NCBI GenBank assembly: GCA_035384565.1
Contig: DAOOIT010000002.1
Coordinates: forward strand, 8,579 to 72,578
Reading direction: 5' to 3'
Length of the DNA: 64,000 bases
From: Planctomycetota bacterium
GTDB taxonomy: Bacteria > Planctomycetota > PUPC01 > DSUN01
The notes under the pieces: model-generated
The model's input: only the letters and a program-made list of their open reading frames with translations
Told to the model about the DNA's origin: nothing
Databases searched by the model: none
Program-made: the position numbers and the translations under genes
In this document: positions 1 to 64,000 of the stretch, one piece after another
How positions within the stretch are numbered: the stretch's first letter is position 1
Layout of the letters: every line of letters begins with the position of its first letter

Positions 1-827
1 ACCGGGCCGCTCCAGGCGAGGCGGCCATCGCGGCTCGGGGTCGCGCCGCAGCCCCGGAGCCAGCGCACGGCCGTGGCGGCATCGAAGCTCATCGCCGCGA
101 TGTCCAGCACACACCGCCCGTAGCGGTCCATCCCCCCGCTCTGAGCCAGATCGGCCGGGCTGGGCTTCTGGAGGAAGCGGCGAGCCTGCCCGCCCGGGCC
201 GAGGCAGAAGACCCCGTGGCGGCTCGCCTGCTCGGGAGTGGCCAAGCAACCCAGGGCCGTCACGCCTGCCGGGGCCAGGCGCACCTCTGTCGGATCGAAC
301 TCCTTGATGTCATCGCCGGCGGCTACCACGACCTGGCCGCACCCCGGCGGGAGCGCCGGCAGGGCAAGATAGGCGGGCAACTGCCGATCGAACAGCGTCT
401 CCGCTACGCCGCTGTTCGACTCGCCGGGGACGGGCATGAACGCCTTGCCGCACGGCCCATAGGCGGGAAGACGCATCGAGTCCCCTCCCGCATGCACGAT
501 CAGGATACGGAGCCTCTCGAGGGCCGCTTGCCAGGCCGCGGGTTCGCCGAGCTCGGCTTGGCGTCCCGCCAGCTCGCGAGTGATCACTTCCATCAGGCAC
601 GCCACCGTGCTCCCACCGCTGCCGACCCGCCTTCCCGCCGGGTCGGGCACCACCAGCGCCCTGCGGATGCCGGCCAGGAGCCCCAACTCCTCGCGCACGC
701 GCAACTGCGCTTCATATGTGCGCGCCTGCCGCTCGTTCGAGGCGGTGACGATCACGTAGTCCCAGTTGTCGGCGGCGGGCCTCGAGTGGCCCCCCGCGCC
801 ATCGGGCAAGTGCGCCATGGCGCTCAT
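1..827 (-). CDS. Partial CDS (runs off the window start; 3' end not seen): fucokinase-domain-like sugar-1-phosphate nucleotidyltransferase/kinase family protein
   Basis: Not in the ORF track because no stop lies inside the window. Manual minus-strand translation from ATG (revcomp of 825-827) is open to position 1: MSAMAHLPDGAGGHSRPAADNWDYVIVTASNERQARTYEAQLRVREELGLL...GSGGSTVACL...ILIVHAGGDSMRLP. The WD(Y/A)(I/V)VLTA.NE.QA..YE.QL N-terminus is reminiscent of the L-fucokinase/GDP-fucose pyrophosphorylase (Fuc_kinase) family. The start overlaps the stop of the upstream Wzy_C gene (ATGA at 824-827). Confidence 0.45.
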   Translation of the reverse strand, partial: MSAMAHLPDGAGGHSRPAADNWDYVIVTASNERQARTYEAQLRVREELGLLAGIRRALVVPDPAGRRVGSGGSTVACLMEVITRELAGRQAELGEPAAWQAALERLRILIVHAGGDSMRLPAYGPCGKAFMPVPGESNSGVAETLFDRQLPAYLALPALPPGCGQVVVAAGDDIKEFDPTEVRLAPAGVTALGCLATPEQASRHGVFCLGPGGQARRFLQKPSPADLAQSGGMDRYGRCVLDIAAMSFDAATAVRWLRGCGATPSRDGRLAWSGP

Positions 828-2209
828 CCCACCCCTCCACGGCTCCAGGCACTGCGCCCAACCAGGGCGGCCGGTTGGCCGGCCACAGGCAGGCGACAGT
901 GCCTCCCGCTCCCCGGCTGAGGCGGACTCTGACGGGCCCGGGCTTGCCTCAGACTGCGGTCGAGGACCTCGAGATAGGCCAGTATGGGAACGATCACGAG
1001 CAGGTCCACCGAGAACGCAGCAGCCGTAGTCTCGGGGATGCTGCGAACGGTGAAGAAGGCCAGGACCGCGCCCGCTTCAATCAGAAGGGTCCGGTGCTGC
1101 GCCGAGAGCGCTGCCAGACTCCGGAGGCTGCGGAAGAACAGCCGCCACCCGACCACCCACGACGCGACGAAGAAGGCCGTGCCGGCCACCCCGGCCTGCA
1201 TCAGCGCGAGGAGCCAGGTGTTGTGCACGTGTTGGAGGCCCATGTGGAACCTGTCTGCCAGGGGCCCAAGACCCAGCACGGGCGATCGCAGGAAGACCTC
1301 CCAGCCCTCCCGCCACACCTCGGTTCGTCCTGTCATCCGCATCAGGTTCTCGCCGGGTCCGCGCCGGTACACGATGCCCTCTATTCTCTCCGCCATGGTG
1401 GCATCTGCAAGCATGGCCAAACCTGCGACGCCCATCGTGAGGAACAATGCACCCTTGCCTCTCTGCACCGACAGCATGAAGAGAGCGGCGACCACGAAGC
1501 CGATGAGCGGCGTTCGGGCGCGTGTGGCGAGCATCAGCACGATGGACGCACCGCACACGGCCCCCCAGAGCACCCGGCCCGGGCCTCTCGCCTGCCACAT
1601 CCGGCTGAAGGCGAACACGGCCGGCACGGCCGCCAGGCGTCCGATGCCCGTGGACCGCGACATGGTCACTCCCCCCACCGCAGGGATCACATTGACAACC
1701 TCGACGTCCGAAGACCACCAATCGCCCGAGCTGAACAGAACATCCCAGGCCACGATCGCCAGCCCCACGGCCAGGGTGGCCACCATCACCCACGTGAGCG
1801 TGAGAAGCTGAGCACTGCCAGACAACGGATCGCTTCGGGCCACCACAGCCTCCAGCACGATGAACACCGACAGGTACAGCGCCCCCCAGTAGAGGGCCTC
1901 GAATGGCGACGCAGAGAGCAGCGAAGTGCCCAGCATGAACAGGCCATACACGGCCATGAGCCGAACGGGACCCGACCTGCCGAAGACGCCGAGCGTGCCC
2001 CGCCGACGAACGAAGAGATAGGCCCCCACGGCAGCGGCGAACGCCAGCAGCGACCGGGCGAAGTGCAGGTATCCAACCAGCCCGGTCGGATTGCGCCAAT
2101 GCCGAGGGTCGGCCTCGATATTGAGCCAGAGCATCACCCAGAGGAGCAAACTCCAGGACAGCGCTCCTCCCAGGGCGGGTCGTCTTACTGCGGGTGCCGC
2201 AGGCCCCAT
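824..2209 (-). CDS. O-antigen ligase / Wzy_C-domain polytopic membrane protein (WaaL/PglL/Wzy-like)
   Basis: 461-aa multi-transmembrane ORF with a Wzy_C-type loop, ...LGLGPLADRFHMGLQHVHNTWLLALMQAGVAGTAFFVASWVV...; it is the last complete gene of the minus-strand cluster. Confidence 0.65.
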   Translation of the reverse strand: MGPAAPAVRRPALGGALSWSLLLWVMLWLNIEADPRHWRNPTGLVGYLHFARSLLAFAAAVGAYLFVRRRGTLGVFGRSGPVRLMAVYGLFMLGTSLLSASPFEALYWGALYLSVFIVLEAVVARSDPLSGSAQLLTLTWVMVATLAVGLAIVAWDVLFSSGDWWSSDVEVVNVIPAVGGVTMSRSTGIGRLAAVPAVFAFSRMWQARGPGRVLWGAVCGASIVLMLATRARTPLIGFVVAALFMLSVQRGKGALFLTMGVAGLAMLADATMAERIEGIVYRRGPGENLMRMTGRTEVWREGWEVFLRSPVLGLGPLADRFHMGLQHVHNTWLLALMQAGVAGTAFFVASWVVGWRLFFRSLRSLAALSAQHRTLLIEAGAVLAFFTVRSIPETTAAAFSVDLLVIVPILAYLEVLDRSLRQARARQSPPQPGSGRHCRLPVAGQPAALVGRSAWSRGGVG

Positions 2210-2219
2210 CGAGTTTCCC

Positions 2220-3419
2220 TCAGGGCGCCTCGGCGCGTCCCAGGGCGAGCGCTTTCTGATAGACCCACATCAGCCGTTCATAGCACCGGTCGCGCGAGTA
2301 CTCGGTCGTGGCCTTCTGGCGGCCCGCCATGCCCATCTCCCGACACAGGCCAGGCTCGGCCCACAAGCGGCGGAGTCTCTCCACCAACTGGGGCACATTG
2401 CCGGGCTCGTAGAGCAGGCCGGTGACCCCTTCTTCCACGATCTCTGGCAGCGCACCGATCCGTGTGGCCACCACGGGCCGCCCCGCGCACATCGCCTCGA
2501 CCAGCACATTGGGGAAGCCCTCGAACCACTTGCTGCAACAGACCAGGATTCGGGTCTCCCGGTAGAACTCCGCGAGCCGTTCCCCTGACAGAAAGCCATG
2601 GAACAACACGTTCGGAGGGGCGCCCGCCACGGCCTCCGGCATCGCGGAGGCGTCGCCCGCCACGGCGAAGCGAAGCTCGGGCAGCGCCCGGGCCGCCGCC
2701 AGAAAGTCCGCGATCCCCTTCTCGGGGCTGAGCCGCCCGACGAAGGAGATCGTGCTGCCTTCCCCAGGCTCCGCCGGTGGGGCTAGCGCCGACCCCGCGA
2801 TCATGTTCGGGACGACCTCGACCCTGTCGGCGGGGATTCCTCGATCAATGAACCGCCTTCGCTGGAACTCTGACAGCACCACAAACACGGCCACGTTCTC
2901 TCGGATCATCCCCGTGATTCTGGCGAAAGCGTTCCGCAGCGCATACCCGAGGCTCTTCGGCAGGCTGCCGGCGCAGTTCTTCAGCACGCACCACAGCTCG
3001 CCCCCTGTGCCCATGCACTTCTCGCACAGGCGGCCGCCCGAGAGCAAGAGGCCGGTCGGGCAGAAGAGGCGGTAGTTCGGGCAGCGCATGACTATGGGGA
3101 TTCCCCGCCTCCGCACCGGCGCCAGAATCGAGGGCGAGAGCAATGGATAGAGATTCTGAACCTGGACGATGTCGAAGTCGCTCCCGCGAAGGAGTTCAGC
3201 CATCTCGCGGCGCGACCTGAAGCTGTGGATGCCGGAGAAGAACGCCCGCGTCTTGCCTGCCAGGGATCCAGGAATACCCGCGGACGACTTCCCGAACCAC
3301 GTCACGCAATGGCCCCGCTCCTCGAGCAGCCGCGCAATGCTCTCGCACGCATGCTCCTCGCCACTCGGCCTAGCGTAGTCATTGTGAACCAAGAGAACTC
3401 TCACCGCATGGCTCCCCAA
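2220..3419 (-). CDS. Glycosyltransferase family 4 (GT-B, group 1)
   Basis: 399 aa; C-terminal GT4 signature EGFPNVLVEAMCAGRPVVATRIGALPEIVEEGVTGLLYEPGN; 11 nt from the next gene. Confidence 0.85.
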   Translation of the reverse strand: MGSHAVRVLLVHNDYARPSGEEHACESIARLLEERGHCVTWFGKSSAGIPGSLAGKTRAFFSGIHSFRSRREMAELLRGSDFDIVQVQNLYPLLSPSILAPVRRRGIPIVMRCPNYRLFCPTGLLLSGGRLCEKCMGTGGELWCVLKNCAGSLPKSLGYALRNAFARITGMIRENVAVFVVLSEFQRRRFIDRGIPADRVEVVPNMIAGSALAPPAEPGEGSTISFVGRLSPEKGIADFLAAARALPELRFAVAGDASAMPEAVAGAPPNVLFHGFLSGERLAEFYRETRILVCCSKWFEGFPNVLVEAMCAGRPVVATRIGALPEIVEEGVTGLLYEPGNVPQLVERLRRLWAEPGLCREMGMAGRQKATTEYSRDRCYERLMWVYQKALALGRAEAP

Positions 3420-3487
3420 CGCATCCTAAGCGGCGTCTGCCACAGGGCGCTGACGACTCCGTGATCGGGGACAGAGCAGAGGACGCG

Positions 3488-5485
3488 CTACTTCCTCAGT
3501 TCGCGCAAGTACCAGTCAGCCCCGAGATGCACATCATCAGCAAGGCCGCGTGGGTACCCTTCGCCGTAGAGAAGGTAATCAGCATCAGTCGGGATGGGCT
3601 GCGTGCCCTTGCCGTAGACGTTCAGCGGGATGATCCTCCTCGTCAGTGTCGCGCCGAAGAGCGGATACTCGTAGCTTCGCGCCGCCAACCACACGGCCAC
3701 TGTCGCGCATTTCGGGACAAGCTCCTCATATCTCCTCATGGCGGGCGCATATCTCCTGTTGTGCGCCATAAGCTGGCTGATCCTATCTCTCCTGAACACC
3801 GACTCCCAGACACTCCCCTGGTAGTGCAGAGCTACCAACGGTCGGTCCGGTCTCACGGTGACAGCAGAGAGGGCCGAGGCACAGCCGATCAGCACGACGA
3901 TGGCAACATAGGCCCGAAGGAACCCCGATCGTGCTCTGAGGCACAAACCCACCACGGGGACCGCGCACACCGCGCAGGGTGGGAAGTACCTGCTGACATC
4001 TGTGCCGTATCTGACACCAAAGGAAACCCCGACAAAGAACAATAGGGAGGCAAAGGAAAACGGCCTGAATCTCCAGTAGCCCATGACCCCGGCTACTGAC
4101 ATAGCCACAGCAATCCATATGAGACCGAAGCCAAGAATCCCCCAATAGGACATGTCCTCATGGATCGTCGGCGGCCTGTTGTAGTTGAACCAGCGGTTTG
4201 GATGGCCGCCGATGGAGAACGGCAGATTCATCCCGATCTTCTCTGCTGCCGTCCTCGGAATCAGCCGCACGAGGACCTGCACTCCGGATACGGGGCTGAC
4301 CGGGGGAAGCCCGTCAAGAGACAGGAACCCAAAACCGATACGCGCGGCGTTCTTCACCCCTTCCCACGCACTGCTACCATAGGAACTGTAGGAACGTTCC
4401 GACACGCCAAGGAGCTGCCGCACCTCTGGGGGACCGATCGGGTTCCCGAACACCCGGTAGTTCTCCAGGTACCCTGAGGGAAGTCCAAAGACAGCGATAC
4501 CAAGAGACACCGAAGCGGCAAAGACAAGCAGGGCCCGCAACCGTCCTCGGGCTGGCTGACAGGTTCCCACAAGGCAGTACAGAAACACTGGCGTCATCGC
4601 TAGGAGGGCAAGCAATGCGGTCACCTTCGTGCCGACGGAGAGGCCCGCCGCCAACCCTGAGAAAGCGAGGTACCTCCATTGGTGGGTTCGCCTGAAGACC
4701 AGGAGGAAGTAGCTAAGTGAGCCAGAGTACGCTGCCACGAGCAAGTCCTGCTGCGTGGTGACCGCCTGGAGCAGGCACTGTGGAAGCAGTGCGAACACAA
4801 GAGAGGCGAATAGGGCTTCCTTCCTGCTGCAACCAAGGCTCGCCGTGATGCCGTAGACGGCGCAGGTAGCAACCCAGTAGGAAAGATACTGAATCAGCTG
4901 GCAAGCGTTCTCGTTCCTTCCAGAAACGAGCAAGGTATACAGCGCAAGCACCGCGTGGTTCTTCGGTGTAGCAATCTGCGCGTAGAAGTTGGCATCATAG
5001 TGCGCGAGGCTACCGTGTTGCAGGTAGTAGGCTACCCTCGCGAGATAGCATGTCATACCGTCCCAGTGAGTGGGCGCTGTGAACAGGGCTACTGCCAAGT
5101 TGGCCAAACCACATGCCGCGGCTGCGGCGAACATTGCGAGAAGGGTGGTTCGCTCATACCATGACCACGACCGCACTTGGGCTGTGAACCAAGAGACGCT
5201 GACCTTGGGCAATAACCTTCTCCGTGGAAGGACCAGTTGCCCGAGCCGACCGTTGACGACAGCAAGCGCGAAGCACAGCGAAGCTGTGATCACGCCATAG
5301 AGTGACCAGTAACCGAGATCACTCAAGCGGTTGATGGCGGACAGAAGGTATCCTCCGAGGACAATCTCTGCGGTCAACAGACAGAAAGAGAGAAGGATGG
5401 TTGCCACATGTCCCCGAGGTCGAAATAGAACGAGCAAGAAGTAGCAGCACAGAAACAGACTCACTGTGGCCAGAATGTTGTGCAA
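3488..5485 (-). CDS. Large polytopic membrane protein, GT-C fold glycosyltransferase-like (ArnT/PMT_2-like)
   Basis: 665 aa with more than 10 predicted TM helices in the N-terminal half and a soluble C-terminal domain; first periplasmic loop HWDGMTCYLARVAYY resembles the D-x-x-x-Y-x-x-A-R loop of ArnT/PMT GT-C enzymes. Lies immediately downstream of a DPM1-like GT2. Confidence 0.5.
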   Translation of the reverse strand: MHNILATVSLFLCCYFLLVLFRPRGHVATILLSFCLLTAEIVLGGYLLSAINRLSDLGYWSLYGVITASLCFALAVVNGRLGQLVLPRRRLLPKVSVSWFTAQVRSWSWYERTTLLAMFAAAAACGLANLAVALFTAPTHWDGMTCYLARVAYYLQHGSLAHYDANFYAQIATPKNHAVLALYTLLVSGRNENACQLIQYLSYWVATCAVYGITASLGCSRKEALFASLVFALLPQCLLQAVTTQQDLLVAAYSGSLSYFLLVFRRTHQWRYLAFSGLAAGLSVGTKVTALLALLAMTPVFLYCLVGTCQPARGRLRALLVFAASVSLGIAVFGLPSGYLENYRVFGNPIGPPEVRQLLGVSERSYSSYGSSAWEGVKNAARIGFGFLSLDGLPPVSPVSGVQVLVRLIPRTAAEKIGMNLPFSIGGHPNRWFNYNRPPTIHEDMSYWGILGFGLIWIAVAMSVAGVMGYWRFRPFSFASLLFFVGVSFGVRYGTDVSRYFPPCAVCAVPVVGLCLRARSGFLRAYVAIVVLIGCASALSAVTVRPDRPLVALHYQGSVWESVFRRDRISQLMAHNRRYAPAMRRYEELVPKCATVAVWLAARSYEYPLFGATLTRRIIPLNVYGKGTQPIPTDADYLLYGEGYPRGLADDVHLGADWYLRELRK

Positions 5486-5570
5486 TCTACTGCCCTAACA
5501 CGCGAAGAGTCTCATACCGGGCCTCGCCCCTGCGCAATCACGTCGGCTCTCGCCGCAACAAACCCGGGGC

Positions 5571-6464
5571 TCACCGGTACTGCGGGCATCGGTCCTCCCC
5601 AGGCTGCGCCCCAGGGTGGTGGCGAACAGGTCCGGGGAGCCTCCAGCGCCGCACGGCAAGGCAGAGGCCCAGGTAACCGCCGATGGTCCGGAGAATGCGC
5701 ATACGGCTCTTGCCGCGGCGGGCGGCGGTGTCGAGGCGAAACGGGACTTCGGAGATGCTGAGGCGCAGGTTCATTGCCTTCTTGAGCATCTCGACGACGC
5801 CCTCGAACCCAGCGCGCTCGATGATTCGAGGGCCGTAAGCAGCCTGGAGGGCAAGGACGGCCCGCCCGCGGAAAACGCGGAAGAAGGAACTCATCGTGTG
5901 GATGCCTGTCATACCCAGGAGACCCCGAAGCACGATGGCGTTCGCCCCGAAGCTCAGGAACCGCCGCCACCAGCTTGTGTGCTCAAACCCGCCACCGTAG
6001 GCGTAGGGTGAGGCGAGGACGACGTCGAGGTCCTCCCGTTCGCACCGTTCGAGCATGCGAAGAAGAGTCTCGACTCGCCCCGTGTTGTCACCCTCCACCG
6101 TGGCGACGAAGTCCGTGGGTTCGAGGTCGCCGGCGAGGTGTTCGAAGGCGGTCCCGAACGCACTCCCTGGTCCCATGTTTCCCTCGTGCTTCAGTACAGC
6201 CAGAGCGAGGCCATGGCCCAGGGCCGCGGCCAGCTCGGGTGTGCCATCGTTGCTCCCATCGTCCACGAGGATGACGCAAGTCCCGTAACGCCCCGCTTGC
6301 GAAGCCGCAAGTTCCCGGAAACTGGCGAAGAGACCCTCGAGATTGGGGGCCTCATTGAGCACCGGTACGATAACGTGCAACGATCGTAACGGGGCGTCCG
6401 CGGCATAGCGCGCACCCTCAAGCATGTTAGCTCTCCGAAGACTCTGTGCTGGGATTCCCATCAA
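5571..6464 (-). CDS. GT2 polyprenyl-phosphate sugar synthase (DPM1/GtrB-like)
   Basis: LHVIVPVLNEAPNLE...CVILVDDGSNDGT...VVLASPYAYGGG: classic GT-A/DXD family 2 similar to dolichyl-/undecaprenyl-phosphate mannose/glucose synthases. True start is probably Met14 (about 6425), giving a 1-nt gap from the upstream gene. Confidence 0.8.
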   Translation of the reverse strand: MMGIPAQSLRRANMLEGARYAADAPLRSLHVIVPVLNEAPNLEGLFASFRELAASQAGRYGTCVILVDDGSNDGTPELAAALGHGLALAVLKHEGNMGPGSAFGTAFEHLAGDLEPTDFVATVEGDNTGRVETLLRMLERCEREDLDVVLASPYAYGGGFEHTSWWRRFLSFGANAIVLRGLLGMTGIHTMSSFFRVFRGRAVLALQAAYGPRIIERAGFEGVVEMLKKAMNLRLSISEVPFRLDTAARRGKSRMRILRTIGGYLGLCLAVRRWRLPGPVRHHPGAQPGEDRCPQYR

Positions 6465-7386
6465 GAACCCCTCGAAGCGCCATGGGGATCATGATTAGGA
6501 ACGCGGGTAGAAACTTCGCTAGTTCGCGCAGCAGCCCATTGAAGAAGAACAGGATCGTATAGGGGAGCAGGCTTAAGAACGCCAGGCGATGGAATGCGTC
6601 GCTCTTCCTGAACGCGACCGTAGACAGAAGGGCAAAGCCCGCCACCTCCACTGTCCATAGTGGGACAATCGATGTCAACAGGTCGTGCACGTTGGAGTTG
6701 GACGCGATGTGGAAGGCAGTGGTGAACTGAGTCGGCTTGGCCCCGTAGTACGCCCGGGTGCCAAGCATAGCGACCGCCCACAGCAGGAGACTCGCTAGAG
6801 CGAGAAGAATCCCGCGTCTGTCCAGCCTCCGTTGGGCGACGAGGTCGATGACATACCACACAATGAGAAAGGCTATCTGCTCGCGATTGAGGGCTCCCAA
6901 AAAGACGATCACGGGCAAGTACTGAACCCTGCCACTTCGGAACAGGGCCAACCCCAGTGTGTAAAACCAGAGCGTGATGAAATCGCCTTCCATGTAGTAC
7001 CCTGTTACCGATAGGGGTATTACAACCTGCAACAGAAGCACGCCCACTATCGCGCCGCTCTGGCCGAAGCCTCTCCACAGGTACCGGTGAAAGCAGATGA
7101 AGATGGCCAGAAACGTAACCATGGAGATCGACGCATAGGAGAAGACATGCTGCATACGCCTGTTCCGCACAACTGTTGAGGCCATGGTTTCGACAACCGT
7201 TCCAAGCAGGGGTTTCAGAATCCTGAACTGATAGGGCGATTGCGCCTGCCCGGTCAGGATCCTGTCAACATGTGCGATACGCTTCTCGACGTTTGGCAAT
7301 ATCACGGTCCTGCAGACATAATATGTCGATATCATCGCCAGCATCACGGGTACTACAAGACCATGTAGCCCTCTCGGTTGCATCGC
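6427..7386 (-). CDS. Polytopic membrane protein of unknown function (candidate flippase/GtrA-like partner)
   Basis: Hydrophobic ORF (MISTYYVC...FLAIFICFHRYLW...LLLQVVIPLSVTGYY...). The listed ORF reaches 7647, but the first ~85 codons are Arg-rich and non-protein-like; start proposed at MQPRGLHG (about 7386). Confidence 0.4.
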   Translation of the reverse strand, partial: AMQPRGLHGLVVPVMLAMISTYYVCRTVILPNVEKRIAHVDRILTGQAQSPYQFRILKPLLGTVVETMASTVVRNRRMQHVFSYASISMVTFLAIFICFHRYLWRGFGQSGAIVGVLLLQVVIPLSVTGYYMEGDFITLWFYTLGLALFRSGRVQYLPVIVFLGALNREQIAFLIVWYVIDLVAQRRLDRRGILLALASLLLWAVAMLGTRAYYGAKPTQFTTAFHIASNSNVHDLLTSIVPLWTVEVAGFALLSTVAFRKSDAFHRLAFLSLLPYTILFFFNGLLRELAKFLPAFLIMIPMALRGVLDGNPSTESSES

Positions 7387-7643
7387 CTCCAACCAGCGCC
7401 GACAGCTGGTAAGCCTGTTGAGACACCACCGTCCTCGCATGGTATTGACTGCTCCATGCCGACTGCTAGCTCTCGTAATCCTGTGGGGCGCTGCAAGCCT
7501 GCACTGCTCCGACAAGGCCGTTCTCCTGCATCCTCGGGTCATCAGGCGGGGCGATTGATTGCGCGCGCTCAGTTGGTGAGGAGTATGCCGACGTTGGCGC
7601 TCTCGTTCAGGACGCGGCGATGGGGATAAGGCGTTCCATCGGC

Positions 7644-8642
7644 TCACACGGCTTCAGTGGGAATCTGGAGGTTCCGCCGGGCTTCGGCGAGGCAGAGGCG
7701 AATGGCGTCCGCCATCGAGTGCTTCGGCTCGTAGCCGAGCAGGGTGTGGGCCTTGGTAAGGTCGGGCCGCCGTCGCATGATGTCTTTGTACCTGCCGAAG
7801 ACTTCCTGGAAGGGGATGAACTTGAGCTTGAGGGGCCTCCCCGTGTCGGCCAGGCGGTGGATGAGGCGCGCGGCGTCGAGGACGCTCATCTCCTCGGGGC
7901 TGCCGAGGTTGATGATCTGGCCGACGGCCCGCTCGTTCTCCATCGCCAGAATGGTGCCCTGGATGAGGTCGTCCACGTAGGCCATCGAGCGGGTCTGGGA
8001 ACCGTCGCCGTGGATGGGCACCTCCTCATGGCGCAGGATCTTGTGAATGAAGATGGGGATGTGGCCGCCGACCCAAGTGAAGCTGGAGCGAGGGCTGAAT
8101 CCGCCGAAGTAGCGGAGGACGACCACGGGCACGGCGTAGTCGTGATGGTAGGCGAACGCAAGCTGCTCGCCGTATAGCTTGGCCACGGCATAGCTCCAGC
8201 GGCGGATGAGGCTGGGGCCGAGCAGCAGGTCGCCGTCCTCGCGGAAGGGCAGGTCGGGCGACATGCCATAGACGTCCGACGTGGAGGCGAAGATGACCTT
8301 CTTCCGCCACATCCGCGCGGCATCGAGGACGTTCTCGGTGCCCTGGGCGTTCACCTTGAGGGTGGCCATGCTCGAATCGGCCTCGGCCACCTTCTTCACG
8401 GCAGCCAGATGCACGAGGGTGTCGGCCTCCCGGGCGAGAATCTTGAGGGTGTCCATGTCCAGAATGTCAACGGGGTAGAACCTGAATGCCTCGTTGGCGA
8501 GCTGATGCCGGATGTTCTCCATCCGGCCGAAGGACATGTTGTCAATACCGATGACGCGGCAGCCGCGCCCGAGCAAGGCATCAAGCAGGTGTGAGCCGAT
8601 CATCCCGGCCACGCCCGTAATCAGTACTACTCCATCTGACAT
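7644..8642 (-). CDS. NAD-dependent epimerase/dehydratase (extended SDR; UDP-sugar 4-epimerase / UDP-glucuronate decarboxylase family)
   Basis: N-terminal Rossmann VLITGVAGMIGSHLLDALL, catalytic YAVAKLYGE (YxxxK), 332 aa. Confidence 0.85.
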   Translation of the reverse strand: MSDGVVLITGVAGMIGSHLLDALLGRGCRVIGIDNMSFGRMENIRHQLANEAFRFYPVDILDMDTLKILAREADTLVHLAAVKKVAEADSSMATLKVNAQGTENVLDAARMWRKKVIFASTSDVYGMSPDLPFREDGDLLLGPSLIRRWSYAVAKLYGEQLAFAYHHDYAVPVVVLRYFGGFSPRSSFTWVGGHIPIFIHKILRHEEVPIHGDGSQTRSMAYVDDLIQGTILAMENERAVGQIINLGSPEEMSVLDAARLIHRLADTGRPLKLKFIPFQEVFGRYKDIMRRRPDLTKAHTLLGYEPKHSMADAIRLCLAEARRNLQIPTEAV

Positions 8643-8817
8643 TCGTTGTCTCCCTGCTGACCGTTGGCCAATACCCTGGTGTTCTCACGAGGCCATCGTG
8701 CCGGCCGACTGGAGGGCAGGTCGAGATGACATTGGCTCTCGTGTTCGTCCACACGCTTGCGAGGAAGCCTGAAGTGCCTCATGTGACAGCCCCCCGATTG
8801 TTGCCTGTCGCCGCAAC

Positions 8818-10056
8818 TTAGCCACCCGCAAGCTGTTGATAGATCTCGCTCACCGCCTCAGCCTTGCGCTCGAAGGTGAACAGGCCCGCGCGCTCCAGCG
8901 CCCCGGCGGCCAGCTTCTGCCGCTCGGCCTCGTGCGCCCAGAGATGCCCGAGGGCGTCCGCGAACCGAGAGCAGATGGAGGCCCGGCCCTCGACGGGAAC
9001 CTTCACGCCACACTCCGAGGTCACGACGTCGGCGAAGCCGCAGTGGTCGAGGCACACGACCGGCACGCCCTGTGAGAGGGCCTCCATCACCACCGTCGTC
9101 GTGAGGTCCTTGATGCTGGTGAGCGCGAAAACGTGGGAGTTCCCGAGGAGGGCGATCGCCTGCGGCCGCGGCAGGCGCCCGTGCCACGTGCAGCGGGCGT
9201 CCACGTCCAGCCTTCGGGCGATGCGCCGCCACTCCGTGGTGCAGGGCCCCTCGCCCAGGATGTGCAGCTCCCATCCCACCGAAGCCGGCAGGCGCGCGAC
9301 CGCGTGCAGCAGGAGCGGGAGCGCCTTGCCGGGGTCGTGCGCGCCGCTCCACGAGATGCGGAGCGGCTCGCCGTCGAGCCGAATGGAATGGGCCGCCGCG
9401 ATCGGCTCCGGAGGGGCCGTCTCGCAGATGACCTGGCTGTCCTCGCCATAGTGCCTCTGAATCTCGCGCCGAATGCCTTCGGTGGCGGCGATGATTCCGC
9501 CGCGAGCCCTGGGGAAGGCTCTCCTGGGGCGAGGCAGCCACCTCTTGTGCAGCGTGTTGAGCACGTTCCGGCTGGCGAAATGGACGAGTCCTCGCAAACC
9601 CAGCATCGGCAGGAGCCGCCAGGGGGTGTTCTCCAAGCCGCCGATCGGCCCCCAGACGAACGGCACGTCCAGCCTCCACAGGTAGCCGGGCTCTCGGAAG
9701 GTCACCCACGTGAGCTGGTGCACCAAGTCGAAGCCCGGGTCCCGTTGAAGCTGGAGGGCGAGCCGGTAGGCGTCCCTCTGCCAGCGCCGGCAGGTCCAGA
9801 GCAGGGCCGGCTTCCACAGGCGCGAGAGCCGGAGATAGCGCGTCCTGGGCACATAGCAGAACTGAAGATGGTCCCGAAGCGCCGGATCGCGATGCAGTTC
9901 CGCCTCGATGTTGGCGCGGAAGAGATCGCTCGTGAGGACCAGGAGGTCGTGGTGCCTGGAGAGCGCCTTGACCCAACCCCAGCCCACGCCCGGCTCCGAC
10001 CCGCGCGTCGGGTCGCAGGAGTAGGCCGAGACGAGGACTCTGAGACGCCGTTTCAT
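8818..10056 (-). CDS. Glycosyltransferase family 4
   Basis: Real start at MKRRLRVLVSAYSCDP (ATG 10054-10056; the 573-aa track ORF has a spurious Arg/Gly-rich N-extension); ...GFADVVTSECGVKVP... GT-B C-terminal domain. ATGA overlap with the upstream YdjC gene. Confidence 0.8.
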   Translation of the reverse strand: MKRRLRVLVSAYSCDPTRGSEPGVGWGWVKALSRHHDLLVLTSDLFRANIEAELHRDPALRDHLQFCYVPRTRYLRLSRLWKPALLWTCRRWQRDAYRLALQLQRDPGFDLVHQLTWVTFREPGYLWRLDVPFVWGPIGGLENTPWRLLPMLGLRGLVHFASRNVLNTLHKRWLPRPRRAFPRARGGIIAATEGIRREIQRHYGEDSQVICETAPPEPIAAAHSIRLDGEPLRISWSGAHDPGKALPLLLHAVARLPASVGWELHILGEGPCTTEWRRIARRLDVDARCTWHGRLPRPQAIALLGNSHVFALTSIKDLTTTVVMEALSQGVPVVCLDHCGFADVVTSECGVKVPVEGRASICSRFADALGHLWAHEAERQKLAAGALERAGLFTFERKAEAVSEIYQQLAGG

Positions 10057-10814
10057 CCACCGCTCCGAGCCGAAGGTCCCGTGGCCGCGAGCCGCAGGAG
10101 GTCCGCACAGTCGGCCAACGGACGCTGGCTCAGCCTGTCCACAAGAACCCCCGAGGCGTCGTACATGGGATGGATCATGACTTCCGCGGACTGCGTCCGC
10201 GGCGTCACGCCTCTCCTGGCGAGAAGGTGCCGGTAGTCCTCGGCCGAGCCGAAGTAGTTCGTCCACGCGAGCCCCGCGCGTCTCAGGCGCAGGTTCGCCA
10301 GCTTGCGATAGGCCCAGGTGCCGAGGGATCGGCGCGGCCCGCAGTTCCGGGCGATCCGCACGTGCGGAATGCCCTCCTCGAGGCAGAGCCGCACCACCAC
10401 GGAGGCGATGGCCCACTCCTCGTGCACATGCTCGTGGGAGTCTGCGTGGGAGATCGGAATGCCACGCCTGCGGCACGCGGCAACCTGCGCCCCGAGTTCC
10501 CCCCGCAGCGCCGTCGTTTCGCTCGCGGACAGCCGCCACACGTGGGGGCGTTTGCGCAGGACGAAGGCGCCGTCTTCGTTGCAGAACCGCCGGCAGCGTC
10601 GGATCTCCTCGGTGAGGGGCAGGCCGTCAGTGAGGACGAGATGAACGCCCACGCGATGGGCAAGCCCGCGCTCGTGAGCCAGCTCGCACGCCTCCTCGAA
10701 CCCGGGCATGTTCGGCATGATCGTGGTGTCGGAGCAGTACCCGCGCTCGAAGCTCTCGAGGACGGCCCGGTTCACGTTCCCATCGAGCCCGAAGTCGTCG
10801 GCATTAACGACCAT
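10053..10814 (-). CDS. YdjC/ChbG/HpnK-family carbohydrate deacetylase
   Basis: MVVNADDFGL...HRVGVHLVLTDG... is the hallmark N-terminus of YdjC-like polysaccharide deacetylases; 253 aa. Confidence 0.8.
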   Translation of the reverse strand: MVVNADDFGLDGNVNRAVLESFERGYCSDTTIMPNMPGFEEACELAHERGLAHRVGVHLVLTDGLPLTEEIRRCRRFCNEDGAFVLRKRPHVWRLSASETTALRGELGAQVAACRRRGIPISHADSHEHVHEEWAIASVVVRLCLEEGIPHVRIARNCGPRRSLGTWAYRKLANLRLRRAGLAWTNYFGSAEDYRHLLARRGVTPRTQSAEVMIHPMYDASGVLVDRLSQRPLADCADLLRLAATGPSARSGG

Positions 10815-11730
10815 CGCGCTGGCCTCGGGGCAGCCCGCGGCAGATGCCCGCCAGATTGCCGCAGACCCGTTTGAAGCTCTCGCCCGGCCTTCGGCAGGTC
10901 ACGACTCGCCCGATGGAGAGCAGCATCCTGGCCAGCAGGCCCAGGTAGCACCGTGGCACGGAGAGCCCGTGTTTCCTCACCAGGTAGAGGCGGTTGCGTA
11001 CCTCGAGCTTCCCGAACCGGTAGGCATCGAGTCTTCCTGAAGGCGAAGGGTAGTGGCAGAAGCCCGCCTGCGCGACCACGGCCAGCCTGTACCGCCTGCT
11101 GACGGAGTAACTGAAGTCCACGTCCTCGAGATAGCTGTAGCCGTCGAACCACTCGTCGAAGCGGAACTCGTCAAGCACGGCCCGACGCCACACCGAGGCG
11201 CCGCTCGGCAGCCACTCGGTGAACATCGTCTCGGACACCCTGCCGACGATGGTCTGCCACCCGCTGGGCATGACCACGCCTTTCTCCTTGCTGTAGAGCC
11301 CCAGCCAGGAAGCCAGGCGGGAGGACTTGAGCCAGGATGCGGCTCTCGGCGGGCAGTTCGCCCAGTTGAAGGCCGCGCCGCCGACGTCTGCCGGGGCTTC
11401 CTCCCAGAAGCGCAGCATAGCCTCCATCGCCCCGGGCTCCAGCACGGCGTCGTCGTCCAGGAAACCGATCAGCCCGATGCCGCGGTCCACGGCGTCCACG
11501 CCCGCGTTCCGTTGCCGGGTCGCCGAAGGAGGCAGGTGGCGGACGTAGGCGACGTTCAGCGCGCCACGCTCCGCCGCGACCCACTCGACCGGCTCCTCGC
11601 TCGCATCCACGATCACCACTTGGGAGGGCGGACAGGACTGGGCGGCCAGGCTCGCCAGCATGCGGCGGAGGTCGTCCGGCCGGTCCTTCGTCGCCACCAC
11701 GAGGGCCACCTTGTTCCGGAAGCTGCTCAT
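10804..11730 (-). CDS. Glycosyltransferase family 2
   Basis: Start at MSSFRNKVALVVATKDRPDDLRRMLASLAAQ (ATG 11728-11730), ...VVIVDASEEP..., DXD-like FLDDDAV. Overlaps neighbours by 4 and 11 nt. Confidence 0.75.
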   Translation of the reverse strand: MSSFRNKVALVVATKDRPDDLRRMLASLAAQSCPPSQVVIVDASEEPVEWVAAERGALNVAYVRHLPPSATRQRNAGVDAVDRGIGLIGFLDDDAVLEPGAMEAMLRFWEEAPADVGGAAFNWANCPPRAASWLKSSRLASWLGLYSKEKGVVMPSGWQTIVGRVSETMFTEWLPSGASVWRRAVLDEFRFDEWFDGYSYLEDVDFSYSVSRRYRLAVVAQAGFCHYPSPSGRLDAYRFGKLEVRNRLYLVRKHGLSVPRCYLGLLARMLLSIGRVVTCRRPGESFKRVCGNLAGICRGLPRGQRDGR

Positions 11731-12911
11731 GCGGCCGAATGCCCGCCCATGCGCCTCCTCTGGAGGAACCTCGCCACGGCGTCCCGCATGCCGGCCGTGA
11801 AGCTCGGGATCGAGAATGCCTTGCCCCGCTCGGCCAGGTGCCGGCACAGCTCCTGCTGAAGCTCCGTCCGGCGCAACACGGTGTCAATCTTGGCCACGGC
11901 ATCGTCCAGGCCGGCAAAGGTGAGCAGGGGATGAGCGACAATCTCCGCCTGTCCACCTTCAGAGGGCACGAACACGATGCTGCCTGCCTTGACCAGTTCC
12001 GCCACGGATATGCCAAAGCCTTCCCGCGGACAGGCGTTGATGCCAAAGCGATGGGTGCTGAGCAGCTCCCTCTTCGTCTCCCCGCTGCACGGCCCTCGGG
12101 CTGTAACCCAGCGCCCCTGCTCGGCGCAGAGGCGGCTGACCTTTCGTCCGTACGGGTCGCGCCCGATCGCCCCTGCGATGTGCAGGTGGATGTCGTGGCC
12201 GCGGCTCCGCACGTGCAAGAGCACAGCGATGATGTCCTCGATGCGCTTCTCGGGCGAGATGCGCCCGATGTAGACGAAGCCATGCTCCTTCGCGGGGAAT
12301 GGGACCTCGGGGAAATCCCCCGCCACGGGCGGGTACAGCACGTCGGCCTCCACGCCGTGACGGCGCTTCATCAGGGCGGCCGTCCACTGTGAATTGGCCA
12401 GGAACAGGTTGTCGCGTGCGAAGGGTTCTCGTCCCGATGGCTTCCGAAGCATGCGGGCGCAGGCGAGGTAGCCTCTGCGGAGGGGGTTGTCGCGGTACGC
12501 CAGGCCCGCCCACCCCGGAGCAGGGGGGGTGCACGCCCGTCGGAGCGCCTCGTCCCAGGAGAAGTCCGCAATCAGGTGGATCCCGGGAACCCCGAAATCC
12601 GCGACGTTGTACCCGCTGATGAGCACGTCGAAGTCGGCCGCCAGCGCGCGGCACAGGCGGGCGTGGATCGCTCCACGCCAGGCGGCGAACCGGGCGGTCC
12701 GCCCCAGGAGGAAAGAGAGGGGATGCCGCCTCACGCGGAAGTCTTCCGGGGCCAGCCGCGTCGCGTAGGCCTCATTCAGCCTGGCGATGTCCACTGGCCC
12801 ACAGGTGGCCAGAGTTACGTCATGCTCGTGCCGGAGCTCTTCGATTGCCCACAGCACGGCCGCCTCGGAACCGCCGAGCCGAAGAGAGGGATGGGCGATG
12901 GCAATCCTCAT
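11727..12911 (-). CDS. Glycosyltransferase family 4
   Basis: Start MRIAIAHPSLRLGGSEAAVLW (ATG 12909-12911); C-terminal REGFGISVAELVKAGSIVFVPSEGGQAEIV. Confidence 0.8.
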   Translation of the reverse strand: MRIAIAHPSLRLGGSEAAVLWAIEELRHEHDVTLATCGPVDIARLNEAYATRLAPEDFRVRRHPLSFLLGRTARFAAWRGAIHARLCRALAADFDVLISGYNVADFGVPGIHLIADFSWDEALRRACTPPAPGWAGLAYRDNPLRRGYLACARMLRKPSGREPFARDNLFLANSQWTAALMKRRHGVEADVLYPPVAGDFPEVPFPAKEHGFVYIGRISPEKRIEDIIAVLLHVRSRGHDIHLHIAGAIGRDPYGRKVSRLCAEQGRWVTARGPCSGETKRELLSTHRFGINACPREGFGISVAELVKAGSIVFVPSEGGQAEIVAHPLLTFAGLDDAVAKIDTVLRRTELQQELCRHLAERGKAFSIPSFTAGMRDAVARFLQRRRMGGHSAA

Positions 12912-12915
12912 TGCC

Positions 12916-13719
12916 TCATGATCCGCCGCCCGGAGGCAGTGCCTGGGCATGAGCGCCCGGATGCCTCCGGCAGACGTAGATCACCTCGTCCTCGTCCAGA
13001 GCATGGCGGGCAGCATCCAGGTGGCGAACGTAATCTTCGACTGCGACGGCGAAGCCCGCGTCCTCCAGCCGGCTCCTGTAGTCGAGGCCATAGAGCCTGA
13101 CCTCGTCGGAGAAGCCGAAGTGCCTGGCCCGTTCCTCAGGGGAGAAACCGGGGTCCTCCAGAGTGTGCTCGCGCCGCCGGTCTACATCCACCTGAAGGAT
13201 GGCATAGCCTCCGGGACGGAGCACGCGGTACACCTCGCGAAGCGCGCGGCGGTCATCCTCCACCTGCTCCAGCACGTGGTTGGCGATGACGACGTCGAAC
13301 GTCTCGTCGCCGAAGCCGATGTGTGTGATGGACATGACGAGATCGGGCGCCTCGCACAGCTCGTGGATGAACGAGACCATCAGGTCGGCCGTCACGTACT
13401 CGATGGCCGGATGCCGGCGAATCTCGCGCGCGAGACACCGCTCGGGCGCGAAGTGGAGCACACGCAATCGGCTCCGGAAGAACGCCATCCGGTCCCTCAG
13501 GAACAGGTAGAGCAGGCGGTGCCGCCCGAGAGACAGGCAGGAGGGGCACCAGTCGTTCTCTCTGCCGCCGAAGGGCAGGAACTTCGAGAAGCGATGGCCG
13601 CAGATCGGGCACTCCACCCGGTTGCCGCAGCGGTACCACAGACCCAGGAGCATCCGCTGGCCGCTGCGGAGCCCTCGGCACACGCGTGGCCCCAGGAGCC
13701 GTTTGAGAAGCCTCTTCAT
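12916..13719 (-). CDS. Class I SAM-dependent methyltransferase
   Basis: Start MKRLLKRLLG; ...VLHFAPE... DVVIANHVLEQVEDDRRALREVYRVLRPGGYAIL (Methyltransf_11/23-like motifs). The upstream part of the 456-aa track ORF is Arg/Pro-rich junk. Confidence 0.75.
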   Translation of the reverse strand: MKRLLKRLLGPRVCRGLRSGQRMLLGLWYRCGNRVECPICGHRFSKFLPFGGRENDWCPSCLSLGRHRLLYLFLRDRMAFFRSRLRVLHFAPERCLAREIRRHPAIEYVTADLMVSFIHELCEAPDLVMSITHIGFGDETFDVVIANHVLEQVEDDRRALREVYRVLRPGGYAILQVDVDRRREHTLEDPGFSPEERARHFGFSDEVRLYGLDYRSRLEDAGFAVAVEDYVRHLDAARHALDEDEVIYVCRRHPGAHAQALPPGGGS

Positions 13720-13726
13720 GCGTCGG

Positions 13727-14608
13727 TCAGCCTTCCCCCGCGCTGGCGGGCGTGGCCCCAGAGGGCGTGAAGAAGACCTCGCTCGGCGCCTCGAAAGGGG
13801 CCGCGAAGCCAGGAGGCAGGACTCCGATGTACGGCTTGCCGCACCGCGGGGCGACGGCCTGGCGGTAACAGCGGATCGCCTGACGCTTGGCAGACAGCAC
13901 CGGCGCGATGTCCAGCTTCCAGGCATTCGCCAGGCCCGGCTCGGCGAGCCGGCGAAGGGGCAGTTTGTACCATCCCCAGACCAGGTACCAGTGCACCGCG
14001 CACGGAAAGCCGCTTCGGCGAACGGCTTGCGCCACAATCTCGCTGGCGGCCGCATGGTCGGCCCAGCAGTCCAGAGGATGGGGCGCGTAGACCTCCTGGG
14101 GGGCCGCCTGGCGCAGGACCTCGGCCACCGCGGACACCGCCGTGGCAAACCCCTCCTGCCCGTTGCGGGGCAAGCGGCCGTCGGGCAGTCCAAGCCAGTG
14201 CATGGCCTGGGGGCCGAGCCCCAGGCGCGCGCCCGCCTCGCAGGCCAGAAGACGGCGCGCCCGGGCGATCTCCTCGACAGGCGCACCGCAGCAGCGCTGG
14301 TGCGATGCCTCGCCGCTGGTCAGGAAGGCCACGCCCACGCGGGCGTCGGCCTGAGCCTTGAGGGCGAGAAGTCCTGCCGTGGCGAATACCTCGTCATCGG
14401 GGTGAGGGGCAATCACCAGGGCAGGACCCCCGGGGAGGGCCTCCGGCCTGGCGCGGCGGGCCAGAACCCATTGCAGAACGCGGCGCCTCGGCGCCCCCTG
14501 CCAGGCGCGAAGCTGCGCCACAACTGTGTCGCCCAGCGCGCGTTTGAGGAGGGACTTCACCCCACCCGCCTGCACAGCCGCCTTCGCGGTGAGAGGCAAC
14601 GGACGCAT
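13727..14608 (-). CDS. PIG-L/LmbE-family N-acetylglucosaminyl deacetylase
   Basis: LVIAPHPDDEVFATAGLL...H (the PIG-L zinc-binding HPDDE motif); start MRPLPLTAKAA (ATG 14606-14608), overlapping the stop of the upstream gene. Confidence 0.75.
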   Translation of the reverse strand: MRPLPLTAKAAVQAGGVKSLLKRALGDTVVAQLRAWQGAPRRRVLQWVLARRARPEALPGGPALVIAPHPDDEVFATAGLLALKAQADARVGVAFLTSGEASHQRCCGAPVEEIARARRLLACEAGARLGLGPQAMHWLGLPDGRLPRNGQEGFATAVSAVAEVLRQAAPQEVYAPHPLDCWADHAAASEIVAQAVRRSGFPCAVHWYLVWGWYKLPLRRLAEPGLANAWKLDIAPVLSAKRQAIRCYRQAVAPRCGKPYIGVLPPGFAAPFEAPSEVFFTPSGATPASAGEG

Positions 14609-15444
14609 CACTCGTACTTCCTGAGTCCGCTCAGTTCCAGAAGCACATGGCCGAGGAATCGCGGGCCGTCCAGAAAGTCCCGACGCCAGACCTTTCTGGG
14701 TTCGTGGACGAGGCGCCATAGCCACTCGAACCCGCAGCGGCCCACCCAGGCCGGCGCCCGCTTGACTCTGCCGCTCAGGAACCCGAAGGCCGCTCCGACC
14801 CCGACCGCGACGGGGACCCTCAAGCGTTTCTGGTGCTCGGCAATCCACCTCTCCTGCTTCGGCAGACCGAGCCCGACCCAGAGAACATCGGGCCGGGCCT
14901 CGTTGATCATCCTGACATGGGCTTCATCTTCCTCGGGCGAAACGGCCCCGAAGGGCGGGGAGAACGTGCCGGCCACCCCGTGGTTCGGGTACTCGCGCTC
15001 CAGACGCTGGCGCAGAAGGGAGAGGGTCTCCGGTCGGTCCCCATAGAAGAAGCTGCTGTAGCCGCGTTCGTTTGCGCGCTCGAGGAACGCCCGCATCAGG
15101 TCGGCCCCGGGAATGCGCTGGATGCCGCGGAATCCCTTCAGGCGAGCGACCCAGACGGGCGCAATCCCATCGGGGACCCAGAGATCCGCCGAGTTCAGCA
15201 CGGCCTTGAGGTCCGGGCTCTTGTGCGCTTCCCAGATGCCGTGGAACCCTGTGACCACGATCCGCCGGCACTGGTGTTCGCGCGCCTCGACCCAGCCGGC
15301 CATCTCCTGGATCACCTGGCGAGGGCTCGTCAGGTGCACCCGGGCCCCCAGGATCCTGACCGCCGGAGCGCGCGTTCCTGCGCCGCCGTCTGCGTTCGAG
15401 GCGCGGGCGTGGGTGTCAGGCGATGGGCAAGAGCCTGCGGGCAT
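14608..15444 (-). CDS. WecB/TagA/CpsF-family glycosyltransferase (GT26)
   Basis: ...VTGFHGIWEAHKSPDLKAVLNSADLWVPDGIAPVWVARL...VLWVGLGLPKQERWIAEH... matches the GT26 family (TagA/WecG); start uncertain between 15444 and 15483. Confidence 0.8.
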   Translation of the reverse strand: MPAGSCPSPDTHARASNADGGAGTRAPAVRILGARVHLTSPRQVIQEMAGWVEAREHQCRRIVVTGFHGIWEAHKSPDLKAVLNSADLWVPDGIAPVWVARLKGFRGIQRIPGADLMRAFLERANERGYSSFFYGDRPETLSLLRQRLEREYPNHGVAGTFSPPFGAVSPEEDEAHVRMINEARPDVLWVGLGLPKQERWIAEHQKRLRVPVAVGVGAAFGFLSGRVKRAPAWVGRCGFEWLWRLVHEPRKVWRRDFLDGPRFLGHVLLELSGLRKYE

Positions 15445-16285
15445 CCTGTCCCTCGGGATTCGAGGAGAGCGCGACGAAGTCATACCCGCTCTCCAACTGA
15501 GCGGAGTCGCGCAGCTCCCGCAGTTGGACGCGGAAGAGGTTCTTCTGCCTGATCTGGAGAAATCGGTATCCCAGGCGAGACATCAACCGCACCTCCCCGC
15601 GCTCGAAGAAGGGCTGGCTCTTGTACGATTCGAAGATGATGGCCGCGGGGCGGTTCGAATCGAGCAGGCCGAGCGCGCCCGCCAGCACCTCCTCCTCGTG
15701 CCCCTCCACATCGAGCTTGAGGAGCCGGAGCGGGGGCAGATGCAGCGCCTCGAGATACGCGCTGGCTTGCCGCACCTGCACCGGAGTCGGGTCCGCCTCG
15801 GGGCCGGGGCGGATGAAGGAGCCGCAGCCTCGGTTGCCACGCGGGATGAAGAGGTCCACCTCACCATCCTTGTCCGACAGCGCGAGCGCGTGCGTCTGGA
15901 CATGGCGGAAGCCATTCAGCTCGGCCGACCGCCGGATGCACTCCGCCAATTGCGGCTGCGGCTCGAAAATGTGCACCTGCCCGGTGGGGCCGACGAATGT
16001 CGCGGCATACATGCCCACTTCGCCATAGCCGCCGCCAACATCCAGGAAGCAGTCGCCAGGCCGCAGGAGGCGCCGGCAAATCCACGTGATCTTCCTGTCG
16101 TAATCGCCCCAGTAGTAGATGGCCCGGCCGCAGTAGTCGTTGGGGTGCACCAGCAGGCGCGGGCCGCCTCGCAGGCGCGTCAGCACCAGGTTCCCATCCT
16201 GGGTGAGCCGGCGAGGCAGGGCCATGTGGGCCAGGCGCACGCCGCCTCTGTAGAGAGGGTAGGCGCGGATGAGCGCCCTGACCAT
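15416..16285 (-). CDS. FkbM-family methyltransferase
   Basis: Start MVRALIRAYPLYRGG...; ...CFLDVGGGYGEVGMYAATFVGPTGQVHIFEPQPQ...LKLDVEGHEEEVLAGALGLL... (Methyltransf_21/FkbM). Confidence 0.7.
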   Translation of the reverse strand: MVRALIRAYPLYRGGVRLAHMALPRRLTQDGNLVLTRLRGGPRLLVHPNDYCGRAIYYWGDYDRKITWICRRLLRPGDCFLDVGGGYGEVGMYAATFVGPTGQVHIFEPQPQLAECIRRSAELNGFRHVQTHALALSDKDGEVDLFIPRGNRGCGSFIRPGPEADPTPVQVRQASAYLEALHLPPLRLLKLDVEGHEEEVLAGALGLLDSNRPAAIIFESYKSQPFFERGEVRLMSRLGYRFLQIRQKNLFRVQLRELRDSAQLESGYDFVALSSNPEGQDARRLLPIA

Positions 16286-16326
16286 CGCCCGAACCAGGGG
16301 ACGCACCAGCGGAACTCCCCCATCGC

Positions 16327-18072
16327 TCAGCGCGCTCTGCGCCCCAGGCGGCGCCGCGCGAACCTGGCGACCTTGACAGCCAGCGCCCCCAGGAAGAGCG
16401 CGGCCAACTCGACCCCCTTGCGCACGGCCCCGATGGGCCGGAACTTCAACCTCACTCGCCCCGCATCTCCGAGCGCCCGGAGCTGAGCAGCAGCCTCGTA
16501 GGCAAAGCAGATGGACCTTGATAGCGTCGGCATCGAGAAGCCGAAGAGGTGCCTGTAGACGGGGTAGGCCTCCGCCAGCCTGCGGTAGCTCCCGAAGCCC
16601 CACCAGGGGTGATAGAAGGGCAGCTTCTCCAGCCGCCAGTTTCCCTCGAAGGCGTCGCGCCCGCGGGCGGTGCGGCGGAGATCGCGGAAGTCGTCCTGGG
16701 ATATGCCCAGCTCGGAGAACAGAACCCTGTTGACGTACGCATTGTACAGCCGCTGGCCCAGCCTGAGGCGGAGGGGCACCCGCGCCCAGAAGTCGCACAT
16801 GGCGCTGTCCCACAGCGGGATGCGCCAGTCATAGCCCCAGAACTCGTAGGCGCGACAGAAATTGACGATGAACTTCGCCTGGCGTTCCTGCCACTCCCAG
16901 CACTCGAGGGCGCTGGCCGCCTCCTCGGGGGTCTCGGTCGGCAGGTCGCCAATGCAGCGAAGGACCCGTTCCGCCATCACCGCGTGGAGAGCGCCGCGGC
17001 GCCGAGGCCAGCGCCACAGGCCGTAGTGGTCGTGAAGCAGTATCCTCAGCAGGTCCTGCGCGCCAACGGTCGTTCTGTCCGCAAAGTCACGTGGGATGTG
17101 GCTGCCGGAGATCACGTCGCCCGTATGGCCAGGGACTATAACCGCGTCGTCCGGGATCTTGCCGGCTGCTTTCAGTGCCCAAATCGCTGGCCAGTCCTGC
17201 ACACTGGCCAGGGAACTGAGTCCGCCGCGGTAGCTGTGGTATGCCTTGGCCTCCTCGCTGAGCAGTTGCTGCCGCCATTGCGAGCAGCACGCTGGCACGA
17301 ACTCCCAGGCGTATCCCAGCTTGAGAGCCACGGCTTGGCTGACCCTCGACTCCCAGTTGTTGGGACGGCCATAGGAGAGGCACAGGACGTCGCTCCTGCC
17401 CAGGCGGCGAAGCATGGCCACGACGAGCCGGGAATCCTGGCCTCCGCTGAGCGGCACAACCAGGGGGCGGCCTGCCGTGGAGGCGAGAAGACGCTCGAAG
17501 ACGCCCACGAGCATCTCATCCATCGTGGCAAGGAGCGCCTCCTCATTTGCCTCCAGGTAGTCGCCATGTACGAACCGGTAGTACCGGTGCGTTCTCACCC
17601 GGGGCACACGCTCGCGCTTGTCGGCGATCAGGCATTCCCCAGCCTGCAACTGCTTCACCCTGGGGCAGAGGGTATCTTGCCCCGTGACATACCCCGTGAG
17701 GAGGAACTCCGCCAGGGCGTCCTGATCCGCCGCATCGTCGGCCACCTGCGATCGCACCCATTCGGCGTCGTCACTAACGAACAGCTTCCCATTGGATTCG
17801 GCGTAGAAGAGCGGCCGGCTGCGCAGCCGATCGACCGCCGCGAAGCACACGCGGTCGGTCTCCACAGCAAGAGCGAACGAGCCGTTCAACCCACGCAGCC
17901 AGCGGCAGACCGCCTGTGCCTCCGGGGCTTCCTCGCCGAGGATTCGCGATAGCGCGCCTGCGAGAGCGGTTCCTTCGAGCAGCGCGTTCGGGCTGAAGGC
18001 GAAGCCAGTAGCCGCCACATGGTTAGCCTGCGACGTACTCGGCGAGCAGGGCTGCGCCAAGTCACAGAGCAT
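16327..18072 (-). CDS. Asparagine synthetase B-like amidotransferase (PP-loop ATP pyrophosphatase)
   Basis: DRLRSRPLFYAESNGKLFVSDDAEW (AsnB glutaminase-domain motif) and PLSGGQDSRLVVAML (the SGGxDS PP-loop). N-terminus is M-L-C-D, so there is no Cys2. Confidence 0.8.
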   Translation of the reverse strand: MLCDLAQPCSPSTSQANHVAATGFAFSPNALLEGTALAGALSRILGEEAPEAQAVCRWLRGLNGSFALAVETDRVCFAAVDRLRSRPLFYAESNGKLFVSDDAEWVRSQVADDAADQDALAEFLLTGYVTGQDTLCPRVKQLQAGECLIADKRERVPRVRTHRYYRFVHGDYLEANEEALLATMDEMLVGVFERLLASTAGRPLVVPLSGGQDSRLVVAMLRRLGRSDVLCLSYGRPNNWESRVSQAVALKLGYAWEFVPACCSQWRQQLLSEEAKAYHSYRGGLSSLASVQDWPAIWALKAAGKIPDDAVIVPGHTGDVISGSHIPRDFADRTTVGAQDLLRILLHDHYGLWRWPRRRGALHAVMAERVLRCIGDLPTETPEEAASALECWEWQERQAKFIVNFCRAYEFWGYDWRIPLWDSAMCDFWARVPLRLRLGQRLYNAYVNRVLFSELGISQDDFRDLRRTARGRDAFEGNWRLEKLPFYHPWWGFGSYRRLAEAYPVYRHLFGFSMPTLSRSICFAYEAAAQLRALGDAGRVRLKFRPIGAVRKGVELAALFLGALAVKVARFARRRLGRRAR

Positions 18073-18166
18073 ATTGATGTCTGCCTGGATATGCGTGCCT
18101 CAGTTGCCAGAGAAGTCCTATCGCGCACTGCAAGCAGCGTGGTCTGGTGTTGGAAGGCCGCATGAG

Positions 18167-18775
18167 CTACCGAACCCCGGCCCTGGCCACCACGACAAGT
18201 GTCTTGCAGAACCACTGGCGCAGGTAGCCAGGCAACCTGCCGAGGCCCCAGTATCTGGTGGAGTCCGTTACGTAGTGCATCGCCACCTCCGTGAATCCCT
18301 CCCTCGAGAGAAGATGTCGCAGAGTCCCAGGGCAATACCAGCAGGTGTGCTCATGGTTGAGCGAGACCCTTCCGTACCTCAACACTTCCCAGACCAGTTT
18401 CGGGTAGAAGGCGTTCGGCGTGGTCAAGATCAGCGCTCCCCCAGGCACGAGATGGCGTTTCATGTTCCTCAGGAACAGACCCGGGTTTGACAGGTGCTCG
18501 ATCACCTCCCCCGCGACAATGCAGTCGAACTCCTCGCCAAGCGTCACCATCTCAGCATCGCCGTGGAGAATGCTGTACCCCTTGCGACACAAAGCCTGCA
18601 CACCACGCTCATCTTTGTCGAGGCCAATGACCCGCCGCGCGTGCTTGCGGACAATGTGATGAAGCCACGCGGGGTTTGCTTCCCTGTCGGCATCTCTGCC
18701 AATGCACCCCACATCAAGCACGTTCTTCCCTCTGATGGTCTCCGCAACGATGCTCTCTCTTGTCTCCCTGCCCAT
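18167..18775 (-). CDS. Class I SAM-dependent methyltransferase
   Basis: VLDVGCIGRDAD...DCIVAGEVIEHLSNPGLFLRNMKRHLVPGGALILTTPN (motif I/post-I/II); 202 aa. Confidence 0.8.
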   Translation of the reverse strand: MGRETRESIVAETIRGKNVLDVGCIGRDADREANPAWLHHIVRKHARRVIGLDKDERGVQALCRKGYSILHGDAEMVTLGEEFDCIVAGEVIEHLSNPGLFLRNMKRHLVPGGALILTTPNAFYPKLVWEVLRYGRVSLNHEHTCWYCPGTLRHLLSREGFTEVAMHYVTDSTRYWGLGRLPGYLRQWFCKTLVVVARAGVR

Positions 18776-18850
18776 GGGCCTTATGCTCCGCTTGTGGCCC
18801 GATGCGCTGAGGATAAGCGCCGCAACGCCAACCCTCAGATAGGAGGCATG

Positions 18851-20431
18851 TTACCTCGAAACTGCATAGACCGTGCCGTCGTCGAGCTCCGCGACCTCGT
18901 GCAACCTCACCCTCTGCCGAAGCTGCTCCACTGTGAAGAGGTGCCTCGCCCGCCCTCGCCTGAACCACACAAGATATGCCTTCTCCTCCTCCGGCCACGG
19001 GCCACTGAACGCGTGGGATTCACCCATCGCTTCGCGCGAGTTGTACATGCCCTTTGCAGGGCTCTCGCTTGCGGGCATCTTTGTCTGAATGTAGAGCGCG
19101 TAAGGCGCGTTGCTGTAGACTCTGCACTCGGGCTCCAGAGGATGGCTCCGTAGCCACTGGATGGTTCGGCTCTGCGTCCACGGCTTGCTGGTGTATCCCT
19201 CTGGCCCCTCTCGCCACAGAGCCAGGAGACGAGACCCACTCGCGACGACCGGGTATAGCAGCCATATTGCGGCGCCTACAGCCAGCAGGCGAGTTCGCAT
19301 CGGGCGAGCGGGGCGGAGATTCCGTATGTGTCGCTCAAACTCCCCTGCGGCACGGAGGAGGAGTACTGTCAAGGGGACATACACAGGCGATACCAACCTG
19401 CTGTTAGGCGGGTCGTAGGCTGTGGTGGCCGAGGTCACAGCTAGGAATAGGACGTAGACCCCGATGAACACGAGAAGGGGAGACATAGACGCCCCGGAAC
19501 CTCCTTGGCCGGTGCCGACGTGTTCGGCTACCAGGGTTGGCACCGCAATGCAACACAGGGCAAGCTGGGGCGACAGATGCACAAGCCTACAGAACTCAAC
19601 GATGGGGACATACCACGACACAATCACAGCGGCAACTAGCATGCAGGTCTGATGCAGCCCGTATACGGAGCTTGCACGTGGCCCCAAGAGTGTGCCCGTC
19701 AGTGCATAGTTCCTGATCGCCCATGCACCCAGCGGAGCTGCCGCTATAGGCAGCAGGAGGCAGACATGCGCGATCCGCGTGCGCCATTCGCGCCCTACAG
19801 CGAAGAGGATGACCGCCACGCCGGTGGCGATGATCGTCACGCCGGCATACCTGGTCGCAGCAGCGAAGCCGGCAGCCATGGCGGCTGCCATCAGGAAGCG
19901 GACCCGCGGCTCTCGCAGATACGACTCCACGGCCAGCAGGAAACACACGGACAAGGCGATGAAGAGGGGCTCGGACCATGCCATCACTGACACAGAGAGC
20001 AGCGGTTTCGAGAACAGCACGAGGGCCTGCACAAGGACCACGAGAACCGGCGAGGCTCTGAGGTGCCGGGCGGCCAACTCCCCTGAGAGGTACACGATCA
20101 GACCGAAGAGCACGGCATTGACCACGTGAGCCGAGCCCAGGGGGTCAGCCCCAGTACTCCACTGGACCGTTGCCAGGAGCATTGGATAGAGTGGGGGCTG
20201 CATGACCAGAGGGGTGCCATCCCAAATGGTGGCGCCCGCTCCCGCGGCCATGTGCCTTGCTGCTGCAATATAGCCCACGGAGTCGGGCGAGATTCCGGCC
20301 CCGTGATGGCCGATGCAGAACAGGACCATGCATGTCCCGATGAGACCCAGCAATCCGCCGGCTATTCTACATCTCACCGGGTGTGTCATTGCAGACCTCG
20401 CTGTCGGGGTCCGAGAGCCATCCACCACCAC
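18851..20431 (-). CDS. GT-C membrane glycosyltransferase, ArnT/PMT-like (lipid-linked-sugar-dependent)
   Basis: 526 aa, about 11 TM helices; first loop SPDSVGYIAAARHMAAGAG resembles ArnT's D-E-x-R-Y-A-E-I-S-R-E-M loop; soluble C-terminal domain. Start possibly at MTHPV (about 20389). Confidence 0.6.
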   Translation of the reverse strand: MVVDGSRTPTARSAMTHPVRCRIAGGLLGLIGTCMVLFCIGHHGAGISPDSVGYIAAARHMAAGAGATIWDGTPLVMQPPLYPMLLATVQWSTGADPLGSAHVVNAVLFGLIVYLSGELAARHLRASPVLVVLVQALVLFSKPLLSVSVMAWSEPLFIALSVCFLLAVESYLREPRVRFLMAAAMAAGFAAATRYAGVTIIATGVAVILFAVGREWRTRIAHVCLLLPIAAAPLGAWAIRNYALTGTLLGPRASSVYGLHQTCMLVAAVIVSWYVPIVEFCRLVHLSPQLALCCIAVPTLVAEHVGTGQGGSGASMSPLLVFIGVYVLFLAVTSATTAYDPPNSRLVSPVYVPLTVLLLRAAGEFERHIRNLRPARPMRTRLLAVGAAIWLLYPVVASGSRLLALWREGPEGYTSKPWTQSRTIQWLRSHPLEPECRVYSNAPYALYIQTKMPASESPAKGMYNSREAMGESHAFSGPWPEEEKAYLVWFRRGRARHLFTVEQLRQRVRLHEVAELDDGTVYAVSR

Positions 20432-20479
20432 GAAGCGCGATCCAGGGCACCATGTCCGCTTGAGTGTTCTGCTGGCCTC

Positions 20480-21742
20480 TCAGCGCCAACCCGCCGCCAG
20501 CGGGCACGGGGTGCCAGGCGGGGACGCCGAATCCAGCACCGCCCCCAGCGCGCCCGCTTGCTCCCGGCGGCTCCACTTCTGGATTTCGGCGGGCCTTCGG
20601 TCCATCCGGATATCCCCCGTGCCCTTCCACTCGCGATGCCACCCCAGGAGCACGGCCTTGGCCTCCGCCACCGAGCCACACGCCCGGCCGATCCCGGTGC
20701 TCGCAAGGAGAGGGTCCACGCCCTCCGGGTCGCTGGGATATGCCAGGACGGGCCGGCCCGCGGCCATGTACTCGAAGAGCTTGCCCGGCAACACGCACGG
20801 CGCGCCCGGAATGCCCAGCGACAGGAGCACCGTGGCCCCGCGCTGCACCCGCAGGGCCTCGGCATTCGGCACCCAGGGCAACTGCCTCACCGGCGCGGCC
20901 GACCGGCGCGCCTCGGGCAGGCACGCCCGCCGCGCCCGACGGCCCAGGCAGCCGTGAAACTCCACGGCGATCTCGCTCGCCGGAATGGCGCCGTCGCGCA
21001 CCAGCTCATCCACGGCCTGGAGGATCGGCCCTGGGTCCTGCCGGCCCTGGATGGTGCCCGTGTAGACGATGCGGAAGACATCTCCCTCGGGCCGCCCGGG
21101 GGCCTCGCACAGTTGCTCAGGGTCGAAGCCGTTCGAGATGAACGTGATGGGCGCGCGGTGCCGGCGGCTCAGAATGTGTGCATTCGGCTCGATGGTGGTG
21201 ATCCGCGCCGCGGTGCGGCAGAAGCGCGCCTCGCGCCACGCCATCACCTTGCGCACCCACCAGGGGTAGACGACGTACTTCTCCGCAATGTCACGAAAGT
21301 CCGCCACCCACGGCACGCCCAGCCGCCGCGAGAGGCCCGAGGCGATGAGGAACACGCTGTAGCCGGGCGCCGTCGCCCAGATCGCATCCACGTCCAGAGA
21401 CAGCCCGCGCGCCTGCCGGAGGCCCTGGCGGGCCGTGCGGCTGTTGTCGGAGCCTGGCAGCACCCAGTATTCGGCGATGCCCCGCATCGCCTTCAGGAGC
21501 GGGTTGGCCGACAGCGGCCGCACGCTCCGCACGATTCGGAGGACGCGCGACTCGTCGAGGCCCGCCTCGCGGCGCAGTTCCTCGGGGCTCACGGGGTCGC
21601 GCAGGTGTGCGGGCTCGCACTGCGTCAGCACCGTCACCTCCCAGCCGAACTCCCTCAGGTACTTCGCCAGGCCGGCGGGGCGGCGGGCCGAGATGTGGTT
21701 CTCGGGCAGGAAGGCGGGCGTGACGAAGAGCACCCTCCTCAC
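20480..21742 (-). CDS. Glycosyltransferase family 4 (tandem paralog A)
   Basis: Conserved N-terminus RRVLFVTPAFLPE begins at a GTG (21740-21742) that overlaps the TGA of the upstream gene (GTGA); C-terminal KLFEYMAAGRPVLAYPSDPEG. About 45% identical at a glance to the next gene. Confidence 0.8.
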   Translation of the reverse strand: MRRVLFVTPAFLPENHISARRPAGLAKYLREFGWEVTVLTQCEPAHLRDPVSPEELRREAGLDESRVLRIVRSVRPLSANPLLKAMRGIAEYWVLPGSDNSRTARQGLRQARGLSLDVDAIWATAPGYSVFLIASGLSRRLGVPWVADFRDIAEKYVVYPWWVRKVMAWREARFCRTAARITTIEPNAHILSRRHRAPITFISNGFDPEQLCEAPGRPEGDVFRIVYTGTIQGRQDPGPILQAVDELVRDGAIPASEIAVEFHGCLGRRARRACLPEARRSAAPVRQLPWVPNAEALRVQRGATVLLSLGIPGAPCVLPGKLFEYMAAGRPVLAYPSDPEGVDPLLASTGIGRACGSVAEAKAVLLGWHREWKGTGDIRMDRRPAEIQKWSRREQAGALGAVLDSASPPGTPCPLAAGWR

Positions 21743-22977
21743 GCGCCGCGTCCCTTGTGCTCGGCCACCACGCGGTCGAGCACTGCCGCCAGCGTCTTGG
21801 CCTGTTCCTTGCGGCTGTACTTCATGATCTCGTCCGGATTGCGGCTCATGCGGATGTCGCCCGTCTGCTTCCACTCCCGATACCACCGCAACAGCACCGT
21901 CTTCAGCTCCTCTACGGAGTCGCACGAGACCCCAATCCCCGTCGCCTCCAGCACACGGTCCAGGCACTCGGGATGTTTGGGGTAGGACAATACAGGACGC
22001 CCGGCAGCCATATACTCGAAGACCTTGCTCGTCAGCACCCCCGGTGTGTCTGGCATGCCGAGCACGAGCAGCACCGTCGCCTCACGCTGTGCGCGGAGAA
22101 TCTCGGTCAGGGACAGCTTCGGCAGGATGCGGGGCGGCTTGCGGAATGAATTGAGTCCGTGCTCCCGCAGGAACTCAGCGGAAAGCGAGTAGAGCAGGAT
22201 CTCCACTTCTTCCGCTGGTACAGCACCCTCGGTGATCAACTCATTCATCGCCCTGGTCACTGGCAGCACGTCCCGAGAACCCCACGCTGAACCCGTGTAG
22301 GCGATTGTGAACGTGCCCACCCTCGGCCGGGGAGGCTCTGCACACAGCCAGTCCGGGTCAAAGCCGTTCGGGATCACCGTGACAGGAACGGCGGCTCTCT
22401 GCCGCAGCAGCGCGGCCCAGGGCTCCGATACCGCGATCTGGTGCGAGGCGGTTCGACAGATGCGCCTCTCGCGCCAGGCCACCAGCCTCCTGAGGGCTTG
22501 GTTCTGGACGATCAGATCCACCGGATCCCTGTGGTCAGCCACCCAGGGCACACCGTGCTCTCTCGCTGCGATCGTGGCCGCGACGAACGGGCCCCAATGC
22601 GGTCCAGTGGCCCAGATCACCTCAGGGGCGCACGGCTGGCGCCCCAGTTCTGCCAGCACCTGCCGCGCCCATCGCGAGCTGCGGGATCCAGGAAGACACA
22701 GAATGTCGATCACCCCGAGCCACCTTCGTGCCAGCCTGCCCATCGAGGCGGCGCGTTCCGCGGGGAGGTGCTTGCGGATGATCTGCGATTCGGGAATGCC
22801 GACGTTGGCTCGGACCTCCTCATCAGACATCGGGCCCAGGCAGTCTGCGGGCAGCGACGTCAGCACGGTGACGTGCCAGCCGCAGGCCGGGAGGTACTTG
22901 GCCATCGCCGCCGCGCGGCGGGACGACTGCCGGTTCATCGGCGGGAAGTCGGGGGCGATGAGGAGGACGCTTCTCAT
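21739..22977 (-). CDS. Glycosyltransferase family 4 (tandem paralog B)
   Basis: Start MRSVLLIAPDFPPMN (ATG 22975-22977, ATGA overlap); KVFEYMAAGRPVLSYPKHPE; C-terminal ...MKYSRKEQAKTLAAVLD paralogous to the previous gene. Confidence 0.8.
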   Translation of the reverse strand: MRSVLLIAPDFPPMNRQSSRRAAAMAKYLPACGWHVTVLTSLPADCLGPMSDEEVRANVGIPESQIIRKHLPAERAASMGRLARRWLGVIDILCLPGSRSSRWARQVLAELGRQPCAPEVIWATGPHWGPFVAATIAAREHGVPWVADHRDPVDLIVQNQALRRLVAWRERRICRTASHQIAVSEPWAALLRQRAAVPVTVIPNGFDPDWLCAEPPRPRVGTFTIAYTGSAWGSRDVLPVTRAMNELITEGAVPAEEVEILLYSLSAEFLREHGLNSFRKPPRILPKLSLTEILRAQREATVLLVLGMPDTPGVLTSKVFEYMAAGRPVLSYPKHPECLDRVLEATGIGVSCDSVEELKTVLLRWYREWKQTGDIRMSRNPDEIMKYSRKEQAKTLAAVLDRVVAEHKGRGA

Positions 22978-24188
22978 GGTCCTGCCCCAGGCCGAGCGCC
23001 GGCTCCCGGGCCGCGGGTACCGGCGCCGCCCGAGGCACCGAATGGGACGGCGGGCCGGTTCAGGCATTCCTCGTACGCGGCGTGCAATTGCCGGCCCACG
23101 CTCGCGAGGCTGAAGCGCTGGGCCGCGTACTCCGAGAGCCGACTCGGCGGGAAGTCGCTCAGATGGTCGAGCATGTAGTCAATTCCTCGGCACAGCGCGG
23201 CCTCGTCGTTCGGAGGCACGAGCATGCCGACCTCGGGGGTGATGAACTCCTCGGGCCCGCCGCAGCGGGTCGCCAGCACGGGCGTGCCGGTGGCCAGGGC
23301 CTCAATGGCGACGATGGAGAAGGTCTCGCACAGGCTGCTGACGACCACGAGGTCGGCTCCCCGCATCCTTTCGGCGACCTCCCCGTGCGGTCGGGCGCCC
23401 AGGAAGCTCACCTTGTCCAGAAGACCGAGATCGGCGGCCGTCTTCACGTATCCCTCCCGAGCCGGGCCGTCGCCCACAATGTCTAGCCGCCAATCCGCGC
23501 GTGTGCCCCGGAGGGCCGCCAACGAGCGGAGCAGAACGGGTATCCCTTTGAGGTGCCGTCCGTCGTAGAAGCCGACCGAAAGGAGGCGCCTCGCCGGCTC
23601 AGCAGGCGGCGCCACCTTGGGACGGAAGGTCGCCGTGTCCACAGGATTCGGCACGACGCGAAAGCGCGCACGGATGCCGTATGCTTCGATAGCGTGCTGC
23701 AAGGCGAGGCTTATCGGCAACACCAGCCGCGCTCTCGCGAAGGCGAACCTGGCCTTGCGAACCTGGCGTCTCGACAGGGTCTTCATCAGGAAGGAGCTGA
23801 AGTGCTCCGAGATGACCACGGGGAGGCCATAGCGCTTGCCAAGGAGCACCGCCGCGAACCCGGCATCGAACACGTGCGCGTGAAGAAGGTCCGGCCTGAA
23901 CCCGCCGGCCCAGAGCTGTCGGAACGCTCGGAACGTGCTGTACGTTTCCCAGAGAAACGACCAGCCTGGAACCGCGGCACAGCGGTGCCGGACGCGATAG
24001 GTCGGGATGCCCGCGGTGAGGGCTTCATCCGGCTCGCGTTCCACGAGGTAGCGCCGGCGCAGGTGCGGGCAGCGGCCGGCCATGTGAAGCACCACGACCT
24101 CGTTGTGCAGGGCAGCGGCCTTGGCGTGCGCCCGAACGAAGCCGCCAGCTCCGGGAGGATACCAGGGGGTGAGCAGCAGAACCCTCAG
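22974..24188 (-). CDS. Glycosyltransferase family 4 (no canonical start codon at the conserved N-terminus)
   Basis: GT4 core LRVLLLTPWYPPGAGGF...ISEHFSSF...SLCETFSIVAIEALATGTPVLATRCGGPEEF. In-frame codons at the N-terminal beta-strand are CTG-AGG-GTT, with the CTG overlapping the TGA of the upstream GT2 (CTGA). The nearest upstream ATG would overlap the GT2 by more than 300 nt. Confidence 0.65.
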   Translation of the reverse strand: MRVLLLTPWYPPGAGGFVRAHAKAAALHNEVVVLHMAGRCPHLRRRYLVEREPDEALTAGIPTYRVRHRCAAVPGWSFLWETYSTFRAFRQLWAGGFRPDLLHAHVFDAGFAAVLLGKRYGLPVVISEHFSSFLMKTLSRRQVRKARFAFARARLVLPISLALQHAIEAYGIRARFRVVPNPVDTATFRPKVAPPAEPARRLLSVGFYDGRHLKGIPVLLRSLAALRGTRADWRLDIVGDGPAREGYVKTAADLGLLDKVSFLGARPHGEVAERMRGADLVVVSSLCETFSIVAIEALATGTPVLATRCGGPEEFITPEVGMLVPPNDEAALCRGIDYMLDHLSDFPPSRLSEYAAQRFSLASVGRQLHAAYEECLNRPAVPFGASGGAGTRGPGAGARPGAGP

Positions 24189-25300
24189 GCGCCATCCTCC
24201 GCGGGGTCTTCTGGGGTCGGGGTGTGGCGCGCTGTCCCGCTTCTTCCCTGATGGGCAGGCAGGAAGTGCGCGCGCTTGATGCCCAGAAGGCGCCCGACCT
24301 GCTTTACGGCGGCCAGGGTTGCCATTCGGGGCGGCCAGAGACGGAGGGCTCGCCAGAACAGCCGGCGGCTTGCCGCGCTGTTGCGTCGAACGAGAGCGAT
24401 GGACTGCTGGAGGAGCGACGCTGATGCTGCTCTCCTGAGCCAGGCGAAAGTGGAGCTGGACTCGCGCGCTCTGGCCTGGAGGAGCAGTTCGGCAAGGAGC
24501 GAGAGGACGAGAGGCAGTAGGTCGGCTTTGATCGGGCCATGACCACACAGAAGCCATCTTAGCCCCGCGGCCTCCGGCCCGCCAAGCTCGCGCCCGAGGT
24601 AGCGAGACATCAGGCGCCGGGAGACGCTGCAACCAAGCTCTCTGCCAGCAAGCCCGCGGGTGGCCGCGCTCGAACGGGGATGGGATCGGTGTCTCATCAG
24701 GGGGGCAGAGAGGTTGCCGAAGATCGTATGGTCACGGAGTCTCGCCCACAGGTCATAGTCCTGCGCAACCCAGAACCTCTCATCGTATCCGCCGAAGGTC
24801 AGAACCAGCTCGCGCCGGAAGATGGCCAGGGGGTGAGAGAGGCAGGCGGTCCAGAGAAGCATCAGCCTGATCTGTTCATCTCTGCACGGAGGCGAGTGAC
24901 GCTCAAGAATCCCTCCCTTCTCGTCAGTAGTCCAGAAAGCGGCGGACGATGCACCGATCTGCTGGCTGCGTTCCATGTAGCTCACCTGCCTGGCCAGGCG
25001 GGTGGGGACGTAGACATCATCCGCGTCCGCACGTGCCACAAGGGGGGCGCGCGCCGCCCGAAGGCCCCGGTTCAGCGACACAGGCAGCGTGAGGCAACGG
25101 TCATTGCGTACGACCACAACCCTGGGATCCGAGTAGCTGCGCAGAATCGCCCCTGTGCCGTCCGTGCTGCCATCGTCCACGATGAGGAACTCGAAATCCC
25201 GGAACGTCTGGGCGAGGATGCTATCCACCGCCTGGCGAAGGAAGGCCTCGCCGTTGTGAACGGACATCAGCACTGTCACCGCTGGCGCCGTCATGAACAC
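24185..25300 (-). CDS. Glycosyltransferase family 2
   Basis: VTVLMSVHNGEAFLRQAVDSILAQTFRDFEFLIVDDGSTDGT... is a canonical GT2 N-terminus; 371 aa. Confidence 0.85.
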   Translation of the reverse strand: MFMTAPAVTVLMSVHNGEAFLRQAVDSILAQTFRDFEFLIVDDGSTDGTGAILRSYSDPRVVVVRNDRCLTLPVSLNRGLRAARAPLVARADADDVYVPTRLARQVSYMERSQQIGASSAAFWTTDEKGGILERHSPPCRDEQIRLMLLWTACLSHPLAIFRRELVLTFGGYDERFWVAQDYDLWARLRDHTIFGNLSAPLMRHRSHPRSSAATRGLAGRELGCSVSRRLMSRYLGRELGGPEAAGLRWLLCGHGPIKADLLPLVLSLLAELLLQARARESSSTFAWLRRAASASLLQQSIALVRRNSAASRRLFWRALRLWPPRMATLAAVKQVGRLLGIKRAHFLPAHQGRSGTARHTPTPEDPAEDGA

Positions 25301-25313
25301 TTCACCATCGGTG

Positions 25314-25952
25314 TCACTTGACCGCTATGATCCAGGTGACAATGGGCCACCGTGGATCGTTTCTTGTGGCCAGTCGGTGGAAAGGGTGCCACCTGGCGTG
25401 CGGGACCCCTTCGTACCTGAGACCATCACCTTCGTCGCCCACTATCGGCCACACTTCTCTGTTCCCCCAGCTACCGACCTCGATAACCCTTGTCCAAGCT
25501 CGGTGGAGCAGAGACAAGCCTTGGGGTGTGAATCGCCAGAAGTCCTCTGGGGCGCCATGGATTGGGTGGAGCAGACAGGTGGTGTGGACAGCTATGCCGC
25601 CCCTTCTCAGAACTCGGTGGCATTCATCTATGGCCTGTTGTGGACTTCCCTCGACATGCTCCAGCACTTGGTCCGATAGCACGTGGTCAAAGCTGGCATC
25701 TGGGTAGTCAAGGTGGAGAATGCTGTGCTCTGGGTAGTTGGCCTCGACAACTGCCGTTGGCTTCAGGCTGAGGAGTCCGCAGAGATTGGCCGAATGACTG
25801 ATAGCGAGCACGCATCCTGTTCGGTGCGGCAAGAGCGTTCCGACAGCACGGAGTCGTTCATACATGAAGTAGCGGGTAATGCGAGGCCCACGACGCAGGC
25901 CCCTCATTGACAGGCGCCACACAAGTTCGCGCACCTTCTGTAAGATACGCAT
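25314..25952 (-). CDS. Class I SAM-dependent methyltransferase (small)
   Basis: Start MRILQKVRELV; ...FDHVLSDQVLEHVEGSPQQAIDECHRVLRRGGIAV (Methyltransf_11-like). Confidence 0.6.
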   Translation of the reverse strand: MRILQKVRELVWRLSMRGLRRGPRITRYFMYERLRAVGTLLPHRTGCVLAISHSANLCGLLSLKPTAVVEANYPEHSILHLDYPDASFDHVLSDQVLEHVEGSPQQAIDECHRVLRRGGIAVHTTCLLHPIHGAPEDFWRFTPQGLSLLHRAWTRVIEVGSWGNREVWPIVGDEGDGLRYEGVPHARWHPFHRLATRNDPRWPIVTWIIAVK

Positions 25953-25954
25953 CG

Positions 25955-26803
25955 CTACCTTGGTGTTTCGGGCAGAAGGGGGCGCGTGGCCACCACGACC
26001 TGGGTGAGCCAATACTTTCCTGTAGGGTTGAACTTGTAGAGGAGGTTCTTTCCAAACCAGATATTGGCAAGACTCATCAGCCAGCGGAAGACGGGTCTTC
26101 GGAGGAACAACCTGGGGTACCAGTAGTACAGATCGAGCGCGAACAACGATGTGCAGAAGGCATGCTGTGTGACGCAGAGGGACTCGCCGACAAGACGGCT
26201 GAACTCGCCGGGAAAGAACTCTCGCACGTGTTCCCTGGCCTGTACGAATTCGGTAAGGCGGACCGGGGTGGATAGGACGAGACGTCCGTTCGGCCGCATG
26301 ACCCGCCGCATGTCGGCCAGCAATCCTCGGGCGTCCGCGACGTGTTCGATCACGTCCGCGCAGACCACAACATCCTGTGTTCCGTCTCCGACGAGGGCCA
26401 GAGCATCCAGAACTTTGACTGATGCGCCCTTCCTACGCAGCATCTCGGCAGCCAGTGCCCTGCCTGTGAGGTCCGGCTCGACGCACGATGTCTGACCATT
26501 CGGGTTGCGGCGATACAGCATGTAAGTGAGCGCGCCATCACCAGAGCCGACGTCCAGAACGGACATGCCGTCCCGGATACGTACAGCATCCAGCACTGCG
26601 CGGTACCGAGCGGCCGTGAGGAGGTCATGGTTCCTGGGGTCGCGGCTGAACGCGAGCCAATGATAGGCTCCCCGCCTGACGTACTTGCTGAACGGAGGCA
26701 CACTTGGCTGTGTCTCACCGCTCACGTGCTCACCATCAGTTGCCTCGCGCATCGCAGTGTCCCTGCCGGATCGGCAGTCGCTAGTGGGATACGTGTGCTG
26801 CAT
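25955..26803 (-). CDS. Class I SAM-dependent methyltransferase
   Basis: VLDVGSGDGALTYML...DVVVCADVIEHVADARGLLADMRRVMRPNGRLVLSTP; 282 aa. Confidence 0.75.
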   Translation of the reverse strand: MQHTYPTSDCRSGRDTAMREATDGEHVSGETQPSVPPFSKYVRRGAYHWLAFSRDPRNHDLLTAARYRAVLDAVRIRDGMSVLDVGSGDGALTYMLYRRNPNGQTSCVEPDLTGRALAAEMLRRKGASVKVLDALALVGDGTQDVVVCADVIEHVADARGLLADMRRVMRPNGRLVLSTPVRLTEFVQAREHVREFFPGEFSRLVGESLCVTQHAFCTSLFALDLYYWYPRLFLRRPVFRWLMSLANIWFGKNLLYKFNPTGKYWLTQVVVATRPLLPETPR

Positions 26804-26892
26804 GCAGGCTGGCCCGCCAACGACCTCCCCATGTATCTGACCCGGAGTCAGCTCGGCGCGCCGGCCGCATCAGGCGAAGACATTCTCTAAGC

Positions 26893-28194
26893 TCACGGCT
26901 GAGCAATGTCGCCTGCCAGATGGGTGTCCACATCCCGGTACGACCAGTCAGCGAGCTGGAAGACGACGCCCTTTGCCTTGAGAAGTGGTCGTCTCACCCG
27001 AGGATTCGATTGGTCAACAGTGAAGCTGAGGCAACCATCTGCAAGGTCGGCTCGATTCCCGATGGTGTCGCCAACCCAGAACGACACCCTGTAGCGGTCG
27101 GGAACAAGCTGAAGCTGGGGAATGCATGCGCGGACCACACGCTGGCGAGCCGGGTGGAGAGCACTCGACCTTGAGTCGACGTCCCAAAGGTGATAGACTG
27201 GAGTTCCGTCGCTGTTGACGATGAGGATGCCGTGGCTATAGTGCTGAGAAGGCGACAAGTAGCGAACAGCAAACTCAAAGACGATGGACTCGCCAAGGCT
27301 GAAGTTGACCTTAGGGTTGCCCTCCCTATCACGGATGGAACCCTCAAGAATCCTGGCAGATCCATCACCGCTCTCCTCCGTCCTGGTCCGCAGACACACA
27401 CTCGCTCCGCTGCTTTCGCCTAGAGTCCGCAGGTAGAGCCTGACAGCCGCGCCTGGATCGAGATCCGCCACAAGGCTGCCCGCGTCCAGCACCAAGGCTC
27501 GACGACATAAGTGTGCAATCGCGGCCATGTTGTGGCTCACGAAGAGCACCGTTCGGCCGCCGTGCGCGACCTCGCTCATCTTCCCCAGGCACTTCTGTTG
27601 GAACCCCGCATCCCCCACGGCGAGCACCTCGTCCACGAGCAGGATCTCGGGCTCGAGGTGGGCGGCGACGGCGAAGGCGAGACGGACGTACATGCCCGAG
27701 GAATACCGCTTGACGGGGGTGTCTATGAACTTGTCCAGCTCGGCGAAGGCGACAATCTCGTCGAACTTGCGGGCGATCTCGGCCCTGCTCATGCCGAGGA
27801 TGGCGCCGTTGAGGTAGATGTTCTCGCGGCCCGTGAGCTCGGGATGGAAGCCGGTGCCGACCTCCAGGAGGCTGGCGACACGGCCCCGTATGCGGGCGCG
27901 GCCCTCGGTCGGCTCGGTGATGCGGGAGAGGATCTTGAGCAGGGTGCTCTTGCCGGCGCCGTTGCGGCCAATGATGCCAAGCACCTCGCCTTGCTGGACC
28001 TCGAAGGAGACGTCTTTGAGGGCCCAGATGGTGTCGTCGCCGCCGCTCGGGGCGCGGCCGAGGTTCCGAAGCCTTCTGAACGGTGCGGCGAGGGCGTCGG
28101 TGATGGCCTCGCGGAAGGTGTGGTAGCTCTCGCGCGCGCCGATGCGGTAGCTCTTGGAGAGGCCCTCGACTCGGATGACGGGCTCAGGCATCCG
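26893..28194 (-). CDS. wzt: Wzt/TagH-type polysaccharide ABC exporter ATPase with C-terminal carbohydrate-binding (Wzt_C-like) domain
   Basis: Start [15 protein letters not shown]; Walker [10 protein letters not shown], signature [14 protein letters not shown], Walker [14 protein letters not shown]-loop SHNM; about 180-aa C-terminal beta-rich extension (...[31 protein letters not shown]...VSFWVGD...). Confidence 0.85.
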
Positions 28195-28373
28195 AGGGCC
28201 TCCGGCATGGGTCTGCGGACCTACAGTGGGCTGTGGTGTCACAGAGGGCAGCCCCTAGGGGCTGGGGGCGCCAGAGGGCCTCCCCTAGGAACCGGGAACT
28301 CTGGGAGAGTCTGGGAGACTTAGACCATGTTGTGGTGATGGTCTGCTGGCCTCCCAATGGGTGGGGGAGTGGG

Positions 28374-29225
28374 CTAGATGATGTCTGCAAAGCGCCGCTC
28401 GGTCTTGCGGAAGTAGAGGGTGCCGATGAGGATGGCGAGCAGGATGACGCCCGTGGAGACGGCGAGCTGGCCCCAGTGGAACGGCTTGCCGAGGATGGCG
28501 GAGCGGTAGGCGTCCACGATGCCGGTGAGGGGGTTGAGCAGGAGCAGCCACTGCCACCTCGGTGGCACGATCTGGACGGGGTAGAGGACGGGGGTGAGGA
28601 ACATCCAGATCTGGATGACGAAGGGGATCATGTAGCGGAAGTCGCGGTAGGTGACGTCGAGGGCGCTGAGCAGACACCCTACGCCGAAGGCGGCGAAGAT
28701 GGTGAGGGCGACCAGGGGCACGACGAGCAGCGTGGCCAGGGTGGGCGGGATGCTGTAGTAGAGCATCAGGCCGATGAGGATGGTGAAGGAGATCGCAAAG
28801 TCCACCAGGCATGCTCCGATGGCGGAGAGGGGGATGATGAGGCGTGGGAAGTAGACTTTGGTGATGAGGTTGGAGGAGCCGACGACGCTGCTGCTGCTGC
28901 GGCTGAGCGATTCGGAGAAGAATTGCCAGGGCAGCAGGCCGGCGTAGAGGAAGATGGGGTAGGGGAAGCCCTCGGAGTCGATCTTGGCCAGGCCGCCGAA
29001 GATGGCGCTGAAGATGACCATCTTGGTGAAGGGCTGGAGGAAGGCCCAGAGGAAGCCGAGCACGGTCTGCTTGTAGCGGACCTTGACGTCGCGCCAGGCG
29101 AGGAAGTAGAGGAGTTCGCGGTAGCGCCAGATTTCGCGGAAGTTGATGGGGAGCCAGCCCTTGCAGGGCTTGATGACCAGCTCGGGCAGCGGGGCCGGAG
29201 GGGCGGATGGCTCAGCGACGGCCAT
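28374..29225 (-). CDS. wzm: ABC-2 type polysaccharide exporter permease (Wzm-like)
   Basis: Start MAVAEPSAP...; 6-TM ABC-2 permease (WRDVKVRYKQTVLGFLWAFLQP...). The upstream part of the 402-aa track ORF is Pro/Ser/Arg-rich non-coding. Confidence 0.8.
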   Translation of the reverse strand: MAVAEPSAPPAPLPELVIKPCKGWLPINFREIWRYRELLYFLAWRDVKVRYKQTVLGFLWAFLQPFTKMVIFSAIFGGLAKIDSEGFPYPIFLYAGLLPWQFFSESLSRSSSSVVGSSNLITKVYFPRLIIPLSAIGACLVDFAISFTILIGLMLYYSIPPTLATLLVVPLVALTIFAAFGVGCLLSALDVTYRDFRYMIPFVIQIWMFLTPVLYPVQIVPPRWQWLLLLNPLTGIVDAYRSAILGKPFHWGQLAVSTGVILLAILIGTLYFRKTERRFADII

Positions 29226-30732
29226 GGGACTGTGCGGCTCCGGGGGCTGGATCGGGCGTGGCGGGGTCCGGGGCGTGAACGGGGCGCGACGGGGCGGGCA
29301 GGGAGGCCGGGTTGTGCTCGTCGAGGAGACGGGTGAAGTAGGCGAGCGTCTGGCCGGCGATTTCGAGCGAGCCGTTGACGGGGGCCTCGACCTGGGCATC
29401 GAGGCTCGCGCCGCTGCGGCGGTGGCGCACGGGGATGGTGGCCTTGAGGGTGGGGTGGCCCTGGGGGTTCGCCTGGCTCCAGGTGAGGGTGCGTTGCGTG
29501 CCGTCGCGGTTGTCGAGGGTGAGGGTGAGAGCGGCGAGCTGCATTTGGGCGGCGGCCGCGCAGAGGGCCTGCCACCATTCATCGAACGTGGTCGCTCGGC
29601 GGAGGCCCAGCTCGGCGCTCTCGAACTCGCGCCGGCCCTGTTGGATGGCGCGGGAGATGGCCAGCTTGCGCTGGATGCCCGCCATCGTGTCGCTCAGGGA
29701 CACGGAGCCCGCGATCCCGAAGACCAGGAGCAGGAGCACGAGGACGCCGGCGAGAACGAGAAGCTGCCCGGCGTCGCGCGTGAGCATCATGAACAGGCCC
29801 ATTCCTGCGGCAAGGATGGTGACGAGGTAGAGGATCAGGACGACGTGGCGGTGCTGGACGCCCATGTCGATCAGGCGGTGATGGATGTGGCCGCGGTCGG
29901 GCGCGAAGATCGAGCGGCGCTCGAGGAAGCGTCGGAGCATGCTGAACAGCGTGTCGAAGATGGGCACGCCCAGGGCGAGGGCGGGGAGCGCGAGACCCAC
30001 TATGGTGGATGCCTTGGTGGCGCAGAAGACGCTCGCGGTGGCCAGGACGAAGCCGAGGAAATAGGTGCCGCAGTCGCCCATGAAGACCTTGGCGGGGTTG
30101 AAGTTGTGGTAGAGGAAGCCCAGAAGGCTGCCCAGGAGAGCCGCCATGAGCACGGCCATGACCGCCTGGTTGGTGTGGATGGCGAAGATGCCGATGACCG
30201 CGCAGGCCGCCGCGCAGATGCCGGCGCACAGGCCGTCCAGGCCGTCAATCAGGTTCACGGCGTTGGTGATCCCGACGATCCAGAGGACTGTGAGGGGCCA
30301 CGAGAGCCAGCCGAGGTCGAGCGAGAGGACCCCCTTGACGACGATGGCCTCGATGCGGATGCCGAAGGCGCACACGCCGCAGGCGGCGGCCACCTGTATC
30401 AGGAGCTTGTAGCGGGCGCGAAGGCCGCGAACATCGTCCACCAGGCCCGCGACGGCGACCAGTCCGGCGAAGGCCAGAATCACAAGGAGGCCCTTCTGGG
30501 CGGCGCGCAGCGCGGTCCCGATGATGTTCGTCAGCGTCATCCCGAGGAGCACGGCAGCCGCCGTGGCCACGATGATGGCGACCCCGCCGACGCGGGGAAT
30601 GGCCCCGGAGTGGACCTTTCGGGGGTCCGGCCTGTCCACCAGGCGGATTCGGCGCGCAATCCATGCCACCAGGGGGGTGATGGCTAGCGAGAGCCCCGCC
30701 GCGGCGGCTACGGTGGCCACATAGGTCTTCAT
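29212..30732 (-). CDS. Polyprenyl-phosphate HexNAc-1-phosphate transferase, WecA/WbpL/TagO (MraY-family GT4 PNPT) with C-terminal extension
   Basis: ...ITNAVNLIDGLDGLCAG...FMGDCGTYFLGF...HIHHRLI... are the PNPT motifs; 11 TM helices plus a roughly 150-aa soluble C-terminal tail. Confidence 0.85.
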   Translation of the reverse strand: MKTYVATVAAAAGLSLAITPLVAWIARRIRLVDRPDPRKVHSGAIPRVGGVAIIVATAAAVLLGMTLTNIIGTALRAAQKGLLVILAFAGLVAVAGLVDDVRGLRARYKLLIQVAAACGVCAFGIRIEAIVVKGVLSLDLGWLSWPLTVLWIVGITNAVNLIDGLDGLCAGICAAACAVIGIFAIHTNQAVMAVLMAALLGSLLGFLYHNFNPAKVFMGDCGTYFLGFVLATASVFCATKASTIVGLALPALALGVPIFDTLFSMLRRFLERRSIFAPDRGHIHHRLIDMGVQHRHVVLILYLVTILAAGMGLFMMLTRDAGQLLVLAGVLVLLLLVFGIAGSVSLSDTMAGIQRKLAISRAIQQGRREFESAELGLRRATTFDEWWQALCAAAAQMQLAALTLTLDNRDGTQRTLTWSQANPQGHPTLKATIPVRHRRSGASLDAQVEAPVNGSLEIAGQTLAYFTRLLDEHNPASLPAPSRPVHAPDPATPDPAPGAAQSHGRR

Positions 30733-30740
30733 CGGAGCGC

Positions 30741-31241
30741 CTAGTCCACAGGCTCCAGGAGGTCAGCGTCCACCAGGAGCGCTGCACCGACACGAAGGAG
30801 GCTCACCTCGAGCACCAGTTGCGCGCGGGCCCGGCGGTCTACGACAACGCCCTCCAGGTCCGCGAAGGGCCCTGCTCTGACGCGGCATCGGCGGCCGACG
30901 GCGGCCTGAGGGTAAGGCTCCAGGTCGGCGCTGGCGGATATCGCGCGCTGGACGGCCGACAGCTCGCGGACCAGGCGTTCCTGGTCGGCCACCTCCAGGG
31001 TTCGGCAGACGCGGTTCGTCGTCAGCGCCGCGCGCCGAGCGGCCTCGTCGCCGCAGAAGAAGACATAAGAAGTGAAGAGGGGGATCAGCGTCCGGCGCTT
31101 GCGGCCGCCGGAGAAGAACACGTGCTGGCACAGCGGAAGGAAGTACCCGATGCCGTGGCGCAGCAGGTCCCAGGCGAGCGCCTTCTCGTTGCGGGCCTTG
31201 GTGTGCGCCACCCACCAGCGGCCCCGCAGGCCCGCCGGCAC
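30741..31241 (-). CDS. NusG/RfaH-family specialised transcription antitermination paralog
   Basis: ...RWWVAHTKARNEKALAWDLLRHGIGYFLP... (NGN domain) plus a C-terminal KOW-like CRVRAGPFADLEGVVVD. Sits 9 nt upstream of wecA at the head of the cluster. Start proposed at a GTG about 31241; the track ORF extends to 31622 through non-coding-like sequence. Confidence 0.65.
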   Translation of the reverse strand: MPAGLRGRWWVAHTKARNEKALAWDLLRHGIGYFLPLCQHVFFSGGRKRRTLIPLFTSYVFFCGDEAARRAALTTNRVCRTLEVADQERLVRELSAVQRAISASADLEPYPQAAVGRRCRVRAGPFADLEGVVVDRRARAQLVLEVSLLRVGAALLVDADLLEPVD

Positions 31242-32265
31242 CTCGACGCCGGGCGGCAGACTCGGCGGGTTCTCGGCAGCTTTCAGCACCAGCCAGTCCC
31301 CTTTGGGCCACACTCCGTCCCTGTCGGTGCACCGGCGGAGCCGGAAACCGAGGATACGTGTCCGCCGGTGCCAGTTCCTTCGGCGCCCCGGGCCCGCGGG
31401 GGGAGCCGGGCCAGAACGCCCGCGTGTTGCGCGCCGTGAGGGGGCACCCTCTCTTTGGACGGCAATGCCGCCCCTGGCCGGCCGCACAACCAAGCCGGCG
31501 GGCGACACGCCATGCCCGCCCCGCCGCCGGCCATGGCAGGCCCTTCTGCGGCGGGAGCCGGGGTGGACTGCAACTGCCGTATAGCCCGCATACACTATAG
31601 TGCATGGCGCCGAGCTTGTCAACGGAGCGCGGCCCGGCGTGGGGGAGAAGGCAGAGGGGGCGCGGAGCGCTGTGCTCAGCCCCTCCCTGCGCGTCGGGCC
31701 ACCTGGAGGTGCTTCTGCGAGGCGCCGGCGCGCCTGGTACTGAGGCGGTCGCGATGTGAGCTTCCGCCTTCGCCAGGGGCGCAGACTGCGCCCGGACCCG
31801 ACCCGCGAGCCGCCCCTCCCGAACGTTCCAATACGTTTCCCTCGTCCCTACGCTTTGCTCCTTCCTCTCGTCCCTACGCTCTGCGTGGGGACGCGCCTCT
31901 TGGCCGCTCCGCGGCCTCTTCGCTTCCGCGCGCGTCGGAGTGGGAACCTCCCGCGGGTTGCGAACCCGCGGGAGGTTGTCGGACGCGGGAGCGTCCGGAC
32001 CTCCGCCCCCACGCGGAGCATAGGGGCGAGAGAGAGGAATAGTTCCGGCCGCTGCAAACTGATTCACGGCCGGAGTAGTGGGGATCGCACCAGAGCGGAT
32101 GCCGCATTCCAGAAAGGCCATGAATTGCCAGACGCCGGCGGCAGGTTGGGGGACAGTTCTCGGAAGCCGCGCGCAAGTGATCCGCGTTCCACACCCTCAG
32201 ACATCGCAGCCGCCTTCCTGCCACTCAGCGATCGGCTTTGACAAACCGCTCCAAAGCTGCTACCG
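31242..32265. promoter_or_regulatory. Roughly 1 kb divergent leader/intergenic region upstream of the NusG paralog and the ABC binding-protein gene, holding direct and inverted repeats
   Basis: No convincing ORF (only Arg-rich shadow ORFs); contains direct repeats tcgtccctacgct (31842-31854 and 31868-31880), a 33-bp palindrome at 31935-31967 and the palindrome ggacgcgggagcgtcc at 31971-31986. Confidence 0.4.
31935..31967. repeat. Palindromic element aacctcccgcgggtt-gcg-aacccgcgggaggtt (copy 1; copy 2 at 57766-57799)
   Basis: 15-bp perfect inverted-repeat arms; a near-identical palindrome recurs inside a CDS at 57766-57799. Confidence 0.6.
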
Positions 32266-33636
32266 GTGGGGGCGCTCTGGGTCCCTTGCGCCTTGCAGGA
32301 GGCCGCATTGGCTCGCCACGGTGAACGCCTGCTGGCCGCCCTGTTGCTGGCCGCGGCCGGCTGCGAGAAGGCACAGACTGGCTCGGACGGCCCGGCGACG
32401 CTCGAGTTCGCCATCTTCGAGGGCGGCTACGGCCTCGGCTGGCACGAGCGGACCAGCCGCGCCTACGAGGCGCTCGCGCCCGGCGTGCGCGTGAGCCTGT
32501 GGGGCTCGCCACGCGTGAGCGAGAAGCTGCGGCCGCGCATTCTCCGGGGCAATCCGCCCGAGCTCGCGCTGTGCGACCTGCCGATCTGGCTGCTGATGCA
32601 GGGCGGCAAGCTCCGCCCGCTCGACCTCTCGCGCCCCGCGTACGGCCAGCCCGGCAAGACGTGGGGCGACACCTTCCTGCCCGGCGTGCTCGACCTCACC
32701 ACCTATCAGGGCCACTGCCTCGCCATTCCCACGGAGTTCGGCGGGTGGGTGATCTGGTACGACCGGAAGCTCTGGCGCGACCGCGGCTGGCAGGTGCCGC
32801 GCACGTGGGCCGACTTCGAGCGCGTGTGCCAGGAGATCAAGAAGGCGGGCCTCGCGCCCTTCGCCTTCCAGGGCAAATACCCCAGCTACGCCATCGGCAC
32901 CTTCTTCGGCCTGGTGCAGCGCGCGGGCGGCCTCGAGGCCTTCGCCGCCACGCAGAACCTCGAGCCCGGGGCCTGGCTGGCGCCCCCCGTAGCCGAGGCC
33001 GCCCGGCTTATGCAGCATATCGCCCTCGACTACTTCGACCCCAATTGCATGGCCCTCAGCCACATCGAGAGCCAGATGGAGTTTGTGAACCGCCGCTGCG
33101 CCATGGTCGCCTGCGGCCTGTGGCTCAAGCACGAGATGGAGCAGAACACGCCGCCCGACTTCGAGTTGAGCTGCTTCGACCTGCCCCCGCTGCGCCCCGA
33201 CGTGCCCTACATGTGGCAGGGCGGCGGCAGCCACATCTGCATGGTGTTCCGCGACGCGCCCCACGCGGAGCAGGCCGAGGATTTCCTCCGCTTCCTCACC
33301 TCGCGCCAGAACATGGCCCGGTGGATCGAGCACTCGGGCAGCCTGGCGCCCGTGCGGGGCGCGGCCGACGACGTGGCGCTGCCGCCCGACCTCAAGGCCG
33401 CCAAGGAGCTGATGGACAAGGCGGCCTACTCGTTCCAGTCGCGGCTGAGCTTCTTCTACCCGGGGCTGGGCCAGACGATGGTGGACCAGATCCGCTTCCT
33501 CATCACCGGCCAGTGCCGCCCCGAGGCATTCTGCCAGGCGATGGAGGCGGCCTGCCAGACGGTGCGCGGGAACCCGCGAATCCCCAAGGCGCCGCCGATG
33601 GAGGTGCCCGCGAAGTTCCGGAGGGCGTCGCCATGA
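32266..33636 (+). CDS. Sugar ABC transporter substrate-binding lipoprotein (family 1 solute-binding protein)
   Basis: Lipoprotein signal ...RLLAALLLAAAGC (possible TTG start about 32308); the size (about 450 aa) and its position directly upstream of MalF/MalG-like permeases support a sugar-binding protein. Confidence 0.8.
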   Translation: MGALWVPCALQEAALARHGERLLAALLLAAAGCEKAQTGSDGPATLEFAIFEGGYGLGWHERTSRAYEALAPGVRVSLWGSPRVSEKLRPRILRGNPPELALCDLPIWLLMQGGKLRPLDLSRPAYGQPGKTWGDTFLPGVLDLTTYQGHCLAIPTEFGGWVIWYDRKLWRDRGWQVPRTWADFERVCQEIKKAGLAPFAFQGKYPSYAIGTFFGLVQRAGGLEAFAATQNLEPGAWLAPPVAEAARLMQHIALDYFDPNCMALSHIESQMEFVNRRCAMVACGLWLKHEMEQNTPPDFELSCFDLPPLRPDVPYMWQGGGSHICMVFRDAPHAEQAEDFLRFLTSRQNMARWIEHSGSLAPVRGAADDVALPPDLKAAKELMDKAAYSFQSRLSFFYPGLGQTMVDQIRFLITGQCRPEAFCQAMEAACQTVRGNPRIPKAPPMEVPAKFRRASP

Positions 33637-34502
33637 GGCCCTCGCGCTGGATGATCGCCCTCTTCCTGCTCCCCGCGGTGGCCCTCTACACGGTGTTCGT
33701 CCTCATCCCCGCCCTCAGCGCCTTCGGCTACAGCTTCACCGACTTCACCGGCGTCACCAGGCCGCGGTGGGTCGGCCTCGAGAACTTCGCCGAGCTGGCG
33801 GGCACGGGCAGCGATTTCACGGCGGCGCTCCTCAACAACCTCTTCATCATCCTCGTGCCGGGCACGGCCACGCTGCTCGTGGCCCTGGCCTTCGCCTTCT
33901 TCATTGACCAGCAACTGCACGGCAGCCGCCTCTTCCGGGTGGTGTTCTTCTTCCCGAACATCCTGCCGCTGGCGGCCACCGCGGCGTTGTGGATCCTCGT
34001 GTTCTCCGCCACCGACATCGGGGCGGTCAACCGCGTGCTGCGGGCGATGGGCTTCGCGCCCGTGCAGTTCATGAGCTCGGCCAACCTGCTCCGCTCCCTC
34101 GTGCCAATCCTGGTGTGGGGCGGCGCCGGCTTCTACATGATCCTCTTCCTCGCCGCGATGAGCAGCATCCCCTCGACCCTCTACGAGGCGGCGCGGATGG
34201 ACGGCGCGGGCCTCTGGCACCAGTTCCGCCACGTCACCCTCCCGCTCCTGCGCGACACCATCGCCATGTGCCTGATCTTCGCCATCATCGGCGGGCTGAA
34301 GTTCTTCGACCTCATCTGGATCTTCGAGAAGCAGTACCCGACCCAGGACTCGCACGTCGTGGCCACGCTCATCTACTCGATGGCCTTCAACCAGTACCGC
34401 AGCGGCTACGGCGCCGCGATGTCCATCGTGCAGTTCGTCCTGATCCTGGCGGTGACGCTGGTGAGCCTGAAGCTCTTCCGCAAGGAACGGCTGGAATACT
34501 GA
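33633..34502 (+). CDS. Sugar ABC transporter permease (MalF/UgpA-like)
   Basis: Start MRPSRWMIALFLLP (ATGA overlap with the binding-protein gene); conserved EAA loop ...LYEAARMDGAGLWHQFRHVTLPLL... Confidence 0.85.
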   Translation: MRPSRWMIALFLLPAVALYTVFVLIPALSAFGYSFTDFTGVTRPRWVGLENFAELAGTGSDFTAALLNNLFIILVPGTATLLVALAFAFFIDQQLHGSRLFRVVFFFPNILPLAATAALWILVFSATDIGAVNRVLRAMGFAPVQFMSSANLLRSLVPILVWGGAGFYMILFLAAMSSIPSTLYEAARMDGAGLWHQFRHVTLPLLRDTIAMCLIFAIIGGLKFFDLIWIFEKQYPTQDSHVVATLIYSMAFNQYRSGYGAAMSIVQFVLILAVTLVSLKLFRKERLEY

Positions 34503-34514
34503 GGCGGCAAGCGG

Positions 34515-35537
34515 ATGACGCGCTGGACGCTCGTGGGAACTCTCGTGCTCGGCCTGCTCGCGCTGGTCGCGGGCCTGGCCTGGCTCCTGCACCGGCGGCG
34601 GGGCCACACGCGGGGCGAGGCGCTGGTGCGGTCGGCGGGCTACGTGCTGCTCTGGACGCAGTTCCTCCTCGTCGTGACGCCGTTCCTGTGGGTGATCCTC
34701 ACGTCGCTCAAGCCGAGCCGCGAGATTCTCGAATCGCCGTTCGCCCTGCCCCGCGTGCTCCGCGAGCCCACGGCCGCGCACTGGCGGCAGACGGCCGACA
34801 ACTACGCCACGGCCTGGACGAAGTCCCACTTCCGCGACTACTTTGCCAACAGCGTGAAGATCGCGGCCTGCGCGGTGGTGCTCACGGTGGGCCTCGCGGC
34901 GATGGCGGCCTATGTGCTCGCGCGATTCGAGTTCCCCGGCCGCAAGGTCCTCTATCTGCTCTTTCTAGCCGGGATGATGTTTCCGGCTCAGCTCATCCTC
35001 GTGCCGCTCTTCTTCCAGTTCTCGTGGATGTCCGACCAGCTCTCCGCCGTCACGCTCGCCGTCAGCAGGGCGTTGGGCGTCGGGCCGTACCGGGTCCAGA
35101 TGCACAACAGCCACGTGACTCTGGTCCTGCTCTACACGGCGGTGAGCTTGCCCTTCAGCGTGTTCGTGCTCACGAACTTCATGCGCACGATCCCGTCGGA
35201 GCTCCGCGAGGCGGCGCTGATAGACGGCGCCACCGAGTGGCAGGCCTTCTGGCGGGTGATGCTGCCGATGGCGAGGCCCGGCCTCACGAGCGTGGCGATC
35301 TTCAACTTCCTCGGCGTCTGGAACGAGTACCTCTACGCCCTGGTGTTCCTCGACGACGAGGCGATGCGCACCCTGCCGCTGGGCCTCGCCAGCGTCTCGA
35401 TTCTCGCCGACTACAAGAGCGACTACGGCCTGATGTTCGCCGGCCTCGTCATCACCGTGCTGCCGATCCTCGCGGCCTACCTGCTCTTGCAGCGCCACCT
35501 GACTCGCGGCGTGACCCTCGGCGCGCTGAAGGGGTAG
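34515..35537 (+). CDS. Sugar ABC transporter permease (MalG/UgpE-like)
   Basis: EAA loop ELREAALIDGATEWQAFWRVMLPMARPGL; 340 aa. No ATPase gene follows. Confidence 0.85.
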   Translation: MTRWTLVGTLVLGLLALVAGLAWLLHRRRGHTRGEALVRSAGYVLLWTQFLLVVTPFLWVILTSLKPSREILESPFALPRVLREPTAAHWRQTADNYATAWTKSHFRDYFANSVKIAACAVVLTVGLAAMAAYVLARFEFPGRKVLYLLFLAGMMFPAQLILVPLFFQFSWMSDQLSAVTLAVSRALGVGPYRVQMHNSHVTLVLLYTAVSLPFSVFVLTNFMRTIPSELREAALIDGATEWQAFWRVMLPMARPGLTSVAIFNFLGVWNEYLYALVFLDDEAMRTLPLGLASVSILADYKSDYGLMFAGLVITVLPILAAYLLLQRHLTRGVTLGALKG

Positions 35538-35688
35538 CTCGCGGGGGGGGCGTTTGAGCCGTCGCTCAGGGCAGGCTCTTGGCCGCGGGCGGGGCGTCCG
35601 CGTTCCGGGCTGCGGGGGCTCGAGATCCAGGCGAAGAACAGCACAACGCCCCGGGCCGTCCTGATGCGGCCCGCAGGAGGCATTCACA

Positions 35689-36399
35689 ATGGGTGTGGCA
35701 GGAACCAGAACGATATGGGGAGGATGGGCAGCCGCGGGCCTCGCGGCCGGGGCCTGCCTGTTCTGCTGCGCCAGCGCGGCGGGCGAGCCCGCGCCGGGCA
35801 AAGTGGCGCTGGTCCTCGAGCTGCCCCGGCCGCGATTCATCGGCACGCCGATCAACCTCAAGACCCCCAACCTCGAGAAGCCCCGCCAGGGGAAGCGTCC
35901 GGACCTCCTGGTCCCTGCGGGCCTCACCAATGTGGCGCTCAACAAGCCGGTCACGGCCAGCGACACCTCGCCCATCATGGGCGAACTGAGCCAGGTTACG
36001 GACGGCGATAAGGATGGCATCGAGGGGAGCTATGTGGAGATCGGCCCGGGCAAGCAGTGGTTCCAGGTGGACCTCAAGGAGCGTTACCAGGTCTTCGCCG
36101 TTGTCGTATGGCATTACCACGCCCAGGCGCGGGTCTACCACGACGTGGTCGTCCAGGTCTCCGACGATCCGAAGTTCGCACGTGACGTCCGCACCCTCTA
36201 CAACAACGACCACGATAACTCACTCGGCCTCGGCGTCGGCAGGGACAAGGAGTACATAGACACCCACGAGGGGCTCCTCCTTGACGCGGGCGGCGTCGAG
36301 GCCCGCTACGTCCGCCTCTGGGGCAACGGGAACACGGAGAACGGCCTGAATCACTGCACCGAGATCGAGGTGTACGGCAGGAGGCCTGCCGCGCCGTAG
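35689..36399 (+). CDS. Secreted F5/8 type C (discoidin) domain protein
   Basis: Signal peptide; LNKPVTASDTS...GSYVEIGPGKQWFQVDL...YVRLWGNGNTENGLNHCTEIEVYG is a typical discoidin/F5-8C carbohydrate-binding fold. Confidence 0.7.
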   Translation: MGVAGTRTIWGGWAAAGLAAGACLFCCASAAGEPAPGKVALVLELPRPRFIGTPINLKTPNLEKPRQGKRPDLLVPAGLTNVALNKPVTASDTSPIMGELSQVTDGDKDGIEGSYVEIGPGKQWFQVDLKERYQVFAVVVWHYHAQARVYHDVVVQVSDDPKFARDVRTLYNNDHDNSLGLGVGRDKEYIDTHEGLLLDAGGVEARYVRLWGNGNTENGLNHCTEIEVYGRRPAAP

Positions 36400-36485
36400 T
36401 CGAGCGAGGAGCACACGGGCCATGCCGCGTCGGGCTCGACGTGCGTCTGTGCGTGACGCGGCTCTGAGCGGCGCGGGGCTGGGGG

Positions 36486-37541
36486 TTGCAGGCCCTTGGG
36501 CGAAAGGAGAAGGCCGTGAGAGCGCTCGGGAATCTCTGGGGTCTCGTGGTCGCGGCAGTGGCGCTCGGCGGCGAAGCCGTGAAGGAGCCCCCGCCCACCT
36601 GGCCCTGGCCGGGGCCTACCCCGCCAGAGCAGCGGGAGGCCATGATGAAGAGGACCTTCCTCATCCAGCCCGCGCCGCAGGACATGAAGACCATCGAGGA
36701 GCTTGCGCCGGACAAGCCTCCCGCGGCGCCACAGAAGCCCCGCAAGCTCCTCCTCTGGGGCCGGGTCTGGACCCACATGGCCAACCCCATGACCGAGGAA
36801 ACGGTGAAGACCCTGGGCCGGAAGACAGGCGCCTTCGAGGTCGTGGTCACCGACGACCCGCAGATGCTCCTGCCGGAGAAGCTCAAGGGCTTCGATGCCA
36901 TCTTCCTCAACGGCCTGCACGACCCCACCCCCTTCCTGCCGCACTGGCTGAAGAGCATGCCCAAGGAGGAGCAGGAGGCCGCGATTGCCTTGGACCAGAA
37001 GGTCAAGGCCAGCATCCTCAAGTTCGTCGGCGAGGACGGCAAGGGCATCGCCGGCATCGAGGGCTCCATCTGCGCCCTGCGGGACTGGAAGGAGTTCGGC
37101 GAGCTGATGGGCGCCTTCTACGCCGGCCACTACGTAGGCAACTTTGTTCTCAAGGTGGACGACCCGGCCCACCCGCTGACGGCCTGCCTTGCGGGGCAGG
37201 CGTTCAAGGTGTTTGATCAGGGCTATGTCCCCGGCCCACCTTACTCGCCGAAGAAGGTGCGCGTCCTCTTGAGCCTCGACCTCACTCAGACGCCTGACCC
37301 TGTCGCCGATCCAAAGGCGGCCTGGCTGAAGCCAAGCGTGGAGAAGCTGGAGCAATCCACCGGACGCAGGGAGTACCCCATCAGTTGGGTCAAGTCGTAC
37401 GGCAAGGGGCGGGTCTTCTACCTTTCGCTGGGCGTACAGAAGGCCCCCTACTCCAACCCGCTCTTCATGCGCTACCTGCTGGGCGGCATCCAGTTCGCCC
37501 TGGGTGACCTGCCAGGCGACACCACACCGAGCGAGAAGTGA
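36486..37541 (+). CDS. ThuA-like (trehalose-utilisation protein A family; class I glutamine amidotransferase-like fold) secreted protein
   Basis: ...RKLLLWGRVWTHMANPMTEETVKTL...FDAIFLNGLHDPTPF...YPISWVKSYGKGRVFYLSLG...PLFMRYLLGGIQFALGDL; signal-peptide-like N-terminus (GTG start about 36516 possible). Confidence 0.65.
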   Translation: MQALGRKEKAVRALGNLWGLVVAAVALGGEAVKEPPPTWPWPGPTPPEQREAMMKRTFLIQPAPQDMKTIEELAPDKPPAAPQKPRKLLLWGRVWTHMANPMTEETVKTLGRKTGAFEVVVTDDPQMLLPEKLKGFDAIFLNGLHDPTPFLPHWLKSMPKEEQEAAIALDQKVKASILKFVGEDGKGIAGIEGSICALRDWKEFGELMGAFYAGHYVGNFVLKVDDPAHPLTACLAGQAFKVFDQGYVPGPPYSPKKVRVLLSLDLTQTPDPVADPKAAWLKPSVEKLEQSTGRREYPISWVKSYGKGRVFYLSLGVQKAPYSNPLFMRYLLGGIQFALGDLPGDTTPSEK

Positions 37542-37555
37542 AGGAGGACACGAGG

Positions 37556-38920
37556 ATGGGAGGCCAAGTCTCGCGTCGCGAGTTCGTGCGCCGGGCCGCT
37601 CTCGGCGCCGGCGCGCTGCTGCTGGCCAACAGCCGCTCCGCGCGGACCTATGCGGCCAATGGCAAGCTGAACATCGCCCTCATCGGCGTGGGCGGGCGCG
37701 GCAAGTGGTACGTGGACGTGGTTCCCAAGATGGAGAACGTGGTGGCGCTGTGCGACGTGAACGAGAGCAAGGCCGAGGCGGCCTGCAAGCTCTTTCCCGA
37801 TCTGCCGAAGTTCCACGACTTCCGCGTCATGCTGGACAAGATGGGCAAGGAGATGGATGCCGTCTTCGTCGCCACGCCTGACTTCACGCACGCCGCCGCC
37901 GCCGTGGCCGCGATGCAAGCCGGCAAACACGTCCTGTGCGAGAAGCCGCTGACGCGGACAGTGTATGAAGCTCGCGTGATGCGCGACATAGCCCAGAAGC
38001 ATAAGGTCGCCAGCCAGATGGGGAACCAGGGCTCCGCCAGCAACTCCTTCCGCCGCGGCGTCGAGCTGGTGGAGGAGGGCGCCCTTGGCGAGGTGACGGA
38101 GTGGTACGGCTTCAATGCCGATGGCGGCCCCAACATCAAGGAGCCGCCCAAGGAGGCCGCGCCATGCCCCGAGTACCTGAAGTGGGACCTTTGGCTCGGG
38201 CCGGCCCAGTACCGCGAGTTCCATCCGCGGTGGCTCGGCTGGACCGTCTGGCGCGACTTCAGCAACTACCAGCTCGGCAACTGGGGCTCCCACGTCTGCT
38301 TCCTCGGCTGGAACGCCCTCAAGCTCGGCTCGGTGTGGGCGATGCCGCCGGAGAGCAGACCACGCATTCGCGTCCAGGCCGAAGTCTCCGAGATCAACAA
38401 GCTCTCCTTCCCGCGCTGGCAGGTTATCCGCTGGAAGGTGCCCGCCCGCGAGGGCTTCCCGCCCCTCACCTTCACCTGGGTCAATGGCCAGGGCGGCGCT
38501 GCACAACAGGCCTGGGACAAGATCGTGGACTACCGCGGGAAGAAGTTCAAAGCCTGGGCCTGTGGCGGGCTCATCGTCGGCACCAAGGGCAGAATGGAGA
38601 ACAACGCCGGCGAATGCTGGTTCGTGCCGGTCCCGGGAGAGCAGGAGAAGGGCGAGGTCATCTCCGGCCCCAAGAAGTTGCCCCCTTCGCGCGGCCACGA
38701 GGGCGACTTCTTCCAGGCCTGCCGCGGCGGCATCCCGGCCTGGGGCAACTTCGGCAACACCGGCCCCTACTGGGAGTTCATGGCCCTCGGCAGCATCGCT
38801 ACCCAGTTCCCCGATGAGCTGGAGTACGACCCGCTGGAGTGCAAGATTGTGAACAACGCCGAGGCGGACGCGCTCTTGAACCCGCCCCGCCGGGAAGGCT
38901 GGGAGTTGCCCACCCGTTGA
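37556..38920 (+). CDS. Gfo/Idh/MocA-family oxidoreductase with twin-arginine signal (ThuB/glycoside 3-dehydrogenase-like), paralog 1
   Basis: SRREFVRRAALGAGALLLA (twin-arginine motif), LNIALIGVGGRGKWYV (Rossmann), ...EKPLTRTVYEARVM...; 455 aa. Confidence 0.8.
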   Translation: MGGQVSRREFVRRAALGAGALLLANSRSARTYAANGKLNIALIGVGGRGKWYVDVVPKMENVVALCDVNESKAEAACKLFPDLPKFHDFRVMLDKMGKEMDAVFVATPDFTHAAAAVAAMQAGKHVLCEKPLTRTVYEARVMRDIAQKHKVASQMGNQGSASNSFRRGVELVEEGALGEVTEWYGFNADGGPNIKEPPKEAAPCPEYLKWDLWLGPAQYREFHPRWLGWTVWRDFSNYQLGNWGSHVCFLGWNALKLGSVWAMPPESRPRIRVQAEVSEINKLSFPRWQVIRWKVPAREGFPPLTFTWVNGQGGAAQQAWDKIVDYRGKKFKAWACGGLIVGTKGRMENNAGECWFVPVPGEQEKGEVISGPKKLPPSRGHEGDFFQACRGGIPAWGNFGNTGPYWEFMALGSIATQFPDELEYDPLECKIVNNAEADALLNPPRREGWELPTR

Positions 38921-38970
38921 ACTGCCACGGGGGAGTTGGCGACCGCAACACCGAGAAGAGGAGATGAACT

Positions 38971-40353
38971 ATGGTGGCGCAGACTCGACGCGGTTTCCTC
39001 CGCCGCGCGGCCCTGGGTGGAGCGGGACTGGTCGACCTTGCCGGCAGCCGCTCTGCACGCACCTATGCGGCCAATGGCAAGCTGAACATCGCCCTCATCG
39101 GCTGCGGCGGGCGTGGGAAGTGGTTTGTGGACGTGATGCCGAAGATGGAGAACGTGGTGGCGCTGTGCGACGTGAACGAGAGCAAGGCCGAGGCCGCCTA
39201 CAAGCTCTTCCCCGATCTGCCGAAGTTCCACGACTTCCGCAAGATGCTCGACGAGATGAGCAAGCAGATTGACGCGGTGATCGTGTCCACGCCCGACCAC
39301 ACCCACGCCGTCGCCTGCGTGGCCGCGATGAAAGCGGGCAAGCACGCCTTCGTTGAGAAGCCGATGGCCGCCTGCCCCTACGAGGCCCGCACGATGCGCC
39401 TGACGGCCGAGAAGATGAAGGTCTCCTCCCAGATGGGCAACCAGGGCTCCGCCAGCGGGGCCTTTCGCCGCGGGGTCGAACTCGTCCAGGAAGGCGCGCT
39501 CGGCGAGGTCAAGGAGGCATTCGTCTGGAACTCCGGCGGCGGCCCCGACACCAAGGAAGCGCCCAAGGAAGAACTGCCGGTGCCGCCCTACCTGAAGTGG
39601 GACATCTGGCTCGGTCCGGCTCAAGACCGTCCCTTCCACCCCAAGTGGCTTGCCTGGAGCGGGTGGCGGGACTTCGGCACCGGGCAGCTCGGCATGTGGG
39701 GCTCGCACAGCGGCTACCTCGCCTTCTTCGCCCTCCAGGTGGTGGACCTCTGGCATGCCGACCCCGCCACCAAGCCCCGCATCAAAGTGCAGGCCGAGTT
39801 CTCGGGCATCAACAGGCTCTCCTATCCCAAGTGGGAGCTGGTGCATTTCGCCATTCCCGCGCGCGGCGGCATGCCACCGGCAACGATCCACTGGGTCAAC
39901 GGCGGCGGACTGGACTCGCCCTCCCGCAAGAAGATCGAGGGGCTTGTGGGCAGGCAGTTGGACTGGGGCGACGCGGGCGAGAAGAAATGGAAGGAGTTCG
40001 CCGGCTCTCTCCTTGTCGGCTCCAAGGGAATGATCCTCGGCGGCGGCCACAGCGCCACGACCGAGCTTCTGCCCGCCGACCAGTTCAAGGATGCGCAGAA
40101 GGACGCCCCGAAGAAGCTCCTCGGCTCGCAGGGGCCGGAGCGCGACTGGGTGCGGGCCGCCAAGGGCGAGAGCGTAACGCCCATGTCCAGCTTCAGCCTT
40201 GCCGGCCCCTACATGGAGATGATGCTCCTCGCCAACGTCGCCACCCTATGCGAAGGGGAGCTTGAGTACGACCCCTTGGAGGGCAAGATCACCAACAACG
40301 CGGAGGCCGATGCCCTCTTGCGCCGCCCCTACCGCGACGGCTGGTCGCTGTGA
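38971..40353 (+). CDS. Gfo/Idh/MocA-family oxidoreductase with twin-arginine signal, paralog 2
   Basis: TRRGFLRRAALGGAGL (twin-arginine motif); about 70% identical to paralog 1 over the N-terminal 150 aa (LNIALIGCGGRGKWFVDVMPKMENVVALCDVNESKAEAA.KLFPDLPKFHDFR). Confidence 0.8.
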   Translation: MVAQTRRGFLRRAALGGAGLVDLAGSRSARTYAANGKLNIALIGCGGRGKWFVDVMPKMENVVALCDVNESKAEAAYKLFPDLPKFHDFRKMLDEMSKQIDAVIVSTPDHTHAVACVAAMKAGKHAFVEKPMAACPYEARTMRLTAEKMKVSSQMGNQGSASGAFRRGVELVQEGALGEVKEAFVWNSGGGPDTKEAPKEELPVPPYLKWDIWLGPAQDRPFHPKWLAWSGWRDFGTGQLGMWGSHSGYLAFFALQVVDLWHADPATKPRIKVQAEFSGINRLSYPKWELVHFAIPARGGMPPATIHWVNGGGLDSPSRKKIEGLVGRQLDWGDAGEKKWKEFAGSLLVGSKGMILGGGHSATTELLPADQFKDAQKDAPKKLLGSQGPERDWVRAAKGESVTPMSSFSLAGPYMEMMLLANVATLCEGELEYDPLEGKITNNAEADALLRRPYRDGWSL

Positions 40354-40378
40354 GCGCGGGGCAGCGCCTGCCCCGCGC
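40354..40378 (+). terminator. GC-rich hairpin immediately after the stop codon (candidate intrinsic terminator, no U-tract)
   Basis: gcgcggggcag-cgc-ctgccccgcgc is a perfect 11-bp stem starting 1 nt after the TGA at 40351-40353. Confidence 0.4.
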
Positions 40379-40591
40379 GGTCCTGAACCTGCGGAGTTCA
40401 TTCCCCCAGCGGCAGCCAGGGCACGTCGAGGTATCTCTCCAGCGATTGCGCGGGTTCGTCGAGCACCCATGCCCAGGCCTGCGTGGCGCCCACGGCCACC
40501 TGGGGGATGACTGACAGCCCCACACACGAGAGAAGGACGCGGGAGCGTCCCGGACCGCGCGTCCCCACACGGGAGCGCGGGGACGATTGCG

Positions 40592-40834
40592 CTACTTGGA
40601 ATGGATGAGAAGTCTTGAGAAGGCGTTCATTTCGGAGCCGAGGCCGAAGAAGCAGGCGCTCTGGTCGGTATTGCGGTTGGCGTCTACGAACTTGATCTTT
40701 CGGGCGATGGCGCGAATGAACTTGGCGAGCGCGACGCGCGAACGGGCGTATTGCGCGAAGGTTTCGTCGCGGAGCGAGATCGTGAAGTTGCGCGTCCAGC
40801 CCTTCCCGTCCAGGCGCTTCTCCAGCGCGGGCAT
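40592..40834 (-). pseudogene. Small ORF or gene fragment in a locally lower-GC stretch; the protein-like frame extends upstream without a start codon
   Basis: 80-aa ORF MPALEKRLDGKGWTRNFTISLRDETFAQYARSRVALAKFIRAIARKIKFVDANRNTDQSACFFGLGSEMNAFSRLLIHSK. The same frame stays open upstream (...QGNLALRSPAIQHWDPTGREKAGRLDSTDVDAPGYGRFLKAL-M...) to about 40995 with no ATG/GTG, and it is the +1 frame relative to the upstream 733-aa gene. Confidence 0.25.
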
Positions 40835-41081
40835 GAGGGCTTTCAGGAAGCGGCCGTAGCCTGGGGCGTCAACATCCGTGGAGTCGAGCCTGCCCGCTTT
40901 CTCGCGGCCAGTGGGGTCCCAGTGCTGGATGGCGGGCGAGCGGAGCGCGAGGTTGCCCTGGGCATCCAGGGCGTGCTCAGACGCGCAATCCCGCTGCCTG
41001 TGATGCTCCCGCCAGCCAGCACAGGACTCCCGCCCACAGAATGCGAGAAGTTCGGCCTGCCATCTGAGGTCACTCCTCCCT

Positions 41082-43283
41082 TCAGTGCCGCTGGGAAAGG
41101 GGCGCCCATCGGCTCTGGCCGGCAGCGACGAGGATGGCTCGAAGGTTCTGAAGGTAGAAGGGGTCCTGCGTCACCTCCGGCCACGGCAGGTTCTCGAGGA
41201 GCCACTCGGGCGTGCCGTCGAGGACGAATGCCTTGACCTGATAGTAGGGCGTGATCCCACCCCAGTTGTTCATCTGGTCCTGCGAGAACTGGTTGAAGGT
41301 CTCAGGCCAGAGCCAGGTGAAGAAGTCCCAAACGACGGCGACCTCGCCCTTCATGTGATCGCGCCAGAAGCGGTGCATCTCGTCGCGGGCGAGGGGGAAG
41401 ATGCCTGTCCAGGGGGCCAGGAAGAGCGTCGGGTCGCCCTCGGGGCCGGGCCCGTGGGTCGTTATCCACCAGTTCACCTTCGTGTCATAGATGATGTCGG
41501 TCTTGCGGGCGAGGTGGTCGGGCAGGACGCCGGTGAGGTGTCGGAAGCGGTTGGCGCCCGACGTGTGGTCGCGGCCCATGTAGCTGGCGATGTAGTCGGT
41601 GCCGAAGAAGTGGGCATACCAACCGACGAGGTGCTTGGCGACGAGGTAGGCGGCCTTGCCATACGCGGCTTCGTCGCCCAGGGCCTTCATCAGGCGGGCG
41701 TAGGCGATGAGGGCGTTCACCTGCGCAGTGTGGCAGAAGCCGGTCGTCGCCCAGCCTTCCACGGCAAAGCCGAGGAGCCAGTTGTGGCGGGTGAGCACGT
41801 GGTTAGCCATTGCATCCAGGAACGCCCGATTGGGCTTTACGGCGTCAAGGTCGCCCGTGTAGTGGGCGTAGGCCCAGACAGCGGAGAGCGCGATGCCGTT
41901 GTAGAGGTCCTCGGATTCCCAGACGCCGCTGATGCTGCGCTCGGACTTCGGGCGGAGGACGGCCACCTGTCCCGACGGTGTGCGGACGGTTTCCTTGAGG
42001 AAGTTGGCTTCGGCGAGGACCTCGCCCAGCATCGCCTTGGCACGTGCCTTGGCCTCTTGCCGGAGCTCGGGCTTGAGCAACGGCAGCGATTGGCAAAGGG
42101 AGAAGAGCTGCTCGTTCCTGGCCCCGAAGCGGAAGAACTGGTAGTTGGAGGAGCTTGAGAGCCAGCGGAAGGGCTTGTCGCTCTTGAGGATCTTCTCCAC
42201 CTGGGCGTTCAGCTTCGCAAGGGCCTCTTTGCTTATCGGGTCGTCGCCTGGCGTGATCTCAAGCACTTCGTCAACGTATCTGCGGCCGCCGGGGAAGCGG
42301 AGGGTGTGGCTGTCGCCTTCGCAGGCCAGGAGCGGGCCGTTGACCGTCGGATACGACAGGTCGGTTGGAGCGGGCGCGACTTCTATGGGCAGCGGCCCTT
42401 TGCCTGCGAAGGCCAGGGCAATGCCGAGCGCGGGGGGCAGAGGGGCGAGCTTCTCCCCCTTCGTGCCCCAGTCGTCTTTGATCTCTTCGCAGTCAAAGCC
42501 CTGGCGGACGCTCACCGAGCCATCGGCTCCCAGGCGGTATTCCTCCTTGCACGCAACGGGGAAGAAGCGGCTCATTCGGACGAGGCGTCGGCATCGCTCC
42601 CTCACCTCGGCCGGCAGTTCCTCCTTCCATGCGCCTGTCTCGGAGCCCCTGAGCTTCCTGGCCCCGAAGAGCGGCATCACCTGCATGACGCCGGCCGGCT
42701 TCTCGCCGAAGTCCAGCACCACCGCGCCATGGTGCCCGACGCCCTTGAGCCTCGTTTGCAGGGTGATGAGCATCGGGGCGTCCACCCCGACGACCGCCGG
42801 CGTGCCGTGGACGGCGGGAATCTGGCCGTCGCTGAACCCCTTCGCTTTGTGGAAGGAGACCAGTGCGAACGGCTCGGAGAGGGGTGCCCTGGTCTGCGTA
42901 GGGGCAGCGCCGGCGAAAAGGGCTATCTTGCGTGCATCGGTCCGAATGAGTACCGCTGGCGAAAGGTTGCTCACCCATAGCTCGAGCGCGCCGGCCGCGC
43001 TCTCGAAGCGGCACCTGGCCGCGCACCAGTCGGCGGAGACCAGTGTGGCCTTCACTGGGCCGTCGCCGGGCAGTCGGACCTCGCCAAAGCCGAGCTCGGT
43101 TCCCCGCAGGGCGAGCTCGGGCCAGGCGTTGGGCTTCAGCTTCACCGTGAGGGCCATGCCAAGCACCTCGCGGCCGGGCTGCCAGAAGGTGCCCATCGCC
43201 GCCTGGTCAACGCCGCGCGACCACTCGGCGCCGGCCGCGAGCGCGGTCAAGACTGAACAGATGGAGAAGACGATTGGCCTCAT
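41082..43283 (-). CDS. Large secreted hypothetical protein (733 aa) of unknown function
   Basis: Signal peptide MRPIVFSICSVLTALAAGAEW; start assigned by the ATGA overlap with the upstream PQQ gene (43280-43283); the 1018-aa track ORF N-extension is Arg-rich junk. No recognisable catalytic motif. Confidence 0.6.
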   Translation of the reverse strand: MRPIVFSICSVLTALAAGAEWSRGVDQAAMGTFWQPGREVLGMALTVKLKPNAWPELALRGTELGFGEVRLPGDGPVKATLVSADWCAARCRFESAAGALELWVSNLSPAVLIRTDARKIALFAGAAPTQTRAPLSEPFALVSFHKAKGFSDGQIPAVHGTPAVVGVDAPMLITLQTRLKGVGHHGAVVLDFGEKPAGVMQVMPLFGARKLRGSETGAWKEELPAEVRERCRRLVRMSRFFPVACKEEYRLGADGSVSVRQGFDCEEIKDDWGTKGEKLAPLPPALGIALAFAGKGPLPIEVAPAPTDLSYPTVNGPLLACEGDSHTLRFPGGRRYVDEVLEITPGDDPISKEALAKLNAQVEKILKSDKPFRWLSSSSNYQFFRFGARNEQLFSLCQSLPLLKPELRQEAKARAKAMLGEVLAEANFLKETVRTPSGQVAVLRPKSERSISGVWESEDLYNGIALSAVWAYAHYTGDLDAVKPNRAFLDAMANHVLTRHNWLLGFAVEGWATTGFCHTAQVNALIAYARLMKALGDEAAYGKAAYLVAKHLVGWYAHFFGTDYIASYMGRDHTSGANRFRHLTGVLPDHLARKTDIIYDTKVNWWITTHGPGPEGDPTLFLAPWTGIFPLARDEMHRFWRDHMKGEVAVVWDFFTWLWPETFNQFSQDQMNNWGGITPYYQVKAFVLDGTPEWLLENLPWPEVTQDPFYLQNLRAILVAAGQSRWAPLSQRH

Positions 43284-44635
43284 CGCTTGGCCTCCCTTGG
43301 CTTGAAGGCTCGCAGGTTGTCGCCGCCGTGGGACATTGCCGGGATGGCCCTGATGATGCCGTTGGCGAAGACCTTCCCCTCGGCGACGACGGGCGAGTAG
43401 ACGTGGAAGCCCTTGGCGCCGCCCGTGAGCTTGCCGGCGTCGGGGCATTCGCCCCAGGGCCAGGGATGGCGCCTGCTGAGCTCCAGAATCGTGCCGTCGC
43501 GGCGGCCGATGAACGACGTGCCGAAGATGAAGTCCTGCGTCAAGGCCACGTTGTTCTTGATCAGGTGCCCGCCCGTCCAGGCGCGGGTGAACTCCTCGTC
43601 CCAGAGGAGCTTCCCGGTCTTGAGGTCGAAGGCGAGGACGGGGGCGTTGTGTTCGTGATTGTAGATCGTGCAATGGGCGTAGACCACGCCATCGGCGATG
43701 GAGGGGGCGAGGCCCTGGAACTGGGCGATGGAGTAGAGCTTGCGGAACCAACTGCGGTTCCCGCCCCACTCCATCTCCTGCGGCGGCTTGGCCTCGCGGG
43801 GCCAGCTCCACAGTTCCTCGCCCGTCTTCGCATCCAGGGCGTAGAAAGTGATGCCCTTGCCCTGCTCGACGAGGGCCTTGGCGAGGTTCTCGTGGATGAA
43901 CCACTCGTAGCCGGTGCCGTCGTCCCAGACCCGCCCGAGTAGCGTGCCGATGCAGACCACGCCGTCGGCGACCGAGGGCGACGAATAGGCGATCTTCCCT
44001 TGAGTCTTGTGGCTCCATAGCTGCTTGCCGGTGGCCTTGTCGAAGGCGAAGAGCATGCCTTCGCGTGCCGCGGCGTAGACGATGCCGCCGGCGACGGCGG
44101 GGCTGGACCACACCTGGCTGCCGCAGTCGGCCTTCCACTTCTCCTCGCCAGTCTTAAGGTCCAAAGCATAGAGGTTGAAGTCGTTTGAGCCGATGAAGAC
44201 CACGCCGTCCACGATGGCGGGCGCCGACCATATCTTGTCGCCCGTCTCCTTGCGCCAGACGAGCTTGCCCGATTGCGCGTCAAGGGCGTAGACCGTCTTG
44301 TCGTCGCTGCCGAAAACGACGATGTTGGAGTTCACGGCGGCGGCGAAGCCGATCTTGCCTTTCGCATCAAAGTGCCAGAGCTCATCGCCTGTGTCGGCAT
44401 TCAGGCAGAAGAGGCGGCCGCCCCACGTGCCGATGTAGACCCTGCCGCCGGCCACGACGGGCTGCGCGGTTGAGCGGCCGATCTCCTTGTCCCACGCGAT
44501 CACCAGATCGGGGCTGATCGGCTCGTTGGAGAAGCTCGTGTGCGCGGGGTCGTGGGCGTAGCACGGCCATTCGTCCGCCAACGCGGCCCCGAGGCCGAAG
44601 GCGCCGGCGATCACGGCCAGAAGAGCGGTTCTCAC
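43280..44635 (-). CDS. Secreted PQQ-like beta-propeller repeat protein
   Basis: Signal peptide MRTALLAVIAGAFGLGAALA; repeated ...G.VY.G..DG.LYALDA.TG..LW... blades (VYIGTWGGRLFCLNADTGDELW, VFGSDDKTVYALDAQSGKLVW, VFIGSNDFNLYALDLKTGEEKW). Confidence 0.75.
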   Translation of the reverse strand: MRTALLAVIAGAFGLGAALADEWPCYAHDPAHTSFSNEPISPDLVIAWDKEIGRSTAQPVVAGGRVYIGTWGGRLFCLNADTGDELWHFDAKGKIGFAAAVNSNIVVFGSDDKTVYALDAQSGKLVWRKETGDKIWSAPAIVDGVVFIGSNDFNLYALDLKTGEEKWKADCGSQVWSSPAVAGGIVYAAAREGMLFAFDKATGKQLWSHKTQGKIAYSSPSVADGVVCIGTLLGRVWDDGTGYEWFIHENLAKALVEQGKGITFYALDAKTGEELWSWPREAKPPQEMEWGGNRSWFRKLYSIAQFQGLAPSIADGVVYAHCTIYNHEHNAPVLAFDLKTGKLLWDEEFTRAWTGGHLIKNNVALTQDFIFGTSFIGRRDGTILELSRRHPWPWGECPDAGKLTGGAKGFHVYSPVVAEGKVFANGIIRAIPAMSHGGDNLRAFKPREAKR

Positions 44636-44637
44636 GG

Positions 44638-46395
44638 TTACTCCCCCAGTCTGGCGGCTGCCTCAAGGAGCTTGCGGCGGGCCTGGTTGAACTCGGCGGG
44701 GTCGAGGGTGTAGTCGGTGAGGCTGCGGACGACGCTGCGGCAGATGGCATCGGCCTCCTGCGGCCTCTTCGCGGCCAGGAGGCGGAGGAGCTCGTAGTCC
44801 TCAATCCCGTCGCGCATCGCCTCGTAGCGGAGGCTATCGAGCGAGTGGAGCTTGTCCTCGGAGGACGGTGCGCCGCGGAGCTTGGCCACGCCGGGATAGA
44901 CGAGCGTCGCGTCGCCCGGCGGGTCGCCGGGGTTCTGAAACGGGTTTCCCCACGAGGGGTTGAAGCCCCAGTGGAGGTAGCCGGTGGTGCCCGTGGCGAA
45001 GTTGGCCCAGTGGAGGAGCCGCGTCTTGATGAGCGGGTAGTCAATCAGGCGGTTCATGTACTTGCCGCGCGGGCGCTCGCAGGTATAGAACCACACCTCG
45101 TCGCCGGCGGCCTGGCGCTCCTGGAAGAACTTCATCTGGCGGTCGAGCTGGTCAAGGAGCGGCGCCCAGATGTCAAGCGCCCCGACGATGTTGGTCGCGC
45201 GGATGGCTTCGGCGCGGCGGAGCTTCGGGGCGTACTTCTTGACGAGCTGCCCCAGCCGCACATAGGCCGCCGCGTTGCTCCCCACCGGCTCGTCGGCCTG
45301 GAGCTGGATGTAGCTCTCCACCCAGCCCTTCTCCTCAAGATGCTTCTGGAAGGCGGGGAGGAACGCAGCAAGATACTTCTCAAAGGCATCCGTCATCACG
45401 AACACCCGCTTCCTCGCCTCTTCCTTCGAGGCTGGGTCCTCGGGCGCGGGGAATTGGCCTTTGGTGCCATCGGGCTTTGTGAGCGGGAGAGGGATGGCAT
45501 AGAAGTCCTTGGACATCCATTCGTGGCGGCCTGCGAGCGCGGAGCCCATGACCCACGGCAGGCCCGCCTGGCGGAAGGTCTCGACCATACGGTCGAAGTT
45601 AGCGAAGTCAAACGCCACGGCGCCCTTCTCGTCCTGAACCGCGCGGACGGTCTCGTGAAGCGTCACGTGGCCGACGCTCTGGCGGTGGGCAGCCATGCTC
45701 GCGGCGTCGGCCTCGATCAGCTTCCAGTGCTTCTCCGACCACCACGGGGCCTGGTACATGTGGGTGAGGACGACGGGGTAGTACCAGTTGACCACCTTCA
45801 GGCTCATCTGGCGGGGGACGCGCGCGGCATAGACCCTGACACTGAGCGGCACCTTCTGTTCCACTCCGTCCGCCGCAATGGCCACGTGGCCCTCGTAGGT
45901 GCCCGGCGCCGCGTCGTCGGGGACCGCCACGGTGAGCCACACCGCGCCGGTTTGCCCGGCCTTGGCGGAAATGGAGCTGTCCTCGAGCAGCGGGTCGGGC
46001 AGGTCTACCGGCGCCTTCGCCACGAGGACCTGTTCGCCTGTTTCGGCGAGGTGTGGCTCCGTGTTCTTCTTGATGGGCACATAGCCGACGAAGCGGACCC
46101 GCGGCATTGCAAGCTCGGCGCCTGCCGCCGATTTCAGCACTGTCGCCGACGCGGCGAGCCTGGCCACATCGGCCGTTGTGCGGAAGGCGATCTGGCCATT
46201 CTCGACCTCGCTGCGGGCGGCCTCTATGATGACGCTTCTTGGTGGTGCTGCCGGCGGCTCATCCGTGCGAAGCACCTTCACCAGAGGGTCCACGGCCCAC
46301 ACCCGCAGCCCGATCTCGGCAGCGCGCGCGCCGCCCAAGCCGATCGCAAGGACGCACAGCTCTCCCACGGCGGCAGGCAGCCAAGACCCCTTCAT
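44638..46395 (-). CDS. Secreted hypothetical protein, possibly glycoside-hydrolase-like (DUF4091-type, tentative)
   Basis: Signal peptide MKGSWLPAAVGELCVLAIGLGGARA (start about 46395; the track ORF starts at 46488); C-terminal region ...DYPLIKTRLLHWANFATGTTGYLHWGFNPSW...DGIEDYELLRLL. The family call is from memory, not verified. Confidence 0.5.
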   Translation of the reverse strand: MKGSWLPAAVGELCVLAIGLGGARAAEIGLRVWAVDPLVKVLRTDEPPAAPPRSVIIEAARSEVENGQIAFRTTADVARLAASATVLKSAAGAELAMPRVRFVGYVPIKKNTEPHLAETGEQVLVAKAPVDLPDPLLEDSSISAKAGQTGAVWLTVAVPDDAAPGTYEGHVAIAADGVEQKVPLSVRVYAARVPRQMSLKVVNWYYPVVLTHMYQAPWWSEKHWKLIEADAASMAAHRQSVGHVTLHETVRAVQDEKGAVAFDFANFDRMVETFRQAGLPWVMGSALAGRHEWMSKDFYAIPLPLTKPDGTKGQFPAPEDPASKEEARKRVFVMTDAFEKYLAAFLPAFQKHLEEKGWVESYIQLQADEPVGSNAAAYVRLGQLVKKYAPKLRRAEAIRATNIVGALDIWAPLLDQLDRQMKFFQERQAAGDEVWFYTCERPRGKYMNRLIDYPLIKTRLLHWANFATGTTGYLHWGFNPSWGNPFQNPGDPPGDATLVYPGVAKLRGAPSSEDKLHSLDSLRYEAMRDGIEDYELLRLLAAKRPQEADAICRSVVRSLTDYTLDPAEFNQARRKLLEAAARLGE

Positions 46396-46504
46396 CCAGG
46401 CGCTCCTTTCAACACGAGAGCTCTCCCACAGCCGCAGTCTAGGCTGCCTGGCATCCGGAATCAAGCAGCCATAGCCACCTTCCGCCACCGCTCAGGGTGC
46501 AAGC

Positions 46505-46765
46505 CGGGTGTGGGCCGGAATTGTAGGCGGCTGCGGGAGTTCCGAAGGAGCGAAATAGGATAGCCCAGGGCAACGCCCTGGGAACAAGACCGCCCCGCGG
46601 CAGCCCTGACAGGGCGGAATCGAGAGCTTCTATCTCGCCCCTTCAGGGCTGGACTCGTGGATCCCGCTGAACCCAGGGCGTTGCCCTGGGCTATCCCATG
46701 CGAGCCCTTCAGGCTCCAGAGACAATCACCCTGCCTGCAATTCCGGCCCGCACCCGTGCAAGCCG
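46505..46765. repeat. Nested inverted-repeat element in the divergent intergenic region
   Basis: Inner arms ggatagcccagggcaacgccctggg (about 46557-46581) and cccagggcgttgccctgggctatcc (about 46669-46693) are perfect reverse complements about 90 bp apart, and each arm is itself a hairpin (cccagggc-aac-gccctggg). Outer arms ggtgcaagccgggtgtgggccggaattg (about 46505-46532) and caattccggcccgcacccgtgcaagcc (about 46737-46763) give 18 of 19 matches in the core. Confidence 0.5.
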
Positions 46766-46906
46766 CTTGACTCGCCTCGAGGCGGGGCATATCTTCTCCC
46801 TGGGGAGCATGCTGGGTGGACCGCTGCGTGACATGCTGGGGGCCCGTGATCCCGGAGATACGAGATGAAAGAGGCTGCGTGTACGCCCCGCGAAGCGGCG
46901 GCCAGC

Positions 46907-48259
46907 ATGGCCGCCTTCGCCGCAGGGATTGTGGCCGTTGTGGCGGCAGCTTGCCAGGGAGCGGATTGGCCGCAGCTCCAACACGACGCCGCGCGCAGCG
47001 GCTACACCAGCGACGGCCCAAAGCCGCCCTTCCAGCACGCCTGGAACTACGACTTCGCGGCCAAAGAGCACGACAAGATTCACCCGGTCGTGCAGGCCAT
47101 CATCTACAACGGACGCGTGTTCGTCCCGTCCAAGACTGGGCGCGTCTACGCTATTGACGCCACGACTGGCGAAAGGGCGTGGAAATGGGAGAAGGCCGGG
47201 CCGATCCTCAACTCGGTCGGATGCGCCGATGGCCTGGTCATCTTCGGCAGCCTGGACGGCAAGGTCTACGGGCTCAAGGCGGCGGATGGCTCCAAGGCCT
47301 GGGACTTCTATGGCGGCATCCGCGGCTTCTGCACCGCTCCCTGCATCGCCGAGGACAAGGTCTTCATCGGCGCGCGCGACGGCACGTTCTGCTGCCTGGA
47401 CGTGAAGACGGGCAGGCGGCTTTGGGCGACCGACACGGGCGGCTACGTGTGGCACACGGCCGCCTGTGCCGACGGCCGCGTGTTCGTCGCCAACGAGGAG
47501 ATCAGAGTTCTGTGCCTTGACGCCCGCGACGGCAAGATCCTCTGGAAGTCGAAGCGCCTCTGGGGCTTCACCTTCCGCGACGGCAACGCCTTTGTGGATC
47601 AGGGCAAGGTCGTCGTCCGCACCTGGAGCGCGATTGACGACACGGACCTCCGGATCGCGAAGGCGAGCATCCAGGAGGCCACCGACGCGGGGCATTATCT
47701 CAGGATACCCGACGAGCTTCAGGACAAGGCGCTGGAGGCCCTCCGCCGCGAGCCCGAGCTGAGGCAGGAGCTCTTCGTCCTGGACGCAAAGACGGGCGAG
47801 GAACTCTACATGCCCGTCCACAGCGGGCGGGTTTCCACCGTGGACGGGCCGGCATTCTCCGTCTGCCGCGACGGGGCGGGCAACTGGTATCTGCCGATTT
47901 TCGCCGGCCCGATTGCCGCCCCCTGGGGCAGCACGATGGCCTTCGCACGCATGGACCCGAAGACTGGGCGCCTCTCCGAGTTGCTCTGGACGCCGAAGTG
48001 CAAGCCCGCGAGCAACGACGAGGCCCACGCGCTCTCCGTCGGCGGCGATATCCTCTACGTCTCCGAGCAGGAGGAGGGCGAGGCGGGCATCTTCTGCGCC
48101 TTCGACCTCACCAGGCCTTTGAAGCTTGACATCCCGACCCCACAGATGGGCTCGGACATGGAGTACAACGCCCAGCCTCTTGCCAATCCCATCGCCATCG
48201 CGGGGAAGCGCTTCTATCGCATCACCAACCATACCCTTCGCTGCTGGGTGGGGGATTGA
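46907..48259 (+). CDS. Secreted PQQ-like beta-propeller repeat protein (paralog of 43280-44635)
   Basis: Signal peptide MAAFAAGIVAVVAAACQG; blades VFVPSKTGRVYAIDATTGERAW, VIFGSLDGKVYGLKAADGSKAW, VFIGARDGTFCCLDVKTGRRLW, VFVANEEIRVLCLDARDGKILW. Confidence 0.75.
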   Translation: MAAFAAGIVAVVAAACQGADWPQLQHDAARSGYTSDGPKPPFQHAWNYDFAAKEHDKIHPVVQAIIYNGRVFVPSKTGRVYAIDATTGERAWKWEKAGPILNSVGCADGLVIFGSLDGKVYGLKAADGSKAWDFYGGIRGFCTAPCIAEDKVFIGARDGTFCCLDVKTGRRLWATDTGGYVWHTAACADGRVFVANEEIRVLCLDARDGKILWKSKRLWGFTFRDGNAFVDQGKVVVRTWSAIDDTDLRIAKASIQEATDAGHYLRIPDELQDKALEALRREPELRQELFVLDAKTGEELYMPVHSGRVSTVDGPAFSVCRDGAGNWYLPIFAGPIAAPWGSTMAFARMDPKTGRLSELLWTPKCKPASNDEAHALSVGGDILYVSEQEEGEAGIFCAFDLTRPLKLDIPTPQMGSDMEYNAQPLANPIAIAGKRFYRITNHTLRCWVGD

Positions 48260-48262
48260 GAA

Positions 48263-50800
48263 ATGGCCGCGAGACGCACGCTCCCGCTCCTCCTGGCCTC
48301 GCTTCTCTCGAGTCCTGCCGCGCTCCCCGCGGGAGAGGATGAGTATGTGGGGCTGCACTTCACGAAGCAGCCCGACGGCAGCGTGATCGCCGGCGGTCTC
48401 GGCTGGCGAGCGGCGACCGAGAAGGACGGCATCCGCCTCGGCCGCCGCGCACACATCTGCTTTGAGGAGGGCGGCTACGGGCTGGAGGGCTGGTGCACCT
48501 ACGCCGGTTCGGATTGGGCCGACATCGGCCTCGTGCGGCCCGGCCCTGCGGCGCTCACGCCCGAGGACTCCGAGTCCTCCTGGGCCACCGTGCAGAGCTC
48601 GTTTGCCTACCAGGAGGGTGGCAAGGCTCAGACTTTCAGAGTATACGTCACGCGTCTCTCGCCTGCCGTGGTCTTCGAGCTGACGGGGAAAGAGCTGCGG
48701 CTCTTCGAGGGCGCGAAGGTCTCCAAGTTCGCCCGTGGCGATGCGAGCTGGGTGCCGCCTGAGCAGCGCCTGTCCGTCCCGCCGCCGGTGCCGAAGCACT
48801 TCGCCACCGAGGGCGCGGCGACATCCCGCGAGGAGATCGGCAACCTGGCGGTCAAGAGCTGGCTCCTGGCGTGGTACGGGGTTGACTCGCGGATTCGCGC
48901 GGAGGCCGACATCGGCCATCGCACCATCGCCGTGGACTGCCCCGTGCTTCTCGTCTTCAGCGCGCCGCCGGCCACGCTCGCCGCCGGGCCGGACGGCCTG
49001 GCCGTCGCGTTCGCAAGCGAGGGGGTTAAACGTGTCGCAGTCCTGCCGCTTCTCGGCGAGCGCTTGCCGAAGGCCGTCCCTGGCGAGAAGCCGAAACCCT
49101 ATCCGGCTCATGTCGGTGCCTTCCGGGCGAATCACGAGTTCCAATTCGCCGATCTCCCGCCAACCGAGACATGGAAAGATGGGCTACCCAAGGAGGTCGC
49201 CGCGCAGTGCGCCTGGTGGGCCGAGCACCTGAGGGAAGTGCCGGTTAGTGTGACTGAGACACACGCCTACCACGCCGCCGCCGACACGCTCACCGTAACG
49301 GGCAAGGTGGAGTTCCTGCGGCTCGCCGATGGCGGCAAGCGCTTCGCCCCGCTCCCGCCAATGCTTGCGGTGGCAGCAAGGAAGAAGTTCTCGCCGCTAA
49401 GCCTCCGGGGAGAACCCAGCAGCTCCGGCTTCATGACCAAGTGGGGGCCGTACGTGGGAATGGAAGGTGGCGACGGCTACGCCTACTCTGTGAAGGGACT
49501 AGGCCGTTACGCCTTTGAGGTTCGCTCGACCGGAGAAGGCAAGGAGCCCGAAGAAGTGCGCCGGGCCTTCGACCGCGAGGTCGCCAAGGTCATCGAGGCC
49601 GGCATCATGGCCCCCTGGTTCCCCATCCTGGCGGTCGGCGGCTTCGGCGGACGCGCCAGCCGCGCCCACAACGAGGGCCATCGCCTCCTCTGGGGCATCC
49701 CTGGCGAGAACCTGTACTTCATCGGCCAATGCCTCGACCTCGCCACCCCCGAGCACCGCGCCAAGCTCACAGAGCTGGCCCGAGCCTGGGAAGCCAAGTA
49801 CCCCTCCGAGAAGGTCGCCCACATGCCCGCCACTGCCGACGCCCAGCGCGAGCACTACCTGCCCACCATCCACAAGGTCCGCCCGTGGCCGCAGCGGGAG
49901 TTGAACTTCCACTTGCTCAACAACGTCCTCCCCTGCGAAGCCGAGTACTATCTGGCCGACTACTGCCGCTACGCGGGCGAGAAGCCCGCCGCCCTTCCGC
50001 GCATCCTGGAGCCCTACCTCGCCCGCTCGGACTGGGCGTCCCTCGGCCTCCTGCGTGGGGCCAAGACCCTGTTCAAGAACGACAAGGGCCGCGACACCTT
50101 CGACCGCGACTACGGCAAGGGCGGCGTGGACGACGCCAACCGCCTCTTCGCCGGCCTGGTCGGACGGGTTCGCCTGGCGCGTATGCTCGGCAACCAGGCC
50201 GAAGTGGAACGCGCAATGTACCATCTCGCCCGCACAGCCATCCTGCGCTTCGCCATCGAGCAGTGGAAATACATCCTCCACGAGGACAAGTTCCTCGCCC
50301 TGCGCCCCGCCGACGCGCCGCCCCGCAGCTTCTTCGGCACCGGCCTCCACACTTTCGGGCGCAAGACCCCCGACGACGACCCGCTCGTCGTCGCCGAGAT
50401 GGACGAGTTCCTCCTCACCATGCGCGAGTGCTACGTCCACGTCCACTGGCACCCCCACCGGCTCATCGCCTACCTCCACATGGTCCCGGAACTTGGCCGC
50501 TTCCTTCAAGACCACCTCAAGGCCGAAGTCGGCCACTACGTCCGCATCCTCGAGGAGAGCAACCCCGAGTGGTACACGCCCTACGCCGACTGCACGCTGT
50601 CGTTCGAAACCTACAGCCTTCATCCGGCCGACTCCTACCAGGCCTTCCTCGCGCGGGCCTGGGTGACAGGCGACCCGCCTGAGCGGCTCTGGCGCTACGC
50701 CGACCTCCCCTGGATTGGCCGCGGCGACTGGTTCTACATCCACAAGCTCGCGGAGACGATCAGGGCATACAGAGGCGAGCGATGGGAGGCGTTGAAATGA
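48263..50800 (+). CDS. Large secreted hypothetical protein (845 aa)
   Basis: Signal-like N-terminus MAARRTLPLLLASLLSSPAALPAG; long, well-behaved ORF 4 nt after the preceding gene; no family recognised. Confidence 0.6.
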   Translation: MAARRTLPLLLASLLSSPAALPAGEDEYVGLHFTKQPDGSVIAGGLGWRAATEKDGIRLGRRAHICFEEGGYGLEGWCTYAGSDWADIGLVRPGPAALTPEDSESSWATVQSSFAYQEGGKAQTFRVYVTRLSPAVVFELTGKELRLFEGAKVSKFARGDASWVPPEQRLSVPPPVPKHFATEGAATSREEIGNLAVKSWLLAWYGVDSRIRAEADIGHRTIAVDCPVLLVFSAPPATLAAGPDGLAVAFASEGVKRVAVLPLLGERLPKAVPGEKPKPYPAHVGAFRANHEFQFADLPPTETWKDGLPKEVAAQCAWWAEHLREVPVSVTETHAYHAAADTLTVTGKVEFLRLADGGKRFAPLPPMLAVAARKKFSPLSLRGEPSSSGFMTKWGPYVGMEGGDGYAYSVKGLGRYAFEVRSTGEGKEPEEVRRAFDREVAKVIEAGIMAPWFPILAVGGFGGRASRAHNEGHRLLWGIPGENLYFIGQCLDLATPEHRAKLTELARAWEAKYPSEKVAHMPATADAQREHYLPTIHKVRPWPQRELNFHLLNNVLPCEAEYYLADYCRYAGEKPAALPRILEPYLARSDWASLGLLRGAKTLFKNDKGRDTFDRDYGKGGVDDANRLFAGLVGRVRLARMLGNQAEVERAMYHLARTAILRFAIEQWKYILHEDKFLALRPADAPPRSFFGTGLHTFGRKTPDDDPLVVAEMDEFLLTMRECYVHVHWHPHRLIAYLHMVPELGRFLQDHLKAEVGHYVRILEESNPEWYTPYADCTLSFETYSLHPADSYQAFLARAWVTGDPPERLWRYADLPWIGRGDWFYIHKLAETIRAYRGERWEALK

Positions 50801-51282
50801 GGCTCCTCAGGGTCTGGCGATCCTGACGCGGCCGCTGCCGGGGAGGGTCGGAAGGGGGCTCCGGCACCCGCGAGGGCCATCGCATAACCCTCTATGTCCC
50901 ATCGCCTTACGCTCCTCATGCAGCCCCCATGGCATGCCGGCTCATCCCGCAGATGAGCGAGCATGGCCGGAGCCGCGAGAATCGCCCATTCTCGCCCATC
51001 TGCCCATGCTGTATCACTTTCCTCCTCACAGGGTTGATACAGCATGGACACGCTGCTCCCGCCCAGGCACTCGGGTGCGCCCTCCCAAGGAACTGCCAGG
51101 GCCGCGGCCCCCTCAACGGTTCAGGCGCCCGATGGCCAAGGTGCAGCGGGCCGCACAGCGGCAGACCGAGCGCGTGCAACGGGGCGTTTGACAACGGCGG
51201 CGCGGAACTGGTATCCTGCAAGGCACCTGGGGCGGCTTGCCCCGACGCAGCAGGAACCGGCCACGAAGGAACCGCAAGCCAG

Positions 51283-51368
51283 GCCGGAGTGGCGGAATGG
51301 CAGACGCGCTGGATTCAAAATCCAGTGGCCGCAAGGTCGTGAGGGTTCGACTCCCTCCTCCGGCACCA
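51283..51368 (+). tRNA. tRNA-Leu (anticodon CAA)
   Basis: GCCGGAG-TG-GCGG-AATGGCAGA-CGC-G-CTGGA-TTCAAAA-TCCAG-[long variable arm TGGCCGCAAGGTCGT]-GAGGG-TTCGACT-CCCTC-CTCCGGC-A-CCA gives a cloverleaf with a 7/7 acceptor stem, anticodon loop tt-CAA-aa, a long extra arm typical of Leu, and an encoded CCA. Confidence 0.85.
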
Positions 51369-51522
51369 ACGACGCAGCACGCGGCAGGGCAAGGAGCCAT
51401 GTCATCCTGCCCTGGCCCTCTCCCATCTCACCTCTGGTGTCTCGCTCCACAGCCCGCTTTGCCATGATCCGTCTCCAGGCAATGCCGTGCGACCCGGAAC
51501 GACCCCAGCAGGAGGAGCGCCG

Positions 51523-54500
51523 ATGAGACCGGCCGTGCGGCTATCGCTGGTTCCGCGGGTTTTGGGCGCGACGGCCATCCTGGTTCTCGCGCTGGCGGCC
51601 TCTGCGATGCGGGCACAGGCTGACCTCGTGCTTGCAGACAAGGGGGGCACCGAGGCCGTCATCGTCCACAACGGCTTCGAGAGGCAGGCGAAGGACCTCC
51701 AGGCGTACCTCCTGAAGATCACGGGGGTGGAGCTCCCCTTCGGCGCGGAGGCCCCAGGGCGGCCCGCCATTGTGCTCCAAGTGGTCGAGAGGGTGCCCGG
51801 GGCGAGCGACCGCGCCACGGCGAAACAGGCATACCGAATTCACACGGAGGGCCACCGGTTGCTCCTCACCGCCGCGACCGAGCTGGGCCTCACCTATGCC
51901 GTCTGGGGCTTCCTCGAGGACCATCTCGGCTGCCGCTTCTACAGCTACTCGGCCATGCCGTTCAACAGATACCTCGGGCCGAAGTTCGAGCTCGTCCCCC
52001 AGCGGCCCCGCCTGCGGCTGGGCCAGATAGACGAGGTGCAGGAGCCGGCCTTCCAGCTCCGCGGCTTCGTCTACTACCTGAGCCTCGGCGACTGGCTCTT
52101 CAAGAACCGCGGCGGCGGCCTGCCCATCGCACCCCACGGCGGAGCCGTGTGCGGCACCCACAACTTCTACCACTTCGCCGACCCGAAGACCTACTTCGAG
52201 AAGCACCCCGAGTGGTATCCGCTCCGCGGCGGCAAGCGCCAGCACGACTGGGCCATGGGCCTCTGCGGCACCAATGAGGAACTGGCCAGAGAGCTGGCGA
52301 AGAACCTGATGGAGAAGCAGATGGCGAAGTGGAAGGACCCCGCGTTGCCCATCCCCCTCGCCCAGGGCGACGGCTACACGGGCTGCCAGTGCCCCGCCTG
52401 CCGCGAACTGGTGGAGAGGGAGGGCACCGAGGCCGCACCGCTGCTCCTGCTCCTCAACCGCATCCTGGATATCACGACCAGGACCTATCCCGACCTCCAG
52501 ATCGTCACCTTCTCGTACTTCGAAACCCTCATCCCGCCGAAGACGATGAAGCCGCATCCGAACCTGTGGTTCAACGTCGTCTCCAGCTCCCTCTCGCAGA
52601 ACCACGCCGGCGACCAGGTCGGGCCGATTCGCGGCAACCCCGCCAACCGCGATTACCTGCGGGCCATCGAGGGCTGGCCCAGGCTCGCCCCAGGCCGCGT
52701 GACCCTCTGGGACTGGGCGCTCACCAGCAACCCCCTCGTCGAGTGGCCCAACCTCTTCTTCCTGCCCGACAACGTCCGCCTCTGGCACGAGAGCGGCGTC
52801 ACGGGCGCCGCCCTCCAGGTCTGCTGGGGCACAAGCAACTGGAACTGGCTGCGTAACTGGCTCTTCCTCAAGCTCGCCTGGAACCCCAGGGCCGATGCTG
52901 AGAAGCTCATCCGCCAGTTCCTCGACGACTACTATGGCCGCCGCGCGGCAGGGCACCTTTGGGAGTACCTGCGGCTCACCAGGCAGGCGTACGAGGACGC
53001 CTGCCACAGCTACGTCCCCAGCGGCGTCCGCTGGACCTATTGGCCCCAGAACCTGCGGGCGAAGATGTACCCGCCAGACGTGTTGGAGAAGATGGATGCC
53101 CTGATGGCCCGGGCCATGCGCGCCGCGGCGCGCGAGCGCGACCCCCTCTATGCCCAGCACGTGGCCGAAGCGCGGGCGACGAGTGTGGACCTGCTCGTGC
53201 TCGACGAGGCGCGCTGCGCCGCGCCGTTCCAGCCCGTGAGCTGCCGCGAGGACGGCCAGCGCTGGCTCGTGCCCGGCGGCCGGGCCGACCTGCCGGCCCG
53301 CATCCGCCGCATCGCCGACATCTACGCCCTGGGCGACAACAGCGAGCACGGCCCCGAGCGCGAGACCTCCTGGTTCGTCGCCTCCCAGGGCGGCCTCATC
53401 GCCTCGTTGCGAAACGCCCACTACGCCGTGGACGTCGTGCCGAACCTCCGCGGCCAGATCACCAGCATCGTCCACCTGCCCACGGGCAAGGAGATCCTGG
53501 CCGCCGACGGCGCCGAGTTCGGCTACCGGGACCTGTTCGACCGCATCAGCTCGCAGCTCTGGAGCCTGGCGGGGGAGGGGAGGCGGCCTGAAGGCCGTAC
53601 TGCGAGCGTGGAGACGGACCTCCTCCTCTCGCCGCCCTACTGGGGATTCACCAAGGCGAATCGCATGCCCCGCTCCGTCGCCTTCACGCCCGACGGCGCG
53701 GGCGTCGTTGTGTCCCGCCGTTATGAGCAGGACAAGGGCGGCGGCCTGCCGGACAAGACGCGCTTCACCACCCGCTGGATGCTCCAGTTGCCCGAGCCCG
53801 CGAGGGCGCGGGTGGCCGTCCGCGGCGGCGGCATCGAGCGAATGCTCGACCTGCGCCACGTCCGGCCCGGCGGCGTCCGCGGCGAGAGAGTCGGCGAGCG
53901 CCTGCCGGGCGCCGACTTCATGGACCAGCGCTTCGATGACGTGACGGCCGTCTCCGACGCGCAGGTCGTCTCGCTGCCCATCGCTGATCCCGAGGGCGAG
54001 GTCGCCGTGCGCCTCGACCGCGGCGACGGCCTCCTCGTCACCCTCACCCTTCCCGCGGCGGGCTGGGAGCGGATGGACCTCCAGCCCGTGGCCGAGAAGC
54101 GCCGCCTCACCGTCACCCTCGTCGGCACGCCGGCCGCGACGGACAAGGAGGCCAGAGCCATTGAGCTGCCGACGCAGACGCTACGGGTCAGCAATGCCCC
54201 CGTTCGCAGTGCGGGCTTCAGCCCCTCTCCGAGCGAAGAGAAGATACGGCCTGAAGGCCGCACTACAAGCGCCATCCGGGTTGTCGGCGACGGGCGGGCG
54301 GTGAACGAGCGCGATGGCGCCGAACTGGTCTGGGTGCCTGCGGGCGAGTTCCTGCGCGGCAGCCCGAAGGGCGAGGGCAGCGCCGACGAGCGGCCGCAGC
54401 GGAAGGTCTGCCTCGACGGCTTCTGGGTCTACAGGTTCCCCGTCACGCTCAAGCAGTACCGGGCATTCTGCGAGAAGGCCGGCCGCGAGATGCCGCCCCT

Positions 54501-55038
54501 GGCCTGGGGCCAGAGCCTGCGCGTGGATGAGAAGGCCGACGAGGGGAGCTACCCGATGCTCGTGAACTGGCACGACGCCGATGCCTACGCGAGGTGGGCG
54601 GGGGGCGCCCTGCCCACCGAGGCCCAGTGGGAGAAGGCCGCCCGGGGCACCGACGGCCGCCTCTACCCCTGGGGCAACGCCTGGGACCCCGAGCGCGCCG
54701 TGGGCATGGAACGTACCCACTACCGCCACAAGGCCGGCATGTTCCCCGTCGGCAGCTCGCCTGCGGGCGCCAGCCCCTACGGGGCCGAGGACATGGCCGG
54801 CAACGTATGGGAGTGGGTGGCCGACTGGTATGGGTATCGCTACTACGAGCGCGCTCCGCGCAACAACCCGCTCGGCCCCGAGGCCGGCTCGCACAAGGTG
54901 CTTCGCGGCGGCGACAGCATGTGGGACGAGCGCCTGGCCCGCTGCGCCGCCCGCATGGCCATGCCCCCCCACGTCCGCGACTGGGTGAAGACGGGCTTCC
55001 GCGTCGCGCTGCCCGGCGGCGCGGCTCGCGGGCGCTGA
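51523..55038 (+). CDS. Secreted multidomain protein: N-terminal DUF4838-like (glycoside-hydrolase-associated) region fused to a C-terminal formylglycine-generating-enzyme (FGE)/sulfatase-modifying-factor domain
   Basis: Signal MRPAVRLSLVPRVLGATAILVLALAASAMRAQA, then LVLADKGGTEAVIVHNGFERQAKDLQAYLLKITGVELPF (DUF4838-style N-terminus). C-terminal 250 aa: VWVPAGEFLRGSP...RPQRKVCLDGFWVYRFPVTLKQYRAFC...GNVWEWVADWYG...KVLRGGDSMWDE (FGE/SUMF1 fold motifs). An alternative start at 51487 is possible. Confidence 0.65.
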   Translation: MRPAVRLSLVPRVLGATAILVLALAASAMRAQADLVLADKGGTEAVIVHNGFERQAKDLQAYLLKITGVELPFGAEAPGRPAIVLQVVERVPGASDRATAKQAYRIHTEGHRLLLTAATELGLTYAVWGFLEDHLGCRFYSYSAMPFNRYLGPKFELVPQRPRLRLGQIDEVQEPAFQLRGFVYYLSLGDWLFKNRGGGLPIAPHGGAVCGTHNFYHFADPKTYFEKHPEWYPLRGGKRQHDWAMGLCGTNEELARELAKNLMEKQMAKWKDPALPIPLAQGDGYTGCQCPACRELVEREGTEAAPLLLLLNRILDITTRTYPDLQIVTFSYFETLIPPKTMKPHPNLWFNVVSSSLSQNHAGDQVGPIRGNPANRDYLRAIEGWPRLAPGRVTLWDWALTSNPLVEWPNLFFLPDNVRLWHESGVTGAALQVCWGTSNWNWLRNWLFLKLAWNPRADAEKLIRQFLDDYYGRRAAGHLWEYLRLTRQAYEDACHSYVPSGVRWTYWPQNLRAKMYPPDVLEKMDALMARAMRAAARERDPLYAQHVAEARATSVDLLVLDEARCAAPFQPVSCREDGQRWLVPGGRADLPARIRRIADIYALGDNSEHGPERETSWFVASQGGLIASLRNAHYAVDVVPNLRGQITSIVHLPTGKEILAADGAEFGYRDLFDRISSQLWSLAGEGRRPEGRTASVETDLLLSPPYWGFTKANRMPRSVAFTPDGAGVVVSRRYEQDKGGGLPDKTRFTTRWMLQLPEPARARVAVRGGGIERMLDLRHVRPGGVRGERVGERLPGADFMDQRFDDVTAVSDAQVVSLPIADPEGEVAVRLDRGDGLLVTLTLPAAGWERMDLQPVAEKRRLTVTLVGTPAATDKEARAIELPTQTLRVSNAPVRSAGFSPSPSEEKIRPEGRTTSAIRVVGDGRAVNERDGAELVWVPAGEFLRGSPKGEGSADERPQRKVCLDGFWVYRFPVTLKQYRAFCEKAGREMPPLAWGQSLRVDEKADEGSYPMLVNWHDADAYARWAGGALPTEAQWEKAARGTDGRLYPWGNAWDPERAVGMERTHYRHKAGMFPVGSSPAGASPYGAEDMAGNVWEWVADWYGYRYYERAPRNNPLGPEAGSHKVLRGGDSMWDERLARCAARMAMPPHVRDWVKTGFRVALPGGAARGR

Positions 55039-55087
55039 ACCACGCCCGGGGCGCTCTGCCTGCGAACCGGCCGCGCGGGGCCCGCGT

Positions 55088-56521
55088 CTACCGCTTGGGT
55101 CCCCGCTCCGCAAGGAACGCCCGAAGATAGGCTTGGCGGAACTTCTCCATCGCCTCGCCGCTCGCGACGCAATCGTCCCACGGCAGGTCGGGCCTCACGG
55201 GCGGCTCATAGGCGGGGGGCTGGGCGCGGTGCCGCGCCGCCAGCTCGCGGAAGACGCGGCCCCAGGCCTTCTCCCTGCCGTCCACCGTGAACAACCCCGT
55301 CAGCCGGCTCACGTCCCTCGCTTCGGGGTGGTCGTACAGGCCCCAGTTGAGCCAGCCGCAGGCGATGGGCGCGGTGACCTCGACCACGCGCCGGCACCAC
55401 TGCGCTTGCTGCTCCTCGGTGGCAGGCTTGCCTCCGGCGTCGAGCGGCCCGCCGCCGTACCAGCCGAACTCCGCGATGACGAGCGGCAGCCCGGGCCTTG
55501 CCGCCTCGCGCGCCATGGCCTCCAGCACCGCCAGGTTGGCGGCTTCGGCCTCCGGGCTCTCGTACCTGTAGGCCCCGCTCGCCAGCGGGTAGAAGTGCAG
55601 GGACATGAAGTCCAGGTGCTTCGCGATGGCGGCCGGCCGGAAACCCGCATATTGGTCCAGGCCGATCTTCTGCGCCGGAACCGACCATTGGATCAGGCCC
55701 ACTGTCACCAGCGCATCGGGGTCGGCGGCACGAATCGCCTGGGCCTGGCGCGCGACCCACTTTTCGGCCGCGCTCTCGCGGAACCGCTGGTAGTCGCCCG
55801 CGTGAGCCGCGGGCGGCTGCGCCTTCGGGTCGGGCACGGGGACTGGCTCCTGGCCGTGCTGCTTCCGCCAGGCGTCCCACTGGGTGCGCAGGTGAGGCGT
55901 GTCCCAGGCCACGGACGGCTCGTTGCGGAGGTCATAGGCCCAGAGGGTGGTCCGCCCCCGATAGCGCGTGGCGAACAACCGCCAGTAGTCGTCGAGGGCC
56001 TGGAGGCAGGCCTCGTGGGCATCGAGGCTGAAGAAGTTCATCCCCTTGGCCCACGGCGGCATGCCCTCCCAATGGTCGGGCCCCGTGGGATGGACGTACA
56101 GCCCCGCCTCGTCGGCCAGGTCGAGCAGCTTGTCGAACTTCGCCAGCCCCTCGGGGTCGAGCCTGTCGGGCTCCTTGAAGAACGAGCCGAAGGATGCGAA
56201 GACCCGCACCACGTTGGCGCCGAGCTTCCGCAGCAGGGCGAAGTCTCTGCGGGTGGCCTCCGCATCGAACTGCTTCCACAACTGCGGCGCCCAGCCTGTC
56301 CCCGGCCGGTAGTAGCTCACCCCGAAGGGCACGAAGGGCCGGCCGGCGGCGTCCACGAAGCCGCGGCGGGCAGTGTCCACTCGCACCTTCGGCAGACGCG
56401 TCCCCGGCGGAACGGCGGCGTCTGGCTCCCCTGGTGCGGCCAGGAGGACAAGGGGTACCATTGCGGTGAGCAACACGGTTCGCGCCTCGCTGTGTTCGAG
56501 ATGGGTTGTCCGCCCGCGCAC
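55088..56521 (-). CDS. Secreted glycoside hydrolase family 5
   Basis: Signal peptide; GANVVRVF..., acid/base LRNEPS, nucleophile region LVIAEFGW (the GH5 NEP/E(F)G motifs); 477 aa. Confidence 0.75.
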   Translation of the reverse strand: MRGRTTHLEHSEARTVLLTAMVPLVLLAAPGEPDAAVPPGTRLPKVRVDTARRGFVDAAGRPFVPFGVSYYRPGTGWAPQLWKQFDAEATRRDFALLRKLGANVVRVFASFGSFFKEPDRLDPEGLAKFDKLLDLADEAGLYVHPTGPDHWEGMPPWAKGMNFFSLDAHEACLQALDDYWRLFATRYRGRTTLWAYDLRNEPSVAWDTPHLRTQWDAWRKQHGQEPVPVPDPKAQPPAAHAGDYQRFRESAAEKWVARQAQAIRAADPDALVTVGLIQWSVPAQKIGLDQYAGFRPAAIAKHLDFMSLHFYPLASGAYRYESPEAEAANLAVLEAMAREAARPGLPLVIAEFGWYGGGPLDAGGKPATEEQQAQWCRRVVEVTAPIACGWLNWGLYDHPEARDVSRLTGLFTVDGREKAWGRVFRELAARHRAQPPAYEPPVRPDLPWDDCVASGEAMEKFRQAYLRAFLAERGPKR

Positions 56522-56676
56522 ACGCGGCCCCTTCAGACATGCCTTGGCGCCACCCGCGAGTCAAGTGCCCCGTGCTGGCGCTCTCGGGGGCCGAGGGCGG
56601 GGTTCTTGACACGGCATTGGGGGTGTGCATGATGGCAGCCGGCGGCTGAACGAGAGAGCGGTCCCTTGCGCAAGGA

Positions 56677-59600
56677 GTGAACCCGATGGGGCGAACCCTG
56701 GTGTGTGGCCTGGCTTTCCTGCTGTGCGCGGCGGCCCAGGCCGGCAGCCTGGCGGATACGCCGACGCAGTACCTGATCCGCAAGCCGCCGAAGCCCGTGG
56801 TGATTGACGGCAGGCTGGACGAGTGGGACCTGGCGGCCTCGCCCTACGTCATCAGCCCGACGAGCAAGGACCCGCTCTCCAGCATCCACGCCAACGAGCC
56901 GACGAATCCGCCGAAGGGCGATGCCGACATCAGCGGCCGGGCCGCTCTCGCCTGGGACGAGCAGTGTCTCTACGTGGCCGGCCAGATGGTGGACGACCAT
57001 CTCGTGGGCATCAAGCCCGACAGCGCCGGCAACCAGGGGCCGCCCGGCTGGGGCTGCGACAGCCTGATGCTGCTCGTCCACTCCTTCCGCCAGCCGATGA
57101 AGACCAACTCGCCCTACAGCAAGACCCCCTTCCTCGGTCTCCGCTACGCGCCCACCGGCCCGAATCCGCGCGGGAGGCTGCTGCCCGACGCCGCGGCCCT
57201 CGACAAGCGCGACGCCTATTGGGTGCTCACCGAGAACTCGAAGTGGGCCTGCACCGAGACGCCCCAGGGCTACAACGTCGAGGCGGCCATCCCGTGGAAG
57301 GACCTCGCCTTCGCGCCGCGGCCCGGCGAGAGGCTCTTCATGGCATTCCTCGCCGCCGACATTGATCCCGATGAGGCCCTCAACCAGGTCGGCTGGGGCT
57401 TCCACGGCGAGCCGAAGGACTGCCCGATCTTCCGCCTCGTGGAGCAGGACGACGCCCTCGGCCTCCTCACCCTCTCGATGGACGATGTGCCCTCCAACAA
57501 GGGGCTGGCCGTTCGCGCCGAGCTGGACGCCCTGAAGGACGGTGTTCGCATCGAGGCCATCGTCGTGCGGAACGCCCAGGACAAGGTGGTGCAGGAGGCG
57601 AAGGCACCCCTGGATGTGCCGAAGGGCAAGACCGGCCAGGCACTCGTCGAGCTTTCGCCCATCGCCGAACCGGGCGGCTATCTTGCAGAGCTGGTGGCGC
57701 GGACGCCGCGGGGCGGGGTCGTCGCCGCGAGGGAGCCGTTCTGTGTCGTCGCGCCCGAGAGCGTTAACCTCCCGCAGGTTTCGAAACCTGCGGGAGGTTT
57801 CCCGGGCGAAATTCATCACATGCCGCCCGACCGCATCGCGCACAACGCCTGGAGCGCCCACCGCACCGGCTTCTACAAGCACGGCTACGTCAAGGGCAAG
57901 GAGGACTACGTGCCCTGGCTCCGCAAGTACGTCGAGCCCGGCCTCAAAGGGCGGGCGCAGCAGTACGCCAAAGGCGGCAACCCCTGGGCCTACCGCGAAG
58001 CCTTCCAGTGCCTGGCCATGCACCGTCTCACTGCCGACCCCGAATATGCCGCCCTCGCCCGCGACGTGATGGACGCCATGCTCAAGATCGAGGAAGAGAA
58101 GGGGATGGGCTGGTTCCAGTTCACCAGCACCGCCATGTACCGCTACCTCACGTGGCTGAAGGACCCGAAGAGCCCCTTCGCCCCGCCCGACGCCGAGAAG
58201 CGCTATCGGGCGATTCTGCTCAAGGTCGCCGCACAGCCCGAACCGCACCTTTTCAACGAATCGGGCACCCACAATCGCGTGTGGCACCGCTATTCGATTC
58301 AGAAGGCCGCCCGCCAGGTGGCCGAGGCCGACGGCAAGCCGATTGACCCGCGCATCATCGAATACACCAACTACCACGACAAGCTGATCGGCGCGGTGGG
58401 CGACGACGACGACAACTCGGCGGGCTATCACTGGGTCTTCTTCGATGCCGCCGCCGCGCTCTACTTCCACACGGGCGACTGGGGGGCGTTTGCCCAGCAC
58501 AAGGGCTTCCGCCGCACCCTCGCCCGCTACGTTGAAATGGTCGCCCCCAGCGGCGCCTGCGTCCCCTTCGGCTCCGGCTCCGGCTGGCCCGAGGTCGGCC
58601 ACTCGATGTGGGCCTACGAGTGGATGTCCAACATCACCCGCGACGGCCGCTTCCGCTGGACCAGCCACCGCATCGCCGAGTACTTCTATAATCACATGGA
58701 TTACCGCGCGAACCAGTACCACCTGCCGTTTGACAACGCCCGCGACAACTTCGTCCTCGCCTACCTCTTCGCCGACGATGCGGTGCAGCCGGCCCCGCCC
58801 TCGGGCCAGAGCCGCATCACCTGGCGCCACCCGATGGCCAGGGTGCCGCTCGAGGAGTTGAAGGCCCGGCCCGGCCTGTGGCACCTGCGGATGGACGGCT
58901 CGCAGTGGGTGCCCGACAAGCTGGTGCTCGCCAGCGGCGCCCAGGCGCAGGACCTCTGGGGCCTCGTGGAGCTGTTGCCCCACGGCGGCCACTGCGGCGA
59001 GCTGCCAGGCAACCTCACCAACCTGATGATCCACGACGGCGCGCTCCTCGCCGGCAACGGCTACTACGAGCTGACGCCCGACTTCAATAACATTCTGTGG
59101 GTGGAAGACCTGGACGGCCTGGCCGCCGACCCGCGGCCCATGACCACCGAGGTGCCGGTCTTCGTGGAAGACCCCGCCTTCACCTTCGCCCGCATCAGGA
59201 CCACCGCCTACCAGCACCTGCCGCTCACCTACACCCGCGACATCCTGTTCGTCAAGAACGGCTTCATCGTGGTGAAGGACCGCGTGGAGTTCGGGGCGAC
59301 GATGAAGGTGCGGCTCGGCCCCTGCTACCAGACCCGCAGCCTCGGCCCCGAGTGCGGCGAGAACTGGTTCAACGCCTGGTTCGACCAGCTCTACTACACC
59401 GGCCTCGGCCTCGGACGCGGCGTCCAGGCCATCCGCAATCCCTCTTGGGACCTCCTGGTCTACTTCACGCCGCGTGCCGACCGCACGCACACGGTGCAGG
59501 ACAAGACGATGGAGAACGTGTGGCGGAACGCCCCCGTGCAGTTGCGGCAGGTGTGGTCGGGCATGGCCAGGGCGGGGCAGACGCTCACGTTCACCAGCAT

Positions 59601-59961
59601 CCTCCTGCCGCACGTCCCCTCCATGACCCCGAGCGAGTTCCTCAAGGACCAGAAGCGCATCGAAGTAGCGCACGATGATGACGACCTGACCGTGCTCAAG
59701 GCCACAAGCGAGATGGACCCGATGAACAAGCTCCGCAGTGACACGTGGGTGATGCTCAACACCACGGGCAAGCCCGCCTCCGCCGGCCCGCTGGCGAGCG
59801 ATGGCATGCTCGCCGTCATCGGCCACGACCACATTGGGCAGATTCAGTCCCGCGTCGTCGTTGGCGGCAAGTCGCTCACCTATCGCGGCGCCGACGAATC
59901 GCCCAAGGCCCGCACGCACGAGGCCAAGCCCGCCCAACTTCCCCAGGAACTCCTCGAGTGA
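56677..59961 (+). CDS. Large secreted protein with N-terminal CBM9-like domain and C-terminal lyase/hydrolase-like region (heparinase II/III-like, tentative)
   Basis: Signal MGRTLVCGLAFLLCAAAQA; VIDGRLDEWDLAASPYVISP...GYNVEAAIPWKDLAF is CBM9-like; the rest (about 900 aa) has no firm family call. Contains the in-CDS palindrome at 57766-57799. Confidence 0.6.
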   Translation: MNPMGRTLVCGLAFLLCAAAQAGSLADTPTQYLIRKPPKPVVIDGRLDEWDLAASPYVISPTSKDPLSSIHANEPTNPPKGDADISGRAALAWDEQCLYVAGQMVDDHLVGIKPDSAGNQGPPGWGCDSLMLLVHSFRQPMKTNSPYSKTPFLGLRYAPTGPNPRGRLLPDAAALDKRDAYWVLTENSKWACTETPQGYNVEAAIPWKDLAFAPRPGERLFMAFLAADIDPDEALNQVGWGFHGEPKDCPIFRLVEQDDALGLLTLSMDDVPSNKGLAVRAELDALKDGVRIEAIVVRNAQDKVVQEAKAPLDVPKGKTGQALVELSPIAEPGGYLAELVARTPRGGVVAAREPFCVVAPESVNLPQVSKPAGGFPGEIHHMPPDRIAHNAWSAHRTGFYKHGYVKGKEDYVPWLRKYVEPGLKGRAQQYAKGGNPWAYREAFQCLAMHRLTADPEYAALARDVMDAMLKIEEEKGMGWFQFTSTAMYRYLTWLKDPKSPFAPPDAEKRYRAILLKVAAQPEPHLFNESGTHNRVWHRYSIQKAARQVAEADGKPIDPRIIEYTNYHDKLIGAVGDDDDNSAGYHWVFFDAAAALYFHTGDWGAFAQHKGFRRTLARYVEMVAPSGACVPFGSGSGWPEVGHSMWAYEWMSNITRDGRFRWTSHRIAEYFYNHMDYRANQYHLPFDNARDNFVLAYLFADDAVQPAPPSGQSRITWRHPMARVPLEELKARPGLWHLRMDGSQWVPDKLVLASGAQAQDLWGLVELLPHGGHCGELPGNLTNLMIHDGALLAGNGYYELTPDFNNILWVEDLDGLAADPRPMTTEVPVFVEDPAFTFARIRTTAYQHLPLTYTRDILFVKNGFIVVKDRVEFGATMKVRLGPCYQTRSLGPECGENWFNAWFDQLYYTGLGLGRGVQAIRNPSWDLLVYFTPRADRTHTVQDKTMENVWRNAPVQLRQVWSGMARAGQTLTFTSILLPHVPSMTPSEFLKDQKRIEVAHDDDDLTVLKATSEMDPMNKLRSDTWVMLNTTGKPASAGPLASDGMLAVIGHDHIGQIQSRVVVGGKSLTYRGADESPKARTHEAKPAQLPQELLE
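57766..57799. repeat. Perfect 34-bp palindrome aacctcccgcaggtt-tcga-aacctgcgggaggtt inside the CDS (copy 2 of the element at 31935-31967)
   Basis: The exact reverse complement of itself; arms differ from copy 1 by one compensated position (G/A); encodes ...NLPQVSKPAGGF... in frame. Confidence 0.6.
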
Positions 59962-62393
59962 GCGCATTTGTAGTGCGGGCTTCAGCCCGTATCTTGCTTC
60001 TCGCTTCCACGGCGCTGGCTTACGAGGCTCCGCTGGCCGGCGACGCTGCGACGCTGTTGGATTGGCGCTGGCTTGCGAGGCCGCTGGTGGGGCAAAGGGT
60101 GGTGAGCAACGACCCCTGGGGCAAGCGGAAGCTGGAGCCGACCGAAGGCGGCTTCGTCGCCCTCGACGTCCCCGGGCCTGGAGTGCTCGATCATCTGTGG
60201 ACGCCATCGTCGGCCGGCGCCCTTCCCATCGTCGAGGCAGACGGCAAACGGCAGGAGCACCCGCCCGAGCCGTTGGCCTTCGAGGGCGGCGGGATGCGGC
60301 ATCTCGTCGCGCCCATCGGCTTCCAGAATCGGTTGCGGGTCATTGCGGGCAAGCCGCAATACGCGCACTTCGCCAGCTACCGCGTGTTCCCCAAGGGCAC
60401 GCCGGTGGCCGTGCCTGATGCCGAGAAGCTGAGGGCGGCAGCCGAAGCCTGGAAGATGGGCGGCTTCGGCCTGCACGAGGGCAAGCCATTCACAGAGCGC
60501 CCATTCGTGCTGCCTGCCCATGGCCGCGTCGTAGCGTTTGAGCAAGAGGGGAGCGGGGAGGTCGTTGCCCTTGAGTTCCACATGAACCCCGCTCTGACCG
60601 GCACGCTGCGGGAGGTCGTGGCCGAGTTCACCTGTGATGGGGCGATGGCTCCGTCGCTGCGCATGCCGTTGACCGACCTCGCCGGCGTGCCGCACCCGTG
60701 GCCGACCGGGCGCTGGGACCGCTATAACGGCGACCTGGCGGCCGGCCTGCGGTACCCGTGGTATCTGAACGCGCCGCGCGTCCATTTCCCCCAGGCCACG
60801 GTGCACTTCAACCTTCCCATTCCCTTCGCGCGCGGCTTGCGGATCGAACTGGTCAACCGCTCCAGCCTCACGCAGTTCGTGGGGCACACGCGGGCGGCCG
60901 TGCTGCCTCTGAGCGAGGACGAAGCGGCCCGCTGCGGGCGGCTGTGTGGCACGCGGCTCATCGCGCCCATTCGCCCCGCTGCCGAGCCCCAGCCCCTCGT
61001 CGCGTTGCCAGGGCCGGGCCAGGTCGTGGGCCTTGGGCTGTTCCTCACCGGCAACGCCTTCTGGCCGCCGGCCGTGCACGAGAGCTTTGTGTCGCTCGCG
61101 GCGGATGGCCGCGAGCCGGTCGTCGGCCATGGGTTGCTGCCCCTGTGGTTCCAGGGCATCTACGGCGGGCCGATCACCGGGCTGCCGCTCTGGAACCATC
61201 CGCGGCTGGAAGAAGGCTATGCAGGCGTGATGCGCCACTTCCTCACCGACCCCATTCTGTTCGAGCGCGAGGCCGTGTTCGGCTTCACGCCTGGGCCGAA
61301 GGCCGAGGGCGCGCCCACAAGCGGCACCGTGCTCGCCCTCTGGTATCGCTTCGGCCCGAAGCCCTACGAGGCGCCCGCGCTGCCCGACAGGGCGGAGCCG
61401 CTTCCACACTCCGTCTACCCCGACGAGGCTCCGCCGCCGACCTGGGCGGCGGAGGCCGAGGACCTCGCCCCAATGGCCACGGCCCACGAGACCGAGCTGC
61501 GCGTGGTGGAGGACACGGACCACAACTACCACCCGAACGGCGGGAAGTATCTGCACATCGTGGCCGACAGGCCGGGCGGTTACGTGGACTTTGCGGTGCG
61601 GTTGCCCGCCAGCCGCTACGTCGCCATCGGCGTCTACCCGCTCTGGGGGCCGGGGCGCGGGACGTTCGAGCTGGACCTCCTCTCGCGCGCGGAGGCGCGG
61701 GAGGGGCCGAGCTTTCCCCAGACCGATGCCTTCATTCAGGGGCGCATCCTCGGATCGGTGCCCGTGAAGGCGCCGGTGTTCACTGGCAACGCGCTCGACC
61801 TCCGCCGCGACCCCGGCTGCCACCGCACCCCGCCCATCCTCAATCCCGCTCCTGACCAGCAGGGTGTCCTCCGCCTGGTCTGCCAGGGAAAGCCGCTCGA
61901 CAGCAACAGCCATCTGCTCAAGCTCGACCGCCTCCGCTGCGACACCCCGCCGCCGACGGCCCCTGGGTGGCACGAGTTCGAGGAGCTGCCGATGCCCGCC
62001 ACCTCGGGCGGCCTCGTGGCCGCCGTGCCGAAGTACGGGCGGTTCGAGTGGTCGGGCTGGGGCGCCCTGCTCCTCGAGTCGCCCCCCGGCGGCAAGGCGG
62101 CGATGGTGGCGCTCGCGCCCACGGGCCCCGCTCGCCCGAGGGCGATCACGCTCAAGGGCTGCCTGGGGCCCGAGCAGGGGCGCTGGGCCGCGCGGGCCTG
62201 GGGGGAGGCGGCGGCCGCCGTCGAGCTCTCCCCGGGCAAGGATGCGGCCACCGTGGTCTCCTGGACCCTGCCCGCGGGCGCCCTGAGGCTGCCTGCCCCT
62301 GTCATCCTGGAGCTGACTTGCCTGGCGGCGGGGAAGGGGCAGGAGCGGGAGGCGAAGGCGCAGTTGGTTCTCGACGCCTGGGAGATGCCATAG
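59958..62393 (+). CDS. Large secreted hypothetical protein (about 810 aa)
   Basis: GTG start at 59958 overlapping the TGA of the upstream gene (GTGA); hydrophobic N-terminus VSAFVVRASARILLLASTALA; long clean ORF; no family recognised. Confidence 0.55.
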   Translation: MSAFVVRASARILLLASTALAYEAPLAGDAATLLDWRWLARPLVGQRVVSNDPWGKRKLEPTEGGFVALDVPGPGVLDHLWTPSSAGALPIVEADGKRQEHPPEPLAFEGGGMRHLVAPIGFQNRLRVIAGKPQYAHFASYRVFPKGTPVAVPDAEKLRAAAEAWKMGGFGLHEGKPFTERPFVLPAHGRVVAFEQEGSGEVVALEFHMNPALTGTLREVVAEFTCDGAMAPSLRMPLTDLAGVPHPWPTGRWDRYNGDLAAGLRYPWYLNAPRVHFPQATVHFNLPIPFARGLRIELVNRSSLTQFVGHTRAAVLPLSEDEAARCGRLCGTRLIAPIRPAAEPQPLVALPGPGQVVGLGLFLTGNAFWPPAVHESFVSLAADGREPVVGHGLLPLWFQGIYGGPITGLPLWNHPRLEEGYAGVMRHFLTDPILFEREAVFGFTPGPKAEGAPTSGTVLALWYRFGPKPYEAPALPDRAEPLPHSVYPDEAPPPTWAAEAEDLAPMATAHETELRVVEDTDHNYHPNGGKYLHIVADRPGGYVDFAVRLPASRYVAIGVYPLWGPGRGTFELDLLSRAEAREGPSFPQTDAFIQGRILGSVPVKAPVFTGNALDLRRDPGCHRTPPILNPAPDQQGVLRLVCQGKPLDSNSHLLKLDRLRCDTPPPTAPGWHEFEELPMPATSGGLVAAVPKYGRFEWSGWGALLLESPPGGKAAMVALAPTGPARPRAITLKGCLGPEQGRWAARAWGEAAAAVELSPGKDAATVVSWTLPAGALRLPAPVILELTCLAAGKGQEREAKAQLVLDAWEMP

Positions 62394-62505
62394 AGGCTGC
62401 CTGTGCGGACCGGGCCGAACCCCCTCGGGCGGCGTGCAGGGCCGCGCCCCCTGCGCGGCGCGGTGGCGCGGCGCCGGGTCGGCGCGGCTGCTCTTCTTTC
62501 TGCGC

Positions 62506-63759
62506 CTATTGGCGCACCGTAATGACTCGCCCCGTCTTGCGCGCCTTCTCCGCTGCGAAGACGATGAGGTGGCTCTCGAGCGTCTCCTGCGGGCCGGACA
62601 GGACGAGGCCCGGGTCGCCCTTCGCCACGGCGGCCAGGAAGCTGTGCATCAGGCCGAAGTCGCCGCCGCCGTGGCCGCCCAGAATGCTGGGGTCGGGCGC
62701 GGTCGTGTCAATCTCCTGCGTGCGGTCGGTGAGGAAGTCGTAGTGGGTGAGCCTCGAGCCGTCGCCGTGGATTTCGCCGCGGGTGCCGAACAGGCGCGTG
62801 CGGCGGTTGCCGCCGCGGTTGAAGGCGGTCATGGTGAACGTGGCCGTGCGGCCGCCCGCGAACTCCATCGAGACGACCTGGTGGTCCACCACGTCGTTGT
62901 CGCAGGCGTAGACGCAGCGGCCGTAGGGGCCGGTGCGGAGGGCGTCGAGCACGCTCTCGCGCGTGGGCTGGGGCGTCAGCACGTCGAGCGGCCAGCCGAG
63001 GTGGCCGCGTTCGAGGCGGTCGCGGACGTAGATCTTCAGTGCGGAATAGGGGCAGGCGGCCTCCACGGGGCAGTCGAGGCAGCGGGCCGTGGCGCCCCGG
63101 GGCGCCTCCTCCTTGCGGAAGTGCTTGAGCGTGCCGAACGAGGCCACGCGGCAGCAGGGCACGCCCATCATGTAGCGAATCCAATCGAGGTCGTGGCACG
63201 ACTTGGCCAGTAGCATGGGCGAGGACAGGGCGGAGTTGCGCCAGTTGCCGCGCACGAACGAGTGGGCCTGGTGCCAGTAGCCGACCGGCTCGAGGTGCTG
63301 AAGGCTCACGAGGTCGCCCACCGCGCCCGCGTCGAGCAGGGCCTTGAGCTTCTGCGTGTAACGCGTGTAGCGCATCACGTGGCCCACGGCGAACACGACC
63401 CCCGCCTTCGTCACCGCCGCCACGATGCGGCGGCAGTCGCGCTCGCTCGGCGCCATCGGCTTCTCGAGCAGGATGTGGTAGCCCTTGCGGGCCAGCGCGA
63501 TGGCGGGGCCGGCGTGCATGTCGTCCTGCGTGGCCACCACGGCCGCGTCGGCGAAGCGCTTGCGGCGGGCCAGCGCCCGCCAGTCGGTGAACACGTGCTG
63601 CTTCGGAATGTCGTGAACGCGCGCGAGGTTCTCGCGGTAGTAGTCGCGCGGCTCGGCCACGCCGACCACCTTCGCCTCGTCCGGGTACTTCGCGGCGTAC
63701 GACGCATAGCCGGTGCCTCGGCCGCCGGCTCCCACGATCACCAGGGTCACGGGGGGCAT
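62506..63759 (-). CDS. Gfo/Idh/MocA-family oxidoreductase (cytoplasmic type, no signal peptide)
   Basis: Start MPPVTLVIVGAGGRGTGYA (Rossmann), ...LLEKPMAPSERDCRRIV...; about 418 aa. Confidence 0.8.
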   Translation of the reverse strand: MPPVTLVIVGAGGRGTGYASYAAKYPDEAKVVGVAEPRDYYRENLARVHDIPKQHVFTDWRALARRKRFADAAVVATQDDMHAGPAIALARKGYHILLEKPMAPSERDCRRIVAAVTKAGVVFAVGHVMRYTRYTQKLKALLDAGAVGDLVSLQHLEPVGYWHQAHSFVRGNWRNSALSSPMLLAKSCHDLDWIRYMMGVPCCRVASFGTLKHFRKEEAPRGATARCLDCPVEAACPYSALKIYVRDRLERGHLGWPLDVLTPQPTRESVLDALRTGPYGRCVYACDNDVVDHQVVSMEFAGGRTATFTMTAFNRGGNRRTRLFGTRGEIHGDGSRLTHYDFLTDRTQEIDTTAPDPSILGGHGGGDFGLMHSFLAAVAKGDPGLVLSGPQETLESHLIVFAAEKARKTGRVITVRQ

Positions 63760-63889
63760 AGGCTCTCCTTTCCGCGGGGTCCGCTGCGCACGCAGCCTAT
63801 CATACGTCTCGGTTCCCTGCAATACGGAGACGCTGGGCCACTTGCTTGTCTGGGCTTGCCTGGCTAGGATGGGGGCGAAAGGAGCGTGC

Positions 63890-64000
63890 CATGCAGATGA
63901 GAGTGTGTGCGCTGCTCAGCCTGATCGCCCCATGCGTGTTCGCTGCCGAGGAGGCCCCGATGAAGCCCAGGCTCGACCCGCCCGATGCCTTGCCCCCCGC
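63890..64000 (+). CDS. 5' end of a secreted-protein gene (partial, runs off the window end)
   Basis: ATG 63890: MQMRVCALLSLIAPCVFAAEEAPMKPRLDPPDALPP is a signal-peptide-like start; it is open at the window end. Confidence 0.35.

Follow-up and report, generated by a model that had tools for sequence, protein, structure and literature searches.

A conserved discoidin, ThuA-like and twin-arginine Gfo/Idh/MocA gene set beside a sugar importer in a Planctomycetota bacterium: a candidate extracytoplasmic oxidising module

An oxidative glycoside-cleavage system is encoded by BT2156-BT2160 in Bacteroides thetaiotaomicron and by AL1-AL5 in Alistipes (Liu et al. 2021, PMC8121099; Nasseri et al. 2024, bioRxiv 10.1101/2024.03.25.586180). 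The biochemistry of its periplasmic glycoside 3-dehydrogenases BT2158 and AL3 is taken here from these two sources, according to the second of which AL3 needs separate lyases. In the cytoplasmic systems DgpA plus DgpBC, OGE and CarABC, a 3-dehydrogenase (DgpA being a Gfo/Idh/MocA enzyme) is followed by a metal-dependent TIM-barrel eliminase. The thuEFGKAB genes of Sinorhizobium meliloti and Agrobacterium tumefaciens encode a CUT1 transporter together with ThuAB, which forms 3-keto-disaccharides.

Here, we analysed a stretch of 64 kb with 43 genes (the window) from an uncultured Planctomycetota bacterium, for which an earlier note had proposed a ThuA/ThuB-like cassette coupled to a sugar ABC importer. 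The seven genes and the hairpin outlined there were recovered, with slightly revised start codons (Table 1), and the seven genes do form a co-directional block on the plus strand. We read the region as two juxtaposed units, a CUT1 sugar importer and a conserved extracytoplasmic oxidising module (probability roughly 0.55), and somewhat favour viewing the latter as a variant on the oxidative route of glycoside breakdown through 3-keto intermediates.

Table 1 Features of the seven-gene block and its borders (positions within the window).
Feature	Position	Strand	Matches and remarks
16-nt hairpin motif GGACGCGGGAGCGTCC, upstream copy	31981..31996	+	
CUT1-type solute-binding lipoprotein, NgcE/chito-oligosaccharide-binder-like	32308..33636	+	SBP_bac_1 2e-17
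ABC permease 1 (MalF/UgpA-like)	33633..34502	+	BPD_transp_1 1.3e-12
ABC permease 2 (MalG-like)	34515..35537	+	BPD_transp_1 4.7e-21; MalG 1.9e-31
Small secreted F5/8 type C (discoidin) protein	35689..36399	+	F5/8 type C 9e-8; NedA-like 2.5e-9
Sec-exported ThuA-like protein, triad-less subclade	36516..37541	+	PF06283 7.7e-30
Twin-arginine Gfo/Idh/MocA dehydrogenase 1 (Gfo1), AL3/BT2158 family	37556..38920	+	
Twin-arginine Gfo/Idh/MocA dehydrogenase 2 (Gfo2), AL3/BT2158 family	38971..40353	+	
G+C-rich hairpin	40354..40378	+	perfect 11-bp stem, 3-nt loop, abuts stop codon of the Gfo2 gene
16-nt hairpin motif GGACGCGGGAGCGTCC, downstream copy	40535..40550	+	3' of the cassette

Third-codon-position GC is high across the cassette genes (GC3 0.86-0.95), and the intergenic spacing from 5' to 3' is -4, 12, 151, 116, 14 and 50 bp. 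The two wide gaps, 151 bp between permease 2 and the discoidin gene and 116 bp between the discoidin gene and that for ThuA, leave room for breaks after permease 2 and after the discoidin gene. No canonical terminator was found upstream of position 40354 within the block. The hairpin that had been seen as ending the unit is present with its G+C stem; it lacks a U-tract, its fold energy is ordinary for such a composition (z -1.35), and it was not called as a canonical terminator. The block is furthermore bracketed by the motif GGACGCGGGAGCGTCC, which occurs exactly twice in the 64 kb and in one orientation, the likeness between the copies reaching about 45 nt. These copies are possibly REP-like or boundary elements.

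Judged by their sequences, Gfo1 and Gfo2, which share 59% identity, are homologous over their full length to AL3 and BT2158, both characterised as periplasmic glycoside 3-dehydrogenases; the earlier note had anticipated this kinship. Identity to these best characterised relatives is about 34-36% over the full length, including the C-terminal substrate domain. Correspondingly, AL3 (PDB 8tdf) aligned with residues 33-443 of Gfo1 (5e-54) and 33-458 of Gfo2 (9e-59). The NCBIfam model NF058561 (BT_2158_fam) matched Gfo1 at 1.9e-77 (260.9 bits, model positions 1-436 of 487) and Gfo2 at 2.4e-82 (277.1 bits, positions 1-437), scores that are far under its equivalog cut-off of 750 bits. Both proteins carry predicted twin-arginine signals, as had been claimed: the motifs SRREFV (Gfo1) and TRRGFL (Gfo2) precede an h-region of mild hydrophobicity and a c-region with the conserved sequence SRSAxxYAAN, are kept in homologues, and mark only these two of the 43 window genes.

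Other Gfo/Idh/MocA enzymes matched over a part of the sequence only. This holds for the inositol dehydrogenase IolG (N-terminal 150 residues, 1e-19 and 2e-16), for glucose-fructose oxidoreductase (Rossmann domain, 1e-7 to 2e-8), for DgpA (Rossmann domain, ~1e-10) and for the GH109 structure 6t2b (query residues 35-179, E 3.2e-7). The grouping with inositol or glucose-fructose oxidoreductases that had been named as speaking against the proposal was thus not seen, both families matching the Rossmann half alone. S. meliloti ThuB is 26% identical over 149 Rossmann residues (E 7e-8), and because the similarity is confined to this domain the window proteins are not ThuB orthologues and the label 'ThuB-like' is not supported. 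A third Gfo/Idh/MocA gene (62506-63759), which had been drawn into the same chemistry, encodes a generic family member with IolG as best match (1e-21) and is not BT2159-like.

The catalytic and NAD-binding core (GxGxxG, the EKP lysine and the equivalents of AL3 Gln161 and His252) is kept in Gfo1 and Gfo2 and also in six other ThuA-adjacent Gfo proteins. The residues with which AL3 contacts its sugar, Arg192, Trp195, Asp248 and Tyr349, are D/G, G/G, N/M and G/H in Gfo1/Gfo2 in a MAFFT alignment. HMMER pairwise alignments differ slightly (in Gfo1, for instance, Trp aligns with Tyr349), and none of the four is kept either way. As the core is kept and the pocket changed, the preferred sugar is suggested to differ from the glucoside of AL3, and our weak guess from the context would be HexNAc or a sugar of the Gal type.

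The ThuA-like gene starts at a GTG (36516) and encodes 341 residues; the ThuA domain recognised by the earlier note is well supported (105 bits, cut-off 33.4). The signal peptide and a downstream WPWPGPTPP motif are kept in 17 homologues. With an AF2 model (pLDDT 89), the top Foldseek folds were the uncharacterised ThuA-like structures 4jqs, 4e5v and 1t0b. The protein belongs to a subclade in which the His/Glu/His triad, present in 79 of 105 ThuA-like sequences and in S. meliloti ThuA (22% identity, E 0.012), is replaced by Glu/Gln/Val, here Glu182, Gln235 and Val307. Lacking the triad, it may not be catalytic.

Both domain matches of the discoidin gene exceed the Pfam cut-offs. Its orthologues occur in 10 ThuA loci at 51-79% identity, being adjacent in L011, L014 and L017, and proteins in which ThuA, HEAT and F5/8C are fused were found elsewhere. 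Six distant loci hold a discoidin orthologue between genes for a 7-haem cytochrome c and ApbE, next to a Tat-Gfo and a ThuA gene, and in six loci the orthologue adjoins a PMT/GT39-like membrane glycosyltransferase.

Among 80 related GTDB loci carrying an exported ThuA-like gene, 52 have a twin-arginine Gfo/Idh/MocA ORF no more than 3 kb from ThuA. Within 100 bp lie 46 Gfo ORFs, the density near ThuA being 7-fold above that further off, and the ThuA and Gfo pair recurs in the independent contexts L006-L008. The conserved set consists of discoidin, ThuA and twin-arginine Gfo/Idh/MocA genes, with the ThuA-like and discoidin proteins appearing as obligate partners by conserved adjacency and fusions. 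This conserved unit and the loss of the ThuA triad are two points beyond the earlier note.

A xylose-isomerase-like lyase partner had been expected nearby. Neither a xylose-isomerase TIM barrel nor a DUF1080 lyase/hydratase turned up in the Pfam scans of window genes; a custom TIM HMM gave no TIM-barrel lyase at the locus, and about 10 kb of extra flank per side (~84 kb in all) held neither type. Of about 83 related loci, 12 have TIM-barrel genes of AP_endonuc_2, the family of the lyase AL1/BT2156, some with a Tat signal and directly abutting ThuA; with 10 of 85, no other family is as frequent among the small neighbours. Glycan-degrading genes, GH123, GH5 and GH16 among them, surround the cassette, and its downstream neighbourhood, like other related loci, is rich in glycoside hydrolases and sulfatases. 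Of the flanking glycan-active genes listed earlier, GH5 and the PQQ_2 propellers stood, while CBM9 gave a sub-threshold match only. A divergent 31-kb polysaccharide biosynthesis/export cluster directly adjoins the module, and no cytochrome gene is annotated in the window.

The exported set probably starts a non-hydrolytic breakdown of sugar chains outside the cytoplasm. Its parts would be the secreted discoidin protein, the Sec-exported ThuA and the two twin-arginine-exported NAD-dependent dehydrogenases. Going by the Tat signals, AL3/BT2158 and glucose-fructose oxidoreductase, Gfo1 and Gfo2 would acquire both their fold and their nicotinamide cofactor in the cytoplasm and be exported in the folded state. 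In the periplasm they may oxidise a ring hydroxyl, by analogy the C3-OH, on the sugar at the non-reducing end of oligosaccharides that neighbouring enzymes (GH123, GH5, GH16 and others) would release. This oxidation would acidify H-2 and prime the glycosidic bond to break by beta-elimination, not by hydrolysis; as in AL3, the bound cofactor may be recycled through reduction of a keto-sugar product. The discoidin protein may bind glycan, and ThuA may serve as an accessory or scaffold subunit or process the keto-sugar. An elimination/hydration enzyme is not among the local genes.

How far the importer takes part depends on the reading of the whole block. It has the composition of a CUT1 importer, a family-1 binding protein and two BPD_transp_1 permeases, with no local ATPase. 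The binding-protein gene has alternative starts at 32266 and 32293, and the N-terminus MARHGERLLAALLLAAAGC contains a plausible lipobox (AAG|C); its stop overlaps the start of permease 1 (ATGA). Against the NCBIfam NgcE model the binding protein reached 248.6 bits, under the cut-off of 399.65, and its top PDB match was 9h0n (1e-25), followed by NagB1/NagB2, which relates it to binders of GlcNAc and chito-oligosaccharides. As noted before, the unit is without an ATPase gene, the sole ABC ATPase of the window being the Wzt of the divergent cluster, so that supply must come from elsewhere in the genome. CUT1 importers can share an ATPase of the MsiK type encoded elsewhere. The block might be one coupled operon, in which oligosaccharides are oxidised or cleaved in the periplasm and the adjoining transporter imports the products. 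Tight packing, a single direction, the missing terminator and the identical 16-nt motif around exactly these seven genes speak for it, as does the precedent of thuEFGKAB, where transporter and ThuAB are joined (Ampomah 2013, as far as cited in PMC8121099). On the other side stand the 151-bp gap after permease 2 and the comparison with more than 80 related loci: a binding-protein homologue adjoins ThuA/Gfo in none of them, only in this genome, permease homologues do so in one other locus, and L011, L014 and L017, the nearest relatives, show discoidin-Gfo-ThuA-Gfo with no transporter beside it. As conservation of the module does not extend to the importer, the coupling claimed by the earlier note rests on local adjacency only; we regard a coupled operon as doubtful and uptake of the products by the adjoining importer as possible.

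Other readings concern the chemistry. Loss of the AL3 pocket residues, scores under the equivalog cut-off, the lack of a lyase gene nearby and the cytochrome c/ApbE neighbours in distant loci, which hint at electron transfer, would suit periplasmic dehydrogenases of free sugars, polyols or alcohols that balance redox or donate electrons and cleave no glycoside. This is unlikely, as the AL3 homology spans the whole C-terminal substrate domain whereas similarity to glucose-fructose oxidoreductase and inositol dehydrogenase is limited to the Rossmann half, TIM-barrel lyase-family genes recur by ThuA/Gfo in other loci, the window has no annotated cytochrome, and the discoidin partner and hydrolase-rich context favour glycans. 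A lyase would be dispensable if Gfo1 and Gfo2 were self-contained NAD-dependent glycosidases like GH109, a single active site carrying out all four steps from oxidation through elimination and water addition to reduction; the Tat signal, an NAD that is presumably bound tightly, the size of ~450 residues, the lyase-free 84 kb and the nearby GH123 (HexNAc-ase) and NgcE-like genes fit this idea. Yet the partial match to 6t2b contrasts with that to AL3 over the full length (~1e-58), and AL3 itself depends on separate lyases, so we hold it to be rather improbable. Least credible, and very improbable to us, is a role in remodelling the cell's own envelope or exopolysaccharide instead of feeding on external glycans: the adjoining export cluster and the PMT/GT39-like neighbours in six loci point that way, but adjacency to a biosynthesis cluster is unseen in related loci, and hydrolases and sulfatases abound both downstream and elsewhere.

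Under the preferred reading of a separate oxidising module, the closest described system is BT2156-BT2160/AL1-AL5. Shared with it are the homologous Tat-exported Gfo/Idh/MocA enzymes with their EKP lysine, NAD-contacting Gln and catalytic His, and a predicted periplasmic, glycan-degradation context. The window, however, has no counterpart of the xylose-isomerase-TIM lyase AL1/BT2156, the DUF1080 lyase/hydratase AL2/BT2157, the BT2159-type cytoplasmic reductase or the SusR regulator, and instead holds two Tat paralogues with exported ThuA-like and discoidin proteins; from AL3 it differs in the sugar pocket and the missed equivalog cut-off. Like thuEFGKAB, the locus places ThuA-domain and Gfo/Idh/MocA genes by a CUT1 transporter, but the canonical proteins, ThuA of 270 aa and ThuB of 365 aa, lack signal peptides and act in the cytoplasm after import whereas the window proteins are predicted to be exported, ThuA lacks the triad of its S. 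meliloti namesake, and no ATPase of the ThuK type is included. With the NAD-dependent alpha-N-acetylgalactosaminidases of GH109, the module would by analogy share the Gfo/Idh/MocA fold, export by Tat and a chemistry in which C3 is transiently oxidised before elimination; the likeness is N-terminal only (3e-7), the subfamily is different, and there is no sign of a self-contained glycosidase mechanism. The systems of DgpA, OGE and CarABC differ in their cytoplasmic location and in the TIM-barrel partner that the window lacks. The importer, finally, resembles NgcEFG and other chito-oligosaccharide CUT1 importers, which likewise combine a binding protein and two permeases without an ATPase of their own and use a shared MsiK-type ATPase; its binding protein is closest to the NgcE model and NagB1/NagB2, yet stays under the NgcE equivalog cut-off.

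The seven co-directional genes between 32.3 and 40.4 kb, in a window of about 67% G+C, have very high GC3 and form an ABC importer unit followed by a discoidin (F5/8 type C) protein, a ThuA-domain protein and two Gfo/Idh/MocA paralogues, termed Gfo1 and Gfo2 here (see table). They are spaced, in order, by -4, 12, 151, 116, 14 and 50 bp, and several metagenomes contain contigs identical to the source. For ThuA, the start codon is a GTG and not a later ATG; 17 homologues (46-79% identity) share the N-terminal signal peptide read from this GTG, as well as a WPWPGPTPP motif. The cassette holds no ABC ATPase gene, the sole one in the window being that for Wzt in the divergent polysaccharide-export cluster. 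An [ST]RRxF[LV] twin-arginine motif occurs only in Gfo1 and Gfo2 among the 43 window genes, and the h-regions of both are less hydrophobic than the neighbouring Sec signals. Directly 3' of the last stop codon stands a perfect 11-bp G+C hairpin, which lacks a U-tract and does not stand out from shuffled sequences (z -1.35), so that a canonical intrinsic terminator is not supported. With genes, hairpin, missing ATPase and twin-arginine motifs all found, the cassette as described in the earlier note is confirmed.

Positions of the cassette genes and of other features within the window
Feature	Position	Strand	Remark
Family-1 solute-binding protein	32266/32308-33636	+	Pfam domain scan
BPD_transp_1 permease 1	33633-34502	+	
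BPD_transp_1 permease 2	34515-35537	+	
F5/8 type C (discoidin) protein	35689-36399	+	236 aa
ThuA-domain protein	36516-37541	+	GTG start at 36516
Gfo/Idh/MocA protein Gfo1	37556-38920	+	
Gfo/Idh/MocA protein Gfo2	38971-40353	+	
Third Gfo/Idh/MocA gene	62506-63759		best match IolG, 1e-21
Motif GGACGCGGGAGCGTCC	31981-31996 and 40535-40550		16 nt, hairpin-forming
Polysaccharide biosynthesis and export cluster	1-31400	-	31 kb
GC-skew bin	28001-30000		2 kb, +0.27
Sigma-70-like promoter	31622-31594	-	near-consensus
GH123-like short remnant	40664-40918	-	Pfam GH123_cat, 8e-7
Propeller/large-protein pair	41082-44635	-	large protein 733 aa
Intact GH123 gene	44638-46488	-	
Acido-Lenti-1 RNA motif	46538-46582	-	Rfam, 38.7 bits (gathering score 37)
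Propeller/large-protein pair	46865-50800	+	large protein 845 aa
tRNA gene	51283-51365	+	Rfam, 60.4 bits

Several features surround the cassette. The motif GGACGCGGGAGCGTCC is present in exactly two copies in the 64 kb, where 0.24 would be expected by chance even with two mismatches allowed. Both copies share their orientation and bracket the seven-gene block, with similarity reaching about 45 nt; they could be a REP-like element, mark the edge of an inserted block or serve as a site where the same protein binds. The cluster divergent from the cassette encodes many GT2/GT4 glycosyltransferases, several methyltransferases, Wzy, Wzm/Wzt, a WecA-like GT4 and a NusG-like regulator. Its one bin of pronounced GC skew (elsewhere |0.1| or less) falls on the Wzm/WecA-like genes and an ORF extension rich in Pro, Ser and Thr. 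The stretch that follows the cassette is poor in genes except for the GH123-like remnant, which shares 29% identity with residues 351-433 of the intact GH123 and is probably a decayed paralogue. The intact gene, with the Acido-Lenti-1 motif about 50 nt upstream of its start on the same strand, is flanked by two gene pairs built to one plan, in which a gene for a secreted PQQ_2 beta-propeller is followed by one for a large protein lacking Pfam domains. The large proteins of the two pairs are weak paralogues of each other (27% identity over 218 aa). Other loci, too, repeatedly have PQQ_2 propellers near ThuA/Gfo. The tRNA gene lies just upstream of a large gene with DUF4838 and FGE-sulfatase domains. 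Beyond the window ends, the flanks on the source contigs hold GH16, a second DUF4838 protein, a beta-helix protein, a GH95 with an F5/8C domain and a bifunctional fucokinase/GDP-fucose pyrophosphorylase. The region is a large glycan-utilisation neighbourhood.

Homologues of the window ThuA on three long contigs each lie beside genes for Tat-exported Gfo/Idh/MocA proteins (Tat-Gfo) of 450-460 aa, in contexts otherwise unrelated. We scanned GTDB species representatives with a ThuA alignment, which yielded 80 loci in MAGs of Planctomycetota, Verrucomicrobiota, Victivallales, Hydrogenedentota, Sumerlaeota and Armatimonadota. Gfo neighbours were counted with HMMs built from our own alignments, and loci mis-called by the crude ORF caller, such as L016, were left out. 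A Gfo-family ORF lay within 3 kb of ThuA in 52 of the 80 loci, and 46 such ORFs were at most 100 bp away, nearly all of them sharing the strand of ThuA and having RRxFL motifs. The density of Gfo ORFs was 1.72 per 10 kb near ThuA versus 0.24 per 10 kb farther off. Neighbour clustering returned only one further recurrent family, an approximately 250-aa orthologue of the window discoidin protein (51-79% identity), which is directly upstream of Gfo/ThuA in L011, L014 and L017. Elsewhere, long ThuA proteins are ThuA+HEAT+F5/8 type C fusions or have tandem ThuA domains. A tblastn search of plasmids with ThuA gave only remote ThuA genes in contexts of no use.

Six MAGs (for example L085:3317-9124; likewise L042, L046, L073, L079 and L090) carry a conserved four-gene string beside Tat-Gfo and ThuA. 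It encodes a 7-haem cytochrome c, the discoidin orthologue, a PMT/GT39-like membrane protein and an ApbE flavin transferase, the discoidin orthologue standing between the cytochrome and the PMT-like protein plus ApbE. The string hints at a link to electron transfer or glycosylation outside the cytoplasm.

Importer and oxidising genes, co-directional and closely spaced in the window, might be one truly coupled operon, as the earlier note had proposed. Across the related loci, however, binding-protein homologues beside ThuA/Gfo were found in the window only, and permease homologues in one other locus. Since the discoidin and Gfo genes recur near ThuA and importer homologues are nearly confined to the window, the conserved module, judged by gene neighbourhood, is the discoidin protein with ThuA and one or more Tat-Gfo, and the ABC importer is a neighbour specific to this lineage. 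For the module, the analysis shows export signals, membership in the family by homology, a conserved catalytic core and a conserved gene partnership.

Two further alternatives concern the Gfo proteins, which could, with lower probability, be free-sugar or redox dehydrogenases or, like GH109, self-contained glycosidases. Gfo1 and Gfo2 (59% identical) match the NCBIfam model NF058561 (BT_2158_fam glycoside 3-dehydrogenase) over essentially its whole length, at 1.9e-77 and 2.4e-82, with scores of 261 and 277 bits that stay below the equivalog cut-off of 750. Their sole strong PDB matches are 8tdf/8tdh (5e-54 and 9e-59, query residues 33-458), one protein by sequence, which we take to be AL3 of Nasseri et al. 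from the neighbouring entry 8tdi ('P2B11 glucuronide-3-dehydrogenase'). DgpA, glucose-fructose oxidoreductase, inositol dehydrogenases and GH109 match over the Rossmann half only (1e-6 to 1e-11); membership in any of the four families was rejected on such weak and partial matches, and the grouping with inositol or glucose-fructose oxidoreductases that would have spoken against the earlier note was not seen. AL3 of Alistipes and BT2158 of Bacteroides thetaiotaomicron are Tat-exported, bind NAD tightly and oxidise the 3-OH of glycosides, after which separate lyases cleave the glycosidic bond by elimination (PMC8121099; bioRxiv 10.1101/2024.03.25.586180). We mapped the AL3 residues named in the latter work (bioRxiv 10.1101/2024.03.25.586180) onto Gfo1, Gfo2 and six further homologues adjacent to ThuA. 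All eight keep the EKP lysine, Gln161 and His252 (AL3 numbering); in Gfo1 and Gfo2 the sugar-contacting Arg192, Trp195, Asp248 and Tyr349 are all replaced. In phylogenetic grouping, the close Tat-Gfo partners of ThuA form a clade apart from AL3 that comprises several paralogue lineages, and Gfo1 belongs to a different lineage from Gfo2; more distant partners also have BT_2158_fam as best match. A further, unlikely rival is a module that would remodel the envelope.

A xylose-isomerase-like TIM-barrel partner, which the earlier note had suggested looking for, was absent: neither it nor DUF1080 occurred among the Pfam-scanned window genes or in a further 10 kb or so of flank on each side, and a custom HMM detected no TIM-barrel lyase in the window. 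The window locus is without a known eliminase. In the related loci, AP_endonuc_2 was the commonest family among 85 small same-strand neighbours (10/85), and the TIM-barrel HMM was positive in 12 of about 83 loci; several of the hits had Tat-type N-termini, and four lay immediately next to ThuA. This recurrence beside ThuA ties the ThuA/Gfo pair, by gene context, to the 3-keto-glycoside pathway in general.

To our knowledge, no molecular function has been assigned to ThuA since the first description of the thu operon. The AlphaFold model of the window ThuA is confident (pLDDT 89) but gives none either, since the solved structures nearest to it in fold are uncharacterised structural-genomics proteins labelled 'ThuA-like'; a sequence-profile search against the PDB gave no matches. 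In an alignment of 105 ThuA-like sequences, three positions, located in a strand-turn-helix 'elbow' (G[IV]H[AGS]A), a DEIY motif and an LGH motif, are His/Glu/His in 79, and likewise in ThuA of S. meliloti. All 24 members of the window subclade, which includes proteins of L006, L007 and L011-L017, carry Glu/Gln(Asn)/Val at these positions at once (residues 182, 235 and 307 in the window), and only two intermediates occur; L014 has both types 4 kb apart. The correlated replacement suggests that the three residues may form one site, by analogy with the triad positions of class-I amidotransferases, and that the subclade lost or changed this site, yet stayed strongly conserved and linked to Tat-Gfo.

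We propose that the Gfo paralogues would leave the cytoplasm with NAD bound and, once in the periplasm, oxidise oligosaccharides at their non-reducing-end sugar, by analogy at C3. Elimination and hydration would fall to an enzyme encoded elsewhere or to an unrecognised partner, the cofactor may be recycled, as it is in AL3, by reducing a keto-sugar, the discoidin protein may bind the glycan, and ThuA could be an accessory or processing subunit. HexNAc- or Gal-containing glycans are a weak guess for the substrate, based on the NgcE/NagB-like binding protein, GH123 in the window and four other loci, and the NedA-like galactose-binding domain. More broadly, exported ThuA-domain proteins could be the long-missing functional partners of Tat-exported Gfo/Idh/MocA sugar dehydrogenases in Planctomycetota, Verrucomicrobiota and neighbouring phyla, recycling enzyme-bound NAD(H) or processing the keto-sugar; the triad-less Glu/Gln/Val ThuA, small discoidin protein and several Gfo paralogues of the window would then be a distinct periplasmic glycan-oxidising machine without known lyases. 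We give this tentative reading a probability of about 0.3.

Were ThuA such a partner, PF06283 would gain a molecular function at last. Oxidation-elimination cleavage of glycosides has been elucidated only recently (2021-2024), in Bacteroidota of the gut, and we found no paper on such a system in Planctomycetota and nothing mechanistic on the role of ThuA. The locus and its approximately 80 relatives, in which exported ThuA is strongly paired with AL3-family dehydrogenases in glycan-degrading environmental phyla, touch on how a periplasmic dehydrogenase recycles its bound cofactor in vivo and on the breadth of the pathway; the relatives add a recurrent discoidin partner and the en-bloc change of the probable ThuA active site. 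The value lies in the conserved ThuA/Tat-Gfo/discoidin trio, the triad-less ThuA and the cheap, direct experiments that these suggest, which could give ThuA a role and carry the alternative route of glycan breakdown beyond the gut.

For comparison with the canonical system, we located thuK, thuA and thuB of S. meliloti on pSymB by tblastn. Signal peptides are absent from its ThuA (270 aa) and ThuB (365 aa), whereas the window ThuA and Gfo proteins carry export signals. ThuB resembles Gfo2 over 149 Rossmann residues only (26% identity, E 7e-8), and the two ThuA proteins share 22% identity over 163 residues (E 0.012). The label 'ThuB-like' is therefore incorrect, and ThuB orthology of the Gfo proteins was rejected, the similarity being confined to the Rossmann domain. 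The third Gfo/Idh/MocA gene, which had been drawn into the same chemistry, is a generic member with IolG as best match and was rejected as an analogue of BT2159. Gfo1 and Gfo2 are like AL3 and BT2158 in fold, export route and catalytic core but differ from AL3 in the substrate pocket, and are thus relatives and not equivalogs. The locus is a variant of the oxidative 3-keto glycoside pathway and introduces no new principle.

Follow-up and report, generated by a model that had tools for sequence, protein, structure and literature searches.

A region of about 21 kb in a Planctomycetota genome, probably a Thermoguttaceae-like one (positions 41082–62393 of the window, the whole 64,000-nucleotide stretch that was analysed) is, on its sequence features, a carbohydrate-active gene cluster. 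We consider it probable (roughly 0.6) that this region is a mosaic, assembled from secreted modules that are independent of one another, and not a single system: a beta-propeller paired with a putative glycanase of a family termed here family X occurs twice, and a second gene pair, H and I, occurs once. The units conserved between genomes are these two-gene modules, propeller plus family X protein and H plus I, and the whole cluster is not conserved. The propeller and its partner are best read as a putative extracellular glycanase in two parts, which would belong to a new family.

Gene organisation of the region

Four large open reading frames encoding proteins of 733–1094 aa dominate the locus: A (41082–43283, minus strand), E (48263–50800, plus), H (56677–59961, plus) and I (59958–62393, plus). 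Their codon-position GC is of the coding type (GC3 0.85–0.91) and their translations, inspected by eye, begin with signal-peptide-like N-termini, in agreement with the coordinates, clean frames and secretion proposed for them in the original prediction. The minus-strand unit C-B-A opens with C (44638–46395), a GH123-like (DUF4091) glycoside hydrolase (Pfam GH123_cat 3.4e-43, Glyco_hydro_123_N_2 6.6e-9), continues with B (43280–44635), a secreted 451-aa beta-propeller of the BamB/PQQ_2 type (Pfam PQQ_2 5e-46) that is the partner of A, and ends with A itself, a secreted 733-aa family X protein made up of an N-terminal beta-sandwich region and a C-terminal helical domain. A longer version of A, starting from an upstream GTG at 44138, was rejected because the added stretch is B coding sequence in another frame. 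On the plus strand, a promoter-like site (46767–46795) precedes D (46865–48259), a secreted 464-aa propeller of the same type (Pfam PQQ_2 1.4e-26), which is followed by its partner E, a secreted 845-aa family X protein with a GH81-like overall architecture. B and D are paralogous (29% identity, E 3e-31).

The divergent intergenic region between C and D harbours a nested inverted repeat (placed at 46538–46699 or, more narrowly, at 46555–46699; no strand), which is separate from the enzyme modules. Its outer arms of 28 nt show 96% complementarity and its inner arms of 23 nt show 78%, and the left outer arm scores 38.7 bits with the Rfam family Acido-Lenti-1, above the gathering score of 37. The two propellers had been thought to flank this element; the actual flanks are C and D.

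Downstream of E, the cluster is broken up by a tRNA-Leu(CAA) gene (51283–51368, plus; Rfam tRNA 60.4 bits, also called by ARAGORN), near which a second promoter-like site is found at 51188–51217. The next gene, F (51520–55038, plus), encodes a secreted protein of 1172 aa that consists of a GH20b-like N-terminus, a DUF4838 domain (8.6e-48), a central portion of ~450 aa to which Pfam assigns nothing and, at the C-terminus, an FGE-sulfatase domain (2e-48). It is followed by G (55088–56521, minus), a GH5 (cellulase-family) glycoside hydrolase (Pfam Cellulase 9.3e-22) that the GC3 frame test prefers to a plus-strand gene at 55133–56632, which was rejected. The H–I pair comes next, and J (62506–63762, minus), a Gfo/Idh/MocA oxidoreductase (Pfam GFO_IDH_MocA 2.8e-18), marks the right edge of the cluster. 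An ABC sugar importer, composed of a binding protein and two permeases, lies at 32–35.5 kb, and ThuA and Gfo/Idh/MocA genes are also located just upstream of the cluster.

Much of this map had been anticipated: the GH5 gene, the DUF4091-like gene and the two paralogous propellers are recovered by Pfam, and a secreted carbohydrate-active cluster does exist in a lineage outside the Bacteroidota, the nearest locus being that of a Thermoguttaceae metagenome-assembled genome (MAG) at 76% identity. The F5/8C protein expected within 41082–62393 is absent there; such a protein lies outside, at 35689–36399, and the large gene at 51520–55038 has the GH20b-like, DUF4838 and FGE-sulfatase composition described for F.

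Family X and its propeller partner

A and E are paralogs (BLASTP 9e-12, 22% identity over ~580 aa), so that the four large proteins represent three families. Neither has a match in Pfam (E<=0.01), in NCBIfam or among PDB sequences; NCBIfam likewise returned nothing for C, H and I. PDB searches with A, E, H and I, whether as single sequences or as profiles, yielded no useful match apart from those to CBM9 and DUF2961 described below. An exhaustive profile search recovered at least 1663 clusters (50% identity) of family X at E<=1e-3 and, with the stricter threshold of E<=1e-30, 429 clusters, overturning the view of a rare family that a word-indexed homolog search, with its 23 matches to E, had conveyed. 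By these sequence criteria family X is large and unnamed, and no account of it was found in the literature searched (PQQ-propeller plus (alpha/alpha)6 enzymes; "GH81-like"; PDB entry 9M2C).

The predicted structure of E is confident (pLDDT 83.4, pTM 0.90) and comprises beta-sandwich domains at residues ~30–420 and a helical domain of the (alpha/alpha)6 type at ~425–845. In a Foldseek search with this model the best 15 matches, with E values from 1e-13 to 3e-8 and a probability of 1.00, were all GH81 enzymes, the first other family being GH95 at 3.5e-5. As modelled, family X displays the beta-sandwich, linker and (alpha/alpha)6 domains that make up the GH81 architecture. The likeness is at fold level only, with 9–11% identity and TM scores of 0.42–0.54 to GH81 structures. 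None of the 16 family X members in alignment A1, which includes A, matches the GH81 Pfam models (Glyco_hydro_81 and Glyco_hydro81C) even at E<=1, and the A1 profile recovered no GH81 chain from the PDB. The fused forms described below are devoid of the N-terminal beta-sandwich, and the GH81 resemblance is therefore not established for them.

Conserved positions in family X include carboxylates and a large number of Trp/Tyr residues. The carboxylates are, in E numbering, E743, E782, D814 and D822, with D590 and D706 conserved less strictly; the best-conserved ones fall within the last 100 residues. GH81 has a catalytic Asp/Glu/Glu in its (alpha/alpha)6 domain, to which these residues may or may not correspond. 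As D822 is part of the peptide motif through which genome loci were retrieved, its conservation in those loci is partly a matter of ascertainment; in an independent sequence set it is 96% conserved. Family X members are found fused to GH16, CBM9, dockerin, Laminin_G_3 or GH2_N sugar-binding modules, one of the fused GH16 domains also matching SKN1/KRE6, and some members are joined to PKD, fn3 or phage-fibre-like modules.

The association with the propeller is close to universal. The 79 genome loci fetched through the D822-containing motif hold 97 X-domain open reading frames, of which 59 carry an N-terminal propeller fusion and 27 are preceded by an adjacent propeller gene; ten are untestable at contig edges and one is without a propeller, so that the propeller is present in 86 of the 87 testable cases. 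These loci span Chloroflexota, Patescibacteria, Planctomycetota and other phyla; one natural fusion is the protein of Bellilinea caldifistulae in locus L077 (5739–8585). Where the two parts are separate genes they are tightly packed: the start of A overlaps the stop of B by 4 nt, D and E are 3 nt apart, and 4-nt propeller/X overlaps recur in two further loci (L001 and L004). A D-like propeller stands upstream of an E-like protein in 20 of 23 adjacent pairs, and similarity between partner propellers follows similarity between the X proteins (Spearman 0.85). No other gene of the window co-occurs with family X in the loci, all of which were fetched through X itself; the neighbours vary from genome to genome, and the context consequently gives no clue to the substrate. 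Tandem arrays are found in the loci L027 and L064, both from the small-genome Patescibacteria, and one family X member is annotated from a DPANN archaeon (Aenigmarchaeota).

This first type of module is present in two copies, B-A on the minus strand behind the GH123-like gene and D-E on the plus strand. Catalysis by this putative extracellular glycoside hydrolase would probably reside in the helical domain of family X, where E743, E782, D814 and D822 are the candidate catalytic carboxylates. The propeller would be an obligate partner, either holding the polymer or lining one side of the substrate cleft; in many other phyla it directly precedes the helical domain on a single fused polypeptide.

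The H–I module

H, a secreted protein of 1094 aa, has a single and weak Pfam match, to CBM9 (22.9 bits). Its parts are the CBM9 module (~23–255), assigned on both sequence and fold, an Ig-like sandwich (260–358), an alpha/alpha toroid (390–700) and a beta-sandwich (713–1080). The succession of toroid and antiparallel beta-sandwich in the body of the protein is the fold of heparinase II/III lyases or epimerases. Across 25 members of the H family no Pfam model other than CBM9 was matched at E<=1, Hepar_II_III_N/C included, and the family profile found nothing significant in the PDB outside CBM9. N533, Y584 and H772 are strictly conserved in the family alignment (A2), and H532 almost so; by their spacing they are candidates for the catalytic His/Tyr of a lyase, its second His and its Asn neutraliser.

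I is a secreted protein of 811 aa with a C-terminal extension of ~350 aa. Residues 217–463 match DUF2961 at 29.4 bits (cut-off 27), and a database protein 100% identical to I (P0243) carries the precomputed domains PF28588 GH172_1st and PF28589 GH172_dom, as do most of its relatives. The I-family profile retrieves 8ah3 (2e-8), 4kq7 (2.6e-7) and 7v1v (0.027) from the PDB. On these profile matches I is a divergent member of GH172/DUF2961. The start of I overlaps the stop of H by 4 nt, and the adjacency of the two genes recurs in four other loci (L005, L085, L086 and L087). In this second type of module H would act as a CBM9-anchored enzyme of the heparinase II/III fold, most likely a uronate-acting lyase, and I as a divergent GH172-like glycosidase trimming its products.

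The view that CBM9 is the only recognisable module in the four large proteins accordingly holds for A, E and H as far as Pfam is concerned, and fails for I. Similarly, most of the large proteins do stand without family-level annotation, as had been supposed of the catalytic components, but the GH81-like, heparinase II/III-like and GH172 folds provide a partial characterisation. Only I maps by sequence to a well-known CAZy family (GH172); H, A and E are related to such families by fold. Confident mapping of every large protein to such families, the result that would have told against the original prediction, was thus not obtained.

Alternative readings and comparison with known systems

The propeller and its GH81-like (alpha/alpha)6 partner may constitute an unrecognised glycoside hydrolase family in which the propeller is an obligate cleft-building subunit or fused domain. 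Such a family would be widely distributed across Chloroflexota, Planctomycetota and Patescibacteria (CPR), and the members in small-genome Patescibacteria and DPANN could attack surface glycans of host or neighbouring cells. In this full form the proposal is tentative, at somewhat below even odds. It has to be set against a surface complex without catalytic activity, serving to bind glycans, to adhere or as a scaffold, in which the (alpha/alpha)6 domain would be a lectin-like or thioester-domain-type binding module. BamB-type propellers are classic scaffolds, and the dockerin, PKD, fn3 and phage-fibre-like modules of some members, together with the tandem arrays in Patescibacteria, would suit such a role, which is nevertheless unlikely given that the full-length fold singles out GH81 hydrolases, that conservation across phyla extends to three to four carboxylates, that GH16 and CBM fusions are typical of enzymes and that the neighbourhoods are rich in CAZymes. 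Similarly unlikely in our judgement is that A and E are no more than strongly diverged endo-beta-1,3-glucanases, equivalent to GH81 in function, with beta-1,3-glucan from fungi, algae or bacteria as substrate and the propeller as a carbohydrate-binding accessory. GH81 is the sole strong structural match, the SKN1/KRE6-matching GH16 fusion points in the same direction, and the closest relative derives from a peat MAG, an environment where fungal glucan might be expected; against this, GH81 gives no signal at the sequence level, the catalytic residues are putative, GH16 and CBM9 have many specificities, and genes of the laminarin pathway (GH17, GH30 or GH3) are not consistent companions of the pair. 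A far more remote prospect is that B and D are genuine quinoprotein dehydrogenases that use PQQ and oxidise sugar for family X in an oxidative cleavage of glycans. Both match the Pfam PQQ model PF01011 (87 and 39 bits), and the Gfo/Idh/MocA and ThuA genes nearby are associated with sugar oxidation, but the matches cover only profile positions 51–205 in B and 28–85 in D of a 595-position model, the full-length eight-bladed domain being absent from both, and it was on this partial coverage that the assignment was rejected. Furthermore, B and D are ~450 aa long as against ~570–690 aa for quinoprotein dehydrogenase chains in the PDB, their PQQ_2/BamB-type scores far exceed those for PF01011, and no cytochrome or PQQ-biosynthesis genes were seen in the region. 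The best PDB sequence matches of B are the designed Cake/Bagel propellers and BamB, with quinoprotein dehydrogenases matched in part.

A different question is whether the whole of 41–62 kb is one integrated system resembling a polysaccharide-utilisation locus (PUL), in which all genes cooperate in degrading a single complex polysaccharide, as the original prediction envisaged. The density of secreted CAZyme-like genes (GH123-like, GH5, DUF4838, GH172-like, the lyase-fold protein and CBM9) and the importer, ThuA and Gfo/Idh/MocA genes just upstream speak for it, and a Thermoguttaceae MAG likewise shows several propeller–X modules behind Gfo/Idh/MocA genes. The comparative evidence goes the other way. 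In the loci retrieved by way of X, no homolog of C, F, G, H or I accompanies family X; a relative 83% identical retains the D-E pair alone, next to unrelated genes for a peptidase M28 and a GH10 enzyme; and in Armatimonadota the H–I pair is found in the absence of family X. Of the nine other genes, only three are accompanied by their partner elsewhere, namely B and D with A/E-type proteins and I with H. Within the region itself, alternating gene orientations, separate promoter-like sites and the tRNA-Leu gene mark out at least five transcription units, and the genes of 41–64 kb, all accounted for, include none of the SusC/SusD type. An integrated system is thus improbable, and the mosaic of modules is preferred.

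If the mosaic reading is correct, the units under selection would be the two-gene modules and not the cluster as a whole. Having no Pfam, NCBIfam or solved-structure relative, family X is missed by genome annotation and CAZyme counts, an omission that weighs most on Planctomycetota, Chloroflexota and candidate-phyla bacteria. Since the propeller is almost always present, the prediction is that both parts need to be expressed and assayed jointly, and this two-part nature may explain why family X has escaped functional screens. Should it prove catalytic, family X would found a glycoside hydrolase family of its own, a distant relation of GH81 with a two-component architecture; H is likewise a candidate for a new family of CBM9-anchored lyases.

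Among characterized systems, the GH81 endo-beta-1,3-glucanases BhGH81 (5t4a), RmLam81A (4k35/5xbz) and CtLam81A (6fop) are the structural reference for family X, within the limits of identity, TM score and Pfam matching given above. In family X, unlike GH81, a propeller is nearly always adjacent or fused; GH81 enzymes are not known to have a beta-propeller partner. The GH150 lambda-carrageenase CglA offers a parallel, since it too is a polysaccharide hydrolase with a BamB/PQQ-like propeller portion. AF2 models of CglA place the catalytic cleft between two lobes (PMC12549532), and the enzyme without its annotated PQQ-like part has lower activity and yields longer products (PMC11202985). The Pfam model Beta-prop_CGLA scores 21.9 bits with D and 26.2 bits with a fused homolog, both under the cut-off of 26.8; the parallel concerns the propeller portion, and a tblastn search with E gave no match in a plasmid collection that may lack the plasmid-borne cglA.

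H shares its fold, with no sequence match, with the heparinase II/III-fold lyases (PL12, PL15, PL17, PL21, PL39 and PL40) and dermatan-sulfate epimerase 1, and differs from the lyases in its N-terminal CBM9 and Ig-like domains and its consistent GH172-like gene partner. I is very divergent from the GH172 difructose dianhydride I synthase/hydrolase alphaFFase1 (7v1v, E 0.027); at ~811 aa, as against ~375–460 aa for solved GH172/DUF2961 proteins such as the DUF2961 structure 4kq7, it possesses an extra conserved N-terminal region in addition to its C-terminal extension. As regards the PULs of Bacteroidota, the region departs from them in having no SusC/SusD pair and a gene set that is not conserved as a unit, and resembles them in that secreted glycan-degrading enzymes are clustered with sugar-uptake genes, uptake in this case presumably proceeding through the ABC system at 32–35.5 kb.

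Gene content and organisation of the region

The studied part of the window has a GC content of ~0.66–0.72, so that long spurious reading frames are frequent: 83 ORFs of at least 100 aa lie in 38–64 kb, and the true frames were chosen by codon-position GC. This procedure bears out the existence and coordinates of the four large ORFs singled out by the original prediction, namely A (41082–43283, minus strand, 733 aa), E (48263–50800, plus, 845 aa), H (56677–59961, plus, 1094 aa) and I (59958–62393, plus, 811 aa). Their N-termini, judged by eye from the translations, are signal-peptide-like, as had been proposed. A CBM9 was thought to be the only recognisable module in these ORFs: Pfam finds nothing in A and E and only a weak CBM9 in H, but I carries DUF2961 (29.4 bits, cut-off 27). 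The anticipated PQQ propeller paralogs are B (43280–44635, minus, 451 aa) and D (46865–48259, plus, 464 aa), with Pfam PQQ_2 in both. The DUF4091-like gene is C (44638–46395, minus, 585 aa), GH123-like with Pfam GH123_cat, of which DUF4091 is the old name. The expected GH5 is present by Pfam as G (55088–56521, 477 aa), albeit as a minus-strand gene, and J (62506–63762, minus, 418 aa) encodes a Gfo/Idh/MocA protein. The F5/8C module assigned to 41082–62393 is absent from that interval; such a protein is found at 35689–36399, and F (51520–55038, plus) encodes DUF4838 and FGE-sulfatase. No other protein of the region is as long as F (1172 aa), which was missing from the earlier list; it displays a GH20b-like N-terminus, DUF4838, ~450 residues that match no Pfam model and a C-terminal FGE-sulfatase domain (formylglycine-generating-enzyme-like).

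Upstream, 32266–40353 harbours an ABC sugar-binding protein, two permeases, the small F5/8C protein, ThuA and two Gfo/Idh/MocA oxidoreductases, gene content that may represent an uptake and sugar-oxidation unit. The interval 41082–62393 had been interpreted as a PUL-like arrangement. However, gene orientations alternate, a tRNA-Leu(CAA) gene (51283–51368, plus) between E and F splits the CAZyme cluster, no SusC/D pair occurs in the region and the neighbours are not conserved; the region is therefore a CAZyme-rich mosaic rather than one PUL-like system. Its products are candidate extracellular glycan-degrading enzymes, a known kind. The tRNA gene is preceded by a strong promoter-like site (51188–51217, 10/12 matches, TG extension), and promoter-like sites are also located ahead of D and H.

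A nested inverted repeat (46555–46699) was believed to be flanked by the propellers and is instead positioned between C and D. Spanning 46538–46699, it has outer arms of 28 nt at 96% and inner arms of 23 nt at 78% complementarity. The left outer arm scores 38.7 bits with Rfam Acido-Lenti-1 (gathering score 37), and the arm sequence occurs twice in the window, both times within this repeat. Elsewhere, a stretch of ~730 nt (40354–41081), 3' of both the convergent second Gfo/Idh/MocA gene and A, contains no convincing gene and includes a short perfect hairpin (40354–40378). A GC-skew spike of +0.265 at 28001–30000 covers ABC-2 transporter and GT4 genes, the skew being near zero elsewhere.

The H and I module

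H has 74 relatives of ~1090 aa, mostly from Armatimonadota MAGs and titled 'sugar-binding' or 'DOMON' on the basis of the CBM9 alone. In its AF2 model (pLDDT 85.8, pTM 0.83) the CBM9 is followed by an Ig-like sandwich, an alpha/alpha toroid and, as the fourth part, a large beta-sandwich. The fold matches are to heparinase III (4fnv, score 23.7), alginate lyase Dp0100 (6jph, 23.4, 532 aligned), which we take to be PL39, dermatan-sulfate epimerase (6hzn, 22.8), PL40 ulvan lyase (9vtk, 22.5), heparinase II (3e7j, 22.4), PL17 alginate lyase (9irq, 21.6) and an oligo-alginate lyase, presumably PL15 (3a0o, 21.0), with the CBM9 module 1i82 at 16.4. The Hepar_II_III Pfam models match no member of the H family. 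On its predicted structure, H thus has a lyase or epimerase fold; its sequence family carries no name and is new within this well-known lyase fold. In the family alignment N533, Y584 and H772 never vary and H532 hardly does; the spacing of these residues presumably resembles the His/Tyr/His arrangement of heparinase II and of DS-epi1.

I exceeds the Pfam DUF2961 cut-off, and its relatives carry GH172_1st and GH172_dom. The family profile matches 8ah3 (2e-8), 4kq7 (2.6e-7) and the characterised GH172 enzyme 7v1v (0.027), and additional conserved regions flank the GH172 core on both sides. By sequence, I is assigned as a divergent GH172/DUF2961 protein, adding a new member to an established family.

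The genes for H and I share 4 nt in the window. Their homologs are also adjacent in other genomes, in the order H–I at loci L005 and L086 and I–H at L085 and L087, and many relatives of both appear to reside on shared contigs. H and I constitute a second conserved module, which would combine a lyase with a trimming glycosidase. Three H paralogs occur within 20 kb on the Armatimonadota contig L005, URO-D-family genes recur beside H/I modules (L005, L086, Armatimonadota contigs), and in L086 a PQQ_2 propeller of 410 aa is encoded behind the GH172-like gene.

Family X and its propeller partner

A and E are paralogs (BLASTP 9e-12, 22% identity over ~580 residues) and match nothing in Pfam, NCBIfam or PDB sequences. 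A word-indexed search retrieved just 23 relatives; Pfam recognised no domain in any of them, and one is titled 'hypothetical protein [Pirellulaceae]'. An exhaustive search with the profile of the family alignment recovered 1663 representatives of 50%-identity clusters at E≤1e-3, of which 429 at E≤1e-30, mostly of 800–900 aa. This family, here termed X, is common but unannotated: it is unnamed in Pfam (including the newer precomputed set), NCBIfam, PDB sequences and PDB fold libraries, and an existing CAZy assignment is possible.

The confident AF2 model of E (pLDDT 83.4, pTM 0.90) comprises beta-sandwich domains (~30–420) followed by a helical domain (~425–845). All of its best 15 Foldseek matches belong to GH81 (E 1e-13 to 3e-8, probability 1.00, TM 0.42–0.54), GH95 being the next family at 3.5e-5. 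Identity is 9–11%, and a permissive Pfam scan of 16 members revealed neither GH81 nor any other consistent family; the modelled kinship with GH81 is therefore one of fold and does not demonstrate family membership, GH81 enzymes being the nearest solved relatives of A and E in fold only. Across 153 full-length members D225, E332, D590, D706, E743, E782, D814 and D822 (E numbering) are conserved, as are many Trp, Tyr and Arg residues. When very distant homologs are included (94 sequences), E743, W770, E782, D814, D822 and Y825 are kept at 94–100%; D822 and Y825 lie within the peptide pattern that fetched the loci, so that their conservation is partly ascertainment, whereas E743, E782 and D814 are outside it.

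B and D are themselves paralogs (29% identity, 3e-31) and are BamB/PQQ_2-type propellers. Among PDB sequences they are closest to designed propellers that descend from proteins of this type, and to BamB; quinoprotein dehydrogenases match only partially, and PF01011 is covered only at positions 51–205 (B) and 28–85 (D) of 595. An Asp-Glu motif common to the propeller partners (D385/E386 of D, window ~48017–48022; present in 82% and 94% of 78 sequences) is outside the repeated blade signature and may mark either an interface or an active site.

Genetically, the pairing is strongly supported. Directly ahead of each family X gene in the window stands a propeller gene, with a 4-nt overlap for B/A and a 3-nt gap for D/E; in a Pirellulaceae MAG (L001, 45%-identical homolog) and at L004 (32%-identical) a propeller gene likewise precedes the X gene and overlaps it by 4 nt. 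With the family X profile 79 genome loci were fetched, and their called ORFs were searched with this profile, B and D. A manual tally by record title assigns 50 loci to Chloroflexota, including cultured Bellilinea caldifistulae GOMI-1, 12 to Patescibacteria (CPR), 11 to Planctomycetota, 3 to Gammaproteobacteria-labelled bins, 2 to Acidobacteriota and 1 to Sumerlaeota. Among 97 X-domain ORFs, 59 have an N-terminally fused propeller, 27 are directly preceded by a propeller gene, 10 are cut at a contig edge and 1 has no propeller; a propeller thus accompanies 86 of the 87 that are testable. In fused ORFs the propeller is joined to the helical domain (X-profile positions ~415–825), and in five such proteins the N-terminal half matches Pfam PQQ_2 and the C-terminal half nothing, save for a terminal dockerin in one. 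In Microgenomates/Woesebacteria MAGs, small-genome Patescibacteria (L027, 5532–14390; L064, 2434–11521), fused propeller-(alpha/alpha)6 genes stand three in a row, and one of these genes has a terminal dockerin.

The neighbours are variable. None of C, G, H and I co-occurs with X in the fetched loci, and F-like and J-like (Gfo/Idh/MocA) proteins appear in one locus each (L080 and L006, respectively). The latter, the closest locus (Thermoguttaceae MAG JBEKTY010000023.1, 6592–18522; 76% identity), contains three Gfo/Idh/MocA genes ahead of three consecutive propeller-X modules, two split and the third fused in one ORF running off the contig. An 83%-identical relative, GCA_041320515.1, retains the D-E pair in a very different setting, with peptidase M28 and GH10 genes nearby. 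Across 24 adjacent pairs propeller similarity to B/D correlates with X similarity to A/E (Spearman 0.85), as predicted by co-inheritance of the pair. The near-constant pairing, the varied neighbours and the tracking similarity establish the pair as a unit under selection, and the fusions are a classic sign of joint action. A literature search found no description of this near-obligate coupling of family X to a BamB/PQQ_2 propeller.

A putative carbohydrate-active role

Several observations argue that X is carbohydrate-active: the GH81-like fold, CAZyme-type fusions, neighbours and the GH150 precedent. P0182, a 1140-aa protein annotated as coming from a Candidatus Aenigmatarchaeota archaeon MAG, joins a full-length X to GH16 and CHB_HEX_C; the DPANN label of this MAG may reflect inter-domain transfer or a binning artefact. 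Other members are fused to CBM9, to Laminin_G_3 and dockerin, to dockerin alone (Daviesbacteria) or to GH2_N sugar-binding domains; further ones bear PKD, fn3 or esterase modules, and one a propeller on the C-terminal side. X genes in other genomes neighbour CAZymes and sulfatases, a different set each time. In the preferred reading the (alpha/alpha)6 domain of X would bear the catalytic carboxylates, and the propeller would bind the polymer or form one wall of the substrate cleft; in the split form of the window, the GH81-like beta-sandwich may add a further binding surface. Beta-1,3-glucan or a related beta-glucan, suggested weakly by analogy with GH81 and by the single GH16 fusion, is the sole specific lead to a substrate.

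No homology between X and GH150 was found. AF2 models of GH150 lambda-carrageenase exhibit a conserved cleft between two lobes (PMC12549532), and deletion of its annotated PQQ-like part results in less activity and longer products (PMC11202985). This enzyme provides a published precedent for a PQQ-like propeller within a polysaccharide hydrolase.

Follow-up and report, generated by a model that had tools for sequence, protein, structure and literature searches.

A probable miniature transposon with ISKra4-type ends and an Acido-Lenti-1 interior between two divergent genes of a Planctomycetota bacterium

The window analyzed here is a 64,000-nucleotide stretch of DNA from a Planctomycetota bacterium; one of its encoded proteins is identical to a protein that NCBI lists under this name. 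The structure under study, at 46506–46755, occupies the spacer between two divergently oriented genes. The gene on its left (44638–46395, minus strand) encodes a GH123 glycoside hydrolase (Pfam GH123_cat, 3.4e-43; formerly DUF4091), and the downstream gene (46865–48259, plus strand) encodes a secreted PQQ-like beta-propeller protein (Pfam PQQ_2, 1.4e-26), for which the JGI gene call places an alternative start at 46907. These matches agree with the preliminary description of the locus, which had named a divergent pair of PQQ-propeller and DUF4091-like genes. The only promoter-like site found between 46300 and 46950 was a sigma-70-type sequence, TTGACT-N17-TATCTT, at 46767–46795 on the plus strand (one found against 0.0 expected). 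It is directed towards the PQQ-propeller gene and begins 11 bp past the end of the element. No promoter-like site was found inside the element, which lies upstream of the -35 of this only predicted promoter and may have an effect on it. A search for intrinsic terminators, that is, a G+C-rich hairpin followed by a U-run, gave none within 46506–46755; the only terminator-like site found was located at 46774–46788, inside the promoter spacer. The Rfam model whalefall-1 matched positions 46767–46821 with 19.8 bits, below its threshold of 37.

The repeat search resolved the element into nested inverted pairs. The outermost pair (46505–46528 and 46733–46756) is 92% complementary, the inner arms extend to 28 nt at 96% (46555–46582 and 46672–46699), and the innermost pair (46601–46623 and 46629–46651) is 78% complementary. 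Within the inner arms, the 25-nt sequence GGATAGCCCAGGGCAACGCCCTGGG at 46558–46582 on the plus strand and its counterpart at 46672–46696 on the minus strand are perfect complements separated by 89 nt, whereas shuffled sequences gave an expectation of 0. Each of these arms is itself a hairpin, with a stem of 8 bp; the hairpin nature of the arms and a spacing of about 90 bp had been described previously. The folding energy of a 286-nt stretch was −181 kcal/mol for the plus strand and −183 kcal/mol for the minus strand (z = −11.8 and −10.6, respectively, against dinucleotide shuffles), and a long hairpin can form from either strand. A chance palindrome was ruled out by the shuffled sequences and by the presence of copies elsewhere.

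The element is bounded by true terminal inverted repeats of 22 bp, which are complementary at 20 of 22 positions and are kept in all copies. The left repeat, GGGTGTGGGCCGGAATTGTAGG, occupies 46506–46527 on the plus strand, has the ISKra4-type end GGGTG…, and marks the point at which BLAST similarity between copies begins; the right repeat (reverse complement GGGTGCGGGCCGGAATTGCAGG) occupies 46734–46755 on the minus strand, and the similarity stops at 46755/46756. Immediately outside, the 9-bp direct repeat GTGCAAGCC is present at both 46497–46505 and 46756–46764 as a target-site duplication; at this boundary, other copies each have their own 9-bp repeat. The outer imperfect inverted pair reported earlier was thus correct as far as the terminal repeats are concerned, whereas the sequence gcaagcc, which had been counted in it, is directly repeated and forms part of the duplication.

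Between the ends lie two units of the Rfam family Acido-Lenti-1 (RF01687). The left unit (46538–46582, minus strand) was detected by cmscan with 38.7 bits (gathering score, 37) and consists of hairpin B' (46539–46551), the tetranucleotide ATAG (46560–46563), and hairpin A' CCCAGGGCAACGCCCTGGG (46564–46582). The second unit (46672–46716, plus strand) is inverted relative to the first and, with 24.7 bits (E = 0.0019), falls short of that threshold. It comprises hairpin A (46672–46690), which is the perfect complement of the left arm, followed by CTAT (46691–46694) and the small hairpin B (46702–46716). The center of the element (46603–46649) is an inverted repeat formed by two small hairpins, C GCCCTGACAGGGC at 46603–46615 and C' GCCCCTTCAGGGC at 46637–46649, with a 21-nt sequence between them. 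The 250 bp contain no transposase ORF; the ORFs that overlap them are spurious, of the long kind that a genome with 67% G+C produces, and the sequence itself is a hairpin fold-back. Judged from its sequence, the interior folds back on itself as two inverted Acido-Lenti-1 units, each with three G+C-rich hairpins, and is not a remnant of a transposase gene.

To find copies, we scanned metagenomes with the outer-repeat pattern GGTGYGGGCCGGAATTGYAGG, which yielded at least 118 loci comprising about 1 Mb; a literature search by sequence string returned nothing relevant. BLAST against the metagenome loci gave 35 full-length matches to 46506–46755 with 74–99% identity and with edges exactly at 46506 and 46755. 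In total, at least 65 independent insertions, each with a different flank, were counted at other loci on related metagenome contigs, the assignment of which to one organism is inferred from sequence similarity. The 23 distinct 250-bp copies aligned without gaps, with a mean column identity of 97%. Further size classes share the ends and the 9-bp repeat, namely 161, 231/232, 252, 422, 529, and up to 754 bp in addition to 250 bp, and their interiors are mosaic and differ from each other. Single contigs of 200–300 kb carried three to four copies, which corresponds to the density of one copy in this 64-kb window.

[quoted passage not shown] Among at least 64 unique insertions bounded by the repeats, exact direct repeats of 9 bp were found in 31, of 10 bp in 7, and of 8 bp in 4. 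An exact duplication of 8–10 bp accordingly flanked 42 of the 64 other insertions, several more had one with 1–2 mismatches, and the repeated sequence differed from insertion to insertion. Three empty sites were also recovered, in each of which the compared locus was contiguous through the junction and had the duplicated site in a single copy: L159 against L220 (82% identity), L164 against L238 (79%), and L179 against L161 (80%). At the window locus itself, the orthologs of the PQQ gene (76–83% amino acid identity) had no element upstream, and their upstream regions were rearranged, so that absence of the element, and not a clean empty site, is shown for the window copy. Several assemblies with an identical PQQ protein ended at the center of the palindrome, at 46609/46610. 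In the closely related assembly L122, another left neighbor began exactly at 46503–46505, and the left half of the element was slightly different. The breaks at the center and the changed neighbor in L122 are the behavior of a repeat. Taken together, the terminal repeats, duplications, and empty sites indicate that the unit that spreads is DNA.

The same data bear on the proposal of a cruciform or operator that is specific to this locus and controls the GH123 and PQQ-propeller genes jointly. The placement of the structure in a divergent spacer, with a predicted -35 at 11 bp, and its very strong fold-back potential would suit such a role. However, the same 250-bp sequence stands beside unrelated genes at more than 60 sites, the orthologous PQQ genes have other upstream neighbors without the element, and in L122 the left neighbor changes from the element boundary on. 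A regulatory site specific to this gene pair, as had been suggested, is therefore hardly credible.

The flanks of the insertions were then compared for a common target. A TTG trinucleotide was located at offset 16 from the element boundary (the 9-bp duplication plus 7 nt), on one side exactly, in 36 of the 65 insertions. At offsets 15–17 it occurred in 52 flanks, while most other offsets were represented by 1–6 flanks. In 44 of these 52 flanks, TAnnnT followed 16–18 nt after TTGNNN, against a control rate of 0.8%. The modal insertion site thus lies 16 bp upstream of a TTGACA-N17-TATAAT promoter, and the statistics show that the family picks DNA just upstream of sigma-70-type promoters. These promoters always point away from the element, and the orientation of the element relative to them is random (17 versus 19). 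The empty sites retain an intact promoter, for example TTGACA-N17-TATAAT in L238. ORFs of at least 80 aa are present in every flank in this 67% G+C genome and do not distinguish the promoter side. The 11-bp spacing of the window copy is outside the 13–17-bp mode of the family and belongs to a minor class shared by few other copies.

Such a target choice is known for prokaryotic Mutator-like elements, which have 18–39-bp inverted repeats with a terminal C and produce 8–9-bp direct repeats (Guérillot et al., 2014, PMC3942029). Within them, the TnGBS/ISLre2 family and the ISKra4 group share insertion 13–17 bp (peak at 16) upstream of sigma-A promoters; members of the ISKra4 group with near-perfect repeats are found in both insertion orientations, and the p-MULT 4 family, which includes this group, is present in Planctomycetes among other phyla (PMC3942029). 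The ends listed for the ISKra4 group with 9-bp repeats in Table S1 of that study are GGGTGCGGCTC… for ISCasp3, GGGTGCATTT… for ISAcce1, and GGGTGCAGTC… for ISBeg3. Our family agrees with the group in each of these respects. Its end, GGGTG[T/C]GGGCC…, fits the GGGTGC…GCACCC ends with a terminal C, its 9-bp mode is within the 8–9-bp range, its modal distance to the -35 is the same (11 bp in the window copy), and, with two ends that hardly differ, it inserts in both orientations. Members of the group encode a p-MULT 4 DDE transposase, whereas the window element encodes none and differs further in its length of 250 bp, its doubled IRR-type end, and its unrelated interior. It is thus a derivative or dependant of such elements rather than a member insertion sequence. 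The families IS1, IS903, and IS1595 had also been considered as the parent and were discarded in favor of ISKra4 once the ISKra4 data were available.

After the literature had pointed to ISKra4, the transposase partner was located by tblastn with the ISCasp3 transposase. Two of the loci brought in by the outer-repeat scan, L136 (ORF 70–1464) and L232 (ORF 226–1545), encode proteins that matched NCBIfam NF033572, “ISKra4 family transposase,” with 240.5 and 236.6 bits, respectively, against a cutoff of 205. The distance from the transposase ORF to the end GGGTG[T/C]GGGCCGGAATTGTAGG is 28 bp in L136 and 29 bp in L232, and in both transposase elements this right inverted repeat (IRR) is identical to the terminal repeat of the MITE over 22 nt. 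The opposite end of the approximately 1.5-kb element, GGGTGCGAGTCTTTTTTGTAGG, matches at only 15 of 22 positions; therefore, the MITE carries the IRR-type end twice. The interior that it has in common with the insertion sequence amounts to only about 25 nt. The element in L232 spans 197–1698, and a clean duplication was not seen there. A related full copy in genomic context (L253, 1124–2640) is flanked by the 9–10-bp duplication AGCGAGTTT(G) and has TTGTAA-N17-TAGAAT at 17 bp from its IRR. Almost all relatives of the transposase were found on contigs of about 1.5 kb, as expected of a repeated insertion sequence.

The transposase-encoding elements come from other metagenome samples (L136, L232, L252, and L253). 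No transposase-bearing copy was found in the 64-kb window or in the MITE-rich contigs, which together represent about 1 Mb of MITE-bearing sequence. In the MITE-bearing loci, pairing of terminal repeats up to 8 kb with a check for duplications gave nothing longer than 754 bp, and an all-against-all BLAST for repeated segments of 600–4000 bp detected only orthologous regions.

Based on these results, the sequence at 46506–46755 is very probably a non-autonomous DNA transposon of the MITE type, with ISKra4-group ends, promoter-upstream targeting, and an Acido-Lenti-1 interior, which would be mobilized in trans. Of the readings put forward in the preliminary description, the MITE is the one borne out by the terminal inverted repeats, the 9-bp duplication, the dozens of copies, the empty sites, and the ISKra4-type partner with the same end. 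Both 22-bp ends would be copies of the IRR of the approximately 1.5-kb ISKra4-group insertion sequence, a prokaryotic Mutator-like element of the DDE type. A transposase of the L136/L232 type, supplied in trans, would bind these ends and excise or copy the element, and integration with a 9-bp staggered cut would then produce the GTGCAAGCC duplication. As in the parent family, the element selects a site just upstream of a sigma-70-type promoter, with a modal distance of 16 bp from the -35; the window copy is located in the spacer between the divergent genes, 11 bp upstream of the predicted PQQ-propeller promoter.

The MITE family is new, while its type is known, and promoter-upstream targeting has already been documented for the parent insertion sequences. 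New are the high-copy non-autonomous form and the orphan Acido-Lenti-1 motif as its core. The words “MITE” and “miniature” do not occur in the main text of the study of the parent family, and its sole use of “nonautonomous” refers to eukaryotic Pack-MULEs (PMC3942029). Like other bacterial MITEs whose interiors are structured or functional, such as Correia, ERIC, RUP, BOX/SPRITE, and MITEAba12 (reviewed in PMC10969869), the window family is small and intergenic, with terminal inverted repeats, duplications, strong secondary structure, and probable mobilization in trans. Unlike them, it has a fixed-distance promoter-upstream target derived from a Mutator-like transposase, and its interior is common to elements in other phyla and more conserved than its terminal repeats.

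What had been an unexplained palindrome can now be described as a mobile element with known ends, a duplication, a target rule, and a likely transposase, which should aid the annotation of Planctomycetota genomes. These observations also extend insertion upstream of promoters, an unusual trait of Mutator-like bacterial transposases, to a non-autonomous derivative with many copies, and the dozens of natural insertions each mark a candidate promoter in an uncultured lineage. In assembly work it is relevant that the elements split assemblies at their center and can give chimeric joins. Finally, hits to an orphan Rfam family can come from inside transposons.

The Acido-Lenti-1 family was first described from 89 sequences of Acidobacteria and Lentisphaerae, with no function given, and in its published seed the motif already occurs in several copies, arranged in tandem or inverted (Weinberg et al., 2010, PMC2864571). 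The window sequence shares with it the 8-bp hairpin, the conserved GCUA(U) linker, and the 5-bp hairpin, and differs in being inside a transposon, in a third hairpin about 22 nt upstream, and in its inverted partner. A genome scan with CCCAGGGYNNNRCCCTGGGCTAT recovered at least 120 loci, and in this pattern scan hairpin A occurred in Planctomycetota, Verrucomicrobiota, Bacteroidota, Chlamydiae, and others in addition to Acidobacteriota and Lentisphaerae. The minus/plus inverted pair, with the units 41–168 nt apart, was present in the window and in at least 12 of these loci. The copies share a conserved three-hairpin unit, in which a 5-bp hairpin about 22 nt upstream and another about 8 nt downstream accompany the 8-bp hairpin A with its CTAT. 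Of the 135 copies compared, which represent many phyla, 99 form the 5-bp B hairpin without a mismatch (5 in shuffles) and 85 the C' hairpin (10 in shuffles), and the stem sequences are varied.

Across the MITE family, 0.5% of sites within hairpin A and its inverted counterpart deviate from the consensus, whereas the figure is 3.6% outside them and 3.8% for the terminal repeats; hairpin A is thus about 8 times less variable than the rest of the sequence (p = 9e-9). This low variation indicates constraint on the module, acting either on every copy or on a lineage of master copies. Since it also recurs across phyla, the module is probably a functional passenger or a structural module.

The conservation of the three-hairpin unit with varied stems in many phyla and the low variability of hairpin A would also fit a structured small RNA gene of the Acido-Lenti-1 family, present as two convergent or divergent copies to which the surrounding repeats are incidental. 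The left unit exceeds the gathering score, the matches in other copies reach 42–46 bits, and an inverted pair without ISKra4 ends in L185 is located just downstream of TTGACA-N17-TAGATT. Thus, the structured non-coding RNA proposed earlier finds a formal footing in the match to an Rfam family. However, no promoter-like site was found within the window element, which is placed between divergent genes and upstream of the only predicted -35; the MITEs are oriented both ways relative to promoters; and the terminal repeats, duplications, and empty sites identify DNA as what spreads. Read in the Rfam orientation, the small hairpins contain 36 A·C mismatches against 9 G·U, a weak signal because many of them are at the loop-closing pair, and A·C is also seen in the main stem of many seed sequences. 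Such an excess is unexpected for an RNA read on the strand chosen by Rfam. We therefore regard a small RNA gene as an improbable explanation of the locus. All Rfam matches to Acido-Lenti-1, both in the window and in six further loci, were inside MITE copies, and so the annotation of small RNAs near genes from such matches, as in recent work on Tannerella, warrants caution.

REP/REPIN sequences likewise form inverted pairs of hairpins, scattered between genes and preceded on the 5' side by a conserved tetranucleotide, and the element could in principle be a REPIN-like doublet maintained and spread by a RAYT (REP-associated tyrosine transposase) acting on the hairpins, with the outer repeats being secondary. 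Each of the two inverted hairpins carries, on one strand, ATAG on the 5' side of its stem, copies are found as intergenic singletons, inverted pairs, and tandem arrays adjoining ordinary genes, and RAYT-like genes are present in MITE-bearing contigs. These RAYT-like genes, however, are flanked by other palindromes (GTAGGGCGTGCATACATGCACGC in L171 and other repeats in L195 and L185) and not by Acido-Lenti-1. In the loci of the hairpin A genome scan, tblastn with E. coli RayT revealed no convincing RAYT (best L102, E = 0.14). Moreover, terminal repeats and 9-bp duplications typify transposition by DDE enzymes and not by Y1/HUH enzymes. Spread by a RAYT is accordingly very unlikely, and the DDE-type MITE remains the preferred reading.

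The point of real interest is that this hairpin module is kept in different phyla and varies less than the ends of the transposon that carries it. A broader and rather speculative reading, which we consider doubtful, is that Acido-Lenti-1 is not an RNA gene but a conserved three-hairpin DNA/RNA module that moves between phyla as the functional core of promoter-targeting miniature transposons, of the ISKra4 type and others, and is constrained above their ends by a role at the insertion site. For example, the module would insulate in both directions or act as a roadblock immediately upstream of promoters, or it would bind a conserved host factor. This reading is supported by the low variability of the module, by the recurrence of hairpin A in many phyla, and by one case outside this lineage: in a Syntrophobacteraceae MAG (L006, 2224–2508), ISKra4-like ends GGGCGCATTTG…CAATGCGCCC with the 9-bp duplication TAGGCGAAC enclose the same inverted Acido-Lenti-1 pair with a similar center. 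Three further loci (L028, L060, and L070), inspected by eye, had further outer inverted repeats and no clear duplication. ISKra4-type ends with a duplication were thus found outside this lineage in only 1 of 126 clusters, which counts against the broader reading and indicates that the link between Acido-Lenti-1 and such ends is real but not general. Elsewhere, Acido-Lenti-1 copies adjoin ordinary housekeeping genes and, according to a crude gene call, are usually found downstream of genes and rarely in divergent spacers. Unfavorably for an RNA on the modeled strand, by the same gene call, singletons between co-directional genes were antisense to the Rfam orientation more often than sense to it (25 versus 11).

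A 285-bp element with an Acido-Lenti-1 (RF01687) inverted pair was located in a Syntrophobacteraceae MAG (L006:2224-2508), and a relative of it was present at a second genome locus (L108:270-620). The ends of the Syntrophobacteraceae element, GGGCGCATTTG…CAATGCGCCC, were ISKra4-like and accompanied by a 9-bp duplication, TAGGCGAAC, and its centre was similar to that of the window MITE. The combination of these ends, the duplication, the Acido-Lenti-1 pair, and the similar centre suggests that the same core travels with ISKra4-like ends in a second phylum. The MITE-bearing metagenome contig L185 contained an Acido-Lenti-1 inverted pair without ISKra4-type ends (4100-4370; 38.7 and 38.0 bits). 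A promoter-like site, TTGACA-N17-TAGATT, was found approximately 25 nt upstream of this pair and was directed into it. This was the sole case seen in which the Acido-Lenti-1 module could be a transcription unit of its own.

The interior of the MITE varied among copies. In the 754-bp variant of contig L151 (5649-6402), the Acido-Lenti-1 pair was replaced by inverted blocks of CATCATTGGAGCCTTCGGGAGGG tandem repeats. The exact palindrome centre was the break point of three metagenome assemblies encoding a PQQ protein identical to that of the window (L123, L124, and L126), the contigs of which start at the equivalent of window position 46610. In a fourth such assembly (L122:9400-9900), the right half of the window MITE copy was fused to another copy's left half together with its flank; this join is the result of chimerism or of recombination across MITE copies.

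A long palindrome with the arms ATGCTATCCTC … GAGGATAGCATG was identified in the 5' leader of ISKra4-type transposase genes at three loci (L232:1545-1660, L252:215-300, and L253:1190-1280). Its right arm extends over both the ribosome-binding site and the start codon, and the palindrome probably controls translation of the transposase. The string GGATAGC was common to this palindrome and the flank of MITE hairpin A, which may be a coincidence.

On the PQQ gene side of the window MITE, positions 46767-46821 (+) gave a weak Rfam match to whalefall-1 RNA (19.8 bits, where the gathering score is 37), which is probably due to chance. Two short hairpins lie in this segment, which overlaps the PQQ gene's predicted promoter and its 5' leader. 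On the other side, a weaker promoter-like site, TTGATT-N17-TAGACT (46436-46464, minus strand), seen by eye only, was directed toward the GH123 gene, with the left end of the MITE 41 bp away; its 8/12 matches lie under the promoter-scan threshold.

The left half of the window carried a large polysaccharide-synthesis cluster (800-30700), including several GT1/GT2/GT4 glycosyltransferases, a Wzy-like ligase, a Wzt ABC ATPase, a WecA-like transferase, and a GDP-mannose dehydratase-like epimerase. A scan of the 24 largest ORFs turned up no transposase. A conserved non-coding sequence of approximately 85 nt, with the layout GAGGCGGTCGCGATGTGAGCT…CGCCAGGGGCGCAGACTGCGCC…GACCCGCGAGCC, was located at 31742-31823, within a 1.7-kb stretch lacking a convincing gene. 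It had no Rfam match at E ≤ 1. Several contigs shared this sequence at 87–91% identity (including L244:683-766 and L164:297-370), and in contigs L155 and L208 it was interrupted by a MITE.

MITE-bearing Planctomycetota-type contigs also held RAYT-like Y1 transposase genes, namely L171:9437-9943 (minus strand; flanks examined at 9280-9390 and 9955-10045), L195:1457-1765, and L185:7967-8293. Between the L171 product and E. coli RayT, identity was 43% (E = 8e-38). The three genes were each flanked by a REP family of their own, consisting of GTAGGGCGTGCATACATGCACGC doublets in L171, GCGCGGGGCACGGAGGCCCCGCCCACAG arrays in L195, and GGAGTGCGGCAACGCAGTTGCCGCTTTGG arrays in L185; together, these genes and repeats look like classical REP-RAYT systems outside Proteobacteria.
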